This document shows positions 1 through 64,000 of a stretch of DNA of 64,000 nucleotides, one piece after another. Position 1 is the stretch's first letter. Each line of letters opens with the position of its first letter. Position numbers and translations under genes: made by a program. Under the pieces are notes generated by a model. That model did not search any database and had not been told where the DNA came from. It worked only from the letters and a program-made list of their open reading frames with translations. The stretch is from a virus (taxonomy: Duplodnaviria > Heunggongvirae > Uroviricota > Caudoviricetes), in the IMG/VR virus record IMGVR_UViG_3300008113_000307, positions 21,919 through 85,918 of that record. One strand, written 5' to 3'.

Positions 1-325
1 TCGATTGGGTCAAGAGTAGCAGAGTGGACAGCACAGTAGGCGATGACTGTAAATCAAGCAAAACCTTTAAATGCAAATGATGACGCATTTTTGATGGCCG
101 CCTGATAGGCACCATCTGAGTTTTGCTAGTTGAACTTGGAAACAGAATCAACTAGCCTTATTTCGCCGAAAATCGTAGACTTTTTGCGACCTGTCATATA
201 TAATAGCACTTATGAACAAACACATTGCACTGATCAACAACATAGCCCCTGAAGCGGCCGTGGCCTATGAGCACGATCGTCCGCCCGGTCTTTGTGAGTG
301 AGTAGAACCAACTGCCCCACACAAA

Positions 326-352
326 GACCCGCCAACTAAGCGGGTTTTTTTA
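326..352 (+). terminator. Rho-independent terminator
   Basis: GC stem cccgc/gcggg with 7-nt loop followed by T7 run. Confidence 0.6.
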
Positions 353-461
353 TGGCGGTAGACCAAAAATGCCACCTGTGTTACAATAGAAGCAAGTTAG
401 AGAGAAAAGGGCAGCAGAGTTTGTAAAGACCCGTCAAGTCAAAGGGCTTTTACAAAACCAG

Positions 462-490
462 TTGACCAGTATTGCACTCAGTGTTATACT
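462..490 (+). promoter_or_regulatory. sigma70-like promoter
   Basis: TTGACC -35, 17-nt spacer, TATACT -10, upstream of tRNA array. Confidence 0.5.
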
Positions 491-666
491 AGAGGCTAGT
501 TAGGAGAAACAGTCGATCGTGGCTGTGGATCAGATCGTTAAAAATTTATGTTTGTGTAGTGAACTCGGGTTAGCCCCGGGCACTATATGAGAACACACTT
601 GATTCCCCTGTAGCTACCCCTGGGAGTTCGTAAGAATCAACGTAGCCAAGTGTGGTCCCATATAGT

Positions 667-741
667 GGAGCGTTCGTCTATCGGTTAGGACATCAGGTTT
701 TCATCCTGAGAAGAGGGGTTCGACTCCCCTACGCTCTTCCA
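667..741 (+). tRNA. tRNA-Glu(TTC)
   Basis: Cloverleaf folded by hand: acceptor ggagcgt/acgctct, anticodon loop ttTTCat, T-loop ttcgact, encoded CCA. Confidence 0.65.
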
Positions 742-798
742 AGTTAGGGTGCTGTATACAGTTAAATGTGGTAGAACCGCAGCCGGAGATAGTATAAT

Positions 799-883
799 GG
801 AGAATCCGCCGCAATGGTGTGGCAGGGGACTGTAAATCCTCCGACTTCGGTCACGACTGGTTCGATCCCAGTATTCTCCACCA
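799..883 (+). tRNA. tRNA-Tyr(GTA), type II
   Basis: Acceptor ggagaat/attctcc, anticodon loop ctGTAaa, long variable arm, T-loop ttcgatc, CCA. Confidence 0.7.
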
Positions 884-1082
884 AGAACGTTCCAGCTAAT
901 CACTGGATAGTGTGACCCACACGATGAGAAGTGCAGTGATATGCACGGGTGGTAGTCTTCGAACCGAAAGGCCGCTAGCAATGCGACAACGGTCCCGGTC
1001 GGGAAGCGGGTGGAAGGTACGTGTGATGACTCCAAAGGTCTGATGTACTACAATTACCGCCGCGGGATGCAGAGCATTTTTG

Positions 1083-1240
1083 TTTTTATAGTTAAGCACC
1101 GATAAAGGTATCGTGTGGGGACGCTCACACTATTCGGGTCAAAGCGGCCGGCGACTGATCCTGAAACAACTGCTATCGGCTGTTGCACTCTTAGCGGAGT
1201 ACGCATAAATCAAGCATCTCTCGGTGCTTAACTATAAAAA
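1083..1240. repeat. Perfect 20-bp inverted repeat pair (1083-1102 and 1221-1240) enclosing 118 bp
   Basis: tttttatagttaagcaccga and its exact reverse complement; sits between tRNA-Tyr and tRNA-Asp. Confidence 0.6.
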
Positions 1241-1244
1241 TTTA

Positions 1245-1320
1245 GGTCTTAAAGTGTTCATGGACGCACGACGGCTTGTCACGCCGTAAGAGTGGGGATC
1301 GTTACCCCCTAAGACCGCCA
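1245..1320 (+). tRNA. tRNA-Asp(GTC), non-canonical T-loop ATCGTTA
   Basis: Acceptor ggtctta/taagacc, anticodon stem acggc/gccgt with loop ttGTCac, CCA; T-loop gggg-atcgtta-cccc. Confidence 0.55.
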
Positions 1321-1328
1321 AGTTTAAT

Positions 1329-1403
1329 GGGCTGTTAGTGATAATGGTAGCACGGGGCCTTTGCAAGGCTTAGGTGGGAGTTCGATCCTCCCACGGTCCA
1401 CCA
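1329..1403 (+). tRNA. tRNA-Ala(TGC)
   Basis: Acceptor gggctgt/acggtcc (G3:U70 present), anticodon loop ttTGCaa, T-loop ttcgatc, CCA. Confidence 0.65.
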
Positions 1404-1410
1404 AGTTTAT

Positions 1411-1490
1411 GTGCGTTTGGTCTAAATGTTAGGGCGTCATGACAGGGGGCTAATAACCTCAAGATGCGGGTTCGAATCCCGTAACGCACA
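1411..1490 (+). tRNA. tRNA, anticodon unresolved (possibly AAT)
   Basis: Acceptor gtgcgtt/aacgcac and canonical T-arm gcggg-ttcgaat-cccgt; central region has an extra gtcatgac hairpin; 3' end is ccg rather than CCA. Confidence 0.4.
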
Positions 1491-1496
1491 CCGTTT

Positions 1497-1573
1497 TGCA
1501 GCAATGGAGGGGTAGGGGGCATGTCCTCCGCATTCTAGATTCCCGCAGTGGTTCGAGTCCACTGGCTGCACCA
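1497..1573 (+). tRNA. tRNA-like element without a canonical anticodon arm
   Basis: Acceptor tgcagca/ggctgca 6/7, T-arm agtgg-ttcgagt-ccact, 5-bp ggagg/cctcc hairpin with 14-nt loop; contains ttCTAga but no flanking stem. Confidence 0.3.
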
Positions 1574-2030
1574 AGTTTTGCTTAGTTAGTATCAGAAAGT
1601 GTGTTTAATTGGGGCAACGAACTTTTACTCTGCCCGAGGAGTGGTATCGTAAAGATATATGGACCACCTTTACACAGTGCAATCAAGTTTTGTTAGTATA
1701 TGATAGAGTAATGTTCCAGGGTGTGGATTCCCTACTATCTTGTGGATAAGCCCGTTCGAATCGGGTCAATAGAGAACATTCTAACAGATCAAGTTTTGTA
1801 GCGTCGGCAAGAGAAAGGCACACTGGCAAGATTCTTCGAAGATCAAGTCAGTGTAGAGCAGAAGGGGGTTCGACTCCCCGCCATTCGGAAGAATGGTAGC
1901 TGTAGTGGTAGCGTCTGGTCGAGTATCCCAAGCGACATGTCCTGGAAAACCTCGACGTTAGGAAAGTCCGGCTCTGAACGTCTAAACACCAGCAATAAAC
2001 CTGAGGATGCTGGGCTACAAATTCAACATC

Positions 2031-2105
2031 GGGGGCAGCAGAGGGCTGCGGTGTTCGCTGGCAGCGATCATGTCTAGAGGGGTTCGATACCCCCGGTCTC
2101 CACCA
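2031..2105 (+). tRNA. tRNA-like element with Ala-type acceptor (G3:U70), no anticodon arm
   Basis: Acceptor gggggca/ggtctcc + A + CCA, T-arm gggg-ttcgata-cccc, two short hairpins in place of D/anticodon arms. Confidence 0.35.
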
Positions 2106-2110
2106 AATAC

Positions 2111-2185
2111 ATCGCATTGGACTTCAGGTGAGGTCATCACCCTTTCAAGGTGACTAGACGGGATCGTTACCCGTATGCGATACCA
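2111..2185 (+). tRNA. tRNA-Glu(TTC) variant, T-loop ATCGTTA, A1:U72
   Basis: Acceptor atcgcat/atgcgat, D-stem gact/ggtc, anticodon stem tcacc/ggtga with loop ctTTCaa, CCA. Confidence 0.55.
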
Positions 2186-2239
2186 TTCTTGAAAATAATC
2201 GAACCTAGCTAAATACTCTTATAAACATAAGGGTTCGAT

Positions 2240-2740
2240 ATGACAAAAGTTTGTCCAAAATGTAATTCAGAGCATCATAAAAATGGCACATTTTGCAGTA
2301 GAAAATGTGCCAACAGTAGAACATTCAGTGAAGAATCTAAGATTAAAAAATCTTTAGCAAGTAAAAAACATTATCAATCACTTAGTGAAGATGATAAAAA
2401 TAAAATTAACAAACGTCTCAAAGAGTTGTCCATTAACACTCAGGGGTATCGATTAGAACTTTTGCTCTCAAAAGAGTTTTCAACCTTAGCGTATCAGAGC
2501 AAGAGAAAGCGAGTTTTGATAGAACAAGAATTTAAATGCAAAAAATGCAATATAGATACTTGGTTTGGTAAACCATTGACTCTAGAATTGGAGCATATCG
2601 ATGGCAATCATCAAAATGATATTAGGTCAAATTTAATAGCATTGTGTCCAAACTGCCATAGTTTAACTGAAACATGGAGGGGACGCAATAGAAAGAACAA
2701 ATTACCCCCAGTAGCTCAAGGAGAGCAGGTCGTTTTATAA
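2240..2740 (+). CDS. HNH homing endonuclease
   Basis: N-terminal Cys-rich region and HNH motif EHIDGNHQND...NLIALCPNCHS; low GC; inserted among tRNA genes. Confidence 0.8.
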   Translation: MTKVCPKCNSEHHKNGTFCSRKCANSRTFSEESKIKKSLASKKHYQSLSEDDKNKINKRLKELSINTQGYRLELLLSKEFSTLAYQSKRKRVLIEQEFKCKKCNIDTWFGKPLTLELEHIDGNHQNDIRSNLIALCPNCHSLTETWRGRNRKNKLPPVAQGEQVVL

Positions 2741-2794
2741 GCGATTAATCTAGATAAGGTCCAGGATGAGGTTCGATTCCTCACTGGGGGACCA
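2705..2794 (+). tRNA. tRNA, long variable region, anticodon probably TAT
   Basis: Acceptor cccccag/ctggggg perfect, D-stem gctc/gagc, anticodon stem gtcgt/gcgat with loop ttTATaa, T-loop ttcgatt, CCA; 5' end overlaps last 36 nt of HNH gene. Confidence 0.4.
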
Positions 2795-3253
2795 AGAAAC
2801 TTCATCTGGGTTCAATTCCCGGCGGGGGTACCAAGTTAAACAAGTCAGGTGTGAACAAGAGGTTGATCACCAGCCCAGCTGCCAGGGACTACTATCGATC
2901 CACATCTCTGATCGGATGGAAACATCGCGACAACTGCTGATCACAGTTACTCATGTCAGTGGAAGGAAGTCTCGGCTTTGTGCCGACAGTACCTTTAAAC
3001 GCAAGGCAGTGCCTGACTTGTTTATCCAAAATCAGTTGACACTTATTCCAGAGTCAGCTACAATACACACATGCCAACTAATACTTGGTATTAGTGAACT
3101 CATTACGTGCACCATTCTGCGGGCTCTCAGGATTGCAAGATCCCGTATCCCAAGGTTGTCAGCGGGTAGACATGGAAGTCGCTGTGCTCCGAGCACAGAA
3201 AGACGCCGTGGTAGTGAGGTCACTAATACAAAGAATTTTGGCAACATTGACAG

Positions 3254-3282
3254 TTGACATGATTCACTGTTGATGTTACAAT
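3254..3282 (+). promoter_or_regulatory. sigma70-like promoter
   Basis: TTGACA-17-TACAAT; downstream region has no convincing ORF. Confidence 0.45.
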
Positions 3283-3791
3283 AAAGATTACAGGGCAGCG
3301 TAATGTCCTGTACAGTTGGGTTCGCCCAGCTGTGCAAAAGATAACTGTGGTGACACAGCCAAAGGAGGTATGCCTACATAACTCCGCCAGCAAAGGTCTG
3401 GTTACGCAAGCCTGCTCACTAGGGTGACCTAGCGATCACTGATAAGACCGGTGGTTGTAACAACGACGCTGGATGTTGTGGAAAGAACGTTTGCCGACAA
3501 GCCTGAGATTGTATCAAGGGGAACTTGGGTAGATGGAAAGTAACAGGTGGTGCTGACTTCACAACTAAACCAGTCCAGTTAGTTAGTATGAGAAAGGGTA
3601 GTGTACATGTCCGAGGGGTTGCACCCAAGGGCTAGTATGCAGTTTGAGTGGTAGGTGGGACTGTCAGCAATGGCGGGGTCACACTGATCGCAAAAGACGA
3701 CTGAGTAGCTCGCAAGGCCAAAGGTACGTGGTGTGTTGTATTGGGTAGAGCAAAACTTTATTCAGCAACTGTGTCAGCACATCGCAGTAGG

Positions 3792-3864
3792 TTCAGTTAT
3801 AGCACAATGGTAGTGCATCTCCCTGTTAAGGAGACGGCTGAAGGTTCAACTCCTTCTAACGTTT
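3792..3864 (+). tRNA. tRNA-Asn(GTT), acceptor pairing imperfect
   Basis: D-arm gcac-aatggta-gtgc, anticodon stem tctcc/ggaga with loop ctGTTaa, T-arm gaagg-ttcaact-ccttc. Confidence 0.4.
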
Positions 3865-4128
3865 AAAAAGCAAAGACTGACACGGCGGTATGTGAAAAGC
3901 ATCTAATACTTGACACGCAAGTGAATCAAGTCCAACGTAGCTCGCAAGGTGAAATTGGTTTATGCAGGAAGTTTCGTAAGGTGTTAGCGCACTTGAATGG
4001 CTAGGTGCTGTTAGGTAAGCATGTAATCTCAGTGCTCCACTATTCTAAAACACATTACCCCCGTAAAACGGTCTATACTAGTCACTAACCGAGTTGTTGT
4101 GTAGTGTGTTTCAGAATGGTAAATATAT

Positions 4129-4202
4129 CGCGGGTAGGGTGGCCACCACACCGGTCTCATAAGCCAGGTGCATCGGCAGTTCGAATCTGTCACCCGCATC
4201 CA
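4129..4202 (+). tRNA. tRNA-Met(CAT), initiator-like (C1-A72 mismatch)
   Basis: Acceptor cgcgggt/acccgca with 1-72 mismatch, anticodon loop ctCATaa, T-arm ggcag-ttcgaat-ctgtc, CCA. Confidence 0.5.
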
Positions 4203-4248
4203 GTTTTTTGGCGTGTTGTATAAATACAACATAAAATTTTTCACTTGG

Positions 4249-4277
4249 TTGACAACATCGACTAAGTACAGTACAAT
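4249..4277 (+). promoter_or_regulatory. sigma70-like promoter of a short transcription unit
   Basis: TTGACA-17-TACAAT; ATG 4285 and terminator at 4443-4475. Confidence 0.5.
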
Positions 4278-4442
4278 AGGACACATGATGAAACAACAAT
4301 TCTGTTCACAGCTGACCAAACCCACAATGCTCCAGACATCCGTCTGGTCGCACGGTTTTGGCCGCGTGAATAGTATTCCAGGCATCAGGGTCCACGAAGG
4401 TTGGGACGATTAACAAGTCGTAACACACACAAACTTCAAAGA

Positions 4443-4475
4443 CCCTGGAACTCAAAACTCCAGGGTTTTTCTTTT
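4443..4475 (+). terminator. Rho-independent terminator
   Basis: ccctgga-actcaaaact-tccaggg stem-loop followed by tttttctttt. Confidence 0.7.
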
Positions 4476-4685
4476 AGTGCAAGGCAACGCGAGCCGGCAA
4501 CACTCAAAACTGCAAATGAGGGCGTCCTCGGGGATGAGAAGCACTTCTTGTAGTGTGTGAAAAAACCGAGCGTATCGAAGAGGATTGTTCTCTTAACTGA
4601 GCATCCGCGGAGAGGAACTAATATTATGTTCGACTGACTCAACAGTCTTCTTCGATACCTGCATTGGCAACAGTGCAGTAAATTT

Positions 4686-4759
4686 ACCCGCATAGCTCAA
4701 AGGTAGAGCACACGCTTGATAAGCGTTAGACCAAGGATCGTTACCTTGTGTGGGTACCA
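4686..4759 (+). tRNA. tRNA-Ile(GAT), T-loop ATCGTTA
   Basis: Acceptor acccgca/tgtgggt, anticodon loop ttGATaa, CCA. Confidence 0.55.
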
Positions 4760-4765
4760 AATTTT

Positions 4766-4840
4766 ATCTCTCTGGTGTAATGGCAGCACATCGGCCTCCA
4801 AAGCCGTAAGGTCAGGGTTCGAGTCCTTGGGGGGATGCCA
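4766..4840 (+). tRNA. tRNA-Trp(CCA)
   Basis: Acceptor atctctc/gggggat (GU pairs), anticodon stem cggc/gccg with loop ctCCAaa, T-loop ttcgagt, G discriminator, CCA. Confidence 0.65.
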
Positions 4841-4848
4841 ATTTTTGT

Positions 4849-4922
4849 TCGGGAATTGTGTAATGGTAGCACAACAGACTTTGACTCTGTTAGCCTAGGT
4901 TCGATCCCTAGTTCCCGTGCCA
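4849..4922 (+). tRNA. tRNA-Gln(TTG)
   Basis: Anticodon stem acaga/tctgt with loop ctTTGac, T-arm ctagg-ttcgatc-cctag, G discriminator, CCA. Confidence 0.55.
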
Positions 4923-4932
4923 GTTTTTGTAT

Positions 4933-5011
4933 TCCACAGAACCCGAGCGTGGTGCATGGGCCGGACTGTTAATCCGTGGTTAGCTGGGATCGTCACCCAG
5001 ATGTGGAGCCA
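4933..5011 (+). tRNA. tRNA-Asn(GTT) variant, T-loop ATCGTCA
   Basis: Acceptor tccacag/atgtgga, anticodon loop ctGTTaa resembling E. coli tRNA-Asn, CCA. Confidence 0.5.
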
Positions 5012-5017
5012 AGTTTT

Positions 5018-5093
5018 CTCCGTATAGCGTAATCTGGTAGCGTTCCTGGTTTGGGGCCAGGAGGTTGGGGTTCAAATCCTCATATGGAGACCA
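5018..5093 (+). tRNA. tRNA-Pro(TGG)
   Basis: Acceptor ctccgta/tatggag, anticodon stem tcctgg/ccagga with loop ttTGGgg, T-loop ttcaaat, CCA. Confidence 0.6.
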
Positions 5094-5101
5094 AAAATTT
5101 G

Positions 5102-5130
5102 TTGACAGTAACCGCTGTTGACTATATAAT
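5102..5130 (+). promoter_or_regulatory. sigma70 consensus promoter
   Basis: TTGACA-17-TATAAT immediately upstream of tRNA-Asn. Confidence 0.6.
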
Positions 5131-5148
5131 ACAAACAACAAAGTATGT

Positions 5149-5223
5149 TCCTCAGTAGCTCAGCGGTAGAGCAATCGGCTGTTAACCGATCGGTCATTGG
5201 TTCGATCCCAGTCTGAGGAGCCA
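5149..5223 (+). tRNA. tRNA-Asn(GTT)
   Basis: Acceptor tcctcag/ctgagga perfect, anticodon loop ctGTTaa, near-identical in outline to E. coli tRNA-Asn, CCA. Confidence 0.8.
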
Positions 5224-5281
5224 AAATAAAAAGCGGATGACCTTTCTGCTCTTTTGTATAAATAAAACAAAGGAGCATGAT

Positions 5282-5671
5282 ATGAATGTGAATCAAAAAG
5301 GAAACATTGGCTTATTAAAAGTTATTAGTGATTTGTATAACAAAGGTTTTACAGCGTTTAAACCGTTTGATGACTACAATCCAGTGGATTTGATTGCTAT
5401 GGAATCGTCTGGAAAAACGTTTAGACTACAAGTAAAATATCGTAGTATGGATCCTAAAAGAAAAAGATATGAAATTTCTGCACAATCTATAGTTAATAGC
5501 AAAGCTGTGCCAATAGATAGAAATCTAATAGATTTTTGGGCAGTATATTTGGCAGATCTAGATCAAGTGGTCTATATGCCGGTTAGTATTATGGAGGGCA
5601 AAGGAGTCCACTATATTACTGAGAGACAATTAGGTGAGATGGATGAGAGGTTGAAATCGGCACCCTGCTAA
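5282..5671 (+). CDS. PD-(D/E)XK family nuclease (Hjc/Holliday-junction-resolvase-like)
   Basis: RBS aaaggag then ATG; motif GNIGLLKVISDLYNKGF...PVDLIAME...RLQVK matches the D-x-E-x-K restriction-endonuclease fold; low GC; 3' end overlaps tRNA-Ser. Confidence 0.5.
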   Translation: MNVNQKGNIGLLKVISDLYNKGFTAFKPFDDYNPVDLIAMESSGKTFRLQVKYRSMDPKRKRYEISAQSIVNSKAVPIDRNLIDFWAVYLADLDQVVYMPVSIMEGKGVHYITERQLGEMDERLKSAPC

Positions 5672-5724
5672 GGTGTTTTCTTGGGAAACCAGGGACGTGG
5701 GTTCGAATCCCACTTTCACCACCA
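5633..5724 (+). tRNA. tRNA-Ser(GCT), type II
   Basis: Acceptor ggtgaga/tttcacc, anticodon loop ctGCTaa, long variable arm cttgg-gaaa-ccagg, T-loop ttcgaat, CCA. Confidence 0.6.
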
Positions 5725-5753
5725 ATTTAGAGTTTAGCAAACTCAAACAATTC

Positions 5754-5827
5754 GCCCTGTTAGTTAAGTGGCATAACGCCTGTTTTGTAATCAGGAGTTG
5801 GCAGTTCGATTCTGTCACGGGGCACCA
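5754..5827 (+). tRNA. tRNA-Thr(TGT)
   Basis: Acceptor gccctgt/acggggc, D-arm gtta-agtggca-taac, anticodon loop ttTGTaa, CCA. Confidence 0.55.
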
Positions 5828-5835
5828 ATTAAAAT

Positions 5836-5911
5836 GCGGGTGTAGCTCAGTTGGTAGAGCACTTCCTTGCCAAGGAAGATGTCAGGAGTTCGAGCCTCCT
5901 TACCCGCTCCA
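5836..5911 (+). tRNA. tRNA-Gly(GCC)
   Basis: Acceptor gcgggtg/tacccgc, anticodon stem cttcc/ggaag with loop ttGCCaa, T-loop ttcgagc, CCA. Confidence 0.7.
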
Positions 5912-6009
5912 ATTTTTGTAGAGATGCAAGTGCCAAACTGAGCGCATGCTCACCGGTGCATCCCGGCTATGCCTAGATATTGGCTCTGGGCTTACTACAT
6001 TTTTCTTTT

Positions 6010-6083
6010 GCTCTTGTAGTTAAGTGGTATAACGAATCCATGGTAAGGATTAATCGACAGTTCGATTCTGTACTTGAGCACCA
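6010..6083 (+). tRNA. tRNA-Thr(GGT), acceptor has 2 mismatches
   Basis: D-arm gtta-agtggta-taac, anticodon stem aatcc/ggatt with loop atGGTaa, CCA. Confidence 0.45.
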
Positions 6084-6137
6084 CCCAACCGGCCCATACC
6101 ATCCCTTGACGAGCAGGTCCCTGGGCTTTGTTTTCGC

Positions 6138-6213
6138 GCCGCGGTAGCTCATCAGGTAGAGCAGCAGACTGAAAATCTGTGTGTGGCTGGTTCGAGTCCA
6201 GCTCGTGGCACCA
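6138..6213 (+). tRNA. tRNA-Phe(GAA)
   Basis: Acceptor gccgcgg/tcgtggc, anticodon stem gcaga/tctgt with loop ctGAAaa, T-loop ttcgagt, CCA. Confidence 0.7.
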
Positions 6214-6219
6214 TCTAAT

Positions 6220-6297
6220 GCGTCTTTAGCTCAGTTGGAATAGAGCACTGGTTTACGAAACCGGGGGTCGGGAGTTCGAGTCTCTCAGGACGCACCA
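6220..6297 (+). tRNA. tRNA-Arg(ACG)
   Basis: Acceptor gcgtctt/aggacgc, anticodon stem ctggt/accgg with loop ttACGaa, CCA. Confidence 0.7.
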
Positions 6298-6302
6298 CAC
6301 AG

Positions 6303-6331
6303 TTGACAACAATTGCAGATTGTTGTATAAT
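6303..6331 (+). promoter_or_regulatory. sigma70 consensus promoter
   Basis: TTGACA-17-TATAAT upstream of the second tRNA sub-cluster. Confidence 0.6.
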
Positions 6332-6443
6332 TAAGACTTAAACAAAAAGGTTACACTATGAAACGCTCAGGCAAACCCTAGTGTCATCCTGGTCCCCCGT
6401 ATGGTCCTGGATGGCACGTAAAAGACAATCTATTACGATCCAT

Positions 6444-6518
6444 CCATGCTAAACTTTGCTGGCGAAGTACCCGGCTCTTACCCGGACAAACTGAGTTCGA
6501 TTCTCAGAGCATGGACCA
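6444..6518 (+). tRNA. tRNA-Lys(CTT)
   Basis: Acceptor ccatgct/agcatgg perfect, D-stem actt/aagt, anticodon stem ccgg/ccgg with loop ctCTTac, T-loop ttcgatt, CCA. Confidence 0.5.
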
Positions 6519-6521
6519 TAT

Positions 6522-6596
6522 GGGGGCATAACTTAACGGCTAAAGTAGTCGGCTTTTAACCGACCTATCAGAGTTCAATTCTCTGTGCCCCTACCA
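6522..6596 (+). tRNA. tRNA-Lys(TTT)
   Basis: Acceptor gggggca/tgcccct, anticodon stem gtcgg/ccgac with loop ctTTTaa, T-loop ttcaatt, CCA. Confidence 0.7.
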
Positions 6597-6668
6597 TATG
6601 CAAACACATTAACAGCGTCGTGCCGGTCGCCGGACTTAGGTTGAATTCCTAATAGTGTGTTTACATAT

Positions 6669-6743
6669 GGTGTCGTTAGTTTAGTGGCAAAACCGCGGAT
6701 TGTGATTCCGCTATCATGAGTTCAATTCTCATACGATACCCCA
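6669..6743 (+). tRNA. tRNA-His(GTG) with extra 5' G(-1)
   Basis: Extra 5' g, acceptor gtgtcgt/acgatac, anticodon stem gcgga/tccgc with loop ttGTGat, C discriminator, CCA. Confidence 0.7.
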
Positions 6744-6789
6744 CATACCAAAATTACATAAGTTAGACTTAATCTACATAATTAATAAT

Positions 6790-7833
6790 ATGACAAATCA
6801 GTATAGTGACGTTCTCAATACTCATAAAATCATGTTCAACGATTCTATTAGAAATAATTTTTACAAAAAAATTTTAACTGGTTGCGTTGAGAACAAGCAC
6901 TGCGTAGAAGTGGGGTTTGGTACTGGCATTTTATCTGTTATTGCATGTGATCTTGGTGCAAAACATGTGATTGCATATGAGCACAATCTCGACACATACA
7001 ACTTTGGTCAGGAAATGATCAAAACTTTAAACTTGACCGACAGAATTTTATTGCTTAATGAAACATTTGAACCTTCCAAACTATCACAACATCATAAGAT
7101 AGATGTAATGTTTTCTGAAACAGTTGATAATGCGTTATGGGGGGAAGGTTGGTATCTCAATACATTTATTGATGACCCAAACATAAACATACTGCCCAAC
7201 AAATATTTTTTCGAATCTTTTTGTATTGAAGTCGAAGATAATTATGCTCAAGGGCTACTAATGGGTCCTGAACACTTGTGTAATCCAGGCATACCCATCA
7301 ATCATCAATTTGTTGATTTTATTAATCAACATCTCACATCTGGTGGTAGTAAAGATACGGTTGTATCTAAAATTGACGAGTATTACACTAATAAAATAGT
7401 TGACATAAGTTTGGCCAATCAAGGTACTTTTTGGGGATGGCACACCCAACTAATGGAAGCGTTTGATATTAGACAGAAAGTTGCCGATTTTCAATATGCA
7501 TTAGACCTTAACAAAAAAAACATAATTTTAACAGACAAATATAAAACAACTATAAAAAAAATAAACCCAGATTTATCGTCGATAGAATTTCAACTAAAAA
7601 TGGAAAATCCCGATTCTAATTATCTAATATTTTTTAGAGTAGGATTAGAATCCGGCAACGAAAAATTTTATTTAGATAGCGGACATTTTGGACCTTTCAG
7701 TTCAGCGTTTTTACTGAGAAGTTCTTCTAAAAATAAAATAGTAAATCTTTCACATAATTTGTTCGATGGCGGAATAACTGCTGAATACAATAAAAAAATT
7801 ATCAAAAAAGTTGCTTCGGATAATTGGGCATGA
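6790..7833 (+). CDS. Class I SAM-dependent methyltransferase, PRMT-like
   Basis: NDSIRNNFYKKIL, motif I VEVGFGTGILS, and IDVMFSETVDNALWGEGW resemble type I protein arginine methyltransferases; strongly AT-rich. Confidence 0.55.
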   Translation: MTNQYSDVLNTHKIMFNDSIRNNFYKKILTGCVENKHCVEVGFGTGILSVIACDLGAKHVIAYEHNLDTYNFGQEMIKTLNLTDRILLLNETFEPSKLSQHHKIDVMFSETVDNALWGEGWYLNTFIDDPNINILPNKYFFESFCIEVEDNYAQGLLMGPEHLCNPGIPINHQFVDFINQHLTSGGSKDTVVSKIDEYYTNKIVDISLANQGTFWGWHTQLMEAFDIRQKVADFQYALDLNKKNIILTDKYKTTIKKINPDLSSIEFQLKMENPDSNYLIFFRVGLESGNEKFYLDSGHFGPFSSAFLLRSSSKNKIVNLSHNLFDGGITAEYNKKIIKKVASDNWA

Positions 7834-7872
7834 CCTATTGCAACAATTAGGTTGGCCTTTCAACATAGACAT

Positions 7873-7947
7873 GGAAGTATAGCACAGCGGTAGTGCAGCA
7901 CCTTCATACGGTGTTGGTCAGTAGTTCGAATCTACTTACTTCCACCA
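7873..7947 (+). tRNA. tRNA-Met(CAT) (elongator Met or Ile2 precursor)
   Basis: Acceptor ggaagta/tacttcc perfect, anticodon stem gcacc/ggtgt with loop ttCATac, T-loop ttcgaat, CCA. Confidence 0.65.
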
Positions 7948-7948
7948 T

Positions 7949-8023
7949 GGGCCTTTGGTGAAATGGATATCATGCTGGTCTTCGAAACCAGCGGTGGGAG
8001 TTCGATCCTCTCAGGGCCCGCCA
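7949..8023 (+). tRNA. tRNA-Arg(TCG)
   Basis: Acceptor gggcctt/agggccc, anticodon stem ctggt/accag with loop ctTCGaa, CCA. Confidence 0.6.
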
Positions 8024-8201
8024 GTTATAACGATGCAATGAATCGCCTGGCTGATTCAGCGTCAACAAAATAGAACATGCGCAGGCTGTCGTCGTAAATA
8101 TCATTGACAATGATGTAGCCTGTGTTGTCGTTGCTCATGCTGAGATGGATTTGAATTCCGTCTGCGGTGAGAGTGTCGTAGATGTACATAAGTTTATTTA
8201 A

Positions 8202-8275
8202 GCGGGTAAGCTCAAGGTGAGACGTCAGCCTTCCAAGCTGCACTGAGTGGGGTTCGACTCCCCCTACCCGCTCCA
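8202..8275 (+). tRNA. tRNA-Gly(TCC)
   Basis: Acceptor gcgggta/tacccgc, anticodon stem cagc/gctg with loop ctTCCaa, T-loop ttcgact, CCA. Confidence 0.65.
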
Positions 8276-8281
8276 GTTTTT

Positions 8282-8355
8282 CTCGGTATGGTGAAATGGT
8301 ATCACTCGACGTTTGGGACGTTGGAGCGTAGGTTCGATTCCTGCTACCGAGACCA
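8282..8355 (+). tRNA. tRNA-Pro(TGG), second copy
   Basis: Acceptor ctcggta/taccgag perfect, D-stem gtga/tcac, anticodon stem cgacg/cgttg with loop ttTGGga, CCA. Confidence 0.55.
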
Positions 8356-8362
8356 TGACAAT

Positions 8363-8439
8363 GCACAGGTGGCGGAGTGGCCCAACGCAAGGGATTGCAA
8401 ATCCCTAAAACCGTGAGTTCAAATCTCACCCTGTGCTCC
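8363..8439 (+). tRNA. tRNA-Cys(GCA)
   Basis: Acceptor gcacagg/cctgtgc perfect, anticodon stem aggga/tccct with loop ttGCAaa, T-loop ttcaaat, CCA. Confidence 0.7.
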
Positions 8440-8445
8440 AGATAC

Positions 8446-8537
8446 GGAAAGTAATGCAGCGGGGATGGTCCTGCGACTGGCCTTGAAAACCAGGTTCTCT
8501 TAACAGGGATGGGGTTCGACTCCTCTGCTTTCCGCCA
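8446..8537 (+). tRNA. tRNA-Ser(TGA), type II
   Basis: Acceptor ggaaagt/gctttcc, anticodon loop ctTGAaa (reads UCA), long variable arm, T-loop ttcgact, CCA. Confidence 0.6.
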
Positions 8538-8557
8538 TAAGTACAGCAAAGGAGATC

Positions 8558-8728
8558 ATGATGACAAGATCAGCAATTTTTCAAAACAAAATTACTCGGG
8601 AACGCCTGATCTGCGACAACGTGGATCTTGTGCGTTGGTTTGATGGTGCGGCCTTTTTGTCAGTTCGGCGAGAAGGAACTGAACGACGTTTCCTAATTCG
8701 TCGCGATGCACTGCAAGAAATAGTATAA
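8558..8728 (+). CDS. Hypothetical small protein (56 aa)
   Basis: Strong RBS aaaggag 6 nt upstream of ATG; between tRNA-Ser and tRNA-Val. Confidence 0.5.
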   Translation: MMTRSAIFQNKITRERLICDNVDLVRWFDGAAFLSVRREGTERRFLIRRDALQEIV

Positions 8729-8737
8729 TTGACACAT

Positions 8738-8812
8738 GCCTGGTTAGCTCAGGGGGAGAGCGCTTCGTTTACACCGAAGATGTCCGCGGTTCGAAACCGT
8801 GACCAGGTACCA
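8738..8812 (+). tRNA. tRNA-Val(TAC)
   Basis: Acceptor gcctggt/accaggt, anticodon stem cttcg/cgaag with loop ttTACac, T-loop ttcgaaa, CCA. Confidence 0.65.
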
Positions 8813-8818
8813 AACATA

Positions 8819-8893
8819 GTCTCTGTAGTTCAATGGATAGAACAAGTTCCTCCTAAGAATTAGATATCAGTTCAATTCTGGTCAGAGACGCCA
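8819..8893 (+). tRNA. tRNA-Arg(CCT)
   Basis: Acceptor gtctctg/cagagac perfect, anticodon stem agttc/gaatt with loop ctCCTaa, T-loop ttcaatt, CCA. Confidence 0.6.
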
Positions 8894-8933
8894 ATCTTGC
8901 GATAGTGGTGGCATCAATAATTTTATTTTTACT

Positions 8934-9782
8934 GTGATTAATTATTTTACCGATAATCTCCTATTTGCATATTATCCACAGGGCGCTGGGGGGAAATTTT
9001 TACTTAACTGCATTGGATTAAGTGATCATTCCGTATTACAATCTAGAGCACTAGTGGTAAAACAACTTGAAAATAATTTTAATCAAGACCAAAAATTTAA
9101 TTGGTTACTGGAAAAAATTAAATATGCTAAAAAAAGAAAACACTGGAATGATCTGGACCTTGGTTGTACTGAATTGTTTGGACAGGAAGATCAACCATAT
9201 TATCCAGAAATAGACATACTATCTAACTCACATTTAATTTTTTCCAAAGTAGCACACAGTTATAATGTGTTGCTAGACGCAACTAACACTTGGCCCAATG
9301 CAAAAATTTTGCAACTAGAAAATTGTCATAACTTTATTTCAGCATATAGATCTCATACTTTGTCCAATCCAGCAGCCCCCGAACCTGATATTTTGTCATT
9401 AGTTTGGAAAAATATTAGAGATCAATCATGGCCAGTTAATCATCCCACTACGCTAGAAGAATACAATCAATTAGATATTAAAATTCGTAATGAAGATCAA
9501 TACATGCATAATCATTCAATTTTACAAGAGATTATTAAATGCAAACAACTGAATTATCGGCTATTGCAAAATATCAACGTTATTAAATGGGACTGTGATT
9601 GGTTTTTTGATTGTGATGTTTGTGTTGATCAATTAAGTACAGTATATCAAAAACTTTGTTTACCTGACTTCGATCGAAAAAAAATTAAAGCCTATTTTTT
9701 AGCCTGGATAGACTGTCTAGATACTATAGACAAAGATCAAAAGAAAAATCTCAGAAGCAATAAAAGCCAAATGGGAAGATAG
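8934..9782 (+). CDS. Hypothetical protein (282 aa), AT-rich
   Basis: Long low-GC ORF embedded in tRNA array; GTG start; no family recognised. Confidence 0.5.
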   Translation: MINYFTDNLLFAYYPQGAGGKFLLNCIGLSDHSVLQSRALVVKQLENNFNQDQKFNWLLEKIKYAKKRKHWNDLDLGCTELFGQEDQPYYPEIDILSNSHLIFSKVAHSYNVLLDATNTWPNAKILQLENCHNFISAYRSHTLSNPAAPEPDILSLVWKNIRDQSWPVNHPTTLEEYNQLDIKIRNEDQYMHNHSILQEIIKCKQLNYRLLQNINVIKWDCDWFFDCDVCVDQLSTVYQKLCLPDFDRKKIKAYFLAWIDCLDTIDKDQKKNLRSNKSQMGR

Positions 9783-9788
9783 AAAAAT

Positions 9789-9873
9789 GCGGATGTGGCG
9801 TAATTGGTAGCCGCACCAGATTTAGGTTCTGGCGTTGAAAGGCGTGGGGGTTCGAGTCCCTTCATCCGCACCA
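9789..9873 (+). tRNA. tRNA-Leu(TAG), type II
   Basis: Acceptor gcggatg/catccgc perfect, anticodon stem ccaga/tctgg with loop ttTAGgt (reads CUA), long variable arm, CCA. Confidence 0.65.
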
Positions 9874-9921
9874 AGACTCTCCCTGACACACGGAGTATAA
9901 TAGGACAAGTAGTGTGTTTCC

Positions 9922-9995
9922 AGGTCATTAGCTCAAAGGTAGAGCGGTGCATTGACATTGCACATACAGCGGATCGTTACCGTTATGACCTACCA
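9922..9995 (+). tRNA. tRNA-Val(GAC), T-loop ATCGTTA
   Basis: Acceptor aggtcat/atgacct perfect, D-arm gctc-aaaggta-gagc, anticodon stem gtgca/tgcac with loop ttGACat, CCA. Confidence 0.55.
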
Positions 9996-10003
9996 AACAT
10001 CAT

Positions 10004-10080
10004 GCCTTTGTAGCCGAATTGGTATAGGCACTGCGTTGAGGTCGCAGGTTCTGCTGGTTCGAGTCCAGTCAAAGGCACCA
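10004..10080 (+). tRNA. tRNA with Leu anticodon GAG but short (type I) variable arm
   Basis: Acceptor gcctttg/caaaggc perfect, anticodon stem ctgcg/cgcag with loop ttGAGgt, 5-nt variable region, T-loop ttcgagt, CCA. Confidence 0.5.
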
Positions 10081-10085
10081 TTTTT

Positions 10086-10157
10086 AGCGTCACTCTGGCT
10101 GATCTAACTGGGGTCCAATCCCGGTAGTCAAAGGTTCGATTCCTGCAGGCGCTGCCA
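10086..10157 (+). tRNA. Short tRNA-like element with Trp anticodon CCA and reduced D-arm
   Basis: Acceptor 6/7, anticodon stem ctggg/cccgg with loop gtCCAat, T-loop ttcgatt, CCA; only 69 nt before CCA. Confidence 0.35.
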
Positions 10158-10335
10158 TTTTTGCAAACACAAAACCGTGCAGGGGCAATCCCCCGGCTGG
10201 CCCTGTGCAGTGATGCATAACCAGCGGATCAGGTGTCGGGGTGAGAGGCCCCGGGTCGTTTCTGGTGGAAACAGCATCTAGTAACGATGCTGACGACAGC
10301 AGTGCCCTGCACGAAACCAGGTGTTTGCGTTTTTA

Positions 10336-10364
10336 TCGACCAAAAATCAAGAACACAGTATAAT
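10336..10364 (+). promoter_or_regulatory. sigma70-like promoter
   Basis: TCGACC-17-TATAAT, ATG 7 nt downstream at 10371. Confidence 0.5.
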
Positions 10365-10370
10365 AGAAAC

Positions 10371-10601
10371 ATGTATAAATTAATAAACAAAGCAGGCACA
10401 GAACTAGATGGATTTGAGACCTTGGACTCTGCTATGCAAGCCGCAAAGGCAGTGGGCTTCTTTGTGACCATTGCAGGACCGGACTTTGAAGTGTGTGGTC
10501 GGTTTGGAGTAGACACTGTTCGAAACGGGCTGTGCCCAGATGGTGTTAAATACGATTGGAACAAAGCTAGTCGCATTGGCGCAACTAAACGAAAAAGATA
10601 A
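10371..10601 (+). CDS. Hypothetical small protein (76 aa)
   Basis: First ATG after promoter; ends 2 nt before next gene. Confidence 0.5.
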
Positions 10602-10603
10602 AA

Positions 10604-11008
10604 ATGCTGGATAGATTGTTTACAGGTCTTGAAGATATACAAACAAAAACTTGCGGAATGTGTTTGAAAACTCTACCGCTAACTATGTTCGGTAACGACG
10701 GCGGCGCAAAATATCTTAGATATGAGTGCAAGACATGTGCAAAAGCTCAAAGCAAATTGTTAAAAACAATTAAAAAATCTGCACCAGCAATTCCTAAAGA
10801 TTACAAGTGTCCAATTTGCAAGCGTAATGAGCAAGAAGCTAAAGGACATAATCCCAACAAAAAAGGAATTTGGTGTGCCGACCACAATCATGCATCGGGT
10901 AAATTTAGAGGTTGGCTATGTCACAAATGCAATTTAGGATTAGGCAATATGAACGATGACATAGATAGATTAGAAGCTGCTATCAAATATTTAAAGGAGA
11001 AACCATGA
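10604..11008 (+). CDS. Recombination endonuclease VII family protein
   Basis: Cys clusters plus [25 protein letters not shown]...LEAAIKYL match the T4 endo VII signature. Confidence 0.75.
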
Positions 11009-11676
11009 AACGTGTGATTGAAATTCGTGCTGCCGAAGGCGGCGAAGACTCTAAGTTGTTTGTGCAAGATCTTGCACAGGCCTACATCAAGTTTGCTCAC
11101 AGCAAAGGCTGAGCTGCCCGCCTGACAAATCAGATGGCCGGCGAGCAGCATGTGTTGGTCGAAGGCGGTGATTTATCAGGCTTGACGAACGAAGCAGGAG
11201 GGCATCGTATTCAACGAGTGCCGCCTACCGAACGCAAAGGCCGTGTGCATACCAGCACAGTGACAGTGGCCATAGTTGACCCCCGAACCATTGCTACCAC
11301 CATTCGAGAGAGTGATCTCTATGTAGAGTGGTATTCAGGTACAGGTGCTGGAGGGCAGTATCGCAACAAGCATCAAAACTCATGTAGAATCACACATGTG
11401 CCCACCGGCATCACTGCCAAGTCTGAGTGCCGAAGCCGAGCCAACAGTTTGGCTGAAGCTACCCAGGCCATACAGCAACGAGTTGACCACGTGCTACAAA
11501 GTCGCTATAATAGTGCAGTGGCACAGGATCGACGTTCACAAGTGGGCACTGGCCAGCGAGGAGACAAAATACGCACCTATAGATTTCAAGACGATGTCAC
11601 ACAAGACCATGTGACTGGACAACGTGCCAGCACACGACGAGTGTTACAGGGAAACTTTGATCTCTTGTGGAACTGA
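11005..11676 (+). CDS. Truncated class I release factor (RF1-like, domains 2-4) interrupted by an in-frame TGA at 11110-11112
   Basis: ATGA overlap with upstream gene; [34 protein letters not shown] aligns with RF1 VRAGTGGDEAALFAGDL..ARRW; downstream [12 protein letters not shown] (PxT motif), SGTGAGGQ and [13 protein letters not shown] match RF1 domains 3-4. Confidence 0.8.
11113..11149 (+). promoter_or_regulatory. Stable hairpin directly 3' of the in-frame TGA (candidate recoding/readthrough stimulator)
   Basis: gctgcccgcc pairs with ggcgagcagc (9 of 10 bp) around a 17-nt loop, starting at the first nucleotide after the stop codon. Confidence 0.55.
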
Positions 11677-11810
11677 TGCGTAAATAGAAACAGGTGGCGT
11701 CCAGCCTGGACCTCTACTGCACTGGTCTGCAGACATGTCAAACTAGAACGGGTGAGTTGAGGAGCCGCAGGTGCCAAAGGCCTGCACTGGATTCGGTAAC
11801 CAGTATTTTT

Positions 11811-11888
11811 GCCCCTGTGGACAAATTGGCAAAGTCGCTTCTCTCAAAAGGAAGAGTGTTCTCAGTTCGACTCTGAGCAGGGGTACCA
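11811..11888 (+). tRNA. Solitary type-I tRNA with anticodon CAA (Leu UUG codon), A73 discriminator
   Basis: Acceptor gcccctg/caggggt, D-stem gac/gtc with 11-nt loop, anticodon stem cttct/ggaag with loop ctCAAaa, T-loop ttcgact, CCA; sits 130 nt after the release-factor gene. Confidence 0.55.
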
Positions 11889-11905
11889 TTTAAAGAAAGA
11901 ACCAT

Positions 11906-12376
11906 ATGAAGCAAATCAATCTAGACGAAGTCACACAGTTTATCCAGGCACAGACACCAGAAACCAAGATCTATCTTGGTTGCGACTCGGAACGCCTGCG
12001 AGTGGACGGTGACTGGTACGCGGATTACGTGCTGGCCATTGTGGTTCACATCAACGGCAACAATGGCTGCAAACTGTTTGGCGAAGTGCATCGGGAACGT
12101 GTATGGGATGCCAAGCCCAGCAAGCCCAGCATGAGGCTCATGACCGAAGTGTACAAGGTTTCCGAACTGTACTTGAAGTTGGCCGAAGTGCTGGAAGGCA
12201 GGCATGTGGAAGTGCATTTGGACATCAACCCCAACGAAATGCACGGCAGCTCATGCGTGATCAGCCAGGCCATAGGCTACATCAAGGGCACCTGCAACGT
12301 GGTGCCATTTGTGAAACCTGAAGCTTTTGCTGCCAGTTACGCCGCAGACCGATTCAAAGGCCTGCGAGTAGCATAA
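11906..12376 (+). CDS. YkuK/DUF458-like RNase H-fold protein
   Basis: IYLGCDSE, VLAIVVH, EVHLDINPNE, GYIKG..VKPEAFAASYAADRF follow the conserved blocks of the B. subtilis YkuK family. Confidence 0.55.
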   Translation: MKQINLDEVTQFIQAQTPETKIYLGCDSERLRVDGDWYADYVLAIVVHINGNNGCKLFGEVHRERVWDAKPSKPSMRLMTEVYKVSELYLKLAEVLEGRHVEVHLDINPNEMHGSSCVISQAIGYIKGTCNVVPFVKPEAFAASYAADRFKGLRVA

Positions 12377-12379
12377 CAA

Positions 12380-12404
12380 AAACCCGCTGAGGCGGGTTTT
12401 TTTG
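12380..12404 (+). terminator. Rho-independent terminator
   Basis: aacccgc-tga-ggcgggtt stem followed by T7. Confidence 0.7.
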
Positions 12405-12473
12405 TGGCTGCTAATAGGCAATGCCAAACAGTACCATTGGAAAATACAATAGCTAAAACCTATGGAAACCGCT

Positions 12474-12502
12474 TGACCTGTAGGTATTTTATGCTATATA
12501 AT
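12474..12502 (+). promoter_or_regulatory. sigma70-like promoter with extended -10
   Basis: TTGACC-17-TGC-TATATAAT upstream of ahpC. Confidence 0.55.
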
Positions 12503-12567
12503 ACTTTATGACATCAGCACAGACTGTGCTGACTCGATCCAATCAACATTTATACATAGGAGAAATA

Positions 12568-13107
12568 ATGAAAACAGTTGGCGATAAATTGACTAAATTT
12601 GCAGTGACCGGTGTCCGGCCCGGGCAACCTGAAGACGCATTCTTCACAATCACAGACGAGAGCTTTGCAGGCAAGTGGAAAGTGATTGTGTATTACCCCA
12701 AGGACTTTACCTTTGTATGCCCAACAGAAATCGTTGCATACGATAAATTGACTGGTGACTTTGCTGATCGTGATGCAGTGTTGCTGACCGGTTCGACAGA
12801 CAATGAGTTCTGCAAGGTTGCTTGGCAAACTGCTCATGAAGATCTCAAGAAGATCACCCACACTCAGTTTGCTGATACACAGCGTGGTGAGTTGAGCTTG
12901 ATCGAACAACTGGGCGTGTTCTACGCTCCAGCAGGTGCTGCCCTTCGTGCCACATTCATTGTTGACCCCAACAACGAGATCCAGCACGTGACTGTCAACA
13001 ACTTGAACGTGGGTCGTAGCCCAGAAGAAACTTTGCGTGTACTTGACGCACTGCAAACTGGTGAACTGTGTGCATGTAACCGTACTGTGGGCGGGGAGAC
13101 ACTGTAA
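12568..13107 (+). CDS. ahpC: Peroxiredoxin AhpC (typical 2-Cys)
   Basis: RBS aggagaaataATG; peroxidatic-Cys motif FTFVCPTEI and C-terminal GELCACN resolving-Cys region. Confidence 0.85.
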   Translation: MKTVGDKLTKFAVTGVRPGQPEDAFFTITDESFAGKWKVIVYYPKDFTFVCPTEIVAYDKLTGDFADRDAVLLTGSTDNEFCKVAWQTAHEDLKKITHTQFADTQRGELSLIEQLGVFYAPAGAALRATFIVDPNNEIQHVTVNNLNVGRSPEETLRVLDALQTGELCACNRTVGGETL

Positions 13108-13613
13108 TGGCATTCATCGACGCAGTTAAAGGTGCGTTGCCAGAATACGCAAAGGACACCAAGTTAAATCTTGACGCTGTTCTTTTGCGTAGTACTCTAG
13201 ATGCGGATGTGGCCATGGGGTGTGCTGTGGCTGCATTGGCTGCAACCGGCAACGGCAAAGTACTCAGCATCATGTTGGCCGATGCGCCTGTGCATGCAGA
13301 ACCAGCAATGACAGCAGCCAGCATCATGGCCCAAAACAACGTTTGGTATCCTTACGTTGAAATGGCAGATGATCCGGCACTGAAAGGCCTGCCTGCTCAG
13401 TTGCGTATGAATGCTATTGCGTCACACGGCGGAACTACCAAGGCCAACTTTGAAGCGTTCTCGTTGGCAGCAAGTATTGTGGGCAAGTGTCACTTCTGTG
13501 TCAAAGCACACTATGATACTCTAAAGGCAGAAGGCTACACTGTAGAGAACTTGCGTGATATCGGACGTATTGCCAGTGTCATGAATGCTGTGGCCAAAGT
13601 GCTCAACAGTTAA
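13107..13613 (+). CDS. ahpD: AhpD-like alkylhydroperoxidase (carboxymuconolactone decarboxylase family)
   Basis: ATG overlaps ahpC stop (TAATG); CxxC-type motif KCHFCVKAH; size 168 aa. Confidence 0.65.
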   Translation: MAFIDAVKGALPEYAKDTKLNLDAVLLRSTLDADVAMGCAVAALAATGNGKVLSIMLADAPVHAEPAMTAASIMAQNNVWYPYVEMADDPALKGLPAQLRMNAIASHGGTTKANFEAFSLAASIVGKCHFCVKAHYDTLKAEGYTVENLRDIGRIASVMNAVAKVLNS

Positions 13614-13792
13614 GGAATCGCGATGCAAATTCGAGTACAAGAAGATTCTGAAGATTTTGGTGCCTGCGGCTGCGGCCGTAGTCCAGATGGCAAGTGCATT
13701 GGGTGGCATGCTCTGTCGCCACAAGAATACGAAGATGCGTTGGTTAAATACGAAGCACAGTTGTTTAGTGAGCCTCCTCAGGACCAAACCAG

Positions 13793-13821
13793 TTGACCTT
13801 GTGGGCTAGGCGTGTTATACT
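13793..13821 (+). promoter_or_regulatory. sigma70-like promoter
   Basis: TTGACC-17-TATACT upstream of 13852 gene. Confidence 0.5.
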
Positions 13822-13851
13822 GTGACACACTGCAAACTTACAAGGAAGCCT

Positions 13852-14136
13852 ATGAGCACTGAACAAGATCGATTCAAGAACTCAAAACGTCGTCTACGTG
13901 ACGAGTCGGCAGTGAAAAAGCAAACCAAAATTGCCAAGGCATACGGAGTTCCTGTAACGGAGCCCCACAAGTTTGCCAAACATCATGCCATGAACTGTGG
14001 AAACCCAGATTGTGTCATGTGTGGTAACCCACGCAAGACGTTCAATGAACTGACCGCACAAGAACAGCGACTGTTTCAGGACACCGAAGCAATCCGTAAC
14101 CGCCATTCAAACGGCACACAAGAGGAAACACCATGA
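13852..14136 (+). CDS. Hypothetical zinc-ribbon-like small protein
   Basis: NCGNPDCVMCGNPR four-Cys motif; basic N-terminus. Confidence 0.5.
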   Translation: MSTEQDRFKNSKRRLRDESAVKKQTKIAKAYGVPVTEPHKFAKHHAMNCGNPDCVMCGNPRKTFNELTAQEQRLFQDTEAIRNRHSNGTQEETP

Positions 14137-14384
14137 GAGACATTGATAGAACTGCTGGCCTGACCAGTCAAGCTGCTGTGGAAGCCATTGGCAATCGTTA
14201 CAACCTGGTGCTGGTGGCATCTCAACGCATGCGAGAGCTGGCCCGTGGCAGTGCCAGGCGAGTGACATCTCGATATGGTGACGGTGTTACTACCTTGTTG
14301 GAAATCGAGCAGGGCAAGGTAGGTATTGATTACCTGATGAAAGCCCCGCAAGTTGAGCAACGAAGACGATCAAATCCTCGTTGA
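14133..14384 (+). CDS. rpoZ: RNA polymerase omega subunit (RpoZ)-like protein
   Basis: AVEAIGNRYNLVLVASQRMRELARG aligns with E. coli RpoZ [23 protein letters not shown]; RBS agaggaaaca; 83 aa. Confidence 0.65.
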   Translation: MRDIDRTAGLTSQAAVEAIGNRYNLVLVASQRMRELARGSARRVTSRYGDGVTTLLEIEQGKVGIDYLMKAPQVEQRRRSNPR

Positions 14385-14398
14385 CAGCAAACTACAAT

Positions 14399-14431
14399 CC
14401 TGCTACAATAAAACATAGCAGGATTTTTTTT
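14399..14431 (+). terminator. Rho-independent terminator
   Basis: cctgcta-caataaaaca-tagcagg followed by a T9 run. Confidence 0.7.
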
Positions 14432-14438
14432 GGAGAGC

Positions 14439-14936
14439 ATGATGCCCTGGATTCAAAACGTAGCACTCAGTGATGTCAAAAAAGGACATCATGTTCGCGT
14501 GGGCGAGAATAGCATGCTGATTCAGATTGTGGATCCTGACATGGAGCATCCTGCTCCTGCACACCAGTTTAAGGAAGTGTATCAGTTCCGCTTTTTGGAT
14601 CTAGAACACAATGACGACTGCATCAACGATGCCTGGAAGATCCAGGACCAGGATGCTAAACAGTTGGTTGGCCTGTTGCAACATGCCCTGGACAATCGCA
14701 TGGACGTGGTTGTGCACTGTGTGGCAGGCGTTTGCCGTAGTGGTGCAGTTGCCGAAGTCGGAGTCATGATGGGCTTTGACGACACCGAAGTGTTCCGCAG
14801 TCCCAATCTCTTGGTCAAGCACAAGATGATGAAGCAGTTGGGCTGGACATATGATGAGAACGAGCCACACACCATTAATGGTGTGATGTTGGATTCGGGT
14901 ATCATCATCCCTAAATCAAGAGACGGAGATATTTGA
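14439..14936 (+). CDS. Protein tyrosine / dual-specificity phosphatase (CX5R)
   Basis: Active-site signature VVHCVAGVCRSGAV; start could be TTG 14430, ATG 14439 or ATG 14442 after ggagag. Confidence 0.7.
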   Translation: MMPWIQNVALSDVKKGHHVRVGENSMLIQIVDPDMEHPAPAHQFKEVYQFRFLDLEHNDDCINDAWKIQDQDAKQLVGLLQHALDNRMDVVVHCVAGVCRSGAVAEVGVMMGFDDTEVFRSPNLLVKHKMMKQLGWTYDENEPHTINGVMLDSGIIIPKSRDGDI

Positions 14937-15127
14937 TGTATTTGCATAGAGAAGATTTAAAAAAGATGTTGGAAATTTTAGAAAAGTTTCCAGAGGTTGA
15001 TGTGGTAGATGTCCAAGTTGACAACAGTTCAGGCATTGGATCGCATACTACCATGCACTTAGTGACCCAGGTCAACGGGATCGACGGTACTTTGGAAGTT
15101 GTTGTTTCCAGCGTAGAGAACTGGTAA
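14933..15127 (+). CDS. Hypothetical small acidic protein
   Basis: ATGA overlap with phosphatase stop; 64 aa. Confidence 0.45.
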   Translation: MMYLHREDLKKMLEILEKFPEVDVVDVQVDNSSGIGSHTTMHLVTQVNGIDGTLEVVVSSVENW

Positions 15128-15132
15128 CCGAT

Positions 15133-15186
15133 TTGACCTAAATTCACACCTGTGCTATAATACAGCATAGGTTAACAAAACAGGAG
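15133..15186 (+). promoter_or_regulatory. Promoter-leader cassette copy 1
   Basis: TTGACC-17-TGTGCTATAAT followed by conserved leader cagcataggttaacaaaacaGGAG and ATG 15193. Confidence 0.65.
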
Positions 15187-15192
15187 TCCAAA

Positions 15193-15366
15193 ATGGTACA
15201 TGCATGGGAAGTCAGCTCTGTTGATCAAGGGGACACTCGTTACCGTGTCGCCCGGGTATACATCAATGCCAACGGCAAGTATACTGTGGAAAAACACCCC
15301 CGCACTTTTGCCTCTCTTGACGCCGCAGAAAAAATTGCCCGAAAACTGAATTTGGTTGACCAATAA
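15193..15366 (+). CDS. Hypothetical small protein (57 aa)
   Basis: Directly downstream of cassette RBS; below the 60-aa cutoff of the ORF track. Confidence 0.5.
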   Translation: MVHAWEVSSVDQGDTRYRVARVYINANGKYTVEKHPRTFASLDAAEKIARKLNLVDQ

Positions 15367-15409
15367 TACCCGATTTGCTATAATAAAGCATAGGTTAACA
15401 AAACAGGAG
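15355..15409 (+). promoter_or_regulatory. Promoter-leader cassette copy 2
   Basis: TTGACC-18-TGCTATAAT then aagcataggttaacaaaacaGGAG, ATG 15416. Confidence 0.6.
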
Positions 15410-15415
15410 CTCAAG

Positions 15416-15685
15416 ATGTCCAAAAGTATCACCCTGCAGATGTTTAGTGACCCCGGCCACGGTTGGGTTCGTTTCCCCAAAGCACGCCTGGCCCGACTGG
15501 GTATTGCTGAAAAGATTTCGGCCTACAGTTATCAGAACGGTGCCATGGCATTCCTGGAAGAAGACTGTGACGTCTCGGTGCTGATCACTGCACTCCGAGC
15601 TCATGGCTATGAGGACATTCGATTCCGTGGCGGTGCCAGCAATCGTCAAAGCAAGATTCGCAATTTTGAATACTACCGTGCCTGA
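15416..15685 (+). CDS. Hypothetical protein (89 aa)
   Basis: Start set at cassette ATG rather than the upstream TTG of the ORF track. Confidence 0.5.
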   Translation: MSKSITLQMFSDPGHGWVRFPKARLARLGIAEKISAYSYQNGAMAFLEEDCDVSVLITALRAHGYEDIRFRGGASNRQSKIRNFEYYRA

Positions 15686-15699
15686 CCCAGGAGCACCAG

Positions 15700-15963
15700 A
15701 TGTATATCGCAATGATGAAACATGCTGAACAAGAGCAGATTGTGAGAGCACTGAAAGGTTGGCAGTTTGATCGCGACACTCATGGTAGCCTCTACGATCG
15801 CGGTGCGTCAGACTCATACTACGGACGCAACCCCAAACCGCACTATGGTGGTGTTGGTGGTGGCTCAGGTCCAACGGTGCCGGTCACCGATGAAGCTAGT
15901 GTTGCTGAATACCTGGCCGGCTACCAAGACAACGAACAGTCAGGTGCCAAAAAAGAATGGTGA
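15700..15963 (+). CDS. Hypothetical Gly-rich protein (87 aa)
   Basis: ORF followed by bidirectional terminator. Confidence 0.45.
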   Translation: MYIAMMKHAEQEQIVRALKGWQFDRDTHGSLYDRGASDSYYGRNPKPHYGGVGGGSGPTVPVTDEASVAEYLAGYQDNEQSGAKKEW

Positions 15964-15980
15964 TTGTTGTTGGTCACGAA

Positions 15981-16006
15981 AAAGCCCCAATGGGGCTTTT
16001 TTCTTT
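15981..16006. terminator. Bidirectional rho-independent terminator
   Basis: aaagcccc-aat-ggggcttt 8-bp stem flanked by A-run and T-run; convergent genes on both sides. Confidence 0.7.
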
Positions 16007-16505
16007 ATCTTGGATAAAGCAAGAAATCTTCTGTTGAACCATCGGCGTCAGTTCTGTTGCCTACGATTGGTGTAGGTCTTCCTTGCACTAGATCAACAAT
16101 CATGCCGTTGTTGGATTTCAGCGACTCTACTGAGTTGTTGCTGTGAGTAATAGCAACATCTGTACTTTTACCAATGGCGTAGACTTGAGTAAGACTGGGT
16201 ACCAATACGCTGGCCCACTTGAGCATGGTGTCGCCGAAGCTGGTTGGTGCGGCAATCTGTTGCGAGCCTTGCGAGCCTTGCGACTGACCTTGTGAGCCAA
16301 ACTGCAGGCTCATGACCGCGGCCACTCTGGCAGCAGTGTCGCCACTGGCAGCAATTTCTTTGAGTGCGTTGGTCCTGGCAATGTCAGCTTCAGATTTGGA
16401 CACTGCAATCTGTTGCTGTGTTTGTGCATACAATGCATAGTTGCTTGTGGCACATCCTGTTAGAAACATTGCGCCCACGGCAATGGCAATTAGGGATTTT
16501 TTCAT
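16005..16505 (-). CDS. Lipoprotein (signal peptide with lipobox LTGC)
   Basis: MKKSLIAIAVGAMFLTGC; RBS aagga upstream on minus strand; only minus-strand gene in this region; SQG repeats. Confidence 0.65.
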   Translation of the reverse strand: MKKSLIAIAVGAMFLTGCATSNYALYAQTQQQIAVSKSEADIARTNALKEIAASGDTAARVAAVMSLQFGSQGQSQGSQGSQQIAAPTSFGDTMLKWASVLVPSLTQVYAIGKSTDVAITHSNNSVESLKSNNGMIVDLVQGRPTPIVGNRTDADGSTEDFLLYPR

Positions 16506-16599
16506 TTGGGATTTTCCTTAGGGTAAGGGCCCTTAAAGAATGTACTAAACCGCTAGGACATTTTCTAAGAAGTCTCTACGGTTATTTATAAATATTTTT

Positions 16600-16896
16600 A
16601 TGACACATCGAAAACACATTGAAGCACTGGTAGAATCTGCCGGCGATTTATGGGCCAAATCGGCCCGTTTTGAGCTGATAGATGTTGATTCTACCAGTTA
16701 TACTTGGCACGTGACCAGTCAAAACACTGTGTACGAAATCTACTACAGTGACAGCGGTGTTATTTCTCTTACGGCACTGCCCTCCAAATGCTGGCCCGGC
16801 AGCAGATCTAGAGAAATCTACAGCGGCAACAATAGTCAATCCAGTTACCAACACATGATTGGACTGCTGGCTGACAATTTGATCGATTTGGTTTGA
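16600..16896 (+). CDS. Hypothetical protein (98 aa)
   Basis: ORF between lipoprotein gene and kinase gene. Confidence 0.4.
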   Translation: MTHRKHIEALVESAGDLWAKSARFELIDVDSTSYTWHVTSQNTVYEIYYSDSGVISLTALPSKCWPGSRSREIYSGNNSQSSYQHMIGLLADNLIDLV

Positions 16897-16921
16897 CAAA
16901 AAACACAAGATAGCATATACT
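16893..16921 (+). promoter_or_regulatory. sigma70-like promoter
   Basis: TTGACA-17-TATACT ending 8 nt before ATG 16929. Confidence 0.5.
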
Positions 16922-16928
16922 GTATGCT

Positions 16929-17402
16929 ATGTCAAATAGTCCTACTGTATATGTGTTGATTGGCTTGCCGGCCGCTGGCAAAAGCACCTGGGTGTCTCAG
17001 CAAGATTGGGCCAGCACTTGTGCCTACATCAGCACCGATCACTATGTGGATCGCTTTGCGGCTCGTATGGGTCAGACTTATAACCAGGTGTTTGAGACTG
17101 TGATGCCCCGGGCCATACGGCTCATGATGCGAGCAGTGCGACGAGCACAGGCTCGGGGTCAAGACATCATCTGGGATCAGACCAACCTGACTCGGGCCAG
17201 TCGTGTCAAAAAGTTTAGAATCCTGCCTGAGTATCGTGCAGTGGCAGTGGTGTTTGCTGCTCCTGAGCCTGAAGAACATGCTCGCAGGCTTGCCAGTCGT
17301 CCGGGCAAGCGGATACCTGACGCAGTGCTGGCCGACATGATTCAGAGTTATGAGCCGCCCGATGAAGGCGAAGGCTTCGAGGAGATTTGGTATGCCCAGT
17401 GA
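16929..17402 (+). CDS. P-loop kinase, polynucleotide kinase (T4 Pnk kinase-domain)-like
   Basis: Walker A GLPAAGKSTW and downstream IWDQTNL / R-rich blocks resemble T4 PNK N-terminal kinase domain; no phosphatase domain. Confidence 0.55.
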   Translation: MSNSPTVYVLIGLPAAGKSTWVSQQDWASTCAYISTDHYVDRFAARMGQTYNQVFETVMPRAIRLMMRAVRRAQARGQDIIWDQTNLTRASRVKKFRILPEYRAVAVVFAAPEPEEHARRLASRPGKRIPDAVLADMIQSYEPPDEGEGFEEIWYAQ

Positions 17403-17604
17403 TGCTGTTGTGTGTCGAGGATGCGGCACTGCAAAAGACTCTGACCGTTGGGGGCAATGGTGGCACCTCAACGGCTACTATGGCTTCCGCGGCAGTTTTT
17501 GTCAAAACTGCTACAGCATGATCTCGCATGATGCCGACGGCAAGCCTTGCAATCCTGGGCAACATCTGTTCATGGTGCTGAAACTACAGAAAGAAAACAC
17601 ATGA
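17392..17604 (+). CDS. Hypothetical Cys-rich small protein
   Basis: CRGCG...CQNC zinc-ribbon-like; overlaps kinase stop. Confidence 0.4.
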   Translation: MPSDAVVCRGCGTAKDSDRWGQWWHLNGYYGFRGSFCQNCYSMISHDADGKPCNPGQHLFMVLKLQKENT

Positions 17605-18116
17605 CTCAAACTGTTCGACGCAAGCCCTTGACCGACAAAGAAGAACGTGTACTGGCCTATGCCCAACTCATGGGTGTGGAGGTGTCCAGCATGAGCCGCA
17701 TTGCCAACCGCATGCGAGCCCAGGCTCTGGAACAAGAAAACGCCCGAACCGTGGCCACGGTGATCAGCGACTATGAGTGGACAGTGGTCAGCAGTGAACA
17801 TCCGCGACAGGTGTATGAGATCTTGAACAAAAGCACAGGTTGGCGTTGGCACTGTCGGTGCACTGGTCGTGGGGCATCATCCTGGCTCAGCGTGGGCTGG
17901 GAGTTTGAAGTAACTTGGACTGCACCCGATGGCACTGCGGGAAAAGAACTGCCCAGCCCCAGTCAACCCCGAGATCTGCAACTGCGATTGTTGCCCGAGC
18001 GTGACCGAGCACTGTATAGCCTGATTCGCTGGATCAGGAACCAGGACTGGGATTATCTTCTCCGTCGGTGTCAAAAACAACAACAGCAAACCAAAAAGAA
18101 AAAGCCTCGACCCTGA
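17601..18116 (+). CDS. Hypothetical protein (171 aa)
   Basis: ATGA overlap; internal Met after purine-rich stretch. Confidence 0.45.
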   Translation: MTQTVRRKPLTDKEERVLAYAQLMGVEVSSMSRIANRMRAQALEQENARTVATVISDYEWTVVSSEHPRQVYEILNKSTGWRWHCRCTGRGASSWLSVGWEFEVTWTAPDGTAGKELPSPSQPRDLQLRLLPERDRALYSLIRWIRNQDWDYLLRRCQKQQQQTKKKKPRP

Positions 18117-18166
18117 TTTGCTCAATATTCCTGTTTGTGCTATAATACATGTATAGCGAAAAGGAG
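18117..18166 (+). promoter_or_regulatory. Promoter-leader cassette variant
   Basis: TTGCTC-18-TGTGCTATAAT then acatgtatagcgaaAAGGAG, ATG 18173. Confidence 0.55.
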
Positions 18167-18172
18167 TTGATT

Positions 18173-18676
18173 ATGGACATGACAGAAAGAGCCCGCGTGT
18201 TTGCCACTGCCGCACATGCCGCTGTGGGTCAACTCCGCAAGTATACGCACGAACCTTACATAGTGCACCCCGCTGAAGTGGTGAGCATTGTGCAAACTGT
18301 GCCGCATACCGAAGCCATGTTGGCCGCGGCCTGGTTGCATGATGTAGTGGAAGACACCGGCGTCACAATAGAAACTGTGCGAGCCGAATTCGGAACAGCG
18401 GTTGCGGACTTGGTGTCATGGTTGACTGATGTGAGTCGTCCCGAACAGGGCAATCGTGCACATCGCAAGGCCTTGGACCGTGCACACACTGCAGCCGCTC
18501 CGGCTGAAGCACAGACTGTGAAGTTGGCTGATTTGATCTCCAACACTCGTAGCATCGTGGCTCACGACGCCAAGTTTGCTGAAACTTACCTCGCAGAAAA
18601 GAGGTTGTTGTTGGAGGTAATGACCCGGGGCGATGCCACGTTGATGGCCATAGCCCGTAGAAATATTGGAGCATGA
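18173..18676 (+). CDS. HD-domain phosphohydrolase, RelA/SpoT-hydrolase-like
   Basis: HEPYIVHPAEV...AAWLHDVVEDT matches the (p)ppGpp hydrolase HD signature. Confidence 0.6.
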   Translation: MDMTERARVFATAAHAAVGQLRKYTHEPYIVHPAEVVSIVQTVPHTEAMLAAAWLHDVVEDTGVTIETVRAEFGTAVADLVSWLTDVSRPEQGNRAHRKALDRAHTAAAPAEAQTVKLADLISNTRSIVAHDAKFAETYLAEKRLLLEVMTRGDATLMAIARRNIGA

Positions 18677-18677
18677 T

Positions 18678-18812
18678 ATGAGCCAGCGTCAATGGACTGT
18701 GAAAATCTGGGACGGGTATTCCAACAGTGAATATCAACGTCAAGGCACGTATCAGCAGGTGGCAAATAGTCTGGCAGGACTGCCACCTGCATATATTTGG
18801 AGCATGATATGA
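18678..18812 (+). CDS. Hypothetical small protein (44 aa)
   Basis: Preceded by ttggagcatgatATG, the same motif that precedes the next gene. Confidence 0.35.
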   Translation: MSQRQWTVKIWDGYSNSEYQRQGTYQQVANSLAGLPPAYIWSMI

Positions 18813-19105
18813 ACCCACGTATTCGAGAACTGATGGTTGAACTCAAAAAGACTGTTTCGACTCATCGTGGTGCTGAAGTGCTAGCTGGCTATGATGAGAT
18901 TGAAAAGTTCGCCGAGTTGATTGTGCGGGAATGTATGACAGTAACTAAAGATTACACCTGTAATCAAGGTTGGGATTATTCTGCACCTGTTGCATTAGCA
19001 AGGCATTTTGGATTTGGAGTTGAAGAATGGAACAACTATTTGACAAATTGCTCAACCAAGCCATCGACGGCGGTGATGAAACATCGTTTCGGAGTTGAAC
19101 AATGA
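18809..19105 (+). CDS. Small-protein paralog family member 1 (MNxRIxEL...KFAELIVREC...HFGVE)
   Basis: Conserved N-terminus MNPRIREL, central KFAELIVRECM and C-terminal HFGFGVEEW. Confidence 0.55.
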   Translation: MNPRIRELMVELKKTVSTHRGAEVLAGYDEIEKFAELIVRECMTVTKDYTCNQGWDYSAPVALARHFGFGVEEWNNYLTNCSTKPSTAVMKHRFGVEQ

Positions 19106-19305
19106 ACGAACGAATTCGAGAACTTAGAGAACAGGCTTGGGCACTGGTATCTGATGAAGAACGAGATTGTGGCGAATTGTATGAGACACGGTGGGAACGA
19201 TGTGATCAAAAGTTCGCCGAGTTGATTGTGAGAGAATGTGCCTTACAGTGCGTTCATAATGAAGATATGGACCTGATTGAAAAACATTTCGGAGTTGAAG
19301 AATGA
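19102..19305 (+). CDS. Paralog family member 2
   Basis: MNERIRELREQ...KFAELIVRECA...KHFGVEE. Confidence 0.55.
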   Translation: MNERIRELREQAWALVSDEERDCGELYETRWERCDQKFAELIVRECALQCVHNEDMDLIEKHFGVEE

Positions 19306-19461
19306 AACTACATTTATATTATGTTGTTCAAGGCAGTGAAGCCGCAGGTTACACACTAGTCAACGGTCCATTCTCCTCATTGGATCGGGCGCTTGACGCT
19401 AAATCTGGTCAGCTGTTCAGCGAAGGTATGACTGTTGTTAAACACACAATCGAGGTTACGA

Positions 19462-19722
19462 ATGAACGAACGAATCAATAAACTTGCTCTACAGGCTGAA
19501 CAATATGCCCGGGATGACTTAATTGAACGCCGTGCAGTGGGTGCTCCGCTCTATACTGAGGGTGAATATGAGAACAAGATCAAGCAAAAGTTTGCTGAGT
19601 TGATTGTGCTGGAATGTGCTGGATTATTTCCAAATGTGTATGTAGAAATTGAAAACGAATACGGGCACACTCCTGTTATTGCGGCGGACTATATAAAAGA
19701 ACATTTCGGAGTTGAATCATGA
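19462..19722 (+). CDS. Paralog family member 3
   Basis: MNERINKLALQAEQ...KFAELIVLECAG...KEHFGVES. Confidence 0.55.
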   Translation: MNERINKLALQAEQYARDDLIERRAVGAPLYTEGEYENKIKQKFAELIVLECAGLFPNVYVEIENEYGHTPVIAADYIKEHFGVES

Positions 19723-19946
19723 TTGAGCCAATCGTGCCTGTCACACTGTATAAAACAACCTTCACTGGTGTGTTGGCCTCGGCGGCTGTGGGCAAGGGTC
19801 GAGTAGAGAGCGAAATGTGGAGTCAGACTCTGTATCCCAACGGCAGTGCAGTGACTCGAATATATCATCAATCGATTGAAGTGTATGACCACAGAGCAGT
19901 GGTCACTCAGCACAATGTTCGACCCAATCTGGATGTAATGGCATGA
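19719..19946 (+). CDS. Hypothetical protein (75 aa)
   Basis: ATGA overlap with preceding paralog. Confidence 0.4.
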   Translation: MIEPIVPVTLYKTTFTGVLASAAVGKGRVESEMWSQTLYPNGSAVTRIYHQSIEVYDHRAVVTQHNVRPNLDVMA

Positions 19947-19976
19947 GCCCTGTAGAACTTTTTTTTGGAGTATAAC

Positions 19977-20195
19977 ATGAACAAACGAATTCAAGCTCTT
20001 GCTGAACAGGCTGGATACACAAAAGATATGTTTGGTGTAGGACACTGGGATATGCCAGAGTGTAAAAAGTTCGCTGAGTTGATTGTGCGGGAATGTGCTG
20101 GTATTGCCAATAAACAATTTAGTGCGGCGTCTGGGTTGGATGATCGAGATTGTTGGACTGCGGCTGAGATGAAGAAACATTTCGGAGTTGAATAA
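19977..20195 (+). CDS. Paralog family member 4
   Basis: MNKRIQALAEQAG...KFAELIVRECAG...KKHFGVE. Confidence 0.55.
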   Translation: MNKRIQALAEQAGYTKDMFGVGHWDMPECKKFAELIVRECAGIANKQFSAASGLDDRDCWTAAEMKKHFGVE

Positions 20196-20372
20196 TGGAA
20201 ACGTTTAGTTTTATCATTATGATAATCGCCGTTGCAGTGCTGCTGTGGGTGGTAGCCTTGGTGTTTGGTCTTGTGTTCATGTATGCTGTAATGAATTGGA
20301 TAGAAAAATGATTGAAATAATTGCGTTGATCTGCGTTGTTGGACCTGTTATAATTGTTCACTACCTGGGCAA

Positions 20373-20588
20373 ATGAAAGAACATATGAACGAACTTGAAA
20401 CTGCACTGAAGTCGCATGACTGGACACATCTGGGCTGTTTTGCCCGACCTGCCCTGGATCAACTCATGCGCACACACCCGGATGCGGCCGCGGCCAAGGC
20501 ACTGTGGGAACAGTATTGCCCCTGGAGTTCAGCCAACGGTGGTTATATTGCCTGGGCCAAAACACCCGCCAACTGGACCAGAACATGA
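20373..20588 (+). CDS. Hypothetical protein (71 aa)
   Basis: ORF preceding paralog 5. Confidence 0.4.
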   Translation: MKEHMNELETALKSHDWTHLGCFARPALDQLMRTHPDAAAAKALWEQYCPWSSANGGYIAWAKTPANWTRT

Positions 20589-20815
20589 ACAAACGAATTC
20601 GAGAACTGGCTCTACAGGCTGGCATACAGATGTTCGAAGACAAATCGTTTAGCTGGAGCGTGATCGCCGGCACTGACCACAACCTACAACGGTTTGCTGA
20701 GTCAATTGTGACAGAATGTGTGCGTGTTTGTGTGGCTGATCTAGCTGATCCTAGAGATTCAGTTGAACTCCAGTGTGCAAAAAAGATTCAGAAACATTTT
20801 GAGGTTGAATCGTGA
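20585..20815 (+). CDS. Paralog family member 5
   Basis: MNKRIRELALQAG...RFAESIVTECV...QKHFEVES. Confidence 0.55.
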   Translation: MNKRIRELALQAGIQMFEDKSFSWSVIAGTDHNLQRFAESIVTECVRVCVADLADPRDSVELQCAKKIQKHFEVES

Positions 20816-21096
20816 AGGACGAAAGCATGTTGCCAGTGAGTGAACAAAGCCTGGTGTTCCGACTACGAAAGCGAGCAGAAATTCGCCGGTCGATCAAGGA
20901 CCGCAAAAGTGTGCAACAAGGTGCTGCTGACCGTATTGCTGATCTACTGGAAGAGGCTGCGGCAGAAATTGAGGCACTGCAGGCCCTGAGACACGAACTG
21001 CAGGGTGTGCTGGTGGATTCGGAACAGGACGAGTTTGATGCAGTGTGTCGAGAGACTGTGCAGTATGTGATTGACCGCATGGCAGGCGTCAAATGA
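20812..21096 (+). CDS. Hypothetical coiled-coil protein (94 aa)
   Basis: Overlaps previous stop. Confidence 0.4.
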   Translation: MKDESMLPVSEQSLVFRLRKRAEIRRSIKDRKSVQQGAADRIADLLEEAAAEIEALQALRHELQGVLVDSEQDEFDAVCRETVQYVIDRMAGVK

Positions 21097-21131
21097 TCCC
21101 GGGCCAATAAATACATTTTTAAGGAGCCGTT

Positions 21132-21425
21132 ATGAAATACTCAAGTCTAGCGGCGTTCCTATTCTGCCTAGCCCACAGCGTAGCCAACGCCCAACCAGTG
21201 AAAATTGACAAACCAGTGGTGTGCGACAAAACCGCCACAGTGTTTGCGGCATTGGAAGAAAAATTCCAGGAAATGCCGGTCTGGGGAGGCAACAACTCTC
21301 GAAGCAACGCAAACTATGCGCTGATGTTGAACCCCGAAACCAAAACCTGGACACTGGTGCAGTTCAACACTGAGACTGCCTGTATCTTGGGCATAGGCAA
21401 CAACTATGTGACACAAAAACTGTGA
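21132..21425 (+). CDS. Secreted hypothetical protein (signal peptide)
   Basis: RBS aaggag; MKYSSLAAFLFCLAHSVANA cleavable signal. Confidence 0.55.
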   Translation: MKYSSLAAFLFCLAHSVANAQPVKIDKPVVCDKTATVFAALEEKFQEMPVWGGNNSRSNANYALMLNPETKTWTLVQFNTETACILGIGNNYVTQKL

Positions 21426-21515
21426 TTGACAGGTTGTGATATTTTCAGTACAATATCAATTGTCACCCTAAACTTATTGGTATTAAAATAAATCTATTCT
21501 GAAGAGAATCACCGT

Positions 21516-21740
21516 ATGAAAGCAACCTCAGCCACTGGAGTCACTGGATTCGTCCTGCACACTATTGACGGGTACGTGTTCCGGGTGTATGAAAAAGACA
21601 CCGAAGCCTTCCGGGACTATGACTTGCACCACTGGGATCTGGAAGTCAGAATCGTGGACGAGGACGCTGTGTTCTACGAACTGGACAACGGTAAGAAACT
21701 GTTGGACTACAGCCCTGCAACCCTGGGAATTGACCAATAA
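21516..21740 (+). CDS. Hypothetical protein (74 aa)
   Basis: ORF ending just before cassette copy 3. Confidence 0.45.
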   Translation: MKATSATGVTGFVLHTIDGYVFRVYEKDTEAFRDYDLHHWDLEVRIVDEDAVFYELDNGKKLLDYSPATLGIDQ

Positions 21741-21783
21741 TCCCCGTTGTGCTATAATACAGCATAGGTTAACAAAACAGGAG
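21730..21783 (+). promoter_or_regulatory. Promoter-leader cassette copy 3
   Basis: TTGACC-17-TGTGCTATAAT then cagcataggttaacaaaacaGGAG, ATG 21790. Confidence 0.65.
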
Positions 21784-21789
21784 TTCAAC

Positions 21790-22062
21790 ATGAACGTGCA
21801 AGAAATCAACCGTGCTATCGTCTCCGGCCATCTTACCAATGCTGATCTCAACAGTGTGATTGACGCTGTGAAGTTTGCTCGTGCTCGGCTTACACGACAA
21901 AACAAGGCCAGTCTCATGCTGGGCGATACGGTGCAGTTTACCAGCACACGAACTGGCCGAACCATGCAGGGCACAGTTCGAAAGATTGCCATCAAGTTTG
22001 TCACAGTCAACACCCCCACAGGCCTGTGGAAAGTTCCAGCCAGCATGCTGACTGCAGTTTAA
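21790..22062 (+). CDS. Hypothetical protein (90 aa)
   Basis: Start at cassette ATG. Confidence 0.5.
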   Translation: MNVQEINRAIVSGHLTNADLNSVIDAVKFARARLTRQNKASLMLGDTVQFTSTRTGRTMQGTVRKIAIKFVTVNTPTGLWKVPASMLTAV

Positions 22063-22088
22063 TTTCAACAATCACCAGGGAGATTTCT

Positions 22089-22259
22089 ATGAGCCGCACC
22101 AAAGATTATTTTACCATGTACGAAGATCCCACCTATGATGATGACGGCACCTGCCAGGATCTGGAGCCTGCAGAGACGGCCAGTACAGACACAGGCAGTG
22201 TGGCATTTGCTCAAATGATTGAGCAGTTGACTAGAAAACCTGAGCTAGAATTTGACTGA
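22089..22259 (+). CDS. Hypothetical acidic small protein (56 aa)
   Basis: RBS agggag 7 nt upstream. Confidence 0.4.
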   Translation: MSRTKDYFTMYEDPTYDDDGTCQDLEPAETASTDTGSVAFAQMIEQLTRKPELEFD

Positions 22260-22403
22260 GATAAATAATCTTGCAACGCCAAATTCATCGACGTCGGAAA
22301 TAAATTGACGCCTGGAGTGTATCTCCTTTACTAGATATCAAATATCTACAACGCCAACCGTAAGCACTTGACGGTGCCAGCACTATTAATATAAAATGTT
22401 AAT

Positions 22404-23453
22404 ATGGCATCAATTTATTTTCGTGATCAAAACAACAACATCTATCTCACACGATATCAAGCTGAATCTTCTGCCGCAGGCAATTTAGAGTTTGTGTGTG
22501 GTCATTATAATTTTGCAGCTCATCGCGATGCATCAATTGAAACTGCAGTTGATTACCGAACAAAAGAAATTGCAGACACCTATCAATACACCCAGTTATT
22601 CTACAGTGGCGGCAGCGATTCGCACACCATATTAAAATCCTTTGTAAAAAATAATATACCGTTGTCTGAAATAGTGCTCAGCAGATGGAGTACCGACAAC
22701 AATTTTTTGCAAGAACAAAACAAAGAAATAAATCAAATTGCTGTTCCGCTACTGAACAGATATCAAGATTATCTTGACCGATTTCAGGTCAAAATTACGT
22801 TTTGTGATTTTGGGCTAGACCAAATTGCCAAGGTCTATCATCCTGATCAACTGGCAATACTGCACGGCAATGGAATTTACAATCCTTGCACGTTCAACGT
22901 GATAAATTTTGCGTATCCTCAATTGAGGGATCATCACAACATGTGTCAAATTGTTGGCTGGGAAAAACCATTGATGCAATACAAAAACAAGAAGTTTTAT
23001 ACTTTTATGTTTGACAAAGCCTTGCCGTTTCTAACAGAAAATCCTGAAGTTTTTGCCAGGCAAGAAAATTTCTACTTTGGTGGTGATGGATTTCTAACAG
23101 TAAATCAATTTAGACGAGCAACTGAGCTAATAGACACCAGGCAGTGTACACAAAATCAGCTGTTTACCAACTCCGATAAAGATTTTTTCAACAGTGTGAT
23201 TTCCAACCTTAGGGACGCAGATGAGTGTGGCCTAAGCAATACTGAACACATAGGAAAATCTTTTACTGTTGATGTCCCTGAAAAAGAAAAAATATTTTTT
23301 TCCAATCTAAAAAAGCATCCGGGTGTGTGGAATTCAATTACTACCTATTGCCAATCTGAAAAATTTTCTGACATTACTAATCGGTGTTCTTATCTTTCCA
23401 ACAACAAGCTGACCATTGATACGCTGGTGGCAACTCAGCAGGAGATCACATGA
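22404..23453 (+). CDS. PP-loop superfamily ATP pyrophosphatase (SGGxDS motif), AT-rich
   Basis: QLFYSGGSDSHTIL; 349 aa; low GC; promoter-like TTGACG/TATAAA upstream. Confidence 0.45.
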   Translation: MASIYFRDQNNNIYLTRYQAESSAAGNLEFVCGHYNFAAHRDASIETAVDYRTKEIADTYQYTQLFYSGGSDSHTILKSFVKNNIPLSEIVLSRWSTDNNFLQEQNKEINQIAVPLLNRYQDYLDRFQVKITFCDFGLDQIAKVYHPDQLAILHGNGIYNPCTFNVINFAYPQLRDHHNMCQIVGWEKPLMQYKNKKFYTFMFDKALPFLTENPEVFARQENFYFGGDGFLTVNQFRRATELIDTRQCTQNQLFTNSDKDFFNSVISNLRDADECGLSNTEHIGKSFTVDVPEKEKIFFSNLKKHPGVWNSITTYCQSEKFSDITNRCSYLSNNKLTIDTLVATQQEIT

Positions 23454-24703
23454 TTGAAGCCACTGTGATGGGAATATTTGCTGGCTTGATCAGCGGTCTA
23501 GTTCCAGCAGCCGGACTATTGACTGCCTTGATCATGATGTTGCCACTGTTGACATACCTGTCGGCCAGCGAGCTGTTGTTGTTTTATATGGTGCTAGGCA
23601 CGGTCACACAGTATATCACAGCCATTCCTTCGATACTGATCTCTATTCCTGGGCATCCTTCTAGCATGCACACTGTGATAGAATCCAGCAAACTACTGCC
23701 TGAGCAAAAAAAACAAGTGCTTGGCACTGCATCTCTCCACAGTTTTTTTGCAGTTATGGGTACGTTTTTGATTTTGGTGCTGGCGTCAAGTGCAATTGAT
23801 CAACACATTTCTGTGCTGTTTAGATCCGAAATAATTTTTTTGTTGTTGTTGTTGACGCTGGCGCTGACCACTGCATTTAGCAAAAACAACATGATTGTTT
23901 CTACAGTGCTACTGGGCGTGGGAATCGCACTGTCGTTTGTTGGATACAATTTCTTTTTTGATACCGATTTCACATTTGGGCTAACTTTTATTGCGGCCGG
24001 ACTTGATCCAGTGATTGTTGTGCTGTTGTTTTTGTGTTTTCCTGAATTGTTTAAAAAATTTCATCCACCCAGTCTCGATCAAGCCCGACCTGTGCCAACA
24101 AGATCCAACTCGAATGACCTAGCAAATTCGTCAACTGCAGCCAGTGTGGGATTCTTGGGAGGCCTGGTACCTGGGCTGACCACCATTGCCAGTTCATCAT
24201 TTTACTACTACCTGGGCCGACTGTTTAAACTGCAGCCTCGGCAGCTAGTGGTAGGAACAGAAACTGCAAATGCAGTGGGTTCCATAAGTCAGGTTCTGCC
24301 AGTGTTGTATTTTGGAATCCCAATTCTGGCCAGCGAAGCATTGTTGCTGGCGTTGATGCAGAGTCGAGGATTTTCAATCTCTTTGTTCGATCTTTCGGCA
24401 TTCTTTAGTTCGAGCGTTGGTTATTTTATTCTGGCCAACTTGGTTGCCCTGGCAGTGTGTCTGTTTGCTGCCAAAACTAAGTTTGTTCTGAATTTGTCAC
24501 TACTCAACAAGATTGCCACAGTCTTGCTGATAGTGTCACTGGTCTTCTATGTACTGTTTAACGGTAATGTTGATATCAAACTTATGCAATTACTAATGTT
24601 GTTGCCGTTTGCATTACTGTTCGGCAAACTAGATACTACCCCAGTTGTTGTGGGGTTTTTGATTTCGCCGATGTTTTTTGAATCGGCGTCTAGAATTTTT
24701 TAA
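23450..24703 (+). CDS. Polytopic membrane protein, TctA-like (tripartite tricarboxylate transporter permease family)
   Basis: More than 10 hydrophobic helices; N-terminal GLISGLVPAAGLLTALIMMLPL...VLGTVTQYITAIPSILISIPGHPSS resembles the TctA/DUF112 signature. Confidence 0.45.
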   Translation: MIEATVMGIFAGLISGLVPAAGLLTALIMMLPLLTYLSASELLLFYMVLGTVTQYITAIPSILISIPGHPSSMHTVIESSKLLPEQKKQVLGTASLHSFFAVMGTFLILVLASSAIDQHISVLFRSEIIFLLLLLTLALTTAFSKNNMIVSTVLLGVGIALSFVGYNFFFDTDFTFGLTFIAAGLDPVIVVLLFLCFPELFKKFHPPSLDQARPVPTRSNSNDLANSSTAASVGFLGGLVPGLTTIASSSFYYYLGRLFKLQPRQLVVGTETANAVGSISQVLPVLYFGIPILASEALLLALMQSRGFSISLFDLSAFFSSSVGYFILANLVALAVCLFAAKTKFVLNLSLLNKIATVLLIVSLVFYVLFNGNVDIKLMQLLMLLPFALLFGKLDTTPVVVGFLISPMFFESASRIF

Positions 24704-24714
24704 AAGGAAAAAGT

Positions 24715-25566
24715 ATGAAAATTATTTCAACATGTTTAGCATTAATAATGTGGGCCTCGGCTGTGAATGCAAAAGAATTACACATTGTTTCAGCGGGATC
24801 GAAAACTGGATCTCTTACTATGCAGGCCACTGCCTATGCTAGTGATTTGGCCAACACTTACCAACTGCAGTTGTCAGCACCGGGAAATTTTTGTCAGGCG
24901 CTGACTCAGGTCAACTCTACTACGCCAACCATGTTTTTATGGGCCCACGACTTTGAAGCGGCTGTGCAATCAGGTCAGTGCCCAGTTAAACTGCCTGCAA
25001 ACATGCAACCTATTAGATTCATCAAATCTTCAAGTTTGATATGTTCATTGACCAACGCTGATTCGATCTTTAAAGGCAACGCAAAAATTGCACATACGGT
25101 GCCCAAAAAAATGTTTTCAACAGTTATTTCAAACATAAACACAGCGTTTGGCACTGCACATCAAGGAGTCATGTTCAACGGAAGTGGGCAAGTACGTCTA
25201 GCCTTGCTCAACGGTGAAGTTGATTTGGCAATCTTAACAAACGAACATGCCGATGTAATCAGAAGCAAGGGAGGCTCGTGTAAATTTGTGCTAGACGACC
25301 AAAGCAACATGCCCGGAGTAGTTCCGTTACAACAGTTTAGTCAATCAGTCAAACTACGACATTCATTTAATACCATGGTCTACGCTGTCAACATGTCCAA
25401 AGCCCAGGCAGCTGAGTTGAAACGCAACATGCAACAAGCTCACAAAAATTGCAATAGTGCAATTGGTCAGTACACCAGGTGCGATTCCTTGTTGGATCTA
25501 TCATGGGAAATTGACCAGAAAATACTGTCAAGATGGCAGGAGGATGTGGCTGATTTGATTGAATAA
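24715..25566 (+). CDS. Periplasmic substrate-binding-like protein (signal peptide)
   Basis: MKIISTCLALIMWASAVNA signal; 283 aa; adjacent to TctA-like permease. Confidence 0.4.
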   Translation: MKIISTCLALIMWASAVNAKELHIVSAGSKTGSLTMQATAYASDLANTYQLQLSAPGNFCQALTQVNSTTPTMFLWAHDFEAAVQSGQCPVKLPANMQPIRFIKSSSLICSLTNADSIFKGNAKIAHTVPKKMFSTVISNINTAFGTAHQGVMFNGSGQVRLALLNGEVDLAILTNEHADVIRSKGGSCKFVLDDQSNMPGVVPLQQFSQSVKLRHSFNTMVYAVNMSKAQAAELKRNMQQAHKNCNSAIGQYTRCDSLLDLSWEIDQKILSRWQEDVADLIE

Positions 25567-25582
25567 ACGCATCGCTCTAAAT

Positions 25583-25636
25583 TTGACCAATATTCACCCT
25601 TGTGCTATAATACAGCATAGGTTAACAAAACAGGAG
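25583..25636 (+). promoter_or_regulatory. Promoter-leader cassette copy 4
   Basis: TTGACC-17-TGTGCTATAAT then cagcataggttaacaaaacaGGAG, ATG 25642. Confidence 0.65.
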
Positions 25637-25641
25637 CAGGC

Positions 25642-25854
25642 ATGACAACCACTTACACTGTGCAAGAACTGGCCCAACGGTATGCCGAGGCCCTGGTAGA
25701 ATTCCACGAGCTGGATCAGCATGTGCGAGCAGCCGGTGACAGCCCCTTGCGTCAAGATGTGTCAGCACGCCGTACAGCTCGCGACGCCATATATGATGCC
25801 CAGCAGGCCCTGGATGAGGCTTGCCAGCGTCAAGCACAGATGAACCATGCGTGA
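25642..25854 (+). CDS. Hypothetical protein (70 aa)
   Basis: Cassette-driven ORF. Confidence 0.5.
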   Translation: MTTTYTVQELAQRYAEALVEFHELDQHVRAAGDSPLRQDVSARRTARDAIYDAQQALDEACQRQAQMNHA

Positions 25855-25923
25855 TTTGACACAAATTTGCAGAAGTCGTACAATACAGTTTGTCAGCTAA
25901 ATTCAACCACCGAAAGGAAACCC

Positions 25924-27006
25924 ATGTCAGATAGTCGTACCGTAACCTCCGCCCAAGCTCGCAACAGTCTGTTGACAGCTTTCCGTGTCAAACGTCCGCT
26001 GTTCCTGTGGGGCCCTCCTGGCATTGGCAAAAGCGAACTGGTTGAAGGCATCACCCAGGAACTGAACGGTCTCATGATTGACTTGCGATTGGGCCAGATG
26101 GAACCCACTGACATTCGTGGCATTCCGTTCTACAACAAAGAAGTTGGCAAGATGGATTGGGCTCCCCCAATCGAACTGCCCGACGCCGAAACTGCCAAGC
26201 AATACCCTATTGTGGTGTTGTTTTTGGACGAGTTGAACTCAGCCGCTCCTAGTGTGCAAAGTGCCGCGTACCAGTTGATCTTGAACCGTCGCATTGGCAA
26301 ATATGTGTTGCCTGACAACGTGGTCATGGTGGCTGCTGGCAACCGCGAAAGCGACAAAGGTGTCACATACCGCATGCCAACTCCGCTGGCCAACCGTTTC
26401 ATTCACCAGGAAATGAAGGTGGACTTTGCCAGCTGGCAAGAGTGGGCTGTGAACAACCGTGTGCACAAGGACGTGGTTGGTTACTTGAGTTTTGCCAAGC
26501 AAGACCTGTATGACTTCGACGCCAAGAGTGCCAGCCGTGCCTTTGCTACTCCACGCTCTTGGAGCTTTGTGAGCCAGCTGTTAGATGACCGTGTGGATGA
26601 CGAAACTCTGACCAACTTGGTTGCAGGTACTGTGGGCGAAGGCCTTGCTGTGAAGTTCATGGCACACCGCAAGATTGCCAGCCGCATGCCCAACCCTGCA
26701 GACATCTTGGCAGGCAAGGTCACCACCTTGGATGTGAAAGAAGTTTCGGCCATGTACAGCTTGGTGATCTCCATGTGCTACGAACTCAAGGCTGCTGTTG
26801 AGACCAAAGTGGAAGACAAAAAGTTCCACGAAATGGCCGACAACTTCCTGGGCTACATGATGAAGAACTTTGAAACTGAGTTGACTGTGATGGGTGCACG
26901 TATTGCGTTGACCACGTACAACTTGCCCTTCTTGCCAACCAAGATGAAGAACTTCGACGAGTTCCACCAGCGTTTTGGCAAATACATCCTGCAGGCTTCG
27001 GCCTGA
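25924..27006 (+). CDS. MoxR-like AAA+ ATPase
   Basis: RBS aaaggaaa; Walker A LWGPPGIGKS, Walker B VLFLDELNSA. Confidence 0.8.
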   Translation: MSDSRTVTSAQARNSLLTAFRVKRPLFLWGPPGIGKSELVEGITQELNGLMIDLRLGQMEPTDIRGIPFYNKEVGKMDWAPPIELPDAETAKQYPIVVLFLDELNSAAPSVQSAAYQLILNRRIGKYVLPDNVVMVAAGNRESDKGVTYRMPTPLANRFIHQEMKVDFASWQEWAVNNRVHKDVVGYLSFAKQDLYDFDAKSASRAFATPRSWSFVSQLLDDRVDDETLTNLVAGTVGEGLAVKFMAHRKIASRMPNPADILAGKVTTLDVKEVSAMYSLVISMCYELKAAVETKVEDKKFHEMADNFLGYMMKNFETELTVMGARIALTTYNLPFLPTKMKNFDEFHQRFGKYILQASA

Positions 27007-27025
27007 CCCGAAAGGGTTTAATGGA

Positions 27026-27055
27026 AAGGCTGTGTTTCTAGCACAGCCTTTTTTA
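27026..27055 (+). terminator. Rho-independent terminator
   Basis: aaggctgtg-tttcta-gcacagcctt followed by a T-run. Confidence 0.7.
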
Positions 27056-27057
27056 AT

Positions 27058-27375
27058 ATGCGATATCACATAGTTCGACTTGACGCTAGATATTCCTATT
27101 CAAAGGATTTCAAATACATGCTGGAGTTTTCCAAAGACTCTTGGCTGGGAACTGGCGTATTGAATTTTGATCGTAGTCGGCGTTGGTTCAATCAAACGTT
27201 TGGCTGGAGCCAGGATGTGGAAACTAGATCTGCTGTGCTACGATCATCAGATTTTGAGGCCAGTGACTACAATTTCAAATGGGCCTACAGTGCCAAATAT
27301 CGTGAGTATCGCATCTATGTGCAGGATGAAGCTGTGTTGAACTGGTTTGTTTTGAGTCACCCCAATGCGACATAG
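27058..27375 (+). CDS. Hypothetical protein (105 aa)
   Basis: ORF after terminator. Confidence 0.4.
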   Translation: MRYHIVRLDARYSYSKDFKYMLEFSKDSWLGTGVLNFDRSRRWFNQTFGWSQDVETRSAVLRSSDFEASDYNFKWAYSAKYREYRIYVQDEAVLNWFVLSHPNAT

Positions 27376-27545
27376 ATTTGAATTTAGATCCCGTGACCTA
27401 GACGCCGCTGAGCGGGTCAAATGGTGCAGAGTCAATCTTGGAGCCAGAGGAGAGCGATGGGACTTTGCGGGCGGACTCTCAATCACCATCGTGATCCGTT
27501 CGGACGAGGATGCCGAAGCCTACAACAAAGTCTGGAGATTTTGGA

Positions 27546-27824
27546 ATGTCCTTAAAGGTAACTGTAAAACAGAGACTCATCGTATTTCATAATCCCGGCG
27601 AGTGGAGCGACATCTACAGCAGGATTTTGCAGGAATATGGAATGGGAATGGCCATACGCCCTCGACTGCGGCGTGAACTGGGGTTTGTGTATCGGCATCA
27701 TCGTGGACTAGTGCCCAACCCACACCCTCGCAAAAATGGGCCCACCATGCACTACGAGGACCAAGTGTGTTTGGATTTCTACTCAGATGCCGCACAATCC
27801 TGGTTTCAACTGCGATATTTGTAA
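27546..27824 (+). CDS. Hypothetical protein (92 aa)
   Basis: Internal ATG after ggag. Confidence 0.4.
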   Translation: MSLKVTVKQRLIVFHNPGEWSDIYSRILQEYGMGMAIRPRLRRELGFVYRHHRGLVPNPHPRKNGPTMHYEDQVCLDFYSDAAQSWFQLRYL

Positions 27825-27840
27825 CTCAGGTATATAACAC

Positions 27841-28902
27841 ATGTCTTGGTATTTTTCTAGTGTTCTTGAGAACAAATCAGATTTTTTTGAATTCTTTGAA
27901 TTTAATCAATATTCAATGCACCTAGTCGAACTTTGGGATCCATCGGTACATGTTGGCGGCGCTCATAAAATTCCCTGCAGCTTGATGGGATCAAGCAACA
28001 CAAAGTTAGTAATTGATGCAAGTGAATTTATCAGTTTATTTGAATTTGATACTGATTCTCTAACGACATTTCTTCAAACCAATCGGGTCGTAATATATCA
28101 AAATATTGATTGCTTTGTCGAATTGACAAAGCGTCTGCGCATTGCGTTTGAAAATATTGACTCTAATATACCTAAAAATTGTTTACATGTTATTTTTGAC
28201 GCGGTTCCGTCAACTGAATTTTATTTTTATTCGTTTAAAAATATCAATTTTACAGTGTTAACGCACAATCACTTTTTTAAACTTCCTAGGATACACAAAG
28301 CCAGCCTAGAAAAAAACAAAACCAGCAAAGATTTTCTGCTAACAACTATAAAAAAATCTAGTCGACCACACAGAGAACTATTGTGGAAACAATTGCAAGC
28401 GTATCCAGAATTAACGGTTAATTCAACAATTCTTTATAAAACTCGGCAAAAAAAATGGATAGGTCATCAGACCCATCAACATCAATGGTCAGACGGCCAT
28501 CCAAGCATGGATCTATATCGAAACAACTACGTTGAATTGGTGCCTGAGACTCTTTACAAGCACGGATATTTTTTTACTGAAAAAACAATGAAACCCATTG
28601 CTACCAAGACGCCGTTTTTGATTGTTTCAACTTGTCACTATCTTAAATTTTTAAAACAACAAGGATTTAAAACTTTTGACAACTTGATTGACGAATCATA
28701 TGATTCGTTTCCTCAAATTGAAGACCGAATTAGATCCCTTGTGCAAACAATGCACGACATATCGAAAAATGGTGCAGGCGATTTCTATCAGCAAGCCCAA
28801 GACACGCTGAACTATAATCATCAGCGACTGTTGGAAATATCTGGAGGTTGGCGATATTATCGTGATTTAGACTACCAAAGAATTATTGATAGTATGTGTT
28901 AG
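27841..28902 (+). CDS. Glycosyltransferase-like protein, TEK-motif paralog (AT-rich copy)
   Basis: C-terminal block FFTEKTMKPIATKTPFLIVS...GFKTFDNLIDESYD shared with 39723, 40807 and 50681; motif resembles GT10 fucosyltransferase TEKxW...VPVV. Confidence 0.4.
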   Translation: MSWYFSSVLENKSDFFEFFEFNQYSMHLVELWDPSVHVGGAHKIPCSLMGSSNTKLVIDASEFISLFEFDTDSLTTFLQTNRVVIYQNIDCFVELTKRLRIAFENIDSNIPKNCLHVIFDAVPSTEFYFYSFKNINFTVLTHNHFFKLPRIHKASLEKNKTSKDFLLTTIKKSSRPHRELLWKQLQAYPELTVNSTILYKTRQKKWIGHQTHQHQWSDGHPSMDLYRNNYVELVPETLYKHGYFFTEKTMKPIATKTPFLIVSTCHYLKFLKQQGFKTFDNLIDESYDSFPQIEDRIRSLVQTMHDISKNGAGDFYQQAQDTLNYNHQRLLEISGGWRYYRDLDYQRIIDSMC

Positions 28903-28908
28903 CTTGAT

Positions 28909-28964
28909 TTGACCAAAATTCCCATTTGTGCTATAATACTTGTATAGCGTAACAAAACAGGAGC
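28909..28964 (+). promoter_or_regulatory. Promoter-leader cassette variant
   Basis: TTGACC-17-TGTGCTATAAT then acttgtatagcgtaacaaaacaGGAG, ATG 28970. Confidence 0.6.
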
Positions 28965-28969
28965 ACCAA

Positions 28970-29200
28970 ATGACTATCAAGCGTTTCAAACAGACCCAGC
29001 GTTTTCGTATTTGCTCCGGCACAGTTAGCTTCTATGCCACTGCCCGGCAAATCCGTTCCGGTGTTGGCGACTTTGTTAAGTTCAATGCTGCCACACAAAA
29101 GGCTCTGGATGCCCTGGAATTTTCCCGAGCTGATGCCCCAGCTGTGGGCCTGGCAGGCACCTGGGAAGGTATTCCTGTACAAATCAACGTGGCAGTTTGA
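28970..29200 (+). CDS. Hypothetical protein (76 aa)
   Basis: Cassette-driven ORF. Confidence 0.5.
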   Translation: MTIKRFKQTQRFRICSGTVSFYATARQIRSGVGDFVKFNAATQKALDALEFSRADAPAVGLAGTWEGIPVQINVAV

Positions 29201-29250
29201 CACTAAATCACGATTGCTGTACAATATACACTTAGTCAACAAGGAACAAC

Positions 29251-30471
29251 ATGACCGCTTCCACTACCATTAACCGAAAGCAATCTGATCAGTTCAAGGA
29301 TATCCTGGGTGCCACAGATCCCAAGCTGGACCGAGAAGTTCGCGAAAAACTGATCACTGCTCGAGTGGGCCTCCTGCTCCGTGCCAGTTTCTTTGGCAAC
29401 TTGGCCACCCGTCTCAAGCTGGTCAATGCTGACACCTGGTGCCCTACTGCTGCCACTGACGGCCGTAACTTTTATTACAACAGCCGTTTCATCAACATGC
29501 TCCGTGCTAAGGAGATTGAGTTCTTGTTTGGCCACGAAGTCCTGCACTGTGTGTATGACCACTTTGGTCGCCGTGGTGATCGTGACCCGCAACTGTGGAA
29601 CATTGCCAACGATTTCTGTGTGAACCAGGACTTGAAGGAACACAATGTTGGCGAGTTCATTACCACAGTGCCTTGCCTGTATGACAAAAAGTACAAGGGC
29701 ATGAGTTCGGAAGAAATCTATGACCAGCTGTACGAAAACGCAGAAAAAGTCGACATCGGCAAACTGATCCAGCAACTGTTGGACGAGCACTTGGACGGCG
29801 ACGGCGACCAAGACGGCGATGGTGACGGTGACAAGGACGGCAAAGGTGATGGGAAAGGCAAGGGTCGTCCCCGACTGAGCGAAGCCGACAAGCAGGCCAT
29901 CCGTGACGAAATCAAAGAAGCTGTGTTGGCAGCGGCCGCTGCCAGCGACGGTGCCGGCAACTTGCCCGCAGGTGTCCGACGCCTGATCCAGGACTTGACT
30001 GAGCCCAAGATGAACTGGCGTGAACTGCTCCGCATGCAGTTGGAATCCACCATCAAGAGCGACTACACCTGGATGCGAGCCAGCCGCAAAGGTTGGCACA
30101 TGGATGCAGTCATGCCCGGCATGAAACTGGATCCCATGATTGATATTGCTGTGGCAATCGACACTTCGGGTTCGATTGGTGCCGACATGCTCAAAGACTT
30201 CCTGAGTGAAATCCAGGGCATCATGGACTCGTTCCCAGCATATCGCATCCATGTGTTCTGCTTTGACACCGAAGTCCACAATCCTGCTCAATACAACAGT
30301 GACAACTTGGACCAGATCACTGACTACGAGCCTGGCGGTGGTGGCGGTACTGACTTCACTGCCATCTATGACTACTTGAAGGCGGAAGAAATCGAGCCCA
30401 AGCGACTGGTTGTGTTCACTGACGGCTACCCATTTGGTTCGTGGGGCGATGAAAACTACACTGACAAATGA
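29251..30471 (+). CDS. Metallopeptidase-like (HExxH) plus VWA-domain protein, likely MoxR partner
   Basis: FGHEVLHCVYDH zinc-binding motif, poly-acidic DGDGDQDGDGDGDKDGKGDG linker, MIDAS motif AIDTSGSIG. Confidence 0.7.
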   Translation: MTASTTINRKQSDQFKDILGATDPKLDREVREKLITARVGLLLRASFFGNLATRLKLVNADTWCPTAATDGRNFYYNSRFINMLRAKEIEFLFGHEVLHCVYDHFGRRGDRDPQLWNIANDFCVNQDLKEHNVGEFITTVPCLYDKKYKGMSSEEIYDQLYENAEKVDIGKLIQQLLDEHLDGDGDQDGDGDGDKDGKGDGKGKGRPRLSEADKQAIRDEIKEAVLAAAAASDGAGNLPAGVRRLIQDLTEPKMNWRELLRMQLESTIKSDYTWMRASRKGWHMDAVMPGMKLDPMIDIAVAIDTSGSIGADMLKDFLSEIQGIMDSFPAYRIHVFCFDTEVHNPAQYNSDNLDQITDYEPGGGGGTDFTAIYDYLKAEEIEPKRLVVFTDGYPFGSWGDENYTDK

Positions 30472-30686
30472 AAGTGTATTTGCTGTATTACGACAATGAC
30501 TATGGTGACCGTGAGAATTGGAACACATTCTACACACCATGTGAAGTTTTTGACAGTGCCGAAAAGCGTCAGGCTCGCATCGATGTTATCCAAGCACAAA
30601 GCGAAGATTACAAAGAAGATGATTCATTCCATACTGTGGATCTGGACATCATGTCTGACACTGAAATTCAGAAATGGAGTGAATAA
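30468..30686 (+). CDS. Hypothetical acidic protein (72 aa)
   Basis: ATGA overlap. Confidence 0.4.
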   Translation: MKVYLLYYDNDYGDRENWNTFYTPCEVFDSAEKRQARIDVIQAQSEDYKEDDSFHTVDLDIMSDTEIQKWSE

Positions 30687-30907
30687 TGCCTACTGTGTAT
30701 ACAGAAGTGGAAGTGGATGTTGAACTGGACGACTTTGACGACGAGGACTTGATTGACGAACTGCAACGTCGGGGTCGCGGCTTCGAAGTTGACAGCAAAA
30801 CACCAACTGAGTTGGTGGGTCGAATCCATCAACTGAGACGCAATGGTCATGATTATCAGCGTGAACTGGATGAGTTGATTTACGTGACCATTGGGAGAAT
30901 TGCGTGA
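30686..30907 (+). CDS. Hypothetical acidic protein (73 aa)
   Basis: ATGA-type overlap. Confidence 0.4.
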   Translation: MPTVYTEVEVDVELDDFDDEDLIDELQRRGRGFEVDSKTPTELVGRIHQLRRNGHDYQRELDELIYVTIGRIA

Positions 30908-31224
30908 GTACCATAAGCACACTTAAAATGGATGTGTGGAAGTTCAGCACTATCTTTTTGATGGTGATACTGATCATCAGCTGGGTATGGATGATGATTG
31001 CTGGTATCATCAATGACTCGGCCATGGAGTCAGTTCGTGGTCAGCAGATGCAGGTGCGTGAACTTACCAACAAGATCATCACGCTGGAAATGCAAGTGCA
31101 GGATCTGCAGATTCGTAACAAGGCCTTGAACGAGCGTATTGAATCATTCAATACACTGCGTCAACGTGATGTTGAGTACCTGCAGAGTCAGATCAATCGT
31201 GCTACTATCAAACCAAATCGTTGA
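30904..31224 (+). CDS. i-spanin-like protein (N-terminal TM helix plus coiled coil)
   Basis: Hydrophobic helix FSTIFLMVILIISWVWMMIAGII then heptad-rich periplasmic domain; immediately upstream of lipoprotein gene. Confidence 0.5.
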   Translation: MSTISTLKMDVWKFSTIFLMVILIISWVWMMIAGIINDSAMESVRGQQMQVRELTNKIITLEMQVQDLQIRNKALNERIESFNTLRQRDVEYLQSQINRATIKPNR

Positions 31225-31233
31225 GGAGAAAGA

Positions 31234-31419
31234 ATGAAAGTTTTAATTGTTATTGCGGCTGCTGTATCACTTACTGGCTGCGGGTGGTTTGATCGCTACG
31301 TGGTAGCCAACACAACTGGCTACAGTCGAACCTGCGTAGATGGTGTGATGTATCTTCAGTTCCCCAGCGGTGCTACACCGCAATACAACATTAATGGCAG
31401 TTTGAGAGGATGCAAATAA
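31234..31419 (+). CDS. o-spanin-like outer-membrane lipoprotein
   Basis: MKVLIVIAAAVSLTGC lipobox; 61 aa. Confidence 0.5.
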   Translation: MKVLIVIAAAVSLTGCGWFDRYVVANTTGYSRTCVDGVMYLQFPSGATPQYNINGSLRGCK

Positions 31420-31616
31420 TGTCAATTGGTATTTTGATTCGTGCCGCTTATGTTGCCCTGGGCATTGTGATCGGTGTTTGGTTGATTGTCGCAGGAGTGT
31501 TGGTATGATTGTGTTATCAATGATTGGGTTGGCTATCTTGGTAGGTGTAGCCGCAGTAGGTGCCTACTGGATGTTTAAAAATGTTAGTTTTAAATCTGTT
31601 GAAAAGGAAAATGAAA

Positions 31617-32444
31617 ATGACTGAACGTGGTATGATTGGCATCATTGGTGCTGTGTTTGTGGGCTTGATTGTGTTGGTGGTCCTAGGTGGTAGTTTCTAC
31701 ACCATTGATGCAGGTGAGCGTGGTGTTATTCTACGCAACGGTAAAGTGGTGGGCACTGCTGAGCCTGGCTTGAGTTTCAAGTTGCCCATTGTGGACAGTG
31801 TGAAAGAAATCACTGTGCAGACCGAGGCGCGAGTGTATGAGAAGCTTATGGTTTACAGTCGAGATCAGCAAAGCGCCGAACTCTACATCTCTGTAAACTA
31901 TCGACTGCCTGCTGATCAAGTGCAAACTATCTACACTGAGTACGGTGGCAAGGATGGTGTGCTGACTCGTATGCTGGATCGACAAGTGCCAGAAGAAGTC
32001 AAAAATGTGTTTGGCCGATTCAATGCTGTGACTGCTATTCAGGAACGTGAACGACTCAGTAAAGAAGTGCAGGAAGCAATTCAGCGGGCCACTACCAACC
32101 CTGTGTTGATTGTGGAAAGTGTGCAGATTGAGAACATTGACTTCTCCAAAGCCTATGAGGACAGCATCGAACAGCGTATGTTGGCCGAAGTTGAAGTGCA
32201 AAAAGTTCAACAAAACGCCCAGCGTGAAAAGGTGCAGGCCGAGATCCTTGTGATTCAAGCCAAGGCCGAAGCTGATGCCAAGAAACTGCAGGGCGATGCC
32301 GAAGCACATTCTATCAATGCACGTGGCCGAGCACTGGCTCAGAACCCAGCCCTGGTGGAACTGATTCAAGCTGAAAAGTGGAACGGTGTATTGCCAACCA
32401 CTATGGTTCCTGGTCAGACTGTGCCATTCATCAACGTGAAGTAA
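31617..32444 (+). CDS. SPFH / band-7 (prohibitin-HflK/C-like) protein
   Basis: N-terminal TM helix, then SPFH core with coiled-coil and Ala/Glu/Lys/Gln-rich C-terminus. Confidence 0.8.
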   Translation: MTERGMIGIIGAVFVGLIVLVVLGGSFYTIDAGERGVILRNGKVVGTAEPGLSFKLPIVDSVKEITVQTEARVYEKLMVYSRDQQSAELYISVNYRLPADQVQTIYTEYGGKDGVLTRMLDRQVPEEVKNVFGRFNAVTAIQERERLSKEVQEAIQRATTNPVLIVESVQIENIDFSKAYEDSIEQRMLAEVEVQKVQQNAQREKVQAEILVIQAKAEADAKKLQGDAEAHSINARGRALAQNPALVELIQAEKWNGVLPTTMVPGQTVPFINVK

Positions 32445-32606
32445 TCGGAAACAGCATATGAAAAGAGCGCTGATGTATATTGCACCCAGCGTTCTTTTCG
32501 CGCTGTGGATCTGGATCATTGTGCAGGGCATTGATGACATGACAGCCCAGGAACGCAACAATCATGCCATTGCTCGGCTCATGGCATGCGAGTATCGTGG
32601 CAGACT

Positions 32607-32897
32607 ATGATTAGATTTAGCATTAGCATTGCTAACTGGCACTGGCCTTGTGAGTTCCGAAACATCTACAATCGTTCATGGGCAGTGAGCAAGAATCGTA
32701 CACTGGAGATTCAGTTTGATCGCTACGATTACGAACTACTGGGCTTGAGTTTTGATCTGCGTTGTCGGGGTGGTGATCATGCTGGACCCAAGTTTGAAAT
32801 CAACATCTTGGGCTGGTACTTCGGGATCAGCTTGCCTGACAACAGACATTGGGATTACGAAAAAGATAACTGGACACAGCATGGGCAATCAAACTGA
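32607..32897 (+). CDS. Hypothetical protein
   Basis: ORF, overlaps next ORF in another frame. Confidence 0.3.
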   Translation: MIRFSISIANWHWPCEFRNIYNRSWAVSKNRTLEIQFDRYDYELLGLSFDLRCRGGDHAGPKFEINILGWYFGISLPDNRHWDYEKDNWTQHGQSN

Positions 32898-33066
32898 CTA
32901 TTTCAATCGTGTAGGTTACCAGGCTACATACGACATCGGCGATCGTGTAATTGGCAAATGGAATGGTATTCCGTTCGTGGGCACAGTAGGCAACGATCGA
33001 CTAATCATTGTCATTGTCAAGCACAATCAAGTGCGAAAACTGCCTCAAATCACCGACAAAAAATAA
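32881..33066 (+). CDS. Hypothetical protein
   Basis: Internal Met of ORF 32752-33066. Confidence 0.3.
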   Translation: MGNQTDYFNRVGYQATYDIGDRVIGKWNGIPFVGTVGNDRLIIVIVKHNQVRKLPQITDKK

Positions 33067-33284
33067 CAGCCTGAGCCAGTGTGCGTTAAATATCTGTATG
33101 GAAAACGCACAACTTACCATTGCCGACATGGCTTCCTTAAAAAATCTACTCGAAGCTGCTGCCAATCGTGGCGCTTTCAAAGCAAACGAAATGAGCGCTG
33201 TGGGCGCCATTTACGACAAACTCTCAAGGTTTGTAGAGTTTACCACAGCCCAGTTGGCTGAACAACAAGCACAAGGAGAACAAA

Positions 33285-34016
33285 ATGCTTAAACATATCG
33301 GACGTCACGGTGATCGCAAGGTCGCAATTTTATTCAGAGAGGTGCCTGGTGAAGACCACATGTGCTTGGTTGTGTATCCCGATACCCTGCCCACTCACAT
33401 TCACAATTCAATCATGAGCACTCTAGAAAGTCTGCCTGGTCAAGCTGCACCCAATCTAGCAGATGTGTTGAGTCGCAATCTCTTGCCCGACGGTCGTGCT
33501 CAGCTGGAAGCTCTGCATCGTGAAGGCATGATAAAGAAGATCCCTAGTAATCAAGTGATTGTGACTCCCACTGCCACCAGCAATGTCAAGCTGGACGAAA
33601 TGAATCAAATCATTCGCGAGATGGAAACAGGTGGTGCTGCTATGAAGCGACTGCAAGAGTTGGACAACAGCACCGGCTTTGTGGATCCTGCACAAAAACG
33701 CAAGGCCGAAGCAGAGTTCAAACGCAGCCAGGAACGTGGGCAGACACAGCCTGCAGTTGCTCCTTTGGTCAGTGGTGCTGACGGTGTGCTGGATGACAAA
33801 ACTCTAGCTGGCAACATGCTGGCACAAGCCAAGCGCATGGAACAGGAAGCCAAGAGCATGATTTCCGAAGCAGCTCGTATGAAGAAAGATGCTCAACGCA
33901 TGTTTCCCGGAGTCAAAACTGGCGATCAATCGCCTGCAGTGGTAGCTGTGGCAGAAACCGTTGTGGCCAAAACTCGCGGTCGCAAAAAGGCAGTGACTGC
34001 CGATGGCGTTCAGTGA
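33285..34016 (+). CDS. Hypothetical protein (243 aa)
   Basis: RBS aaggag; charged, coiled-coil-prone C-terminal half. Confidence 0.5.
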   Translation: MLKHIGRHGDRKVAILFREVPGEDHMCLVVYPDTLPTHIHNSIMSTLESLPGQAAPNLADVLSRNLLPDGRAQLEALHREGMIKKIPSNQVIVTPTATSNVKLDEMNQIIREMETGGAAMKRLQELDNSTGFVDPAQKRKAEAEFKRSQERGQTQPAVAPLVSGADGVLDDKTLAGNMLAQAKRMEQEAKSMISEAARMKKDAQRMFPGVKTGDQSPAVVAVAETVVAKTRGRKKAVTADGVQ

Positions 34017-34308
34017 AGAATTCCTTGCTATGTGGGAGCATATAATCGATGAGGTCCACAAAACTGAAATCCCTCTCGAATGTATCAAAAAAGTAGTGAT
34101 CAAACTACATGGCAAGAAGCAACGAACAATAAATCTACAAACTCTACGACGCCAGGGACTAGACAGTGAAGAACTTGAAACTGTGCTGAGTCGGGCGCTC
34201 AGCGAACTTGGTGATCAAGTTCGCGACGTTGAATTCTTGGTTGACGTGAGCGCAGTGGCTGAACTGGTACAACCTGAAACTGACAAACTCTTAAACAATT
34301 TAAAATAA
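34003..34308 (+). CDS. Hypothetical protein (101 aa)
   Basis: Overlapping start with previous stop. Confidence 0.45.
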   Translation: MAFSEEFLAMWEHIIDEVHKTEIPLECIKKVVIKLHGKKQRTINLQTLRRQGLDSEELETVLSRALSELGDQVRDVEFLVDVSAVAELVQPETDKLLNNLK

Positions 34309-34309
34309 C

Positions 34310-35002
34310 ATGAATGTTCAACTTGTGTCCTACTCACAGCCAACTGAGGAATTTGCAAACCTGGGTGTCGACGATGCCCAGGAACTCATTGCCTATTGTG
34401 CCCGTGTGTCCAACCCTGCCAACCAGTTCAACACTGAAACAAGCGAACGACTCATCAAGTATCTGGTGCGACATGCCCACTGGAGTCCACTCGAAATGGT
34501 GTCAGCCTGTTGCGAAATCACCACCACCAGAGACATTGCCCGACAGATTCTACGTCACAGAAGTTTCAGCTTCCAAGAGTTCAGTCAGCGATATGCTGAT
34601 CCTACAGCTGAACTTGATGAAGCGTTTGTGTTACGTGAGGCACGATTCCAGGACACCAAGAATCGACAAAACAGTGTAGAGCTGGACACCACAGACGAAG
34701 CACAGCGACTCTTGGCCATTGAATGGGAACGTGCTCAACAGCGTGTGCTGTTCAGTGTCAAACAAGAATACAAGTGGGCTATTGCCAATGGTATTGCCAA
34801 AGAACAGGCTCGTGCTGTGCTGCCTGAAGGTCTCACAGTGAGTCGCATGTACATGAACGGCACTTTGCGTAGCTGGATTCACTTTATTGAATTGCGAAGC
34901 GGCAACGGCACACAAAAAGAACACATGCTGATTGCTCGAGCCTGTGCCGAAGTCATTGCCAAAATCTTTCCCATGGCAACCGATCTAGTTGCAAAAACAT
35001 GA
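34310..35002 (+). CDS. thyX: Flavin-dependent thymidylate synthase ThyX
   Basis: ThyX signature RHRSFSFQEFSQRY (RHRxxSxxxxSxR) and typical size (230 aa). Confidence 0.9.
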   Translation: MNVQLVSYSQPTEEFANLGVDDAQELIAYCARVSNPANQFNTETSERLIKYLVRHAHWSPLEMVSACCEITTTRDIARQILRHRSFSFQEFSQRYADPTAELDEAFVLREARFQDTKNRQNSVELDTTDEAQRLLAIEWERAQQRVLFSVKQEYKWAIANGIAKEQARAVLPEGLTVSRMYMNGTLRSWIHFIELRSGNGTQKEHMLIARACAEVIAKIFPMATDLVAKT

Positions 35003-35018
35003 TCCACCTGCTATACTA
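34989..35018 (+). promoter_or_regulatory. sigma70-like promoter inside thyX 3' end
   Basis: TTGCAA-18-TATACT, ATG 35023. Confidence 0.45.
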
Positions 35019-35022
35019 AGGT

Positions 35023-35346
35023 ATGGCAAACACACCGTATTTTGACACACCCACGCACTGGCAACCTGAACTTACAAAAATTGTAGACGGGCGCCCAGTG
35101 CGTTTTTCTGACGTGTGTGTGCATGAATTTCGTATAGGCGACGTAGAAGATCCTGCGATTGTTGCAGGTGGTCCCATGTGGGATTGGCAGCAGAGCGAGG
35201 TAGGACAATGGGTGATTGAACATGCAGTGGAAAAACCTTACTGGCACAAGGATCTTGATCCCAGCACCTACGGCTATCGCTTTCGCATAATGGCTCGACT
35301 CAGTGAGCAGGATCAAACTTTTTTTAAACTCAAGTGGAGAAAATAA
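35023..35346 (+). CDS. Hypothetical protein (107 aa)
   Basis: Trp-rich ORF upstream of sugar-modification genes. Confidence 0.45.
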   Translation: MANTPYFDTPTHWQPELTKIVDGRPVRFSDVCVHEFRIGDVEDPAIVAGGPMWDWQQSEVGQWVIEHAVEKPYWHKDLDPSTYGYRFRIMARLSEQDQTFFKLKWRK

Positions 35347-36317
35347 TGGCAAAGTTTTTGGTAACAGGCGGACATGGCCTAATTGGACACAATGTGGTAC
35401 AACGACTGCAGACTCGTGGCGATAGTGTGGCAGTGATGGACACACATACCACATACGGTATCATTCCTCAAGAGGAAATTGATTACTTGGTTGCCGAGCG
35501 GCTCAAAAAGCTAGAGCCCCATGTGTTCTACTGTGATGACATTGTGGATGCTGCTGCTGTGGAATACATCGTGAACAAGGAAAAGCCTCAAGTGTTGATC
35601 CACATGGCCAGCTTTCCTAGACAAAAAGTTGTCAATGCCAATCCTGCTACGGGTGCAGATGTTATGATGAAGGGGTTGATCAATCTTTTGGAGAGTGCCA
35701 AAAAACACGGTGTTGAACGTTTTGTGTACATCTCCAGCAGTATGGTATATGGAGACTTTGAGGATCAGGTACTAGAGGACGACGACTGTGCTCCGCAAGG
35801 ACAATACGGCATAATGAAACTGGCCGGCGAGTGGCTGGTCAAAGATTATGCACGCCGTACAGGTATGGAGTATGTGATTATCCGTCCCAGTGCTGTGTAT
35901 GGACCCTTGGATGTGGAAGATCGTGTGGTGGCCAAGTTCATGATTGCTGCCATGCGTGGAGAAACCCTCCGAGTCAACGGTGCAGGAGAGACCCTGGACT
36001 TTACCTATGTGGATGATGCTGCAGATGGTATTGTGGCGTCGGCCACTCGTATCATGAGCCGCAACAGCACCTACAACATCACCAAGAGTCACAGTGTGAG
36101 CTTGTTGGAAGCTGCAGAAATGATTGTAGAGATCGTGGGCTCAGGCAAGATTGAGGTTTGCGACAAAGACGCAGACTTTCCCAGCCGCGGTGCACTCAAC
36201 ATTGATCGTGCCCGAACCATTCTAGGTTATGATCCCAAGGTGGATGTTCACGAAGGATTTGAAAAGTATTATGAGTGGATCAATAATTCCCTTTACTGGA
36301 ATCCAAAGACAGTATAA
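35346..36317 (+). CDS. NAD-dependent nucleotide-sugar epimerase/dehydratase (SDR family)
   Basis: N-terminal Rossmann motif VTGGHGLIGHNV; about 320 aa. Confidence 0.8.
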   Translation: MAKFLVTGGHGLIGHNVVQRLQTRGDSVAVMDTHTTYGIIPQEEIDYLVAERLKKLEPHVFYCDDIVDAAAVEYIVNKEKPQVLIHMASFPRQKVVNANPATGADVMMKGLINLLESAKKHGVERFVYISSSMVYGDFEDQVLEDDDCAPQGQYGIMKLAGEWLVKDYARRTGMEYVIIRPSAVYGPLDVEDRVVAKFMIAAMRGETLRVNGAGETLDFTYVDDAADGIVASATRIMSRNSTYNITKSHSVSLLEAAEMIVEIVGSGKIEVCDKDADFPSRGALNIDRARTILGYDPKVDVHEGFEKYYEWINNSLYWNPKTV

Positions 36318-37344
36318 CAATCTCCGCGAGGAGATACTGGAAATCACAGACCGTGCACTCAGCACCGGTCAGTTGATGAGCGGCGGATGGACCAATCACT
36401 TTGAGGACTGGCTGGCCTATCGCAATCATGTGCAATATGCAGTGACTTGTCATTCGGGCACACAAGCACTGGAAATCATCGCAGGGTACTATCGAGAACA
36501 ACGTGCAGATCATCCCTCAGTGCTGATTCCAGCCATGACCTACATTGCCACAGCCAATGCTTGGGCCAATGCAGGCTGGCGATTGCACATTGTGGATACT
36601 GATGCTTACGGGCTCATGAATCCTGCAAGTGTGCCCGCATCCCTAGAATTTCAAGCTGTGTGCAATGTAGGGCTGTATGGTGCTGCTGCCACTCAGTGGG
36701 ACGAGCATCACAAACAGTATGTCTTGATTGAGGATGGGGCACAGCATTGGCTGGCAGACAACAGCCAACGTCGTGGTGCTGCTTGTGCCATCAGCTTTGA
36801 TCCCACCAAGAACTTGGCCAACTATGGCAACGGTGGTGCTGTTGTTACCAATCGCATGGATCTGGCCAACTATGCTAGAGACTGGTGCACCAACGGACGT
36901 GACGGATACGGTGCTGAACATGTGACCAACAGCCGCATGAGCGAAGTTGATTGTGCGCAAATGATGATCAAGACCAAGTATATTGATCAATGGCAGCAAC
37001 GTCGCAGAGAGATTGCTGAATACTGGATTGATCAGTTCCAAGATTCCCCTGTCCGTTGCTTGATTGATTCAAGCAATGTTGGACGACACTGTTTTCACAA
37101 GTTTGTGATTGATGTGGATCGACGTGATCAAATGCAGGTACGACTAGCTAATGCCGGTATCAGTACCAAAGTGCATTACACAAGACCCCTGCACGAAGAA
37201 CCCAGGTATATCAACACTCTGGGGCCCAACATGTTGAGTGTGGCCAGTAGCCTGGCCCGCCGTTGTCTAAGTTTGCCTATCTATCCTGAACTAACAGATA
37301 GCGAAGTAGAGCATGTGGCTAGTCAGGTACTAGCCCACGTTTGA
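36271..37344 (+). CDS. DegT/DnrJ/EryC1/StrS-family PLP-dependent sugar aminotransferase
   Basis: N-terminal IPF..QY..L..EI motif and family-typical length; overlaps epimerase stop in another frame. Confidence 0.75.
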   Translation: MSGSIIPFTGIQRQYNNLREEILEITDRALSTGQLMSGGWTNHFEDWLAYRNHVQYAVTCHSGTQALEIIAGYYREQRADHPSVLIPAMTYIATANAWANAGWRLHIVDTDAYGLMNPASVPASLEFQAVCNVGLYGAAATQWDEHHKQYVLIEDGAQHWLADNSQRRGAACAISFDPTKNLANYGNGGAVVTNRMDLANYARDWCTNGRDGYGAEHVTNSRMSEVDCAQMMIKTKYIDQWQQRRREIAEYWIDQFQDSPVRCLIDSSNVGRHCFHKFVIDVDRRDQMQVRLANAGISTKVHYTRPLHEEPRYINTLGPNMLSVASSLARRCLSLPIYPELTDSEVEHVASQVLAHV

Positions 37345-39724
37345 CAAACACATAACTGGCCAGCCACGCCCAGTCATAACTCTTGCGTAGTTGTTCAAAG
37401 TCTCCATTTACTGAATCATAGTATTCTACTGCATCCTCGGCACCCAGCACACTCCATTGCCCGTGTTCCACTATGCCATTGGTATCAGGGTCCAACCATT
37501 GTTTGAGTCTGTATTGACTTTCTACATCTGTGCTGGCACACAATTTGAGCACTTCACGGAAAGCAGTGCGCCAGGCCATCCAGGGAGTATAACTGTAGTA
37601 GGCTGTACCTGACATCATGGGCACAACTTCATGTGCACTGTCCAAGGTAAAGTCTAGTCCGTGTCCTGAATTGGCCAATACCAAGTCCCGGTTGTAGGCA
37701 ATCATGGCTTGGTGCCCATACTCTAATCCATTCACAGGATTACGTGCATGAAAGATATAGTGCTTGGGTTCTTGCATACGATCAGGTTGCCAGTACCAAT
37801 CAAACTCAGGATTCACTGCCAATTTAGCAAACACTGCAAAAAACCAAGGAGTCGTGCTGGCACGGGCTGCTGCATGATATGCTGCCACACGACCATTAAT
37901 GCCATCGACTCGATGCAATTGGTTCGGCCGATAATCCACAGCGCGGCTAACCATACCCCAGTTTGTTTCTGCGTTGGGTTCTCCGTTGCTGATGAACACA
38001 ATGTCTAGAGGTCGGTCGCTGTGTGGTTTTCGTCGAGTTTTGTCAATGTAGGCATAATCATACAACTGTGTGCGAACATGCCCCTGTGCTGTTTTGGGCA
38101 CAATCACTGCACTGGCACCGGTACTGAGCGGCACAATAGTCTTGGTTTCTTGCCGCCACAAGCTCACTGTGGGTAACTCAGCAGGCACATGTTCAACTGT
38201 AAACACGGCCAATGGCCCTGCCCAGTCAGTACGTTTTACAACATCTACGTGTGTATCGTCCTTGTGATATATCACAGGCATGCTACGGCGAGGAACTGAG
38301 ATGCTGGGCACATAGTTAACATCATACCAATCCAGCAGGGCCTTTTTCTCTGCTGACTCGGCAAATGTAGGCACATGCATAAAAAATGTGTCCCCAAACT
38401 TTTGTTCGTTGCTGGCAAACACATGCAGCATTGTGCTCTGCCATGCTTCGGGGTGCCAAGAGAAATCAAATCCTGTGTAGTCGCAGATGCTGCTACACAC
38501 CCATACGTATTCATGTTCCGTGCCAATACTTTTAGCCAAACGTATCAGTGTATCTCGATAGTTGTCAAAGTAGCGCACACGCCGTGTGGTGTTTTTAATT
38601 TTGCCAGCATGTTCATCCAGGTGATCAATTTCATAAATGGCTGTGGCCACACGGGTGGTACGACTTTTGATTTCACTCAGGTACTTGACTTCAGTGGCTC
38701 CGGGTACTGTGTATACTGGCCCGCCTGTCTTCTGGTGTTGCGTAGCAAACTGATAGATGTAGGCAGGTGCACCTGGATCTGGTTGCCAAGAGAAATCAAA
38801 GTCACTGACATCTAGTGTGTCTGGCACAGTCCAATGTTCCAGCGACGGAGTCAACTGAACACGCGGCCAAGTCACATACTTGCGTTCGGTTGCGCCCGGC
38901 ACGCGATATTCTACGGTGGGCATTTTTTCTGCAGGCCACCATTGATTACCAAACACATAGATGTAAGGTGGATCTCCGGGATCTGGCACCCACGAGTAGT
39001 CCCAGTCACAATCAGGTATCACATCGTACCAGAGCCGATTGGGGTTCTTGGGCAGCGTAGCACAGGGAGTGTTCATGTACTTGCGTTCGGTAGCGCCTGG
39101 CACATGATATTCCACAGTGGGCATGACAGTGGCCGAATGCCACTGATTGCCAAACACATAGATGTAGGGCGGATCCATGGGATGTGGACGCCAGGACCAG
39201 TCAAAGCTATCAACATTGACACAGGTTTGCCAGTTGGCAGTGCTGGGCTCTAGCTGTGCTCGCGGTTGTGAAACGTATTTTGGGTCCACTGCGCTTGGCA
39301 CACGATATTCTGGGCCGCCTTGATCATGATAGTTGGTGCCAAACACATACACATAGTCAGGCTCGGTGGGATCTGGATGCCAACTGTAGTCAAACTCAGA
39401 CACCAGGTCACAGTTGTACCAGTGTTCACTGCTGGGCAGTCGCTGTATTACTGGGTCAGCATGATAGTTGGTGTCAGTATAGCCCTCACGGGGCACCAGG
39501 TATGTGCCCGAATCTTTCTGCCACTGACTGGCCCAAGCATGTCGTTGGCCAGCTTGCCACGGTACTGGCTCCCAAAGCCAATCCCAGCCACTGTAGTCCG
39601 ATAAGTAGTTGACCACCCAAAAATAGCGTGTGCGGCAACGGTGGGCAGCATCTTGAATATCCACAGCTGGTTGTTCGTGCACAAACAAGTTTGGCTTTTT
39701 GCCTAGATAAAATACATCAAACAT
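37319..39724 (-). CDS. Large tandem-repeat protein with C-terminal domain homologous to 53195-54154 (putative glycan-modifying enzyme)
   Basis: Six copies of an about 40-aa repeat FD[FW]SWxPDPxxPxYIYVFGN...VPGATE[RV]KY; C-terminal IVFISNGEPNAETNWGMVSRAVD...RVDGINGRVAAYHAAARAS aligns with the N-terminus of the 319-aa protein. Confidence 0.6.
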   Translation of the reverse strand: MFDVFYLGKKPNLFVHEQPAVDIQDAAHRCRTRYFWVVNYLSDYSGWDWLWEPVPWQAGQRHAWASQWQKDSGTYLVPREGYTDTNYHADPVIQRLPSSEHWYNCDLVSEFDYSWHPDPTEPDYVYVFGTNYHDQGGPEYRVPSAVDPKYVSQPRAQLEPSTANWQTCVNVDSFDWSWRPHPMDPPYIYVFGNQWHSATVMPTVEYHVPGATERKYMNTPCATLPKNPNRLWYDVIPDCDWDYSWVPDPGDPPYIYVFGNQWWPAEKMPTVEYRVPGATERKYVTWPRVQLTPSLEHWTVPDTLDVSDFDFSWQPDPGAPAYIYQFATQHQKTGGPVYTVPGATEVKYLSEIKSRTTRVATAIYEIDHLDEHAGKIKNTTRRVRYFDNYRDTLIRLAKSIGTEHEYVWVCSSICDYTGFDFSWHPEAWQSTMLHVFASNEQKFGDTFFMHVPTFAESAEKKALLDWYDVNYVPSISVPRRSMPVIYHKDDTHVDVVKRTDWAGPLAVFTVEHVPAELPTVSLWRQETKTIVPLSTGASAVIVPKTAQGHVRTQLYDYAYIDKTRRKPHSDRPLDIVFISNGEPNAETNWGMVSRAVDYRPNQLHRVDGINGRVAAYHAAARASTTPWFFAVFAKLAVNPEFDWYWQPDRMQEPKHYIFHARNPVNGLEYGHQAMIAYNRDLVLANSGHGLDFTLDSAHEVVPMMSGTAYYSYTPWMAWRTAFREVLKLCASTDVESQYRLKQWLDPDTNGIVEHGQWSVLGAEDAVEYYDSVNGDFEQLRKSYDWAWLASYVFVKRGLVPD
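38875..39175. repeat. Two about 100-nt near-identical direct DNA repeats inside the repeat-protein gene
   Basis: acttgcgttcggt(t/a)gcgcc(c/t)ggcac..gatatt..cacatagatgta(a/g)gg(t/c)ggatc appears twice about 200 nt apart. Confidence 0.6.
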
Positions 39725-40829
39725 GATTAGAATAGACGAGATTTACAACAATACTATTTGGCCTTGGATCAAACATCAGCGACCTGGATTCAGAATGTTC
39801 ATGTGCGACCCGTTTGGTCGAAGTGACCCAGACAGTGTAAAAAACTACGGCGATGATGATATGCACGAACACAATTATATATTCTTTTTTGATCAAGAGC
39901 CAATACATTTGAACATTCACACTGCCACATTCGACGAAGTGCGTAATGCAAGAAATCCTGACTTACACAATCAGTATCAAAATATTGGCGCCATATGCAC
40001 TAGCGAACAAGATTCGGACACTGTGGACGCAGTATGTAAAAAATACAACTGGAAAAGCCTTTATTATTTCTTTCATGGATGGGCAGCGTTGGATTGGTAC
40101 CGAGGATATGATCGCACTTTCCTAATACCGCCATGGCAAGAAAGAAACATTACCAAAACGTTTATTGCTCCCAATCGTATTGTGGCCGGCGAACGTCAAC
40201 ATCGACTAGAAATGCTGTACCATATATTCAAAAACGATATGGTGCACAATCATGTGAGTTGTCCAGCTGTATGCCCTGCCGAAAACATTGCGGTACAAGA
40301 TGCTGTCAAGGCCCTGGCAAACAAATATCCTGATATTGAATCTGTGTTTGCTGCACAAAGCTTGCCTATCAACTTTGCTGGAGAAACTGATCATCCCATG
40401 CATAGCTGTTGGCTGAGTTTGTTTGACCAGAGTGCAGAAAGTTTGTTGTACCTGGTTACAGAAACAGTAGCTGCTGGCCGCAGACATCATCTAACTGAAA
40501 AAACATTCAAGCCCATTGCCCTGGGCATGCCGTTTGTGATTGTAGGCACCCAGGGCAGTCTTGAATATTTGCGCAGTTATGGTTTCCGCACTTTTGAGGG
40601 TATCTGGGACGAGAGTTACGACCAAGCACCTGACAATGTTCGCATTGAGCGTATTGCTAGTTTGTTGCAGAGTCTTGATCAGTTGCCAAAAAAGGCCAAG
40701 CAAGAACTATTTGAAGCTGCACATGAAGTAATCGAACACAACTGGAATCATTTCTACAAAGGTGGATTTGAAGCTGTGCTATGGGCCGAACTAAAGGACA
40801 TGCTGAATGCCATTGAATCTAGTAGCTGA
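39723..40829 (+). CDS. Glycosyltransferase-like protein, TEK-motif paralog
   Basis: HLTEKTFKPIALGMPFVIVG...GFRTFEGIWDESYD; start codon overlaps the start of the divergent minus-strand gene. Confidence 0.4.
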   Translation: MIRIDEIYNNTIWPWIKHQRPGFRMFMCDPFGRSDPDSVKNYGDDDMHEHNYIFFFDQEPIHLNIHTATFDEVRNARNPDLHNQYQNIGAICTSEQDSDTVDAVCKKYNWKSLYYFFHGWAALDWYRGYDRTFLIPPWQERNITKTFIAPNRIVAGERQHRLEMLYHIFKNDMVHNHVSCPAVCPAENIAVQDAVKALANKYPDIESVFAAQSLPINFAGETDHPMHSCWLSLFDQSAESLLYLVTETVAAGRRHHLTEKTFKPIALGMPFVIVGTQGSLEYLRSYGFRTFEGIWDESYDQAPDNVRIERIASLLQSLDQLPKKAKQELFEAAHEVIEHNWNHFYKGGFEAVLWAELKDMLNAIESSS

Positions 40830-41988
40830 TCGTATTGTGAAAGGACGCTTGTATCCGGCACTGACTCAGCACGAAGCCAGACCTTATACACAGGCATGGC
40901 GGGAGTTTGGGCAGCACTACCCTTACACTGTGCCACTGCGACTACAGGAATATTGCGATCATCATGGAGTCAAGCTTGGTGTATTTGGAATAGGCGATGC
41001 ATTTCCCGAGGACTCTTTTTATCCAGTTGGGTTAGCATTTTTTAATTTTGAAATAGACTATTTTGATCTGTTAGCCGGCGCAGTAATACAATTGATCAAA
41101 CGTCAGCAGTTACGGGTTTTATTTTATTATCACGAGGGAGACAATCCTGTTCGTATCAAACAACGTTTAGATTGGTTGGTTAAAAAACATCAACTGCCTG
41201 AACGGTGTTATGTGTTTGTGAGTGCAAACTCAGCTGCAGATGCTATTCCAGGATTTGTGTATTTTGCTGACTTTGAACTGTGGTATTATCAACGAAACAT
41301 TGGGTTGCCTGCATTGCAAATACATTCGAACAATCGTGATAGAGAATTCACAGTGCTGAACCGGCTGCATAAAAGTTGGAGAGCCACAGCAATGGCCGAT
41401 CTCCAGCGCATCGACATACTTGAAAACAGCTATTGGAGTTATTGCGAAACCGGCAACTTAGACTTGGACAATCCCATTGAGTTGGACAGCATACCTGGTC
41501 TTAGAACTGCAACTGAACAATTTCTCAAGCATGCACCTTATGTAAGCGACGACCTAGATCAATCTCGGCGCAATAACCACGCATTGTTGGAGCCTAAATA
41601 TCATGCCAACAGCTACTGCAACATTGTGATGGAGACACATTTTGATGCTGATCAAAGTGGCGGCACATTTTTAACTGAAAAAACATTCAAACCTATCAAG
41701 CACGGTCAGCTGTTTTTTGTTGCAGGACCTGCTGGTAGTTTGGCAGCTCTTAGAGAGTTGGGTTATAGAACGTTTGACTCTGTGTTTGACACAACCTACG
41801 ATACTGTTGTAGACAATACCCAACGCTGGTTGTTACTAAGGCAAGCTATAACACAGGCAAGATCTAGTGTTTCAGATCATTTTAAAAAAGCACAAGCTGA
41901 CATCGAACACAATCAACATTTATTTGTCAGCCACAAGTCGCAGCGTTTAAATACCTTGATCGGAAAAATACATGAGCAACCTCGTTAA
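40807..41988 (+). CDS. Glycosyltransferase-like protein, TEK-motif paralog
   Basis: FLTEKTFKPIKHGQLFFVAG...GYRTFDSVFDTTYD. Confidence 0.4.
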   Translation: MPLNLVADRIVKGRLYPALTQHEARPYTQAWREFGQHYPYTVPLRLQEYCDHHGVKLGVFGIGDAFPEDSFYPVGLAFFNFEIDYFDLLAGAVIQLIKRQQLRVLFYYHEGDNPVRIKQRLDWLVKKHQLPERCYVFVSANSAADAIPGFVYFADFELWYYQRNIGLPALQIHSNNRDREFTVLNRLHKSWRATAMADLQRIDILENSYWSYCETGNLDLDNPIELDSIPGLRTATEQFLKHAPYVSDDLDQSRRNNHALLEPKYHANSYCNIVMETHFDADQSGGTFLTEKTFKPIKHGQLFFVAGPAGSLAALRELGYRTFDSVFDTTYDTVVDNTQRWLLLRQAITQARSSVSDHFKKAQADIEHNQHLFVSHKSQRLNTLIGKIHEQPR

Positions 41989-43012
41989 TTCGTACACATC
42001 TTGGCAACCACTTGAAGAAGTTATTGTGGGCCGTGCCTATAGTCCTGACTATTTTGATTTCATCGACAACCCCCAGGTTCGCAATCAACTGCAGCAGATC
42101 CTGACTGAGACCGAAGAGGACCTTGACAATCTTGCTCGAACTATTGAACAGTACGGTAGCGTAGTAAAACGACCAGATCTTCCGGATCGAGATCAGTTTG
42201 TTTGGTGGCAGACCGAAGGACACGGCGCTCCGTTGCCACCACTAACTCCTAGAGATTGGCAGATTACGTTGGGCGATAAACTTTTGCGTGTATTGCCCAT
42301 GTCCGGGCTTGACAATGTGTGCGCTGAGTATGAGGCACATCAGCCGGGCTCAGTGATAAATCCACACGGAAGTATCTGGGACAAAAATTGTATATTGAAT
42401 GGTGCCAGTGCCAGCTGCATAGTGCGAGTAGGCCGAGATGTATTTTTTGATAACTCTGAATTCTTAAATCCAGAACAAAGTCGATGGATTGTAGATAATG
42501 TTCTAGGACCAGAATATAGAATACACGAGGCAATCACTGATGGGCACGGTGACGCGGTGTTTGCTATTCTTAAACCTGGTGTGTTGTTGTCTAGCAAACA
42601 CGACGTCAATTTAAACTTTGATCAGGACTTTGCAGGCTGGGATGTTTGTAAAGTATGGGATTCAAGTATTTGGGCAGCAATGGAAGTGGGAAAGTTTAAA
42701 TATGAAACAAGTCCCGGTGCATGGTACGTGCAAGGACAAACTCCTACTCCTGAATTTACTGAATTTGTGAATACATATCTAAACAAATGGACTGGCTTTG
42801 TGGCTGAAACTGTGTTTGATGTCAACTGCTTGGTTCTAGACGAAGAAAACGTTATCTTCAGTGCCTACAACAAGCCAGTGTTTGACTATTGTCGCAAGCA
42901 TCGTATCAATCCTATTATCAGTGAGCTACGACACAGTTACTTCTGGGACGGTGGCATCAGCTGCTGTACACAAGACATTCGTCGTCGTGGTGGTTTAGAA
43001 ACTTATCTTTAA
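41972..43012 (+). CDS. Amidinotransferase-family enzyme
   Basis: C-terminal FWDGGISCCTQDIRRRGGLETYL resembles the amidinotransferase (AGAT/StrB) active-site Cys region GGxHCxTxDxRRRG. Confidence 0.6.
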   Translation: MSNLVNSYTSWQPLEEVIVGRAYSPDYFDFIDNPQVRNQLQQILTETEEDLDNLARTIEQYGSVVKRPDLPDRDQFVWWQTEGHGAPLPPLTPRDWQITLGDKLLRVLPMSGLDNVCAEYEAHQPGSVINPHGSIWDKNCILNGASASCIVRVGRDVFFDNSEFLNPEQSRWIVDNVLGPEYRIHEAITDGHGDAVFAILKPGVLLSSKHDVNLNFDQDFAGWDVCKVWDSSIWAAMEVGKFKYETSPGAWYVQGQTPTPEFTEFVNTYLNKWTGFVAETVFDVNCLVLDEENVIFSAYNKPVFDYCRKHRINPIISELRHSYFWDGGISCCTQDIRRRGGLETYL

Positions 43013-44493
43013 CTGCATACCCGGACTTTGTACTCGCGTTCAAATCTATCAGCGTCTGATCTTGTATTGACCATTGGTTCACCGCGAATGTTGAGACTGG
43101 TGTTTAACAACATAGGGCAACCGGTCATAACGTACCACTTTTCTAGTAGTTGTCTTATTCCAGATCCGTCCCGTGGCACAGTCTGTACACGACTAGTGCC
43201 GTCAGCATGAACGATAGCAGGGAAAAGCTCAGGATACCTGCAGCCAGCGACTGACTGCATATACCTATTGTGGTGCCAGCCAGGAGGCATAGCAAAGTAA
43301 TCACCAGCCAACTCCTCCAGTATAACGGGAGCAAAGGGCCGAAACTTCTGTCTACGCTTGATCTCATTTACACGATCCTTTATATCTGGACCTCTTGGGT
43401 CCGCCAAGAGGCTTCTGTTGCCTAGAGCACGTGGGCCAAACTCTGCACGGCCACTGGCCACACCCACAATCTTGTTAGTAACAAGATGATCCAAAATACC
43501 ATTGACAGGATAGTCGCCGCCGATATCATGACCCAAATAGGCATTGGTCCAATGTATCTTTCCTCCATGAGCCAGTGCTGCTGCACCCAGGCTTGAGCCA
43601 GCATCGCCAGGACAAGGCATAATCCATATGCGATCAAATTGTTCTCCTAGTCGTCGATTGGCACTACAGTTCAAGGCCACACCTCCCATGTATACCAAAT
43701 TACGGCTCCACCCATGCCCTGCTGCACGAGCCATCACATTCATGATCAAGTCTTCTGCGAGATCTTGTGCACCAGCCGCAATGTCCATGTTGCCCACATG
43801 ACTGAGATACTTGTGGCTCAGGCCTAAGTGCAAGTTTTCGCGGAATCTAATACGCCAAGCATCGTCCACAAGATCTTGCTGCATGAGTGCACTGAATCCT
43901 GATTCGCCATAGGCGGCCATACCCATCAAGATGTATTCTTCATCCAGGGGCTTGAGACCCACTCGATCAGTCATTGAGCTGTAGAATAACCCAATGCTGT
44001 GTGGATAACGTTGCGTCCACAGTCGTCGATATGTTGCCTTGCCAGTTGAATCATATTCAGCGGCCCATATGGTCACGGTGTCCCACTCGCCTATGGCATC
44101 AATTACCACCACTGTGGCACGATCAAACTCGCTGGTTTGAAATCCTGCTGCAGCGTGACTGAGATGATGACGATAGTGTTTTATCTTTTTACCACTGAGT
44201 CTATTGTGGCCCAACTGCTGCTCAAGCACTTGACATGTGGTGAATTTGTTCCACTCTATGCCCTGTCCACTGTAGAGCTGACGAGTTTGTTTCAGCCACG
44301 GAGTTTCGTAGTAGGCCACAGTGCCCACAGTGCTCATGTCTATTTCGTTCAGCAGCTTTAAAGAAATGTCAGCATCATTTTTCTTGCCGCTGTAACGTTC
44401 GCTATGACCAGCAAACAAAATTTCGCCTGCGGGCGAGATCACTGTGGCAGCAGCGTCATGAAAGCCAGCTGATATTCCTAGTATGTTGTTCAT
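43009..44493 (-). CDS. Carbamoyltransferase (NodU/CmcH family)
   Basis: N-terminal MNNILGISAGFHDAAATVI...GHSERYSGKKND typical of NodU/CmcH. Confidence 0.75.
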   Translation of the reverse strand: MNNILGISAGFHDAAATVISPAGEILFAGHSERYSGKKNDADISLKLLNEIDMSTVGTVAYYETPWLKQTRQLYSGQGIEWNKFTTCQVLEQQLGHNRLSGKKIKHYRHHLSHAAAGFQTSEFDRATVVVIDAIGEWDTVTIWAAEYDSTGKATYRRLWTQRYPHSIGLFYSSMTDRVGLKPLDEEYILMGMAAYGESGFSALMQQDLVDDAWRIRFRENLHLGLSHKYLSHVGNMDIAAGAQDLAEDLIMNVMARAAGHGWSRNLVYMGGVALNCSANRRLGEQFDRIWIMPCPGDAGSSLGAAALAHGGKIHWTNAYLGHDIGGDYPVNGILDHLVTNKIVGVASGRAEFGPRALGNRSLLADPRGPDIKDRVNEIKRRQKFRPFAPVILEELAGDYFAMPPGWHHNRYMQSVAGCRYPELFPAIVHADGTSRVQTVPRDGSGIRQLLEKWYVMTGCPMLLNTSLNIRGEPMVNTRSDADRFEREYKVRVCS

Positions 44494-44587
44494 CTATAGA
44501 TAAATGGATCTCGTTTACGTAACTCTTTGAGTTTTTTTCTGTAACGAATTTCTAGAGTGATTCTTGCCCATAGTCGTTTGATCCAGT

Positions 44588-45643
44588 TCATTTCAATATC
44601 CTTGTCTGTTGTTCTTGATAGTTAATATCGCTCCAGCGATAAGTGTAGGTAGCATCAGCATCTCGTGTGGAGATCTTGTACACATCCATATAGTTATTTA
44701 ACTGCTGCCATATTTCTAGATAGTTAGTTGTACCAAAACTAGCTAGTAAATTTACTTGTCCCACTTTGGGATGACCAATTGTTAAACTTTTGTCTCGGGG
44801 ATCGAATCCGTTGTCGATTAGCCAGGCACGAAATTCTGCCAATTGCTGTTGCTGCCACGGGTATGCACCCGGATCACGTGCCCACTCAATATCAAAATCT
44901 CCAGCAGCCAGTGTCTGACCACGCAATGTTGTGGTAGTGAGTTCGTCTACTCTGCTGTCTCTACCCTCGTCACAAAACACTTCCCAGTGATGCTTGCCTA
45001 CAGCCTTGTTGACTCCCACATAGACTCCGCCTATGTGTCTGTTGATTGTTTCAATCCCAAACAGTTCAAAATCTTCTGCATCTAGTTCAAATCTGGGTGC
45101 CTGGAGCCAGCACATCAGCTGACTGGGACGTTGCCACTCTGGGGCAGTGTGCATTTTTCGGATGCTGAGTATTAGGCTTTCGTATTCATGGCATAACAAA
45201 TTCAGTTGTCGGATATGCCAACGTGTGTCAACATCAGCTGCTGTATAGTGTGCGGACATGGCGTCAGCGGTGCCTTGAAGATCTTCAAAATATCGATGCA
45301 ATTGATTCATGCGATCATGATCCAGTCGCCACTCAGCACCAACAGTATTGCCTACTGTGTAATGATCGTCAATTTGATAATCAATGTTGCTGCAATTTAC
45401 GGCCTCTATACTTGCGTTGATTTGACTGCAAATGTATTCAGGTGTTCGATCACTTTGAGCAAATCCTAGAAAACAATAATTTTTTTCTAGATGATATTGC
45501 TCTTGAATCAGGCGATTAAGTGCATGCAACCACTTGCGCCCAAGACTGTTGTTGTACACATCGATCAGAACTGGTAATGTGTTACCGTGCTGATTTCTCA
45601 AAGTTATTACCACCTGATCAAGCAATTGATTTCCACCAGCCAT
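44588..45643 (-). CDS. Hypothetical protein (351 aa)
   Basis: Long minus-strand ORF downstream of radical-SAM genes. Confidence 0.5.
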   Translation of the reverse strand: MAGGNQLLDQVVITLRNQHGNTLPVLIDVYNNSLGRKWLHALNRLIQEQYHLEKNYCFLGFAQSDRTPEYICSQINASIEAVNCSNIDYQIDDHYTVGNTVGAEWRLDHDRMNQLHRYFEDLQGTADAMSAHYTAADVDTRWHIRQLNLLCHEYESLILSIRKMHTAPEWQRPSQLMCWLQAPRFELDAEDFELFGIETINRHIGGVYVGVNKAVGKHHWEVFCDEGRDSRVDELTTTTLRGQTLAAGDFDIEWARDPGAYPWQQQQLAEFRAWLIDNGFDPRDKSLTIGHPKVGQVNLLASFGTTNYLEIWQQLNNYMDVYKISTRDADATYTYRWSDINYQEQQTRILK

Positions 45644-46916
45644 GAATTTCCTTGTCTGCCGACAGTATGTCGCTCATAGTATATGTATCTTGTCTTATGT
45701 GTTCCAGTTGCAAAACTCGCGCCTTACCTTTGCTCAATGCTGCTTGATATGTATCAGGCCATTGTTCAGCAAATGTGGGACGTTGTTTTAGTTGAGTCAG
45801 TAGATCACGCATGACTGAGGTAGTGGAATCGGCAATCAACTGATCTAGTCTGTTGTGTAACAACTCTCGAGGCAATGCTAGCGGACTCAGCACAATATCT
45901 GGACTGAAACTGAACACTATTTTGGCCAGTAGTTCTACATCATACTCTTGTGCTAAACTTTGTATATTGTTGATTTCAAACATGCCCGGCAAGGTCAATG
46001 TAAAATCCAGTCTCATTTGTCTACGGTTGCGTTGGTGTTTGAGTCCTTGTTCGAAGTTGCTGCGGAACTGGTTGTAGTCAAGACCGGTCCTGATGTATTC
46101 GCCCACTGCACCTGTGCCGTCCAGGCTGGCACACACTTGCCAGTCGCGAAGATTGGACAGTATGTCTCGATACAAGTTGACACCGCGGTAGTTGACTCTC
46201 GAAAGATTGGTGTTGTATCGTGCATACACCTGTTGACCATCACCCAATTCAATGATGCGTTGCATGTAGCGCCAGTGCTGTTCATACATCAAGGGTTCGC
46301 CGCCAACCCAATACACTTCCTCTATGCTGTGTTGTTCCACTGCAGCAGCAAATTCTGCCTCGATCTGTGTGTCCTGGAACTGAGTTATTTGGGCTCGGAC
46401 TTCGGGCAGTTGCCAGTTATTTTTTGGGTTATCCCAGTCGACCATGTCATGAGTTTTTTGTTCAGTCTCCCAGGCCGAGGATAACATGTCGCCACACATT
46501 CTGCACTTGAAGTTGCACAGGTTACTAAATCTATAGTCCCACGACACCGGCTGCATGGTTGTGGCGCCTGTGGCGTCTGTTGAGTCATACACTTGCTGCA
46601 ATTTGTGGCCAAACAAGTGGCCAAAATAATCACGATAGACACTGGTGTTCAACAACTTGTTATTGCACACATCGCACTCAGGCAAGGTCTCTCCTGCCAG
46701 CATACGACGACGCACACTTCGCATGTGATCACTATTCCAGTGCTGTTCCAGTGTAACTGGAACATATCGGCCTGTGCCCGCAGCGGTGTCAATGTACTGG
46801 CGAAAGTTCTGTGCAGGTTCTCGGCTGGCACAACACATTCTGCGTTCAGTTTGTGGACTAAGGTATGTATGCGTCCAAGGTGCTAGGCACAGGGTTTCAG
46901 ATTTTGACATATTCAA
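45618..46916 (-). CDS. Radical SAM enzyme, paralog 1
   Basis: CNFKCRMCGDMLSSAW (Cx3Cx2C) and GGEPLM; N-terminal C..PW...P....CC cluster. Confidence 0.8.
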   Translation of the reverse strand: MNMSKSETLCLAPWTHTYLSPQTERRMCCASREPAQNFRQYIDTAAGTGRYVPVTLEQHWNSDHMRSVRRRMLAGETLPECDVCNNKLLNTSVYRDYFGHLFGHKLQQVYDSTDATGATTMQPVSWDYRFSNLCNFKCRMCGDMLSSAWETEQKTHDMVDWDNPKNNWQLPEVRAQITQFQDTQIEAEFAAAVEQHSIEEVYWVGGEPLMYEQHWRYMQRIIELGDGQQVYARYNTNLSRVNYRGVNLYRDILSNLRDWQVCASLDGTGAVGEYIRTGLDYNQFRSNFEQGLKHQRNRRQMRLDFTLTLPGMFEINNIQSLAQEYDVELLAKIVFSFSPDIVLSPLALPRELLHNRLDQLIADSTTSVMRDLLTQLKQRPTFAEQWPDTYQAALSKGKARVLQLEHIRQDTYTMSDILSADKEIHGWWKSIA

Positions 46917-48108
46917 TCAGTTCAGCCATTTCGGGACTGACTTGTGCAAAGTCTTGATCTCGTTTGCGATCTAGATCAGCAATTTTCATTCGCAACATCA
47001 ACCCGTCAGTGCTTGCACCGTTGTTCATAAAGTCACGTATGCCCTGAAAATCTTTCACATAGCGTTCAGGAATTCGTGCAGCGTTTAAATAATTGTCAAG
47101 ATCTTGTTTGACTTCGTCGGGCAAGGTAGCGATACTAAAGTACCAGGCATCGTGCATGATATTCCAGTACACAAAATCAAACTGCTGCGATGCAATCCAA
47201 TTGGCCAGGCGATCAATGTATCTGATGTTGAATATGTTTACTGTGCTGCAGCATTGTAATTGAATATTGGCATGATTATTACGCAAAGAATGAAAACGTG
47301 CAACATTTTCTTCCACTTCCGACCACACAGCATTGGTACGCTGATATTCAAATCTCTCACCAATGTCGTCAATGCTGATAGCAATTTCTACAGTTTTAAA
47401 ATGTTTCCAGATCTCCACTGCTTGTTCCGGGAAATGAGTGCCATTGGTATTGTAATGTATTTCCACTTGGTGTGCAATACCTCGATCTACCATGCCCTGC
47501 AGCATGCGAAAATGTTCTTGAATCATAAACGGCTCGCCCCCAGTGAATTCAATATAACGTATGTCGCCCAGCACAGTATCAATTTCTTTCCAAAACTGTG
47601 TGTTTTCTCTTGGCCACGCTCCGGCTCGCAGCATTTGATATGCATAGGTTTGTTTTTGTTCTTCTTGAGGAGTCCAAGCAATTTCTTCTGCAGCAAATTG
47701 ACTGGAACTCCAGGAGCCACAGATACGACATTTTAAATTGCAAATGTTGCCCAGTTTGAGATCCAAAAACATCAAGGGTCGAGCGTCCGCAGTCCATCCC
47801 TGATCGGGCAGCATGTGCTTGAGTCTGTCCAGGGTATGCATACGTTTTGATGTGCGACCAGCACGTTCTTCATTCCAGCACTTGCGACAGGTCTGTGGCC
47901 GTTTGCCAGCAAGAAACTGCTCACGCAGCTCTTGCATAGAATTGCTGTTTTGAATATCTTTGAAGTCAGCAGTCAGTAAACTGAACTTTTCGCCTGTGTT
48001 GTCAAGTATTTCGTCATCGGCTAAACAGCATGGCCTTACTGTACCAATGGGACTGGCTTCTAAGCTAACCCACGGCAGTACGCAAAATTTATCGTGGGGT
48101 ATGTTCAT
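46897..48108 (-). CDS. Radical SAM enzyme, paralog 2
   Basis: CNLKCRICGSWSSSQF, FTGGEPFM; N-terminal CVLPW...PCC. Confidence 0.8.
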   Translation of the reverse strand: MNIPHDKFCVLPWVSLEASPIGTVRPCCLADDEILDNTGEKFSLLTADFKDIQNSNSMQELREQFLAGKRPQTCRKCWNEERAGRTSKRMHTLDRLKHMLPDQGWTADARPLMFLDLKLGNICNLKCRICGSWSSSQFAAEEIAWTPQEEQKQTYAYQMLRAGAWPRENTQFWKEIDTVLGDIRYIEFTGGEPFMIQEHFRMLQGMVDRGIAHQVEIHYNTNGTHFPEQAVEIWKHFKTVEIAISIDDIGERFEYQRTNAVWSEVEENVARFHSLRNNHANIQLQCCSTVNIFNIRYIDRLANWIASQQFDFVYWNIMHDAWYFSIATLPDEVKQDLDNYLNAARIPERYVKDFQGIRDFMNNGASTDGLMLRMKIADLDRKRDQDFAQVSPEMAELIEYVKI

Positions 48109-49367
48109 TTTAGTGCTTTCAATTCAGGAATTATATCCAAGATGTTTTCGTTACGAATAGCATCGAGCTCGTGTGTACGACGCCAAAATGTATCTATTAG
48201 ATGAGTGTTGTCTGTAGCGTCCATGAATGTGATTGCACTTTCGAATCCTGTAGTAGCGCGGTGCAATGGATCTTGTGGACTTAACCATTCGATATGTTGT
48301 TGAAACTTTTCTTGCAACTGCTGTTTGTATTCAGCCGGTGCAATATCAATTCTATAGTGTGTGGGATCTTGCAAGATGTTTACATTTAGATCTTGTGCAC
48401 GGATAAGACCCTGTTCAACCCAGGTGCGATGAAACTCAGGCAGATGATGTGCATTCATTATACTGAGTGTGGGGCTGATGTAAAAGTCTACCTCAGGACA
48501 CATGGCCATCATGTCTCTACGATTCTGTTCAACCACAGCCCAGTCTGTGCCTTTGCGTATGTATTCAGCACGTGGACCCATATCGTCTAAGCTGGCGCCC
48601 ACTGCAACTGAATCAAACTGTCGCCAGTATTCAAAAACTGACCGGCCTTTTAAGTCAGTATGTGTAAAGTTAGTATTGTAAATCAAGCGTACATCAAAAC
48701 GTTGGCGACGCACCAGTTCATCCAAGATGCGGTAGTGTTCTTCCATCAGCAAGGGCTCGCCACCAGCAAAGTAGATCTGCTCCACATAGTCCAAGTGTGG
48801 TTCTAACTGCGACCACATGTCTGTTTCTGTACGGCCAGCATAGTTCAGCACTGTGTTGCGGGCTTTCCATTCAGGACCTGCCAGCTTGGCTTGATCTTGA
48901 TACCACTGACTGCTGAAGATATGCCCGCAACTGCGACACTTGAGATTGCAGAGATTGCTGAAACGAATATCCCAGTAGGTCATTTCAAACGGATTCTCTT
49001 CCAATTTTTTAATATGATGGCCATGATGCTTGTTTGCACTGCGACGACCACTAAAAAATCCCGACTGTTCTTGTTCGTAGCAACGTGTGCAGGCTGCATG
49101 TGGAGTTTCAGTCAACATGGCTTCACGCAGATCTGTCATAGGCTGGTCCTGCCAAATTTCTTCTAGTGTGTTGGTGCGGCAGTTGCCCACTTGCCCTACA
49201 CCCATTTCGGCATGACAGCAAGGGTATGCCTCACCAGTGGGGTATGCATGCAAGTGAATCCATGGGTAGATGCAGAATGTCTTAGATTCTTTCAGCAGGA
49301 ATTGTTCACGTTCGGTTAGCTCAACCGGATGCACAAGATCACTGCTGTTGTAGTTGTAATTGGTCAT
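48105..49367 (-). CDS. Radical SAM enzyme, paralog 3
   Basis: CNLKCRSCGHIFSSQW, FAGGEPLL; N-terminal CIYPW...PCC. Confidence 0.8.
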   Translation of the reverse strand: MTNYNYNSSDLVHPVELTEREQFLLKESKTFCIYPWIHLHAYPTGEAYPCCHAEMGVGQVGNCRTNTLEEIWQDQPMTDLREAMLTETPHAACTRCYEQEQSGFFSGRRSANKHHGHHIKKLEENPFEMTYWDIRFSNLCNLKCRSCGHIFSSQWYQDQAKLAGPEWKARNTVLNYAGRTETDMWSQLEPHLDYVEQIYFAGGEPLLMEEHYRILDELVRRQRFDVRLIYNTNFTHTDLKGRSVFEYWRQFDSVAVGASLDDMGPRAEYIRKGTDWAVVEQNRRDMMAMCPEVDFYISPTLSIMNAHHLPEFHRTWVEQGLIRAQDLNVNILQDPTHYRIDIAPAEYKQQLQEKFQQHIEWLSPQDPLHRATTGFESAITFMDATDNTHLIDTFWRRTHELDAIRNENILDIIPELKALK

Positions 49368-50865
49368 GCCATGTTTTCATGTTGGGAAACGATGCGGCAA
49401 AATCCTTGCTGCGACGTTGGTCATACTGTGCGTAAAACTTGTGGAAATCGTTGTGCAGCTTGGGCAAGTCAAAAGCTTCCGAGTGCGGAGTTTTGACCAC
49501 ATCTAAGTAATCAATCAAGCGTTGAGTATGGTTGACCTCGTGTTCATGCAAGAAAGGGTTGGCTCGGTTCTTGTACATCCATTCTTGTAGTCGTACACGG
49601 TACTGATCTCGCAACTGATCACTTAACACAAGCGGAGATTGAAAGCTGGGGAATCTCAAGATGTTGAGCGTGAAGTTTACAGCATTACGTCCGTACAGAC
49701 GTTTGAGATCCAGCATGAGATTCAAATGCGGTACTAGAGTGTCCAGGCACAAGGCATTGATTGTGCACATCACGTGCAGGGCCTTGATTCGGCCCGACTT
49801 CAGCAGTGTGTGTACATTTTGCAACCACTGGGTGTAATCAAGGCCATCACGAATGTATTCAGCTTGGACTCCTGTGGCTTCCATACTAGTATACACTTCC
49901 ACATGCGGCAAGGACTCCACTGCTGAAACAAACTCTTGTAGTTTTTCTTGGCTGAATCCCAAGTTTGAATTGATAGCCAACTTGGTAGTACTACGTCCTT
50001 GATTTTGTTTAAACCAGTCAATCAGTTTCCAAGTATGGCCACTCATCAGCGGCTCTCCGCCGGTGATCCTTAGCTCTTGGAGTGTTTTGTGTAGGTCCGT
50101 TTCCCACCACTGGAAGAACGCTTCCACATAAGGATTAGTTTCATTGAAACTATAAAGTTGGCTACTATCATGAGTATGAGTAAAGTGATTCCTGCCGTCA
50201 GAAACCAGTCCAGTGTAGGCACCGTTGACACGTATATCACGAACCCAGGTACTACTAAAAGCAGGATTACAGTATGAACAAGCAAACTGACAAGTACGGT
50301 CAAAAGCGATCTCCAGGGTACGGAGTTCAACGTCCGAATCAGGGCTAGAATTTTTTGCTGCATGCAAAGCCTCTATAGGATAAATTTTTGATTTGTACAC
50401 ACGGTCGCTCACAGCGTCTCGACCCATGTCTTCAATCTTCCAGCAATATTCACAACCGGGTGGTCTTTCACCTTGTCGCATCATATCGCGGTCTAACTTC
50501 TTTTCAGGAGTATTGTGTATAAGCTTGGGATTTTCTTTCAGTAGCTCTACTGATGGTATTTTGTGTGCCGGCGGATGGTGACAGCTTGTGGTTTGCCCAC
50601 TACCAAGCCATATTGTGGCGTTGTACCACTTGGCAGCACAAAAGCTGGAACTCAAGGGGTCTAGTACCTCTTGGCGAAAATCAAGGTCGTTCATTGATGT
50701 GTTTGTGTATAAATTGAGCAAATCGATCAGGAAATTTTTTGCGTACAGATAACCGCATTTCCGCAAGATGTTGCTGATTGTATTTACATACATTATAACA
50801 CGCTGCCAGGAATTGATCAAGATCTTGTTTGCACAAATCTTCAACCACTTGAGCAATACGAGCAA
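49339..50865 (-). CDS. Radical SAM enzyme, paralog 4
   Basis: CQFACSYCNPAFSSTW, ITGGEPLM; N-terminal CAAKW...SC. Confidence 0.8.
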   Translation of the reverse strand: MLVLLKWLKICANKILINSWQRVIMYVNTISNILRKCGYLYAKNFLIDLLNLYTNTSMNDLDFRQEVLDPLSSSFCAAKWYNATIWLGSGQTTSCHHPPAHKIPSVELLKENPKLIHNTPEKKLDRDMMRQGERPPGCEYCWKIEDMGRDAVSDRVYKSKIYPIEALHAAKNSSPDSDVELRTLEIAFDRTCQFACSYCNPAFSSTWVRDIRVNGAYTGLVSDGRNHFTHTHDSSQLYSFNETNPYVEAFFQWWETDLHKTLQELRITGGEPLMSGHTWKLIDWFKQNQGRSTTKLAINSNLGFSQEKLQEFVSAVESLPHVEVYTSMEATGVQAEYIRDGLDYTQWLQNVHTLLKSGRIKALHVMCTINALCLDTLVPHLNLMLDLKRLYGRNAVNFTLNILRFPSFQSPLVLSDQLRDQYRVRLQEWMYKNRANPFLHEHEVNHTQRLIDYLDVVKTPHSEAFDLPKLHNDFHKFYAQYDQRRSKDFAASFPNMKTWHDQLQLQQQ

Positions 50866-51832
50866 TGCGATCTTGACTGTTTTCTATCTGGTCAAAAGAC
50901 TCGTCAATCACGTGACCGAATGTCTGAAAGCCCAGATTGTGCAGGTCTCGATAATACCCGCAATTGGCAGCAACAACAAACGGATGGCCCATTGCAATGG
51001 GTTTCCAAATTTTTTCAGTACGAAAGCTGTGCGGGTATTCAAATACTGTTTCAGTAACTAGACTAAAATAGGTGTCAACGTAAGGTTCGGCCTTGAGATA
51101 TATCTCACCCCAGGTGTTGTCAAACAGTTGATTCTTTACAAAATGATCAGTGGCTGGCTGGTCAATATGTGTTTGATATTGGGCCAACTCGTATTTGGAA
51201 TCAAGATATTTGACCGGGCGTATCAAACGCATTAAATCTTCATCGTTGTGCCATAGCTGAATACGTCGACTTGCTGAGTCTCTTGAGTCAAGGTTGGTCC
51301 ATAAACATTGATCCAACAATCCTGACAACCTAAAGCTTTCCATGAGATATTTTCTATTGGGTCGTTGTCTCCCATTTAAAAACAAAAACTTATAAGGCTT
51401 GTTAGCAGTCGAGTACAAGTTGGCTGCTTGTTCAATTGCAGCTACGTTTTCATGGTAGTCAAGGACTTTGGGCAAAAAGCTGTCGTACTGTAAGCAAGGC
51501 CATTGGGCGTCCATATCTCCGCCACCGATCAACAAGATTTGGCCTTGTTTGATCAGGTCGGCCACTCCCAGCTGCTGGCATTGTCCTTTTAGAGTTTCTG
51601 ATCCTTCGGCTGGATTGCTCAGTATCACATGACAATAATTGGTTTCTACCAAGTGACGTATTTTTTCTACGTTGAGTCGAAACTGCAAGCGGCCTATTAG
51701 GTATATTGCTCCAGGTACAGGATCGTGATTTTCAAAATTCCAAAAATCCTGGTCGCACCAAGGCTCAAGCAAATCATACACTTCACAAAAAGTGTCAAGT
51801 ACTAGCTTATGTGTTCCTAGCATGGTACGCAC
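50681..51832 (-). CDS. Glycosyltransferase-like protein, TEK-motif paralog
   Basis: SFRTEKIWKPIAMGHPFVVAA...GFQTFGHVIDESFD; lies between radical-SAM paralogs 4 and 5. Confidence 0.4.
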   Translation of the reverse strand: MRTMLGTHKLVLDTFCEVYDLLEPWCDQDFWNFENHDPVPGAIYLIGRLQFRLNVEKIRHLVETNYCHVILSNPAEGSETLKGQCQQLGVADLIKQGQILLIGGGDMDAQWPCLQYDSFLPKVLDYHENVAAIEQAANLYSTANKPYKFLFLNGRQRPNRKYLMESFRLSGLLDQCLWTNLDSRDSASRRIQLWHNDEDLMRLIRPVKYLDSKYELAQYQTHIDQPATDHFVKNQLFDNTWGEIYLKAEPYVDTYFSLVTETVFEYPHSFRTEKIWKPIAMGHPFVVAANCGYYRDLHNLGFQTFGHVIDESFDQIENSQDRIARIAQVVEDLCKQDLDQFLAACYNVCKYNQQHLAEMRLSVRKKFPDRFAQFIHKHINERP

Positions 51833-53201
51833 ACTCCTCCCACCATGCCTTCATGTCTGGAAATGTCTTCAGAAAGTTGGTATCACGACGGCGATCGTGC
51901 TCTGAAAAGAATCTGTAAAAGTCGGCCTTGAACACAGCGTGATCTTGACCTTGTGCTGATCGCATCCAGGTTATGTCTCGATCCAGTCTAGATAGTTCGT
52001 AGTCTTTGAATCCTTTGAACGGTTCTTCGGGTGTTTCGATTTGACGCACCATCCACGCCCATACTAATTCTAGTTTTTCAGCGTAACTCTCAGGCAGGAT
52101 CTGTAAACTTTGCCAAGCAGGTGCTCGCAGCACAGGTGTATCAAACCACACACGTTGATATGTGTTGCTGTAGGTTTTTCTCAGACCCAGGATGCCAGCA
52201 AACAATTCAGCCAGAGTGGTCACACTCAGGTTGTTCATGGTCACAATAAAAGTAAGGCTGGAGTAATTGGGTACTTCAGTCAAGAACTGATTGACTCGAT
52301 CCCATAAGAGTTCAAAGTCCATACCGTCACGAATGTACTCGGCCTGCGATCCCCAGGCGTCTAGACTCACATACTGCATGAAGTGTTCAAGGTTGCCCTC
52401 TTGGCACAGTTGCTTGACATATCCCAGGTACTTTTGCCATGACTTCTCATCCACACAAAAGTTTGACGTTACATTAAGATGCAGGTCAGGCTTGGGATTG
52501 GCCAACACATAATCAAATACTCGATAAGTGTTTCGATCCAGCAATGGTTCGCCGCCAGTCATACGGAAATGTTGCAATTGTGGGTACAGGTCAGGCCACC
52601 AAGACCAAAATGCATCTACATAAGGATTATACTCACGACCGGGTATAATGCGGCGATCACCACCAAAGTGATCCATGCTGTTGTGCGGCGTACTAGTGGG
52701 GTATGCTCCGTGTCGGGCCGCTTCATCGGCCCAGCTGCTGCTAAATTGAGGACTACAGTAGCTGCAACGTAGATTACAAGCATTATTAAAATTGACTTCA
52801 ACATAGCTAGGAATAACATCATCTTCAGTTCCCTGTGAGTTTGTAATCTTTTCAAAGTCTACTGTAGCCCAGGGTTCACCTGACCTGTAGTGACGGTCGC
52901 TCAGCTTGTTCTGATCTTCCATGTTCCAGCAGTATTGACATTCTGCCGGTCGTTCGCCAGCCAGCATCATCTGCCGTTGTGCTTTTTTGTGCTCAGTATT
53001 GTGCAACGCACTGGGGTTGCGACCAATGTCTTCAATGTTGATCTTGTGCAAGGGCGGATGATAGCATGAGTTGTTCATGCCAGTCTGCAAGTGAAGGCTC
53101 ACTTGTTTCCACTTGGCCAGACACAATGCAGGTCCAAGTTTGGCCTGCATTTCCTCGGCTGAACTCAAGAACCGGCTTTGATCGCCTTTGGACATTACCA
53201 A
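51807..53201 (-). CDS. Radical SAM enzyme, paralog 5
   Basis: CNLRCSYCSPQFSSSW, MTGGEPLL; N-terminal CLAKW...SC. Confidence 0.8.
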   Translation of the reverse strand: MVMSKGDQSRFLSSAEEMQAKLGPALCLAKWKQVSLHLQTGMNNSCYHPPLHKINIEDIGRNPSALHNTEHKKAQRQMMLAGERPAECQYCWNMEDQNKLSDRHYRSGEPWATVDFEKITNSQGTEDDVIPSYVEVNFNNACNLRCSYCSPQFSSSWADEAARHGAYPTSTPHNSMDHFGGDRRIIPGREYNPYVDAFWSWWPDLYPQLQHFRMTGGEPLLDRNTYRVFDYVLANPKPDLHLNVTSNFCVDEKSWQKYLGYVKQLCQEGNLEHFMQYVSLDAWGSQAEYIRDGMDFELLWDRVNQFLTEVPNYSSLTFIVTMNNLSVTTLAELFAGILGLRKTYSNTYQRVWFDTPVLRAPAWQSLQILPESYAEKLELVWAWMVRQIETPEEPFKGFKDYELSRLDRDITWMRSAQGQDHAVFKADFYRFFSEHDRRRDTNFLKTFPDMKAWWEECAYHARNT

Positions 53202-54154
53202 CCTTCCCGCTTGCGGATCACATCTATTTCTCTTGTCATGATGCCTTGATTGTGCCAGTCGCTGCGATAATGCTGTTTGAAGAAACGGCTTTGTTCTGCT
53301 TCAAAAATTGCAACAGGTAAGCCCAGTTGATTGCCTAGATCTAGCCCGAGTAAATTGCTGATATATCTAGGCTCTGAATCTTTTACAGTAAGCCATAGTT
53401 CGGCCAATGCATCAAAGTCTTGTACCAGTCGATGATCCCATGCTGTCAGCATAGTCATGTAAGTACCTTGTCGGGCACCAGCAATGGCCCATTCTCCATA
53501 CTTTGCATCTGTGCCGATGTTGTGCCAGATAGTCAAATGATCAAGATTTCTTTTGTGTACTCGATCTTGAAATTCTTCTAAACTTGGCTTTCGGCCTCGG
53601 TCCAAACACATCTTGACACCTTCGCGGAATCCTGCACGCCATGCTTGAAACGCCGAGCCATTGGGGTGTGTGGTTGAGTAGCAGTCATGCATAGCCCAGT
53701 ATAGTGGATCAAAACAAAACTCTACTTCGGTTTCTGTGCGACCGTCAGTGGCTTCGTGAGTACGCATGTTTTGAACAAATGTTCGAGTCCACGAGCTTAG
53801 TCCACCATTGCCGTACATGAGTCCGTTTACTGCATTACGTGCACGCCAACGAAACACTGCCTGTTCATACTCAGGTGTGGAGAATGTCAGAGTTTGATTA
53901 AAAAAGGCAGGATCAGGAAGATTATCCCCATCAATCAAAATAAAACGCTCAGTTGTGCTAGCTTCGGCTGCAGCTTTGTGTGCGGAATCCGATCCTTTAA
54001 CTCCGTCTACACGTCGGGCCCAAGGTACCATGTTTTTGATTTGTGCCCAGGTTTCTTCCTTGTTGGGCTCATCGTAGCTGAGATAAATGCAGTCTAGATC
54101 TGCAATGTCAATTTGATTCATATGTTTTCTTTTTCCAACGTTGTCCTTGATCAA
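53195..54154 (-). CDS. Putative glycosyl/sugar transferase (DxD-like ILIDGDN), homolog of repeat-protein C-terminus
   Basis: [33 protein letters not shown]...[18 protein letters not shown]. Confidence 0.45.
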
Positions 54155-54446
54155 CGGCTACTATACTGACATCCCCAAGATGACACAGTGTGCCTGATTC
54201 AGAAGGTGTGAGCTTGTGAGCAACTTGCCAGGTCAGTTCTACCAGTTGTCCATTACGAACTCTTACACTCGAGTTGGCTCTTGTGTATTGTTCATGGTTA
54301 ATTTCTATGTATGTACCTGGCAGATCTTCCATGCTGTAAAATAGCGGAACTCCTGATTCATCGTGATACAGTCGATAAAACACTGGTTTAGATTCGGTAG
54401 TAGAGTGTAGTATGCTCCAAAATTCTTCTGGAGTCATGGTTGCCAC
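54108..54446 (-). CDS. Hypothetical protein (112 aa)
   Basis: Overlapping ORF in the minus-strand operon. Confidence 0.4.
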
Positions 54447-55192
54447 GCTTTCTCACAATAATGAAACGCACCCCACTGGGCCACAGTTTGTATTCTCAAT
54501 GGATCAGTTTCCCATACCAATTCCTGTGTCCAGTTTTCAGTTTGAGTACCAGCATGATGTCGTTTCATGTGCACAATCTGCGGCGACCCAGGCACAGTCA
54601 CACGCTCTACACCCATAATTTGTGCCGCCATGGCATACACCAAGTCAGTATCTGGTTGGTCAGGAGAAAACTTGATCAAAGTTCTGTATTGTGTCCAATG
54701 TGCAAATATATTTTTGATCAATCCAAAAAACTCCTTAGCAGTGTTGCTAAGTCTCCAGTATGTGATAGCATTATATACATCAGGCAAGTGATTGTTGTCA
54801 AACAGTCGGCGATATTGCCGTGCAGTGCTCTCTTGGTCTTGCCAGGTTCTGCAACCTGTGCTCAACACAACGTCACGAAGTCTAAAACAGGTCCACCAGT
54901 GTTCAATAGAGCTGGCAATCAACATGTCTGCTTCTAGCTTGATGGTTTCACGAAACGGACTCAGCTTGAACAGTTGGGCATCGTTGGCATAAGGATTCTC
55001 AATATTGGGTGCCAACTGTTGTACATGGTCAAACACAGGATCCTGGATTGCTTGATCTGTGACCAAGCATACCCTTGCGTGAGGGACATGTTGTTTGAGA
55101 CTTTGACTCAAGCGGCGAGCACAAGCCACATAGTCAGTGTCGTTGGTATTCACAGCCATGATCACATAGCCTTGTGGCTCAAGAGTTGGCAA
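54434..55192 (-). CDS. GT-A fold glycosyltransferase (GT8-like)
   Basis: N-terminal [24 protein letters not shown] nucleotide-sugar-binding-like block. Confidence 0.45.
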
Positions 55193-55988
55193 TCATGTTC
55201 TCCAGGTGTTGTTTGCACATCACATGCATGTCTATACCGTTGAATGCCAAATACTTGGGTCGATCGTGATTGTCTTGGTAAGTCACTTCGTACATGTCAG
55301 ATTCAACCTGTGTGATTGTGTGCCCAGGTAGTACAGCTAGTAAAGTCCAAGGAATTGAATCTACAGACTGTGTGTGGCCTGACACTATGCCCAAGGCAAT
55401 GCTCAAGGCATAGTCGTTGCGATAAGTGGGTCGGTCAATATGATACAGATCTCGATAGTGCGACCAGTTGAGTCGCACCATGTTCATGCAATCAAAAATG
55501 TATTCAGCAGTAGAGGATCGACGAAACATCATGACTGTGGCCCAATACATGGGCATGGCAGGATGTCCAAACCAGTTGTTGCCTTGATAAAAATTGTGAT
55601 CTCCGTCGACGCTGCTGGACCAACGGTGACAGGCAAACGCCTGTGGCATGGCCAGCACCTTCTTTAGTTCGTCTCCTGCTACCACATAGTCAGCATCTAG
55701 TACCAGTGTCTGATCCCAGGGTGACAAGGCATATGCATCCACACGACCTGCATTGTACCAGGTCACAGAGTGTCCGATATCGCCAAAATATCTAGTGCCA
55801 CCTGATTCAGCACCGGCGGTGATTACTACATCAAAATTAGTTTTGACCAGGTCATGTTCAGGCACGTTGGTTACCACAGCTACCGGAATGCCAAGATGTC
55901 GACGGATGTTGGCAGCACTCCAGGCTGCCATACGCACATAGTCTGTGTGTTCGTTGTTGAAGGCAAAAATAAGTGCGCCAGTGGTCAT
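55179..55988 (-). CDS. GT-A fold glycosyltransferase (GT8-like), paralog of 54434
   Basis: ALIFAFNNEHTDYVRMAAWSAANIRRHL and DxD-like VLDADYVV. Confidence 0.45.
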   Translation of the reverse strand: MTTGALIFAFNNEHTDYVRMAAWSAANIRRHLGIPVAVVTNVPEHDLVKTNFDVVITAGAESGGTRYFGDIGHSVTWYNAGRVDAYALSPWDQTLVLDADYVVAGDELKKVLAMPQAFACHRWSSSVDGDHNFYQGNNWFGHPAMPMYWATVMMFRRSSTAEYIFDCMNMVRLNWSHYRDLYHIDRPTYRNDYALSIALGIVSGHTQSVDSIPWTLLAVLPGHTITQVESDMYEVTYQDNHDRPKYLAFNGIDMHVMCKQHLENMIANS

Positions 55989-56290
55989 CGTCGTTGATTG
56001 ATTTGATCGTGCTCTACCAACCAGGCGTTCATTTGTTCTTGCCAGCGTTGTTGACTCAGAGCATATAACTCTTTGGTATCTACTTGCACTGGGTTCTCAT
56101 ACAAGTCTAGTAGTACTGCTTCTACACCAGGACAAGTCAGCAGCGTTGTTTGTAATTCAGGACCTGCTCGAAACATGCCGCCGCGATAGGCAAACAACAT
56201 TCGAGCAGAGTATTTTTCTTTCAGCACACGACGGGCGGCCACATGATCAAATCTGGCTCGTGCATGAGCAACTAAATCTTCAGTATTCAT
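55985..56290 (-). CDS. Hypothetical protein (101 aa)
   Basis: First gene of the minus-strand glycan operon. Confidence 0.4.
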   Translation of the reverse strand: MNTEDLVAHARARFDHVAARRVLKEKYSARMLFAYRGGMFRAGPELQTTLLTCPGVEAVLLDLYENPVQVDTKELYALSQQRWQEQMNAWLVEHDQINQRR

Positions 56291-56320
56291 GTGTGTATTG
56301 TACAGCAGACTGCTGCAAAA

Positions 56321-56345
56321 GTAAAGGGCCTGGTGGCCCTTTTGG
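56321..56345 (-). terminator. Hairpin terminator between structural gene and glycan operon
   Basis: aaagggcc-tggt-ggcccttt with flanking A/T runs on both strands. Confidence 0.4.
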
Positions 56346-57311
56346 TTATGTTGTGGTAGCAGCCACTGTGGGTGTGCCCCAGGATGCAGTTAGGTATGTG
56401 GTGCTTGGGGGGAAATAGGTCACAATGGTTGTGGGTGCTGTGCCTGGTGTTGCACCCGAACTAGCGGTTCCGCCTGAAATTGCGTCACCTTCGGGGTTAC
56501 TCCAAGTTGTGGTAATTATCAGGGTGTCTGAACTGGCTCCTTTGGCAATGGCATGCTGAATAAAGTTGCTGGTATACGGTGCTGTGTCAGCAAACTGTTT
56601 GTACACAATGGTAGCAGCAGCGCCGGCAGTTAGATCATACCAGCCTGTTGTGGTCAACAAGATGTTGGGGGTTCCTGTGCCGCCAACCTTGGTTGTGCCA
56701 GTGTAGTTTGCAGCAGCGATGGTTTGGGTAGCTGTGCCGCCTGTGATAAAAATATCGCCGCACAAGGTGTTGGCTAGATCGTTCCATTCAGGGTCACCTG
56801 TGGCGCCGGTGGCAGTTTTTGACACGTCAATTTTGATTCGGCCGCCTGCGTTGAAGAAATAACGAGCAGCGTCAGCTGAGGCAAAAGTCACTGTGTTAAC
56901 AAATGTGATAGTCCAGGTACCCGTGCCTGTTGCTGCAGTTTTTGAGTTGGTGCCAGTCCATCCTGTGAACTGTGTGCCATTGGCCACAGCGTTTTGTCGG
57001 TTGGCAGTGATGTTGGTCAAGTCTGTGTTGAGTGCAGCAAGAATTTCGATGGTGTTACCAGCAACCGGTGCTGATCGAGCAGTGATGGTGGTATTGGTTT
57101 GACTGCCCATTGAGGCAATGGTATTGACCAGGCTGGCCCATTGTGTAGCAGTAATTGAGCCTGCTGCTGCCACTGTGGCCAACGCACTCTGCCCCCATCC
57201 TGAGTCAGTTGAGCCTGTACTCCACACGTTGTTGACGTTGGCTCCGCTAGTGGTACTAACAAAACCATTGTAGTCTGTGGCTTCAATTAGCCCGCCTGAT
57301 GAATATGCCAT
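56346..57311 (-). CDS. Thr/Gly/Ala-rich virion structural protein (fiber or decoration-like)
   Basis: More than 40 % T+G+A+S+N with repeated TGT/GTT motifs; adjacent to tail fiber. Confidence 0.5.
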   Translation of the reverse strand: MAYSSGGLIEATDYNGFVSTTSGANVNNVWSTGSTDSGWGQSALATVAAAGSITATQWASLVNTIASMGSQTNTTITARSAPVAGNTIEILAALNTDLTNITANRQNAVANGTQFTGWTGTNSKTAATGTGTWTITFVNTVTFASADAARYFFNAGGRIKIDVSKTATGATGDPEWNDLANTLCGDIFITGGTATQTIAAANYTGTTKVGGTGTPNILLTTTGWYDLTAGAAATIVYKQFADTAPYTSNFIQHAIAKGASSDTLIITTTWSNPEGDAISGGTASSGATPGTAPTTIVTYFPPSTTYLTASWGTPTVAATTT

Positions 57312-57323
57312 TTTGTATTCCTA

Positions 57324-59033
57324 TTAGTTCTTGATTGTGACAATTGCTTCGATTGTACCCGATTCAGGGGTCAACTTGTCAACCAGACTTCGTCCAATCA
57401 CGTTGAATGCTGTGATTTCACCAGGCAGTGCTGCTCTGGCAATACCATTGCCGGCACTGACCAGGCGATCGCCCTTGCGCACACGTCCAACAACCTTGAC
57501 TGGCACCCGTCCAGTCATGGCCACCGCAGGGTGAGTGTCATCTTCTCCGGCACCACCGTTCATCATAAATGCAGGATTAGTTGAAATTACTCCAAACACC
57601 TGATCACTGAGTTCGCTTGTGGCTCGAGTAATTTCCATAGTACCGCCCAATTCAACCACAGTTCCTGGTTCCATAACTTCGTCAGCAGCAAAACGTTCTG
57701 CAACGTCAGCATACAAAGCCGTGGTTGCTGTAGCAAACACACGGTTGAAATAGTTAGCACTTGATCCAATATTGCCCACAGCATTGGTGCCTGACTTGGC
57801 AATACTGGGAGTTGTAAGACCGGTAAACACACCGCCTGTGGTAGTAAACACTGCCACGTTTGATGTTCCGGCTACATCAAAGTTGATGTTGCCGCCTGAA
57901 GTACCAATGTTGCCTTCCGAGGTGCCGTTAACAAACTTAGTAACTGCAACAGCAGCGCTCAGGCCCGTGAGTTGTGACCCGTTGCCAATGAAGAATGTGC
58001 CAGCCACGTTGCCAGCACTGGTGATGTTGCCCGATGCACTGACCAGTCCAACTGTTCGAATATTTCCGCCGACCACGTTGGCAGTAGAAGTAATTGTTCC
58101 TGCTGCAGTCACTAGGCCGGCAGTCACGATGTTGCCGCCAGTGATGTTGCCAGTAGCCACAACCTGTGCACCTGTATTTAGGTTGCCACCAGTGATGTTG
58201 CCAGTGACGCTGAGTGTGGTACCCACTGTGGCGGCATTGCTTACTGCAAATGTTCCTGATGCTCCCAGTGCACGAGCAACATCAAAATTGGTTCCACCTA
58301 CGTTGGCTTGGATAACCAAGTTACCAGTTGAAATGTCACTTCTAATCAGTGCGTCGTTGTTGACGGTGCTGACGTTGAACACGTTGGCTGCACCCACAAA
58401 CAAACCGGTATTGTTCAGTACTCGCAAGATACCACTGGTAGAAGTATTGGCAGTGGCTCGCATGAAGTCTGTTGAGTCTAGACTGTCCAGCAATTGTGCA
58501 TTAGTAGCCGATCCGCCAAACACCGGTGATCCTGAATTATACAGTGTGATACCGTTAAAGATTGTGGGGAAAGTTGTGTTGACTGGAGCAGCCGGAGTAA
58601 AGCTAGCATCTTTGCTCACAATGGCCACTCGGGTGTTGTTGACATACAGGCTGGTCACAAAGTGCGGACTTGCACCCGAATCGTTTATGGTTTCAGGAAT
58701 GGCACCTGCAGTGCCTTCGCTGCTGGAGAACGCAGGACCCACCACAATAAATGCTGCACCAGTGTATACTTTGACCTGCTGATTCACAGTATCATACCAC
58801 AAATCGCCTTGCACATTGGAAACAGGAGCAGTGGCACTGGCAGTTGCAGCACTAATGGTTTTGAAAATAGTGCCATTATAAACTTTAAGCAGGTTGTTGG
58901 TTTTATCCCACCAAAGCTGACCAGTTAGGGGTGCGCTGGGTGCAGTGGTATTTGAACCGTTTTCCAACAAGTGGATAAAGTTTTCGTCCAAAAACTCACC
59001 GTAGCCGGCGTAGTTTTTGCCCACAAGTATCAT
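57324..59033 (-). CDS. Tail fiber protein
   Basis: N-terminal phage fiber repeats QLWWDKTNNLLKVYNG and GDLWYDTVNQQVKVYTG, then TGNITGGN beta-helix-like repeats. Confidence 0.7.
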   Translation of the reverse strand: MILVGKNYAGYGEFLDENFIHLLENGSNTTAPSAPLTGQLWWDKTNNLLKVYNGTIFKTISAATASATAPVSNVQGDLWYDTVNQQVKVYTGAAFIVVGPAFSSSEGTAGAIPETINDSGASPHFVTSLYVNNTRVAIVSKDASFTPAAPVNTTFPTIFNGITLYNSGSPVFGGSATNAQLLDSLDSTDFMRATANTSTSGILRVLNNTGLFVGAANVFNVSTVNNDALIRSDISTGNLVIQANVGGTNFDVARALGASGTFAVSNAATVGTTLSVTGNITGGNLNTGAQVVATGNITGGNIVTAGLVTAAGTITSTANVVGGNIRTVGLVSASGNITSAGNVAGTFFIGNGSQLTGLSAAVAVTKFVNGTSEGNIGTSGGNINFDVAGTSNVAVFTTTGGVFTGLTTPSIAKSGTNAVGNIGSSANYFNRVFATATTALYADVAERFAADEVMEPGTVVELGGTMEITRATSELSDQVFGVISTNPAFMMNGGAGEDDTHPAVAMTGRVPVKVVGRVRKGDRLVSAGNGIARAALPGEITAFNVIGRSLVDKLTPESGTIEAIVTIKN

Positions 59034-59089
59034 GCTTGAGCTGGTGTTGACTGTGCCGTCTGCAATGGTTGCAAAAACGTTACCGTCGG

Positions 59090-59620
59090 TTAGATTGATT
59101 GTATCACATGAGTGATCAGTCTTAAATCGTTTGCTGCACCGTTCCAGGATTTAAGTCCCAGCTCGTCGAACACAAATTCACCGTTGAAGTTGGTTGAGTT
59201 ATCAAATGCTTGCTGTTGAGGTGGTTCACCGTAGTCCAGCAAGCAAGTGACCAGTATATCAGTGTACACTGTGCCTGATGTGTGCAGCACAGTCATGCGG
59301 TTGTTTACTGGGTCTTGGTTGGCTGCACTCTGATCGTCCACAACTTTTTGGTAAGTTTGATTGTACAAGTCGGCATTTTGTCCAATGGTGTTTGGGGGCA
59401 AATAGGTGATAACGCCGGTGGGATCCACACTGCTGCCGCCGTTGCCAAACGCCATTTCGTAGATGTAACCCAAGTTTCTGTTGCTCAGGGTCTGTGCCAT
59501 TGCAATCGAAATGTTTTCGTAGTGAATGGCATTTTTTTTGTCTACCAACACCTCACCAGTGTTGGGGTCATGGATTTTGATAAATCCTTCAATTTTTGCA
59601 AGTCCGGGCTCAATAATCAT
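59090..59620 (-). CDS. Hypothetical structural-module protein (176 aa)
   Basis: Lies between the two large structural genes. Confidence 0.4.
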   Translation of the reverse strand: MIIEPGLAKIEGFIKIHDPNTGEVLVDKKNAIHYENISIAMAQTLSNRNLGYIYEMAFGNGGSSVDPTGVITYLPPNTIGQNADLYNQTYQKVVDDQSAANQDPVNNRMTVLHTSGTVYTDILVTCLLDYGEPPQQQAFDNSTNFNGEFVFDELGLKSWNGAANDLRLITHVIQSI

Positions 59621-59788
59621 GCTCGCCCCTCCACATAAGTTTTTTGGGTCACTGGATCAAAAATTCGCATGTGCGCTTGTACCGAAATTGATCCAGTTTC
59701 GTTGGGTCTAGCGGGCTTTTGCTGAGCAGCAGGTTCCACTGGTTTAGTTGCCTGAGTGTTTGTCATCATGATCACTTATTTACCTTGT

Positions 59789-62700
59789 TTATAGACCACG
59801 CAAGAACCTTGCGGCTTCTGTATCGGTATCTTGCAATGCAACACCGTTACTAGGTGAATTTACCCCAGGTGCGTACCAAGTTACACCGCGACGTACTAAG
59901 ATAGTAACTTCTACTCCTGCAGGTGGCAACAACAAGGGATCTACTGGATTTGAATCTGTTAAGAATTCCACGGCCACTGGGTCAAAATCAGTCACAATCC
60001 AACGATATTGAGATGTTGCAACAGTGTCAGAATATCGATACTGTCTGACTCCGCCCACATATACTTCAAGTGCTAGAATATCCGAACTGCTGTCTTGATA
60101 TGCACTGTCAATGTCTATGCTTGGTGCATAATACACTGCAGTAGATCCATCACTCAGGGTAGTATCGCTTACAATGTAATCCTGGTATCTTTGATCCAAC
60201 AAGTTGCCACGACCAAGATCAGTTATGTCGGTGCCAACAGCATGCGATGATGCAGCAGTTCCAGCAGTACCACGCAATAGGCTACTGATTTTGTTCAGCG
60301 ACAAATCTCGCACACGATACATGATTCGTTCACCATCAATGATCACTACCCCAAAGATGCCCAAGTCTAAGTTGGGTTCGCTAAGGGCTGTCGCGTCTGC
60401 TACAAAAATTTCATCTGCAGTGGCAGTAACTGCCATGACCACTTGTGTAGTAGTAGAACTGGTGATACGATAAGTAGCCTGCACACCTCTCATGTCCTGG
60501 AATATACGGAATCCCATTTCTTCTGGTGTTACACTGTTGGTAAATTGGGTTACTGCAACCACCTGAGCCGGTCCTATTGCCCCTGTGGCCAATATCAAGA
60601 ATCCGTTTTCTACTGTGTAATCTGCACCTTCAAACAGTCTTGCGCCGTCTAGTGTGACCCACAATCTGCTGGCCACAATGTCTGTGCGCTGTAGATCAAA
60701 TTGATTGTTGGCCACAGATGTGCCAGTGGTAAAATCGTACGACCCCGGGGTGTTGTTGATCACCGCAGGATCATAGTCAGTACTGTCATAAGGCTCGTTG
60801 ATCACCACACCAGATATTACAGGTCCAACAAACACCTGAGTAAGAATATTCTGTTGCGCAGTGTCGTTCCAGGTGGTGATTGCAAAAACGTCGCCCAAGT
60901 TAACGGTTGACGCTATCTGAATTTGATTTCCGGCCACAACATAATCAGCAATTGTACTAACTGAGATTAAAATTCTTGCTCCTGCAGCAGGCGGAGTTGC
61001 AAACACAACCTGTCGGCCTGGTGTGTTTGAACCAGTCCAGTTGGTCACACTAAAGTCACCAACAAATGCTCCAAGACTTTGTGTCTGAAGAACATTGTCA
61101 ACCCATACCAAAATGTCAGTAGCTGGATCAATAATGCTTTGTTCATATCCTCCGCGTTGTGGTAGACCAAAACTCACACTGCTGTCGTCGCCAAACCATT
61201 CTATACCTTCAGCAGGTTGCAAACGTAGTCCATTGCGAGTCACAATCATGTTGGCTGAATTTGTACCTTCAAGGCTGTTGATTGCTGTAATGGTCTTGAC
61301 AAGCACGGTAGCTGCATTGGCCACCACAGTCTGCACTTGAGGAGTACTCCAGGAATATTGTTCAGGTGTAGTAGTCCCAAGTGCTAACAAAGCAATACCA
61401 TCGTTAAAGTTAAATGTTTGTCCAAAGGTAACCCGAGTTTCCAAAGTAGGTACAAATGCTAACCAATATGCTGCATCAGTTAGGCTGGTACCTACTGGTA
61501 CCGTCTGTAGTGCTCGGTAATAGTTGCCAGCGTTTACTACCACAGTTAGTTTTTGGTAAGAACTCAGTATATTCCAGGCGGTTGCTTCAGCATACGGGAC
61601 CCAGGACACAGTGTCAATCAACTGCCCATTTACAAACACAGCAACATCATATATTTCTGCATTGTTAACAGGAATTACAACTGTTGTCCCAACATCCACC
61701 CCAATATAGTTTGCACGATACAATTGGCTTCCACCGCCTGCTTCATAAACACTGATATTGATAGTATCACCGTTGGCAACTCCTGAACTAATTGTAATTG
61801 TTTGTGCGTTCCAATTTACCAGATAGTTGATATCTCTAGATAGATCAACACCTGTGTTCAGGTTGCTTACTAGAACCTGTACAGGATTTTCAACTACTCC
61901 AGCCCAACTGTATTCAGTGGCAATTGCCGGCTCGTAAGTGTAGCGAATGGTGCCGATCTCAAATCCGTGGCCGTCTAGACTCCAGTCACTACCCGGACGA
62001 GTAAACACTCGGAAGTCTAGAGTGTCAAATTCCGAACCGTTGACCAGCTCTTCAGGAGCGTGTCCTTCGTATGGTCCTATAAATTCGCCACCGTTGACAT
62101 TGATGTCAGAGAAACGATTGCCCAGCGCTGTGTCAGTAAATTCGCTCTGATACTCTGCATCAATTGCATTGGTATTGCCCAAGAAGTATTCGCCGTAGAC
62201 CTGTACACCAGGATAGTCAACTCCGTCAATCAACAGCGGCAGTTCTAGACCAGGAGAGTTAACTCCGGCCACATACAATCCCATGGTACGGTCAACACCA
62301 CTAAGTCCAACCCCATTGTTGTAGGTTCCTGCATTGACCAATTGCCAATTTTCAAGGTCGAATGTTGGGCCCACAACTGCAGTACTATCGGTACTGGCAG
62401 CTTGCCACACACGGTCATCGTAGCGCACTAGATCACCATTTTGATAGATAGCGTTGGCATTCCATTCACTCAGACTTGGTACATATTGGCATCTGTCAAA
62501 TTTCATTGTGGTACGGAATGTACGGACTGGACTATATGCCACTGAACCAGCTGGCACCACTGATTGGCTGTAATTTTGTGACTCTGCACTGCCCATTACA
62601 GCATACGCCCTGGCGTTGATTCCGTTGCCTCCCGAAAACACAATCTGCGGAGTGGCTCTGTATCCAACGCCTGGAGTGGTAATCACCACTCCAGACACTT

Positions 62701-63961
62701 GGCCAACACTGTTGATTGTTGCACGTCCTTGTGCTGGCTGAACAGCAGATCCAACAAAAGTCACCAATGGAGGTTCGTTGTAGCCTGATCCACCGTTGAT
62801 GATCTGAATATCTATAATGTTCAACAGATAATTCTGGAACCAGGCGCTGTATGGCCAACTGGTCCACACTGTGCTAGATGCTGGTAGATCGCTCTGAGTG
62901 GTCAACTGTGCATTAAATGCAGTGCCCGAAGTGTAAGGCAACAACACCGGACTAGTGTATTCAGGAATTTCTAATGTGGTATTAAAATATGCAGGAACAT
63001 CAAAGTCCACAACATCGCCACGGAAATCGTCAAAACCTGCGTACTTCAAGTTGAACTCTCGTATTTGTACATGATATGGCTTGACTTCTTGGATGTAGTC
63101 CTCCACAAACTCCTGGTTGTCACGAATATAGTTCTGATAAGGAACCAGATCCCGAATCCTATGATCCACGTCAATTAGACTGGTTTTGACCAGCCACTCG
63201 GGTGCCGAGAATTCGCTCAGTACATAGTTAAACATCAGGACCAGGGCTCGGTTGCGCTCGATTGCTAGATCATCAATGAACAGCTCTTGATTGATGGCCT
63301 GAATAATTTTTCTAGTTTCAATCACAGGTTCTTGATCATAATACTGTGCATCAAACACTTCAAGGTCAAATCCAAAACGGCCCAGCGCATAGTCCCACAA
63401 TTCTGCAGAAAATTCAATAGTGCCATCCTGCAAGCCTACTCGTTCCCAGGATAGATTTGTAAGCAGATAAATTTCAAACTTTCCCTGGGCGTTGGCAGTC
63501 ACTTTGACACTGGATCCAACTGGCACACTCAAGGTATCCAACTGGCTAAAACTAGTTACTTCAGTTATGATCTTGCTGCTGGCATTGTATCCAGGACGAT
63601 ACCAATCGATGTAGTTCCAGTAGTCCGGAGTGTTGAAGTTTTGTACTCTGGTCAAAACTGTTTCGCGAACACCCGCTTGAGTTTCACTCAGTTGCACAGT
63701 GTAGATAGTCCAAAGACCGCGATTGCGACTGTCTGTTTCTACCAGATACTTGTAGCCCAAGGGCACTGCGTAAATATTTTGGAATCCTAAAATTTCTAAA
63801 TTAGCCACACGCAGATTCCATAAACCCGAGCTGGCGCTGGGCTCAGGTTCACTGGAGTTCAGCAAGTTGAATATGCGGCTTTCAGTAATAGTGTACTGCT
63901 TGAGCACAGCATTGGCTCTTGTCAAATAGTTACGCAGGGCTTCAAATCGATCCACAAACAT
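59789..63961 (-). CDS. Very large virion structural protein (at least 1390 aa; tail fiber/baseplate-like), start near window edge
   Basis: Continuous minus-strand ORF, beta-rich, no enzymatic motifs seen; reading frame may continue beyond the window. Confidence 0.55.
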   Translation of the reverse strand: MFVDRFEALRNYLTRANAVLKQYTITESRIFNLLNSSEPEPSASSGLWNLRVANLEILGFQNIYAVPLGYKYLVETDSRNRGLWTIYTVQLSETQAGVRETVLTRVQNFNTPDYWNYIDWYRPGYNASSKIITEVTSFSQLDTLSVPVGSSVKVTANAQGKFEIYLLTNLSWERVGLQDGTIEFSAELWDYALGRFGFDLEVFDAQYYDQEPVIETRKIIQAINQELFIDDLAIERNRALVLMFNYVLSEFSAPEWLVKTSLIDVDHRIRDLVPYQNYIRDNQEFVEDYIQEVKPYHVQIREFNLKYAGFDDFRGDVVDFDVPAYFNTTLEIPEYTSPVLLPYTSGTAFNAQLTTQSDLPASSTVWTSWPYSAWFQNYLLNIIDIQIINGGSGYNEPPLVTFVGSAVQPAQGRATINSVGQVSGVVITTPGVGYRATPQIVFSGGNGINARAYAVMGSAESQNYSQSVVPAGSVAYSPVRTFRTTMKFDRCQYVPSLSEWNANAIYQNGDLVRYDDRVWQAASTDSTAVVGPTFDLENWQLVNAGTYNNGVGLSGVDRTMGLYVAGVNSPGLELPLLIDGVDYPGVQVYGEYFLGNTNAIDAEYQSEFTDTALGNRFSDINVNGGEFIGPYEGHAPEELVNGSEFDTLDFRVFTRPGSDWSLDGHGFEIGTIRYTYEPAIATEYSWAGVVENPVQVLVSNLNTGVDLSRDINYLVNWNAQTITISSGVANGDTINISVYEAGGGSQLYRANYIGVDVGTTVVIPVNNAEIYDVAVFVNGQLIDTVSWVPYAEATAWNILSSYQKLTVVVNAGNYYRALQTVPVGTSLTDAAYWLAFVPTLETRVTFGQTFNFNDGIALLALGTTTPEQYSWSTPQVQTVVANAATVLVKTITAINSLEGTNSANMIVTRNGLRLQPAEGIEWFGDDSSVSFGLPQRGGYEQSIIDPATDILVWVDNVLQTQSLGAFVGDFSVTNWTGSNTPGRQVVFATPPAAGARILISVSTIADYVVAGNQIQIASTVNLGDVFAITTWNDTAQQNILTQVFVGPVISGVVINEPYDSTDYDPAVINNTPGSYDFTTGTSVANNQFDLQRTDIVASRLWVTLDGARLFEGADYTVENGFLILATGAIGPAQVVAVTQFTNSVTPEEMGFRIFQDMRGVQATYRITSSTTTQVVMAVTATADEIFVADATALSEPNLDLGIFGVVIIDGERIMYRVRDLSLNKISSLLRGTAGTAASSHAVGTDITDLGRGNLLDQRYQDYIVSDTTLSDGSTAVYYAPSIDIDSAYQDSSSDILALEVYVGGVRQYRYSDTVATSQYRWIVTDFDPVAVEFLTDSNPVDPLLLPPAGVEVTILVRRGVTWYAPGVNSPSNGVALQDTDTEAARFLRGL

Positions 63962-64000
63962 GCTCTGTCGTGGACGGAACTGTACTCCGTATCGTTCAGC

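Follow-up and report, generated by a model that had tools for sequence, protein, structure and literature searches.

Organization of the locus

We analyzed a stretch of 64,000 nucleotides from a virus of the Caudoviricetes (the window) and focused on three consecutive genes on its plus strand, g1, g2 and g3, and on the promoter-like sites that flank them:

22368-22397, + strand: sigma70-like promoter candidate TTGACG-18-TAAAAT, just 5' of g1 (consensus scan, 10/12)
22404-23453, + strand: g1, 349 aa, predicted PP-loop enzyme
23450-24703, + strand: g2, 417 aa, TctA permease
24715-25566, + strand: g3, 283 aa, predicted secreted TctC/Bug-type protein
25583-25611, + strand: next sigma70-like promoter candidate, at the downstream boundary of g1-g3 (consensus scan, 11/12, extended -10 TG)

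The three ORFs lie exactly where the preliminary description had placed them. An ATGA overlap joins the stop codon of g1 to the start codon of g2, which suggests translational coupling, and 11 nt separate g2 from g3, with an AGGA ahead of g3. From these overlapping or nearly abutting reading frames and from the flanking promoter-like sites, the first of which is a bare consensus match of a kind common in the neighboring intergenic regions, where similar near-perfect sites occur, we conclude that g1-g3 form a single tight operon. The folding of the g1 leader is not unusual (z = -1.64), and a search of positions 21400-26000 matched no Rfam family and no riboswitch. When compared to the closely related locus L001 (88-91%), the three genes have dN/dS values of 0.18 (g1), 0.125 (g2) and 0.03 (g3), which indicate purifying selection on all of them. 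The same phage flanks are present in two independent assemblies, L001 (JGI) and L002 (ENA), and we reject the idea that the locus is host DNA or the artifact of a chimeric assembly. All close homologs of the module lie on metagenomic or viral contigs.

The module had been described as an AT-rich island with a GC content sharply below that of its flanks, and this holds only in part. The GC content is 0.376 for g1, 0.439 for g2 and 0.430 for g3, thus 8-14 points lower than in the downstream flank (approximately 0.52), while upstream genes range from 0.47 to 0.51. L001 repeats the dip (0.38/0.42/0.43, versus 0.51-0.52 downstream and 0.476 upstream). Measured against all window genes of at least 100 aa (mean 0.463, standard deviation 0.053), g1 is moderately AT-rich (z of approximately -1.6), but g2 and g3 are near the mean (approximately -0.45 and -0.6, respectively). 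The true compositional outliers are the ORFs at 8934 (0.317), 6790 (0.323), 2240 (0.335) and 27841 (0.348). Low GC had already been pointed out for those at 6790, 8934 and 27841.

A TctA permease and a divergent binding protein

The product of g2 matches the Pfam TctA family (PF01970) at profile positions 4-422 of 423 (E = 1.3e-33, 116.7 bits versus a cut-off of 28.9). This full-length match, together with approximately 10-12 hydrophobic segments, agrees with the TctA-like membrane protein of at least 10 transmembrane helices proposed earlier. TctA is the large membrane subunit, with about 9-12 TM segments, of the tripartite tricarboxylate transporters (TTT), and it has a G-Hy3-G-Hy3-G-Hy2-P-G-Hy-G motif duplicated in TM1 and TM7 (PMC5812351). 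Both copies of the G-x3-G-x3-G-x2-P motif can be recognized in g2, with one to two substitutions each: GIFAGLISGLVPAAG (residue 8) and AASVGFLGGLVPGLT (residue 230). Cellular TctA matches are longer (493-685 aa versus 417 aa), and the closest of them share only approximately 22-27% identity with g2.

There is no small multi-TM ORF near the operon that would correspond to TctB, the small subunit of 4-5 TM segments, and the sole ORF of this type in the window lies 18 kb away (43155-43367, minus strand). TctB is poorly conserved and missing from archaeal systems (PMC5812351, PMC5898192), and for g2 it may be supplied by the host or be dispensable. In TRAP transporters, the protein equivalent to TctB, DctQ, cannot be dispensed with (PMC5812351), so a permease composed of TctA only may not work.

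The N-terminus of g3 is of the Sec type (MKIISTCLALIMWASAVNA, followed by KE), in line with the signal-peptide protein of the preliminary description. Searches of g3 against Pfam, including PF03401, NCBIfam, PHROGs and PDB sequences gave nothing usable. Its AF2 model has a pLDDT of 88.7, and the first 17 PDB matches returned by Foldseek are all TctC/Bug solute-binding proteins (best E = 1e-10, TM of approximately 0.6), including MatC (1e-10), the TctC protein Bpro_3516, Bug27, BugD/E, TphC and AdpC. Phage proteins annotated as 'Bug/TTT' rank first in BFVD, and hhalign aligns g3 with a viral cluster whose representative is above the PF03401 threshold (96.7% probability, E = 4.7e-10). By predicted fold and profile-profile comparison, we assign g3 to the TctC/Bug-type solute-binding proteins as a divergent, putatively secreted member. 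The lineage is found again in many samples, and the g3 cluster at 90% identity has 17 members.

The pair formed by g2 and g3 resembles the TTT transporters (TC 2.A.80): its TctA is full-length and has both glycine-rich motifs, and the adjoining protein has a TctC/Bug fold and a signal peptide. The pair differs from them in that no TctB was found near the operon, the Pfam TctC model does not detect the divergent g3, g2 is shorter than cellular TctA, and the genes are ordered enzyme-TctA-TctC instead of tctCBA. The carrier, moreover, is a lytic-type jumbo phage, and the operon is shared with a PP-loop enzyme.

A PP-loop enzyme from a large and mostly viral family

The PP-loop motif SGGSDS noticed earlier is present at residues 68-73 of g1. 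Across the aligned homologs of g1, residues S68, G69, G70, D72 and S73 do not vary, and the SGGxDS motif is found in 131 of 148 retrieved representatives of the family. The protein is predicted to be cytoplasmic, with neither TM segment nor signal peptide. Its profile matches the N-type ATP pyrophosphatase 3rjz at the PP-loop motif (E = 0.08), past which the search of PDB sequences gave nothing usable. In the AF2 model, the core (residues 60-135) reaches pLDDT values of 66-92, while the model is poor outside the core and averages 48.9 overall. When the core was compared to known structures with Foldseek, LarE, NAD/NMN synthetase, TilS and NcsA, all of them PP-loop enzymes, came out on top; these matches are weak (best E = 5e-3, TM of 0.2-0.3, with two thirds of the model unreliable) and do not discriminate the substrate. 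Given the invariant motif and the PP-loop type of the modeled core, g1 is in all likelihood a PP-loop ATP pyrophosphatase, a member of the AANH-like superfamily, whose nucleotide-binding fold is Rossmann-like (alpha/beta/alpha).

A word-indexed search recovered eight relatives of g1, and an exhaustive profile search increased them to at least 1,497 cluster representatives, mostly viral, of a so far unnamed family (here the G1 family). No match to g1 was found in Pfam, NCBIfam (E <= 1) or PHROGs, and two central members of the family returned only spurious matches in NCBIfam (E <= 0.01). Similarly, DNA and protein searches of 50,697 deposited phage genomes gave no match to the locus, to any of its three genes or to a central member of the G1 family.

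We considered two known groups of PP-loop enzymes as possible homes for g1 and rejected both. The defining feature of QueC (7-cyano-7-deazaguanine synthase) is a C-terminal cluster of Zn-binding cysteines. We found no conserved cysteine cluster in the G1 family and no CxxC anywhere in g1; Pfam QueC is not matched, and the only QueC match is a 20-residue stretch of 3bl5 around the PP-loop (E = 1.5). The second group, the N-acetyl sugar amidotransferases (NASATs; WbpG, WbuX, PseA-type; 8WEX), shares SGGxDS with g1 and serves amino-sugar/LPS pathways. NASAT genes adjoin DegT and dehydratase genes, and so does the G1 family. Moreover, the nearest folds listed for NASAT include FtNadE and LarE (PMC10607449), both also among the top matches of g1. 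Yet the tetracysteine Zn motif that defines NASATs, CXXCXn[GN]XCXXC (PMC10607449), occurs in 0 of 156 G1 members, the NCBIfam NASAT/WbuX model is not matched, and the N-terminal extension and C-terminal domain of G1 are different. In structure, the confident part of g1 comes closest to the minimal PP-loop enzymes NadE, NMN synthetase and LarE (E from 5e-3 to 2e-2 at probabilities of up to 1.0, TM as low as given above), but they show no sequence-level match to g1 in Pfam, NCBIfam or PDB, and the genomic context of g1 is unrelated to NAD metabolism.

Recurrence of the module and linkage of g1 to binding proteins

Divergent viral lineages, at least five of them, carry the trio at 25-36% identity (loci L003, L004/5, L006-9, L010, L017-20, L023, L037, L085/95 and L097). 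Since g2 and g3 are TTT subunits and g1 is tied to them by this synteny, the earlier view that the three proteins belong together is well founded.

To extend the comparison to the whole family, we used 80 loci picked by g1 patterns alone, 78 of which have an ORF of the g1 cluster. TctC, g3, DctP or TctA is present in 47 of these 78, and wherever a Pfam-type TctC is found (31 loci), one lies at most three genes from G1. After dereplication at 70%, a partner (TctC, DctP or TctA) is within two genes in 38 of 74 G1 lineages and directly adjacent in 33, as counted with simple procedures for locus dereplication and ORF calling. The pairs of G1 and binding protein are often tandem or overlapping, occur in both gene orders and mostly have no permease. 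In about half of the G1 lineages, no gene up to two positions away encodes a binding protein, and the DctP-type neighbors apparently lack signal peptides, so the partner may not always serve uptake.

The flanking ATPase alone located deposited phage relatives, with PA5oct at 49%. In PA5oct, the closest of them, the module is missing from the syntenic site. This accessory character fits the proposed horizontal acquisition, for which no bacterial donor was found.

Sugar-nucleotide genes in the window and in cellular genomes

Several genes that accompany the G1 family elsewhere are also present in the window, at least 10 kb from g1-g3, together with one ORF closer to them:

27841-28902, + strand: AT-rich 'GT-like' ORF, c4 paralog and candidate G1 associate (c4 profile, E = 6.8e-30)
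35334-36317, + strand: NAD-dependent epimerase/4,6-dehydratase, first gene of a sugar-nucleotide cluster (Pfam Epimerase 2.9e-43, GDP_Man_Dehyd 2.6e-35)
36229-37344, + strand: DegT-family aminotransferase (DegT cluster profile, 1e-54)
37319-39724 and 53195-54154, - strand: c8, GT-A-like with a DxD-type motif (profile of a G1-co-occurring family)
39723-40829 (+), 40807-41988 (+) and 50681-51832 (-): c4 (profile of a G1-co-occurring family)
43009-44493, - strand: carbamoyltransferase (Pfam Carbam_trans, 2e-47)
45618-53201, - strand: five radical-SAM/SPASM paralogs (Pfam SPASM/Radical_SAM)

Profiles of the families that co-occur with G1, among them c4, which does so in viral loci, match the ORFs at 37319-54154 with E-values from 1e-30 to 1e-98. 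The unassigned families c4, including the ORF at 27841, and c8 have no relatives among PDB sequences, and the 27841 ORF has none in Pfam or PHROG either. The interval between the AAA and DUF2201 genes measures 2245 bp here and 1170 bp in L001/L002, where no gene of the size of the 27841 ORF is called.

A profile scan of genome contigs with a tight G1 alignment returned nine loci, and the cellular carriers found are Bdellovibrio-like predators and two other MAGs. In the genomes of Bdellovibrionales/Bacteriovoracaceae, the dehydratase and DegT pair flanks G1, with GT-like genes alongside. On the basis of this co-occurrence, we propose the sugar cluster as a candidate downstream pathway of g1-g3.

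Proposed import and activation of an organic acid

Two functions had been put forward for the module, and the modification of a transported substrate is the better reading; the three proteins did not turn out to have unrelated functions with no shared pathway. We favor, with moderate confidence, an 'import and activate' module, in which an organic acid is imported and then adenylated by g1. Once exported to the host periplasm, g3 would capture the acid and pass it to g2 in the host inner membrane, which would take it up by ion-coupled symport, either without TctB or with that of the host. The g1 enzyme, made from the same transcript, would adenylate the imported compound, most likely at a carboxylate, and convert ATP to AMP and PPi. 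An amine or ammonia would then attack the adenylate to give an amide. We infer the direction of import, the adenylation of a carboxylate and the acceptor. Characterized PP-loop enzymes work by adenylating their substrate, which in NH3-dependent NAD synthetase, NMN synthetase and LarE is a carboxylate, and the characterized TTT substrates are organic acids, as tabulated in PMC5812351. The product most likely feeds an unusual amino-sugar or glycan pathway, because the G1 family adjoins 4,6-dehydratase, DegT and GT-like genes in the predators and the same set is found here at 35-54 kb.

Alternatively, the transporter could scavenge nutrients, in the manner proposed for cyanophage PstS, by boosting the uptake of central carboxylates (citrate, 2-oxoglutarate, malate) that fuel the infected cell, and g1 could be an unrelated housekeeping-type amidotransferase in the same operon. 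Viral tctA was noted in SUP05 viruses by Roux et al. (2014), who listed it as a putative AMG beside 2OG-Fe(II) oxygenases (PMC4164917). This pairing recurs in the marine relatives found here, where three to seven 2OG-oxygenase-like paralogs lie next to TctA and g3, and such enzymes consume a dicarboxylate. Malate, in turn, is bound by MatC, the best fold match of g3. We nevertheless consider scavenging unlikely, as the window has no member of this oxygenase family, the overlap of g1 and g2 points to their coupling, and the association of G1 with binding proteins, in either order, in tandem and mostly without a permease, is too consistent for coincidence.

The second function proposed earlier, the modification of tRNA or DNA bases, received no positive evidence and is improbable. 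Here g1 would act on nucleic acids in the manner of TilS, QueC or TtcA, and the transporter would bring a precursor such as a 7-deazaguanine intermediate or an amino acid. The 31 tRNA genes of the window, the presence of TilS and NcsA within the g1 fold matches, the QueE gene of PA5oct approximately 6 kb upstream of the syntenic site and a PTPS/QueD-like gene near TctA and g3 in one marine locus (L013) would all be in keeping with it. On the other hand, g1 has neither the QueC/NASAT Zn/Cys motif nor a riboswitch, it matches no tRNA-enzyme family in Pfam or NCBIfam, its resemblance to QueC is confined to the PP-loop motif, no partner of the tRNA-binding or TGT kind is seen, and in cellular genomes the G1 family is surrounded by sugar genes.

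Salvage of NAD+ precursors is a highly improbable function. It would require the uptake of nicotinate or quinolinate through g3 and g2 and an amidating g1 akin to NadE or NMN synthetase, so that NAD+ is rebuilt during infection, for example against NAD-depleting defenses. The best fold matches of g1 (LarE, NH3-dependent NAD synthetase and NMN synthetase) do act on nicotinic-acid nucleotides, and Bug27, among the best folds of g3, binds quinolinate with sub-micromolar affinity, as does Bug69 (PMC11452294). These folds convey little information on the substrate, since FtNadE and LarE are also among the nearest folds listed for NASAT, which acts on an N-acetyl sugar (PMC10607449). Furthermore, the g1 sequence matches no NAD_synthase model in Pfam or NCBIfam, approximately 100 loci showed neither a phosphoribosyltransferase nor an NMNAT beside G1, and most of the annotated neighbors that recur are oxygenases, radical-SAM enzymes or enzymes of sugar nucleotides.

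It is hard to credit that the binding protein acts outside uptake, whether as a decoy in the periplasm, as the ligand of a sensor or in superinfection exclusion, with TctA as membrane effector. The majority of TctC genes linked to G1 do lack a nearby phage permease, and solute-binding proteins feed signaling receptors as well as transporters (PMC8050422, PMC9602780), but orphan TctC is normal in bacteria, with many binding proteins per few permeases (PMC5994714, PMC5812351), a complete TctA lies directly beside the binding protein here and in at least five other lineages, and a cytoplasmic ATP-dependent enzyme as fixed partner suits metabolism better than signaling.

Implications for viral transport genes and for the G1 family

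Cyanophage PstS is the classic example of a binding protein encoded by a phage as an AMG. Like these genes, the import and activation module would let the virus supply parts of a high-affinity uptake system of host type. Proteins of the 'Bug/TTT' type from uncultured Caudovirales are present in UniProt/BFVD, and, unlike the present locus, earlier reports of viral transporter AMGs consist of domain-level annotations with 'role unknown'. Our literature search found no description of a fixed pairing with a PP-loop enzyme, nor of TctA and TctC in one phage operon. Viral transport components have so far been mostly single binding proteins or bare domains, and here one phage encodes a secondary transporter's periplasmic receptor together with its permease. 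The locus also bears on the function of TctA without TctB, a question left open by the review of TTT systems (PMC5812351).

The enzyme family, with at least approximately 1,500 sequence clusters, is absent from Pfam, NCBIfam, PHROGs and the 50,697 deposited phage genomes. Since the enzyme and a binding protein are paired in a conserved manner, the ligand of g3 would reveal the substrate of the g1 family. As a tentative and rather doubtful generalization, the G1 family could represent a hitherto unrecognized, mostly viral system in which a high-affinity binding protein for organic acids, here with a permease, works with a dedicated PP-loop ligase that joins an exogenous acid to an amino sugar made by the phage, giving a non-canonical glycan on virions, phage DNA or the host surface. 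If so, tandem G1-TctC pairs would be cassettes of differing acid specificity. The Bdellovibrio-like carriers hint that phages and predatory bacteria, both of which parasitize Gram-negative cells, have exchanged such genes. If the link to amino sugars is true, phages would draw extracellular metabolites into modified glycans.

A tight three-gene unit in a jumbo phage

The window derives from a jumbo phage and has 31 tRNA genes between 0.7 and 11.9 kb. None of 50,697 phage records matches it at the DNA level. The three genes lie on one strand, exactly where the preliminary description had placed their ORFs:

22404-23453, + strand: g1, ORF of 349 aa
23450-24703, + strand: g2, ORF of 417 aa
24715-25566, + strand: g3, ORF of 283 aa

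They are packed into a single compact unit. The start codon of g1 comes 7 nt after the end of a sigma70-like site (TTGACG-18-TAAAAT), the stop of g1 and the start of g2 share the sequence ATGA, g2 and g3 are 11 nt apart with AGGA preceding g3, and a promoter-like site follows the unit at 25583-25611. Near-perfect sigma70 consensus sequences (11/12 matches, 17-nt spacer) occur in short intergenic gaps at 21426-21454, 21730-21758, 25583-25611 and 25856-25884. These repeated sites suggest many small units and early transcription that would depend on the host RNA polymerase.

The module is flanked by a MoxR-like AAA ATPase (25867-27006) and a DUF2201 metallopeptidase/VWA protein (29251-30471), whose PHROG label 'HNH endonuclease' looks like a misannotation. 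Both also flank it in the relatives L001 (JGI) and L002 (ENA). The ATPase is conserved more widely, among PA5oct-like and other jumbo phages, and is 49% identical to its counterpart in Pseudomonas phage PA5oct, where the syntenic position upstream holds only small hypothetical genes and no module; g1-g3 are therefore accessory in this lineage. Just upstream of the module, a 97-aa ORF (21132-21425) has a clear signal peptide (MKYSSLAAFLFCLAHSVANA) and encodes a secreted phage protein.

Two subunits of a tripartite tricarboxylate transporter

The permease with at least 10 transmembrane helices proposed for g2 proved to be TctA over its full length, with a Pfam match at E 1.3e-33 that spans positions 4-422 of the 423-position profile, and has about 10-12 hydrophobic segments. 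Both copies of the glycine-rich motif known from TctA, where they lie in TM1 and TM7 (PMC5812351), are present. The periplasmic binding-like nature of g3 was likewise borne out: although g3 has no family match by sequence, it begins with a Sec-type signal peptide, and its confident AlphaFold model (pLDDT 88.7, built on 28 homologs) has TctC/Bug solute-binding proteins as all of its best 17 PDB fold matches (E down to 1e-10, TM about 0.6), among them MatC, Bpro_3516 TctC, Bug27, BugD/E, TphC/TBP and AdpC. Profile-profile comparison matches g3 to a viral cluster with a Pfam-TctC-passing representative (96.7% probability) and not to DctP.

As TctA and a TctC-like protein, g2 and g3 are two subunits of one transporter of the tripartite tricarboxylate (TTT) type. 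Sequence and predicted structure thus place TctA and TctC in the unit but not the third subunit, TctB: no small membrane protein resembling TctB was found. TctB is poorly conserved, has no known function and is absent from archaeal TctA systems (PMC5812351, PMC5898192). 'Bug/TTT' proteins of uncultured Caudovirales are present in UniProt/BFVD; in the literature, we found no paper on a phage TctA+TctC operon or on a PP-loop enzyme paired with binding proteins. The TTT substrates characterised so far, as tabulated in PMC5812351, are organic acids. Generic carboxylate scavenging by the phage transporter, a reading that gives g1 no part, we consider unlikely given the conserved linkage described below.

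g1 is a PP-loop enzyme of an unnamed, mostly viral family

The motif SGGSDS (residues 68-73 of g1), on which the original PP-loop call had relied, is invariant among homologs, and the g1 profile touches N-type ATP pyrophosphatases at this motif (E 0.08). No model in Pfam, NCBIfam or PHROG matched g1. Its structural model is poor overall (pLDDT 48.9), with a reasonable core (60-135) whose top-listed fold matches are PP-loop enzymes only (LarE, NAD and NMN synthetases, TilS and NcsA). By motif, judged from the sequence, g1 is a PP-loop enzyme, and the modelled fold indicates that it probably is one. PP-loop enzymes adenylate their substrate, and NAD synthetase, asparagine synthetase, QueC and LarE do so on carboxylates.

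Candidate identities were rejected. None of the 156 family members checked (0/156) has the tetracysteine motif that defines N-acetyl sugar amidotransferase (NASAT; PMC10607449), and QueC and NadE were rejected by sequence. The nearest structures listed for NASAT include NadE and LarE (PMC10607449), so that the matches of g1 to these same two folds carry little substrate information. The tRNA- or DNA-base modification raised in the preliminary description is compatible with a PP-loop core matching TilS and NcsA; with no positive evidence in its favor, we regard it as very unlikely. The chance of NAD precursor salvage, which the NAD and NMN synthetase matches would accommodate, appears slimmer still after the rejection of NadE.

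Conserved linkage with binding proteins

The same trio lies between the same phage flanks in close relatives (88-91% amino acid identity) from independent JGI and ENA assemblies, with dN/dS against L001 of 0.18 for g1, 0.125 for g2 and 0.03 for g3. Distant homologs (25-36% identity) of the whole trio are also found side by side in a number of viral contigs that show no other relationship (L003, L004/5, L006-9, L010, L017-20, L023, L037, L085/95 and L097). The three genes belong together.

A word-indexed search returned only 8 relatives of g1, whereas an exhaustive profile search gave a far larger family, here called G1, of at least 1,497 cluster representatives (1,259 at E <= 1e-10). A pattern scan confirmed G1 in 106 IMG/VR loci; no member was found in the 50,697 deposited phage genomes searched. 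Among 80 fetched loci selected by g1 patterns alone, 78 had a g1-cluster ORF, and 47 of these 78 also encoded TctC, a g3-type protein, DctP or TctA. A Pfam-type TctC occurs in 31 loci, and in every one of them (31/31) a copy lies at most three genes from G1. After dereplication at 70% identity, a partner is found within two genes in 38 of 74 G1 lineages and directly adjacent in 33. Either gene can come first, and tandem G1-TctC pairs with overlapping ORFs are frequent. In L070, L073, L092, L098 and L032 the G1-TctC pair is repeated in tandem, with two to three copies per locus and sometimes a radical-SAM gene between them, which looks like cassette duplication and divergence.

All TctC-type and g3-type partners of G1 have a signal peptide. 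DctP-type (TRAP) binding proteins beside G1 (L055, L056, L060, L062, L091 and others) apparently have none, and their N-termini resemble MKQPIRLRWVLAHVPYDLF. Such a cytoplasmic partner would be a poor fit to a simple uptake role. For g3, we regard a non-transport role of the binding protein as scarcely probable.

Sugar-related families co-occur with G1

Only 9 cellular G1 loci were found in 185,579 species genomes, 7 of them in Bacteriovoracaceae or Bdellovibrionales MAGs. There, G1 adjoins an NAD-dependent epimerase/4,6-dehydratase, a DegT aminotransferase and the GT-A-like family c8, with no binding protein beside it. The seven loci from Bdellovibrio-like predatory bacteria (L101-L107, including chromosome OZ244239.1) also hold, among their sugar-nucleotide genes, a membrane protein of ~700 aa with a spermidine-synthase domain. 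In viral loci, G1 co-occurs with radical-SAM/SPASM proteins, UDP-glucose dehydrogenase, DegT, c8 and a further, unassigned family, c4, as well as with fatty-acid hydroxylases and desaturases and with 2OG-oxygenase-like paralogs. Scanning the window with profiles of the co-occurring families recovered much of this set at 35-54 kb:

35334-36317: dehydratase/epimerase
36229-37344: DegT
43009-44493, - strand: carbamoyltransferase
45618-53201, - strand: five radical-SAM/SPASM paralogs, with a c4 gene between the fifth and the other four
35-54 kb: two c8 genes and three c4 genes

These genes constitute a ~20-kb sugar or secondary-metabolite cluster. Among deposited phages, its radical-SAM paralogs have only distant relatives (20-26% identity), in Vibrio phages K566 and nt-1 and Ralstonia phage RsoM2USA.

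Marine viral loci (L003, L006-L010, L017-L020, L022, L024, L025, L027 and L041) contain 3-7 tandem paralogs of 215-250 aa with an HxD...H motif beside TctA, g3 or G1. The family profile weakly matches the ALKBH8 oxygenase domain and cupins. In SUP05 viruses, a tctA next to 2OG oxygenases has been listed as an auxiliary metabolic gene whose role is unknown (PMC4164917), and the marine paralogs beside TctA may correspond to that '2OG-FeII oxygenase + tctA' pair.

Base composition

GC content is 0.376 in g1, 0.439 in g2 and 0.430 in g3. The initial description of a 'sharply AT-rich' island holds only in part: GC does dip compared with the flank just downstream (about 0.52), and L001 repeats the dip (0.38/0.42/0.43 versus 0.51-0.52), but the wording was overstated against the mean of window genes of at least 100 aa (0.463, sd 0.053). 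The strongest outliers are other ORFs that had been singled out, at 8934, 6790 and 27841. AT-rich ORFs are interspersed in the tRNA array (667-11888):

2240-2740 and 8934-9782: ORFs without assignment
5237-5671: PD-(D/E)XK endonuclease
6790-7833: borderline PrmA-like methyltransferase (22.2 bits, cut-off 22)
10604-11008: endonuclease VII

The two endonucleases resemble insertions of a mobile or homing type. The ORF at 27841-28902 (GC 0.348), previously called GT-like, is a fourth c4 paralog in the window (E 6.8e-30) with no relative in Pfam, PHROG or PDB. L001 and L002 lack a called gene of comparable size at this position, and their interval spans 1170 bp versus 2245 bp here, which suggests a recent insertion or duplication.

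Proposed import and activation of an organic acid

The chemical fit between a transporter class for organic acids and PP-loop adenylation, together with the linkage of G1 to binding proteins, leads us to a model of import and activation. The early idea of transported-substrate modification thus gains support, g2 and g3 forming one transporter to which g1 is tied by conserved synteny. We favor, with some reservation, a phage TTT importer that lacks TctB and is coupled in function to an adenylating PP-loop enzyme of a new family. Within this import-and-activation model, co-occurrence makes it most economical to place g1 in an amino-sugar or glycan pathway, where it would perhaps amide-link the imported acid; amino-sugar acylation as the specific reaction, read from gene content, is a doubtful but conceivable role for the family.

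Follow-up and report, generated by a model that had tools for sequence, protein, structure and literature searches.

We identified a set of 19 sugar-modification genes spanning ~21 kb in an analyzed stretch of viral DNA of 64,000 nucleotides (hereafter the window; gene set at 35.3–56.3 kb), and the combined evidence supports a glycan-related module at this locus. We propose, with a probability of about one half, that the module makes and modifies an unusual glycan within the cytoplasm of the host and that the favored acceptor is a phage-made protein. The carrier is an uncultured jumbo myovirus with related contigs up to ~350 kb. A preliminary description of this DNA had placed the cluster at 35346–56290; its genes were confirmed at their coordinates, with families checked by profile and structure searches. 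Comparative searches detected 238 relatives, and in all 80 of the IMG/VR loci fetched the module was present with its gene order kept and under purifying selection.

Gene content and organization of the module

The plus-strand arm, which has a thymidylate synthase gene (ThyX) directly upstream, opens with an NDP-sugar 4,6-dehydratase/epimerase-like SDR of 327 aa (35334–36317, plus strand; alternative start ATG at 35346) matching the Pfam families PF01370 Epimerase (3e-43) and PF16363 (3e-35). Its top NCBIfam match, dTDP-glucose 4,6-dehydratase, is full length at 132 bits and under that model’s cutoff. The overlapping DegT/DnrJ/EryC1 PLP sugar aminotransferase of 371 aa (36229–37344, plus strand; Pfam PF01041, 7e-54) probably starts slightly downstream of 36229, and its top NCBIfam matches are PseC and other 4-amino-4,6-dideoxy-sugar transaminases, all under their cutoffs. 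An AGAT/StrB1-type amidinotransferase of 346 aa (41972–43012, plus strand) has no Pfam match; phmmer against PDB sequences recovered AGAT (1e-17), StrB1 (9e-15), HsvA (2.5e-13), and SxtG (8e-12), with which the C-terminal catalytic Cys and His align. The last gene of the minus-strand operon encodes a NodU/CmcH-type carbamoyltransferase of 494 aa (43009–44493, minus strand) with both Pfam domains over cutoff (PF16861, 2e-47; PF02543, 6e-35) and 32% identity to its counterpart in an Azospirillum polysaccharide locus. All four enzymes had been named beforehand, and the Pfam or PDB sequence matches bear those calls out.

Three proteins, not the four described earlier, form a paralogous family marked by a TEK motif: 368 aa (39723–40829, plus strand), 393 aa (40807–41988, plus strand), and 383 aa (50681–51832, minus strand), related to one another by blastp and alignment. 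A 351 aa ORF was rejected as a fourth member, lacking both the TEK motif and any paralog detectable by blastp. Structure searches with a TEK model returned a GT-B glycosyltransferase fold, with T4 DNA glucosyltransferases as top fold matches, and the TEK proteins are predicted to be GT-B glycosyltransferases. A UDP-glucose/GDP-mannose dehydrogenase domain is present as a fusion partner in one viral TEK homolog. The closest known systems include GT10 alpha-1,3-fucosyltransferases (FUT9, H. pylori FucT) and GT47 exostosins, to which identity is 8–13%; neither Pfam GT10 nor GT47 matched even at E ≤ 10, and a 13-sequence TEK profile found no match among PDB sequences. The TEK gene count varies from one to seven per locus among the 80 IMG/VR loci.

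The DxD proteins may also contribute to sugar transfer. A 319 aa protein with the DxD motif ‘IDGDN’ (53195–54154, minus strand; 72–79% conserved in relatives) is possibly GT-A-like, given that motif and a weak Pfam Glyco_tranf_2_3 match (E 0.03); searches against PDB sequences returned nothing informative. It is paralogous to the C-terminal domain of an 801 aa protein (37319–39724, minus strand; blastp 28% identity, 4.5e-16), in which alignment places ‘VFAKL’ at the DxD position. The 801 aa protein, without Pfam or PHROG match, also contains five ~65 aa repeats with the consensus [FWY]D[FWY]SW.PDP..P.YIYVFGNQ (residues ~47–375). A 252 aa putative glycosyltransferase with an ‘LEADM’ motif (54434–55192, minus strand; phrog_1903 of unknown function, 7e-12; no PDB match) and its 269 aa paralog with the DxD motif ‘LDADY’ (55179–55988, minus strand; blastp 3.7e-9) had been called GT-A enzymes of GT8 type. 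That label was not retained: the pair share a (D/E)AD motif, have no Pfam match, and align to a real phage GT8 with an hhalign probability of 0.4%. The 351 aa protein (44588–45643, minus strand), 68–70% conserved in relatives and without match in Pfam, NCBIfam, or PHROGs, accompanies the carbamoyltransferase wherever the latter was seen in the IMG/VR loci. Two small proteins complete the set, one of 112 aa (54108–54446, minus strand), found in most related loci, and one of 101 aa (55985–56290, minus strand), 68–70% conserved in relatives and encoded by the first gene of the minus-strand operon.

This operon lies on the same strand as, and immediately after, two structural-type genes encoding a Thr/Ala/Gly-rich protein of 321 aa with 20.9% Thr (56346–57311, minus strand) and a tail-fiber-like protein of 569 aa (57324–59033, minus strand). 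The latter has weak PHROG matches to tail fiber phrog_19602 (2.5e-5) and virion structural phrog_14394 (6e-9). Between the Thr-rich gene stop and the 101 aa gene start (56297–56342, minus strand) lies a hairpin (56323–56342) and then a promoter-like TTTACT-17-TACAAT (56325–56297). The hairpin had been read as a terminator ending the cluster; it is real, but with the genes on the minus strand it closes the upstream Thr-rich gene, lies ahead of both the promoter-like site and the opening gene of the cluster, and so marks the operon start. Of the 80 related loci, 52 have the Thr-rich protein upstream of the cluster; for the remaining 28, the flank that was fetched stops within the cluster. The cluster is directly downstream of the Thr-rich and tail-fiber genes in every locus whose flank reaches there, so the position first seen in the window is conserved in relatives.

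The radical-SAM paralogs and their bacterial family

All five radical-SAM proteins are full-length matches to NCBIfam NF033640 (N_Twi_rSAM, N-terminal twitch domain radical SAM), scoring 291–395 bits (E 1e-86 to 1e-118), far above chance and against a membership cutoff of 170 bits. All are on the minus strand: A, 432 aa (45618–46916; 291 bits, E 1.5e-86); B, 403 aa (46897–48108; 346.8 bits, E 1.8e-103); C, 420 aa (48105–49367); D, 451 aa (49339–50694; 299.9 bits); and E, 464 aa (51807–53201; 322.3 bits, E 4.7e-96). In B, Pfam places SPASM at residues 9–78, preceding Radical_SAM at 119–275. The five had been described as consecutive and 400–510 aa long. Five are present, but the 383 aa TEK gene separates the fourth from the fifth, and the 508 aa ORF, which mechanically reaches 50865, was over-extended, its likely start giving the 451 aa of protein D, as in relatives.

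An alignment of the five paralogs shows no variation at four N-terminal Cys or in CxxxCxxC, SS, and GGEP. Across 48 phage and bacterial NF033640 members, the latter three motifs and all of these N-terminal Cys but the first are invariant, the first being conserved in at least 90%. The motifs within the signature CxxxCxxCxxxxSSxW proposed earlier are real, although one paralog has SSQF in place of SSxW. The five are old paralogs, with mutual identities of 19–32% (D and E, 32%). Each is under strong purifying selection, with pN of 0.10–0.26 against saturated pS of 0.70–0.87 (for A versus relatives, 0.16–0.21 and 0.77–0.87). The 80 IMG/VR loci hold five to eight radical-SAM genes each, consisting of a constant five-gene core plus extra paralogs.

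The evidence supports the view that these are not housekeeping cofactor or tRNA-modification enzymes: the profile search assigns them to NF033640, whose inspected bacterial members lie in polysaccharide loci. Since we found no functional or biochemical study of any NF033640 member in the literature, the substrate class is assigned through guilt by association. Bacterial members lie in polysaccharide loci in eight of eight contexts inspected, beside GT2/GT4 genes, Wzm/Wzt transporters, NDP-sugar enzymes, carbamoyltransferases, and DegT, and fusions to GT4 (4 of 120) and CBM_4_9 (3 of 120) occur among the homologs listed. These contexts and fusions support sugar-directed chemistry by the radical-SAM enzymes of the cluster. 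Bacterial and phage loci share the N-terminal auxiliary-cluster Cys domain followed by CxxxCxxC, SS, and GGEP, and tandem arrays (up to four in bacteria) with glycosyltransferases, carbamoyltransferase, and DegT. In contrast, the phage set is without transporter, lipid-carrier, or membrane genes, and the partners of its radical-SAM genes come from the unannotated TEK GT-B family, not from GT2/GT4. The sugar-acting twitch enzymes BlsE, BtrN, and AbmM, plus DesII/AprD4, are among the closest known systems.

Assembly, acceptor, and alternative products

None of the cluster proteins contains a membrane-like segment, and profile searches found no flippase, polymerase, ABC transporter, or priming phosphoglycosyltransferase in the cluster; glycan assembly is therefore probably cytoplasmic. 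A nucleotidyltransferase is also absent from the cluster. Based on family assignments, the SDR and DegT enzymes would make an NDP-amino-deoxy sugar from an NDP-hexose of the host, and the amidinotransferase and carbamoyltransferase would add guanidino/amidino and carbamoyl groups. Fold and motifs suggest that the three TEK enzymes, possibly with the DxD proteins, would transfer sugars into an oligosaccharide. The five radical-SAM enzymes may then carry out 5′-deoxyadenosyl radical chemistry on sugar residues, probably on the growing glycan, with epimerization, oxidation, and deoxygenation as candidate reactions.

The acceptor could be a virion protein, DNA, or a host glycan, and we favor the first, most plausibly the adjacent Thr-rich protein, a candidate acceptor, or the tail fibers. 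The preliminary reading of a virion or host-surface glycan holds for the glycan-related module, while attachment to virion proteins and host remodeling stay candidates. Virus-encoded virion glycosylation is known from mycobacteriophage capsids and tails and from chlorovirus and mimivirus glycan gene clusters, which similarly involve viral glycosyltransferases and amino-sugar genes beside structural genes and cytoplasmic assembly without host export. We know of no described case with radical-SAM, amidinotransferase, or TEK-type GT-B enzymes.

It is doubtful that the module instead remodels the host surface, by altering the nucleotide-sugar pool or feeding modified sugars to host O-antigen or capsule machinery, with a superinfection block or an altered cell surface as possible outcomes. 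The bacterial radical-SAM and carbamoyltransferase homologs do reside in exported-polysaccharide loci with Wzm/Wzt, and the varying TEK complement resembles serotype-like diversification. However, the cluster lacks the export, polymerization, priming, and membrane proteins named above, and a set of this size beside fiber genes in an apparently lytic large myovirus would be atypical for seroconversion.

The TEK match to T4 DNA glucosyltransferases makes DNA glycosylation a live rival, in which a tailored oligosaccharide on a modified base would evade restriction or CRISPR. Every cluster enzyme is soluble and ThyX is directly upstream, yet we consider this reading unlikely. The window contains neither a ThyA-family hydroxylase/hydroxymethylase nor a nucleotide kinase; ThyX belongs to another family and is not, to our knowledge, a maker of hydroxylated pyrimidines. 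The main operon is moreover co-oriented with, and just downstream of, structural genes. The likeness is to RB69/DLP3 (poly-arabinosylated 5-hydroxycytosine) and RL38J1 (hexosylated cytosines), whose DNA-glycosylation clusters, like the window, pair several soluble GT-B enzymes with phage NDP-sugar tailoring genes (PMC13326640). A ThyA-family 5-hydroxy-dCMP synthase and nucleotide kinase are central to those clusters, whereas the window has only ThyX. They also lack the radical-SAM enzymes, amidinotransferase, and carbamoyltransferase of the window; the terms radical SAM, carbamoyl, and amidino do not occur in that paper (PMC13326640).

Peptides or proteins are frequent substrates of SPASM/twitch enzymes, and the closest folds of the radical-SAM proteins include anSME, SkfB, CteB, and SuiB. 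They might accordingly be maturases that cross-link or epimerize a phage protein apart from the sugar genes, with the Thr-rich protein or the small conserved 101 and 112 aa products of the operon as candidate targets. This is highly unlikely, as bacterial members lie in glycan rather than RiPP loci, some fused to GT4 or CBM, and the cluster showed neither a Cys-rich/repeat precursor-like ORF nor a RiPP recognition element, protease, or exporter. Least probable is a diffusible aminoglycoside-like molecule: amidinotransferase, carbamoyltransferase, DegT, dehydratase, glycosyltransferases, and twitch radical-SAM enzymes are streptomycin/tobramycin/butirosin enzyme types, the amidinotransferase matches StrB1 (9e-15), and fold neighbors of the radical-SAM proteins include BlsE, DesII, AprD4, and BtrN, but searches of the cluster ORFs recovered no cyclitol-forming enzyme (2-deoxy-scyllo-inosose or inositol-phosphate synthase), resistance gene, or exporter, and the bacterial contexts are polysaccharide loci.

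Radical-SAM clusters in other phages

The preliminary description knew of no comparable fivefold radical-SAM expansion in a phage glycosylation locus, but this claim of uniqueness proved overstated. Close relatives carry up to eight copies, bacteria have tandem arrays of four, and a T4-like marine viral genome has 12 radical-SAM genes (PMC5332604). Vibrio phages K566/K567 (~255 kb), likewise large myoviruses, encode four N_Twi_rSAM proteins within 7 kb interleaved with glycosyltransferases, which in K566 comprise two GT8 genes and one GT4-like gene. Their cluster proteins are only 20–26% identical to those of the window, the partners of their radical-SAM genes are GT8 and GT4-like instead of TEK, and tblastn/phmmer found no amidinotransferase, carbamoyltransferase, SDR, or DegT homologs in the fetched K566/K567 stretches. 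The annotation of the K566/K567 cluster genes does not go beyond radical SAM or hypothetical. Phage nt-1, a straboviral Mylasvirus related to K566/K567, carries one N_Twi_rSAM copy.

Radical SAM paralogs of the NF033640 family

The five radical SAM paralogs of the cluster (A to E; 432, 403, 420, 451 and 464 aa) fall within NF033640 (N_Twi_rSAM), the NCBIfam family named 'twitch domain-containing radical SAM protein', scoring 291, 346.8, 395.4, 299.9 and 322.3 bits over profile positions ~1 to 397/398 against a curated cutoff of 170 bits. Every other radical SAM equivalog (MoaA, QueE, viperin, anSME-like enzymes, peptide maturases) reached only 15–35 bits on the five, against cutoffs of 180–650. 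We therefore rejected assignment to standard cofactor or tRNA-modification enzymes, the outcome that the preliminary description had named as telling against its reading.

The CxxxCxxC and GGEP motifs are invariant (C134/C138/C141 and G205-G206-E207-P208 in the 432-aa paralog), as are four N-terminal cysteines and an SS pair in the alignment of all five. When 48 phage and bacterial sequences were aligned, three of the four N-terminal cysteines, CxxxCxxC, SS and GGEP remained invariant, with the first cysteine present in at least 90%. Pfam SPASM matched residues 9–97, ahead of Radical_SAM, in three paralogs, and the family is predicted from its sequence to carry a Cys-rich, twitch/SPASM-like auxiliary-cluster domain N-terminal to the radical SAM core, the reverse of the usual order. 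The N-terminal 'C..PW..CC' motif reported previously is real and is explained by such a domain.

These are old paralogs. They form subgroups A/B/C and D/E. We rejected recent tandem duplication, since identity among them is only 19–32% and relatives encode a separate conserved ortholog of every paralog. Five members are indeed present as first described, but their run is interrupted by TEK383, one of the putative glycosyltransferases named for their TEK motif, and the 508-aa radical SAM ORF was over-extended (paralog D is 451 aa). Sequence and profile searches of the PDB with the radical SAM proteins were empty or uninformative, and literature searches returned nothing relevant on N-terminal twitch radical SAM enzymes or NF033640, or on radical SAM enzymes with glycosyltransferases in jumbo phages or polysaccharide loci. 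Since no paper on NF033640 was found, we argue its function from genomic context.

Organization, enzymes and conservation of the cluster

Four transcription units were read from a mechanical ORF map. An SDR and a DegT gene (35334–37344, plus strand) follow ThyX (34310–35002; PF02511, 4e-41); a gene for an 801-aa repeat protein (39724–37319) lies on the minus strand; TEK368, TEK393 and an amidinotransferase gene (39723–43012) lie on the plus strand; and a long operon (56290–43009) occupies the minus strand. In order of transcription the operon encodes proteins of 101, 269, 252 and 112 aa, a 319-aa DxD protein, radical SAM E, TEK383, radical SAMs D, C, B and A, a 351-aa protein and a carbamoyltransferase. 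It shares its strand with the genes for a Thr-rich protein (56346–57311; 20.9% Thr) and a tail fibre, and starts directly downstream of both. A hairpin at 56323–56342, previously taken as the end of the cluster, instead follows the Thr-rich stop codon on the minus strand, ahead of a promoter-like TTTACT-17-TACAAT and then the opening gene of the cluster, and thus marks the 5' boundary of the operon. At 39723/39724 the start codons of the divergent 801-aa and TEK368 genes overlap with zero intergenic space, so each promoter must sit within the coding sequence of the other gene; relatives give identical gene calls here.

Several products resemble sugar-tailoring enzymes. The SDR matched Pfam Epimerase (3e-43), and its best NCBIfam model was dTDP-glucose 4,6-dehydratase, full length and under cutoff. 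The DegT protein (Pfam, 7e-54) was best matched by PseC and other 4-amino-4,6-dideoxy-sugar transaminases. Both Carbam_trans_N (121.7 bits, cutoff 24) and Carbam_trans_C (161.3 bits, cutoff 27) exceeded their Pfam gathering scores in the carbamoyltransferase; its 131.8 bits with the NodU equivalog fall well short of the 1000-bit cutoff, so this enzyme is not NodU itself. Pfam reported no family for the 346-aa amidinotransferase, which phmmer matched in the PDB to AGAT (1e-17) and StrB1 (9e-15) in three stretches, and also to HsvA and SxtG. Its 'GGISCCT' aligned with 'GGFHCWT' at the catalytic Cys, and its 'GHGDAVF' with 'PHIDATF' at the His.

Three TEK proteins exist rather than the four first proposed, the 351-aa protein being unrelated. 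The family had no sequence match in Pfam, PHROG, NCBIfam or the PDB. The modelled structure has two Rossmann-like domains and matches solved GT-B enzymes, the nearest being T4 DNA glucosyltransferases, and we consider the TEK proteins putative GT-B glycosyltransferases on this basis. The family has an invariant Arg and, within a 'TEKxxKP' motif, a Glu-Lys pair that may correspond to the GT10 donor-binding residues at the level of sequence motif. Clustered at 50% identity, the TEK representatives recovered by a full HMMER scan numbered 13,565 at E<1e-3 and 10,495 at E<1e-10, and BFVD contained many homologs from uncultured tailed phages and one from a mimivirus. Searching 50,697 deposited phage genomes by tblastn detected none. 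A UDP-glucose/GDP-mannose dehydrogenase domain is fused to one phage homolog, and a scan of long TEK-family proteins found no fused Pfam domains. The GT8 likeness attributed earlier to the 252- and 269-aa proteins found no support: neither had a Pfam match, hhalign to the GT8 protein of Vibrio phage K566 gave a probability of 0.4%, and just a (D/E)AD motif is shared. Sequence and profile searches of the PDB were empty or uninformative for this pair and for the 319-aa family.

When the cluster and window positions 1–25 kb were searched at the nucleotide level against 50,697 phage records, no relative emerged. The sole match, ~100 bp at 4897–5016 with 87–94% identity to Acinetobacter T4-like phages, probably reflects similarity of the tRNA region. 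The exact 420-aa protein is present on several JGI metagenome contigs, and homologs with 84–94% identity number thousands, on contigs up to ~352 kb; IMGVR_UViG_3300023184_000024 and 3300034104_005687 are examples of complete relatives of ~350 kb. Four diverged relatives (loci L005/L006, L009 and L010) encode an ortholog of each radical SAM at 65–87% identity, with 0.10–0.26 non-synonymous differences per site against saturated synonymous values of 0.70–0.87.

Scanning IMG/VR with paralog C placed relatives on 238 viral contigs, and we analysed 80 loci. Exactly five radical SAM genes in the order E-D-C-B-A were found in 55 of the 80; among the remainder, several are cut short and have four, and others have six, seven or eight through extra full-length divergent paralogs (20–41% identical). 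In some relatives, extra copies lie 3' of the carbamoyltransferase or inside the core (L069, 8571–11400; L070, 17094–19900; L052; L092), with recurrent insertion points between the DxD protein and radical SAM E and between radical SAMs B and A. Within the fetched flanks, TEK genes numbered from one to seven. Wherever the flank reaches them, the carbamoyltransferase and 351-aa protein co-occur; the amidinotransferase is frequent and not universal. In 52 of the 80 loci the Thr-rich gene is upstream, and the remaining 28 have a fetched flank that stops inside the cluster. Because five radical SAM genes are constant while TEK number varies, we regard the five-fold set as the stable core of a module with diversifying glycosyltransferases, which suggests glycan structures that may diversify in a manner analogous to serotypes. 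The cluster first described is thus real, uncharacterised and conserved across relatives. Some metagenome contigs have broken or truncated orthologs of radical SAMs B and A (for example 316+53 aa, or 369 versus 403 aa; L001, 11260–12379; L003, 11112–12164; L005, 11359–12468 and 15427–16296, compare L006), with near-identical contigs intact; these could be assembly frameshifts or real variation.

Genomic contexts, proposed pathway and alternatives

Two plasmid-borne bacterial NF033640 homologs both lie in polysaccharide loci. The phage carbamoyltransferase has a 32% identical counterpart in the Azospirillum locus, which also encodes a nucleotide-sugar dehydrogenase, epimerases, FkbM methyltransferases and a glycosyltransferase; the Methylomagnum locus encodes a GT2, two GT4, a GT39, AsnB and an ABC transporter. 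Of six further bacterial contexts, one combines Wzm/Wzt, including Wzt_C, with many GT2/GT4 genes and polysaccharide deacetylases, and another an RmlA/C/D-like set and GT2. A third has four tandem paralogs along with GT2, Gly_transf_sug and UbiA; a fourth, two tandem copies along with GT4 and AsnB; a fifth, an ABC transporter and a carbamoyltransferase; and the sixth, two copies along with Caps_synth, UbiA and two DegT genes. Starting from the Methylomagnum protein, a homology search recovered 611 sequences at E<1e-10; of the 120 matches listed, four carry a fused GT4 domain and three a fused carbohydrate-binding module, CBM_4_9. A UbiA-family prenyltransferase repeatedly adjoins the bacterial genes (L014, L017, L100 and L102), together with Gly_transf_sug in the last three, an adjacency that may point to a lipid-linked glycan pathway, unlike the arrangement in the phage.

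Isolated phages encode NF033640 proteins only rarely. In Vibrio phages K566 and K567, four copies fit within 7 kb, and two Pfam GT8 genes and a GT4-like gene are interleaved with them; a single copy occurs in phage nt-1 and two in Ralstonia phage RsoM2USA, the latter in contexts annotated entirely as 'hypothetical'. A T4-like marine viral genome is reported to carry 12 radical SAM genes (PMC5332604). Together with the four tandem bacterial copies, these cases show that the preliminary description overstated its claim of an unparalleled expansion; its glycan reading is reasonably supported by the NF033640 contexts and fusions and by the sugar enzymes.

We propose that a host NDP-hexose may be dehydrated and transaminated, that the amino sugar or glycan would be amidinated and carbamoylated, that the TEK enzymes, possibly with the DxD proteins, would build an oligosaccharide, and that the radical SAM enzymes would tailor its sugar residues. 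Pfam found no priming transferase, flippase, polymerase or transporter in the cluster, and no cluster protein contains a 19-residue window of hydrophobicity above 1.6, so this chemistry is most likely cytoplasmic. Virion proteins are favoured as the acceptor since the operon is co-oriented with, and directly follows, the Thr-rich and tail-fibre genes.

The strongest alternative is that the cluster decorates phage DNA. Phage DNA poly-glycosylation clusters with several GT-B enzymes and NDP-sugar genes are established (PMC13326640), and the modelled TEK fold most closely resembles the T4 DNA glucosyltransferases. Their hallmarks, however, are a ThyA-family hydroxylase and a kinase (PMC13326640), and the larger window ORFs scanned include ThyX alone, with neither a ThyA homolog nor a kinase among them; the RB69/DLP3-type pairing of a ThyA-family hydroxy(methyl)pyrimidine synthase and a nucleotide kinase beside glycosyltransferases was thus not found within the window. 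Remodelling of the host surface would agree with the bacterial contexts, but the cluster lacks export and lipid-carrier genes, Pfam detecting in it no priming phosphoglycosyltransferase, Wzx/Wzy or Wzm/Wzt of the kind that mark O-antigen, capsule or EPS loci. Peptide maturation by the radical SAM enzymes would suit their SPASM neighbourhood and is at odds with the genomic contexts of the family. An aminoglycoside-like small molecule would match the enzyme types but not the absence of a cyclitol synthase, Pfam and NCBIfam finding neither a 2-deoxy-scyllo-inosose nor an inositol-phosphate synthase among the cluster ORFs.

Returning to a virion glycan, we tentatively suggest, at a probability of roughly 0.3, that NF033640 may represent a new enzyme class that tailors at the glycan level by radical chemistry, one enzyme per glycosyl-transfer step, and that this lineage might combine five to eight such enzymes with a very large, unannotated GT-B family and so make, on virion fibres (or DNA), a radically tailored glycan bearing guanidino and carbamoyl groups. 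To our knowledge, no viral glycosylation chemistry of this kind has been described. If so, it would open a first way into the function of a named radical SAM family on which we found no functional study, recurrent in bacterial polysaccharide loci and sometimes glycosyltransferase-fused, and likewise of a GT-B-like family of ~10,500 clusters (50% identity, E<1e-10) outside Pfam, PHROG and NCBIfam models. An environmental jumbo-phage lineage widespread in metagenomes would then devote ~21 kb beside its fibre genes to elaborate glycan chemistry, an investment relevant to host recognition, virion stability or defence evasion.

Phage lineage and other window genes

The MoxR-like AAA ATPase (25867–27006, plus strand; phrog_1297, 2e-97) shares 49% identity with its counterpart in Pseudomonas jumbo phage PA5oct and 40–46% with those of Phosso and Atu_ph07, and as judged by this protein the phage is placed near their group, which makes freshwater Proteobacteria the first candidate hosts. 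This identity, 31 tRNA genes for most amino acids (667–11888, ARAGORN) and contigs up to ~352 kb point to an uncultured jumbo myovirus, from samples that, going by their JGI identifiers, are probably freshwater lakes. Two cluster versions occur on 183- and 148-kb contigs of one MAG, Haliscomenobacter sp. EUL_031 (L009, NZ_JBBAKG010000001.1; L010, NZ_JBBAKG010000003.1). These were the only contigs returned by a scan of genome contigs. They represent distinct phage genomes that were probably mis-binned; we rejected them as host evidence, and the MAG is at most a weak host hint.

Other plus-strand genes include a truncated peptide chain release factor-like gene within the tRNA array (11134–11676; 180 aa; PCRF end and RF-1 domain, 1.8e-16), a DUF2201 metallopeptidase/VWA protein (29251–30471; phrog_1314, 1e-103), an SPFH/Band 7 protein (31560–32444; 9e-33), an HD_4 domain protein (18149–18676; 1.3e-16) and a weakly matched dual-specificity phosphatase-like ORF (14430–14936). 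Adjacent AhpC/TSA peroxiredoxin (1.8e-20) and CMD/AhpD-like (2e-9) genes (12508–13613, plus strand) form a predicted phage-borne peroxide-detoxification pair. A 417-aa ORF matching TctA, the large membrane subunit of a tripartite tricarboxylate transporter (23450–24703, plus strand; 1.3e-33), is unusual phage cargo.
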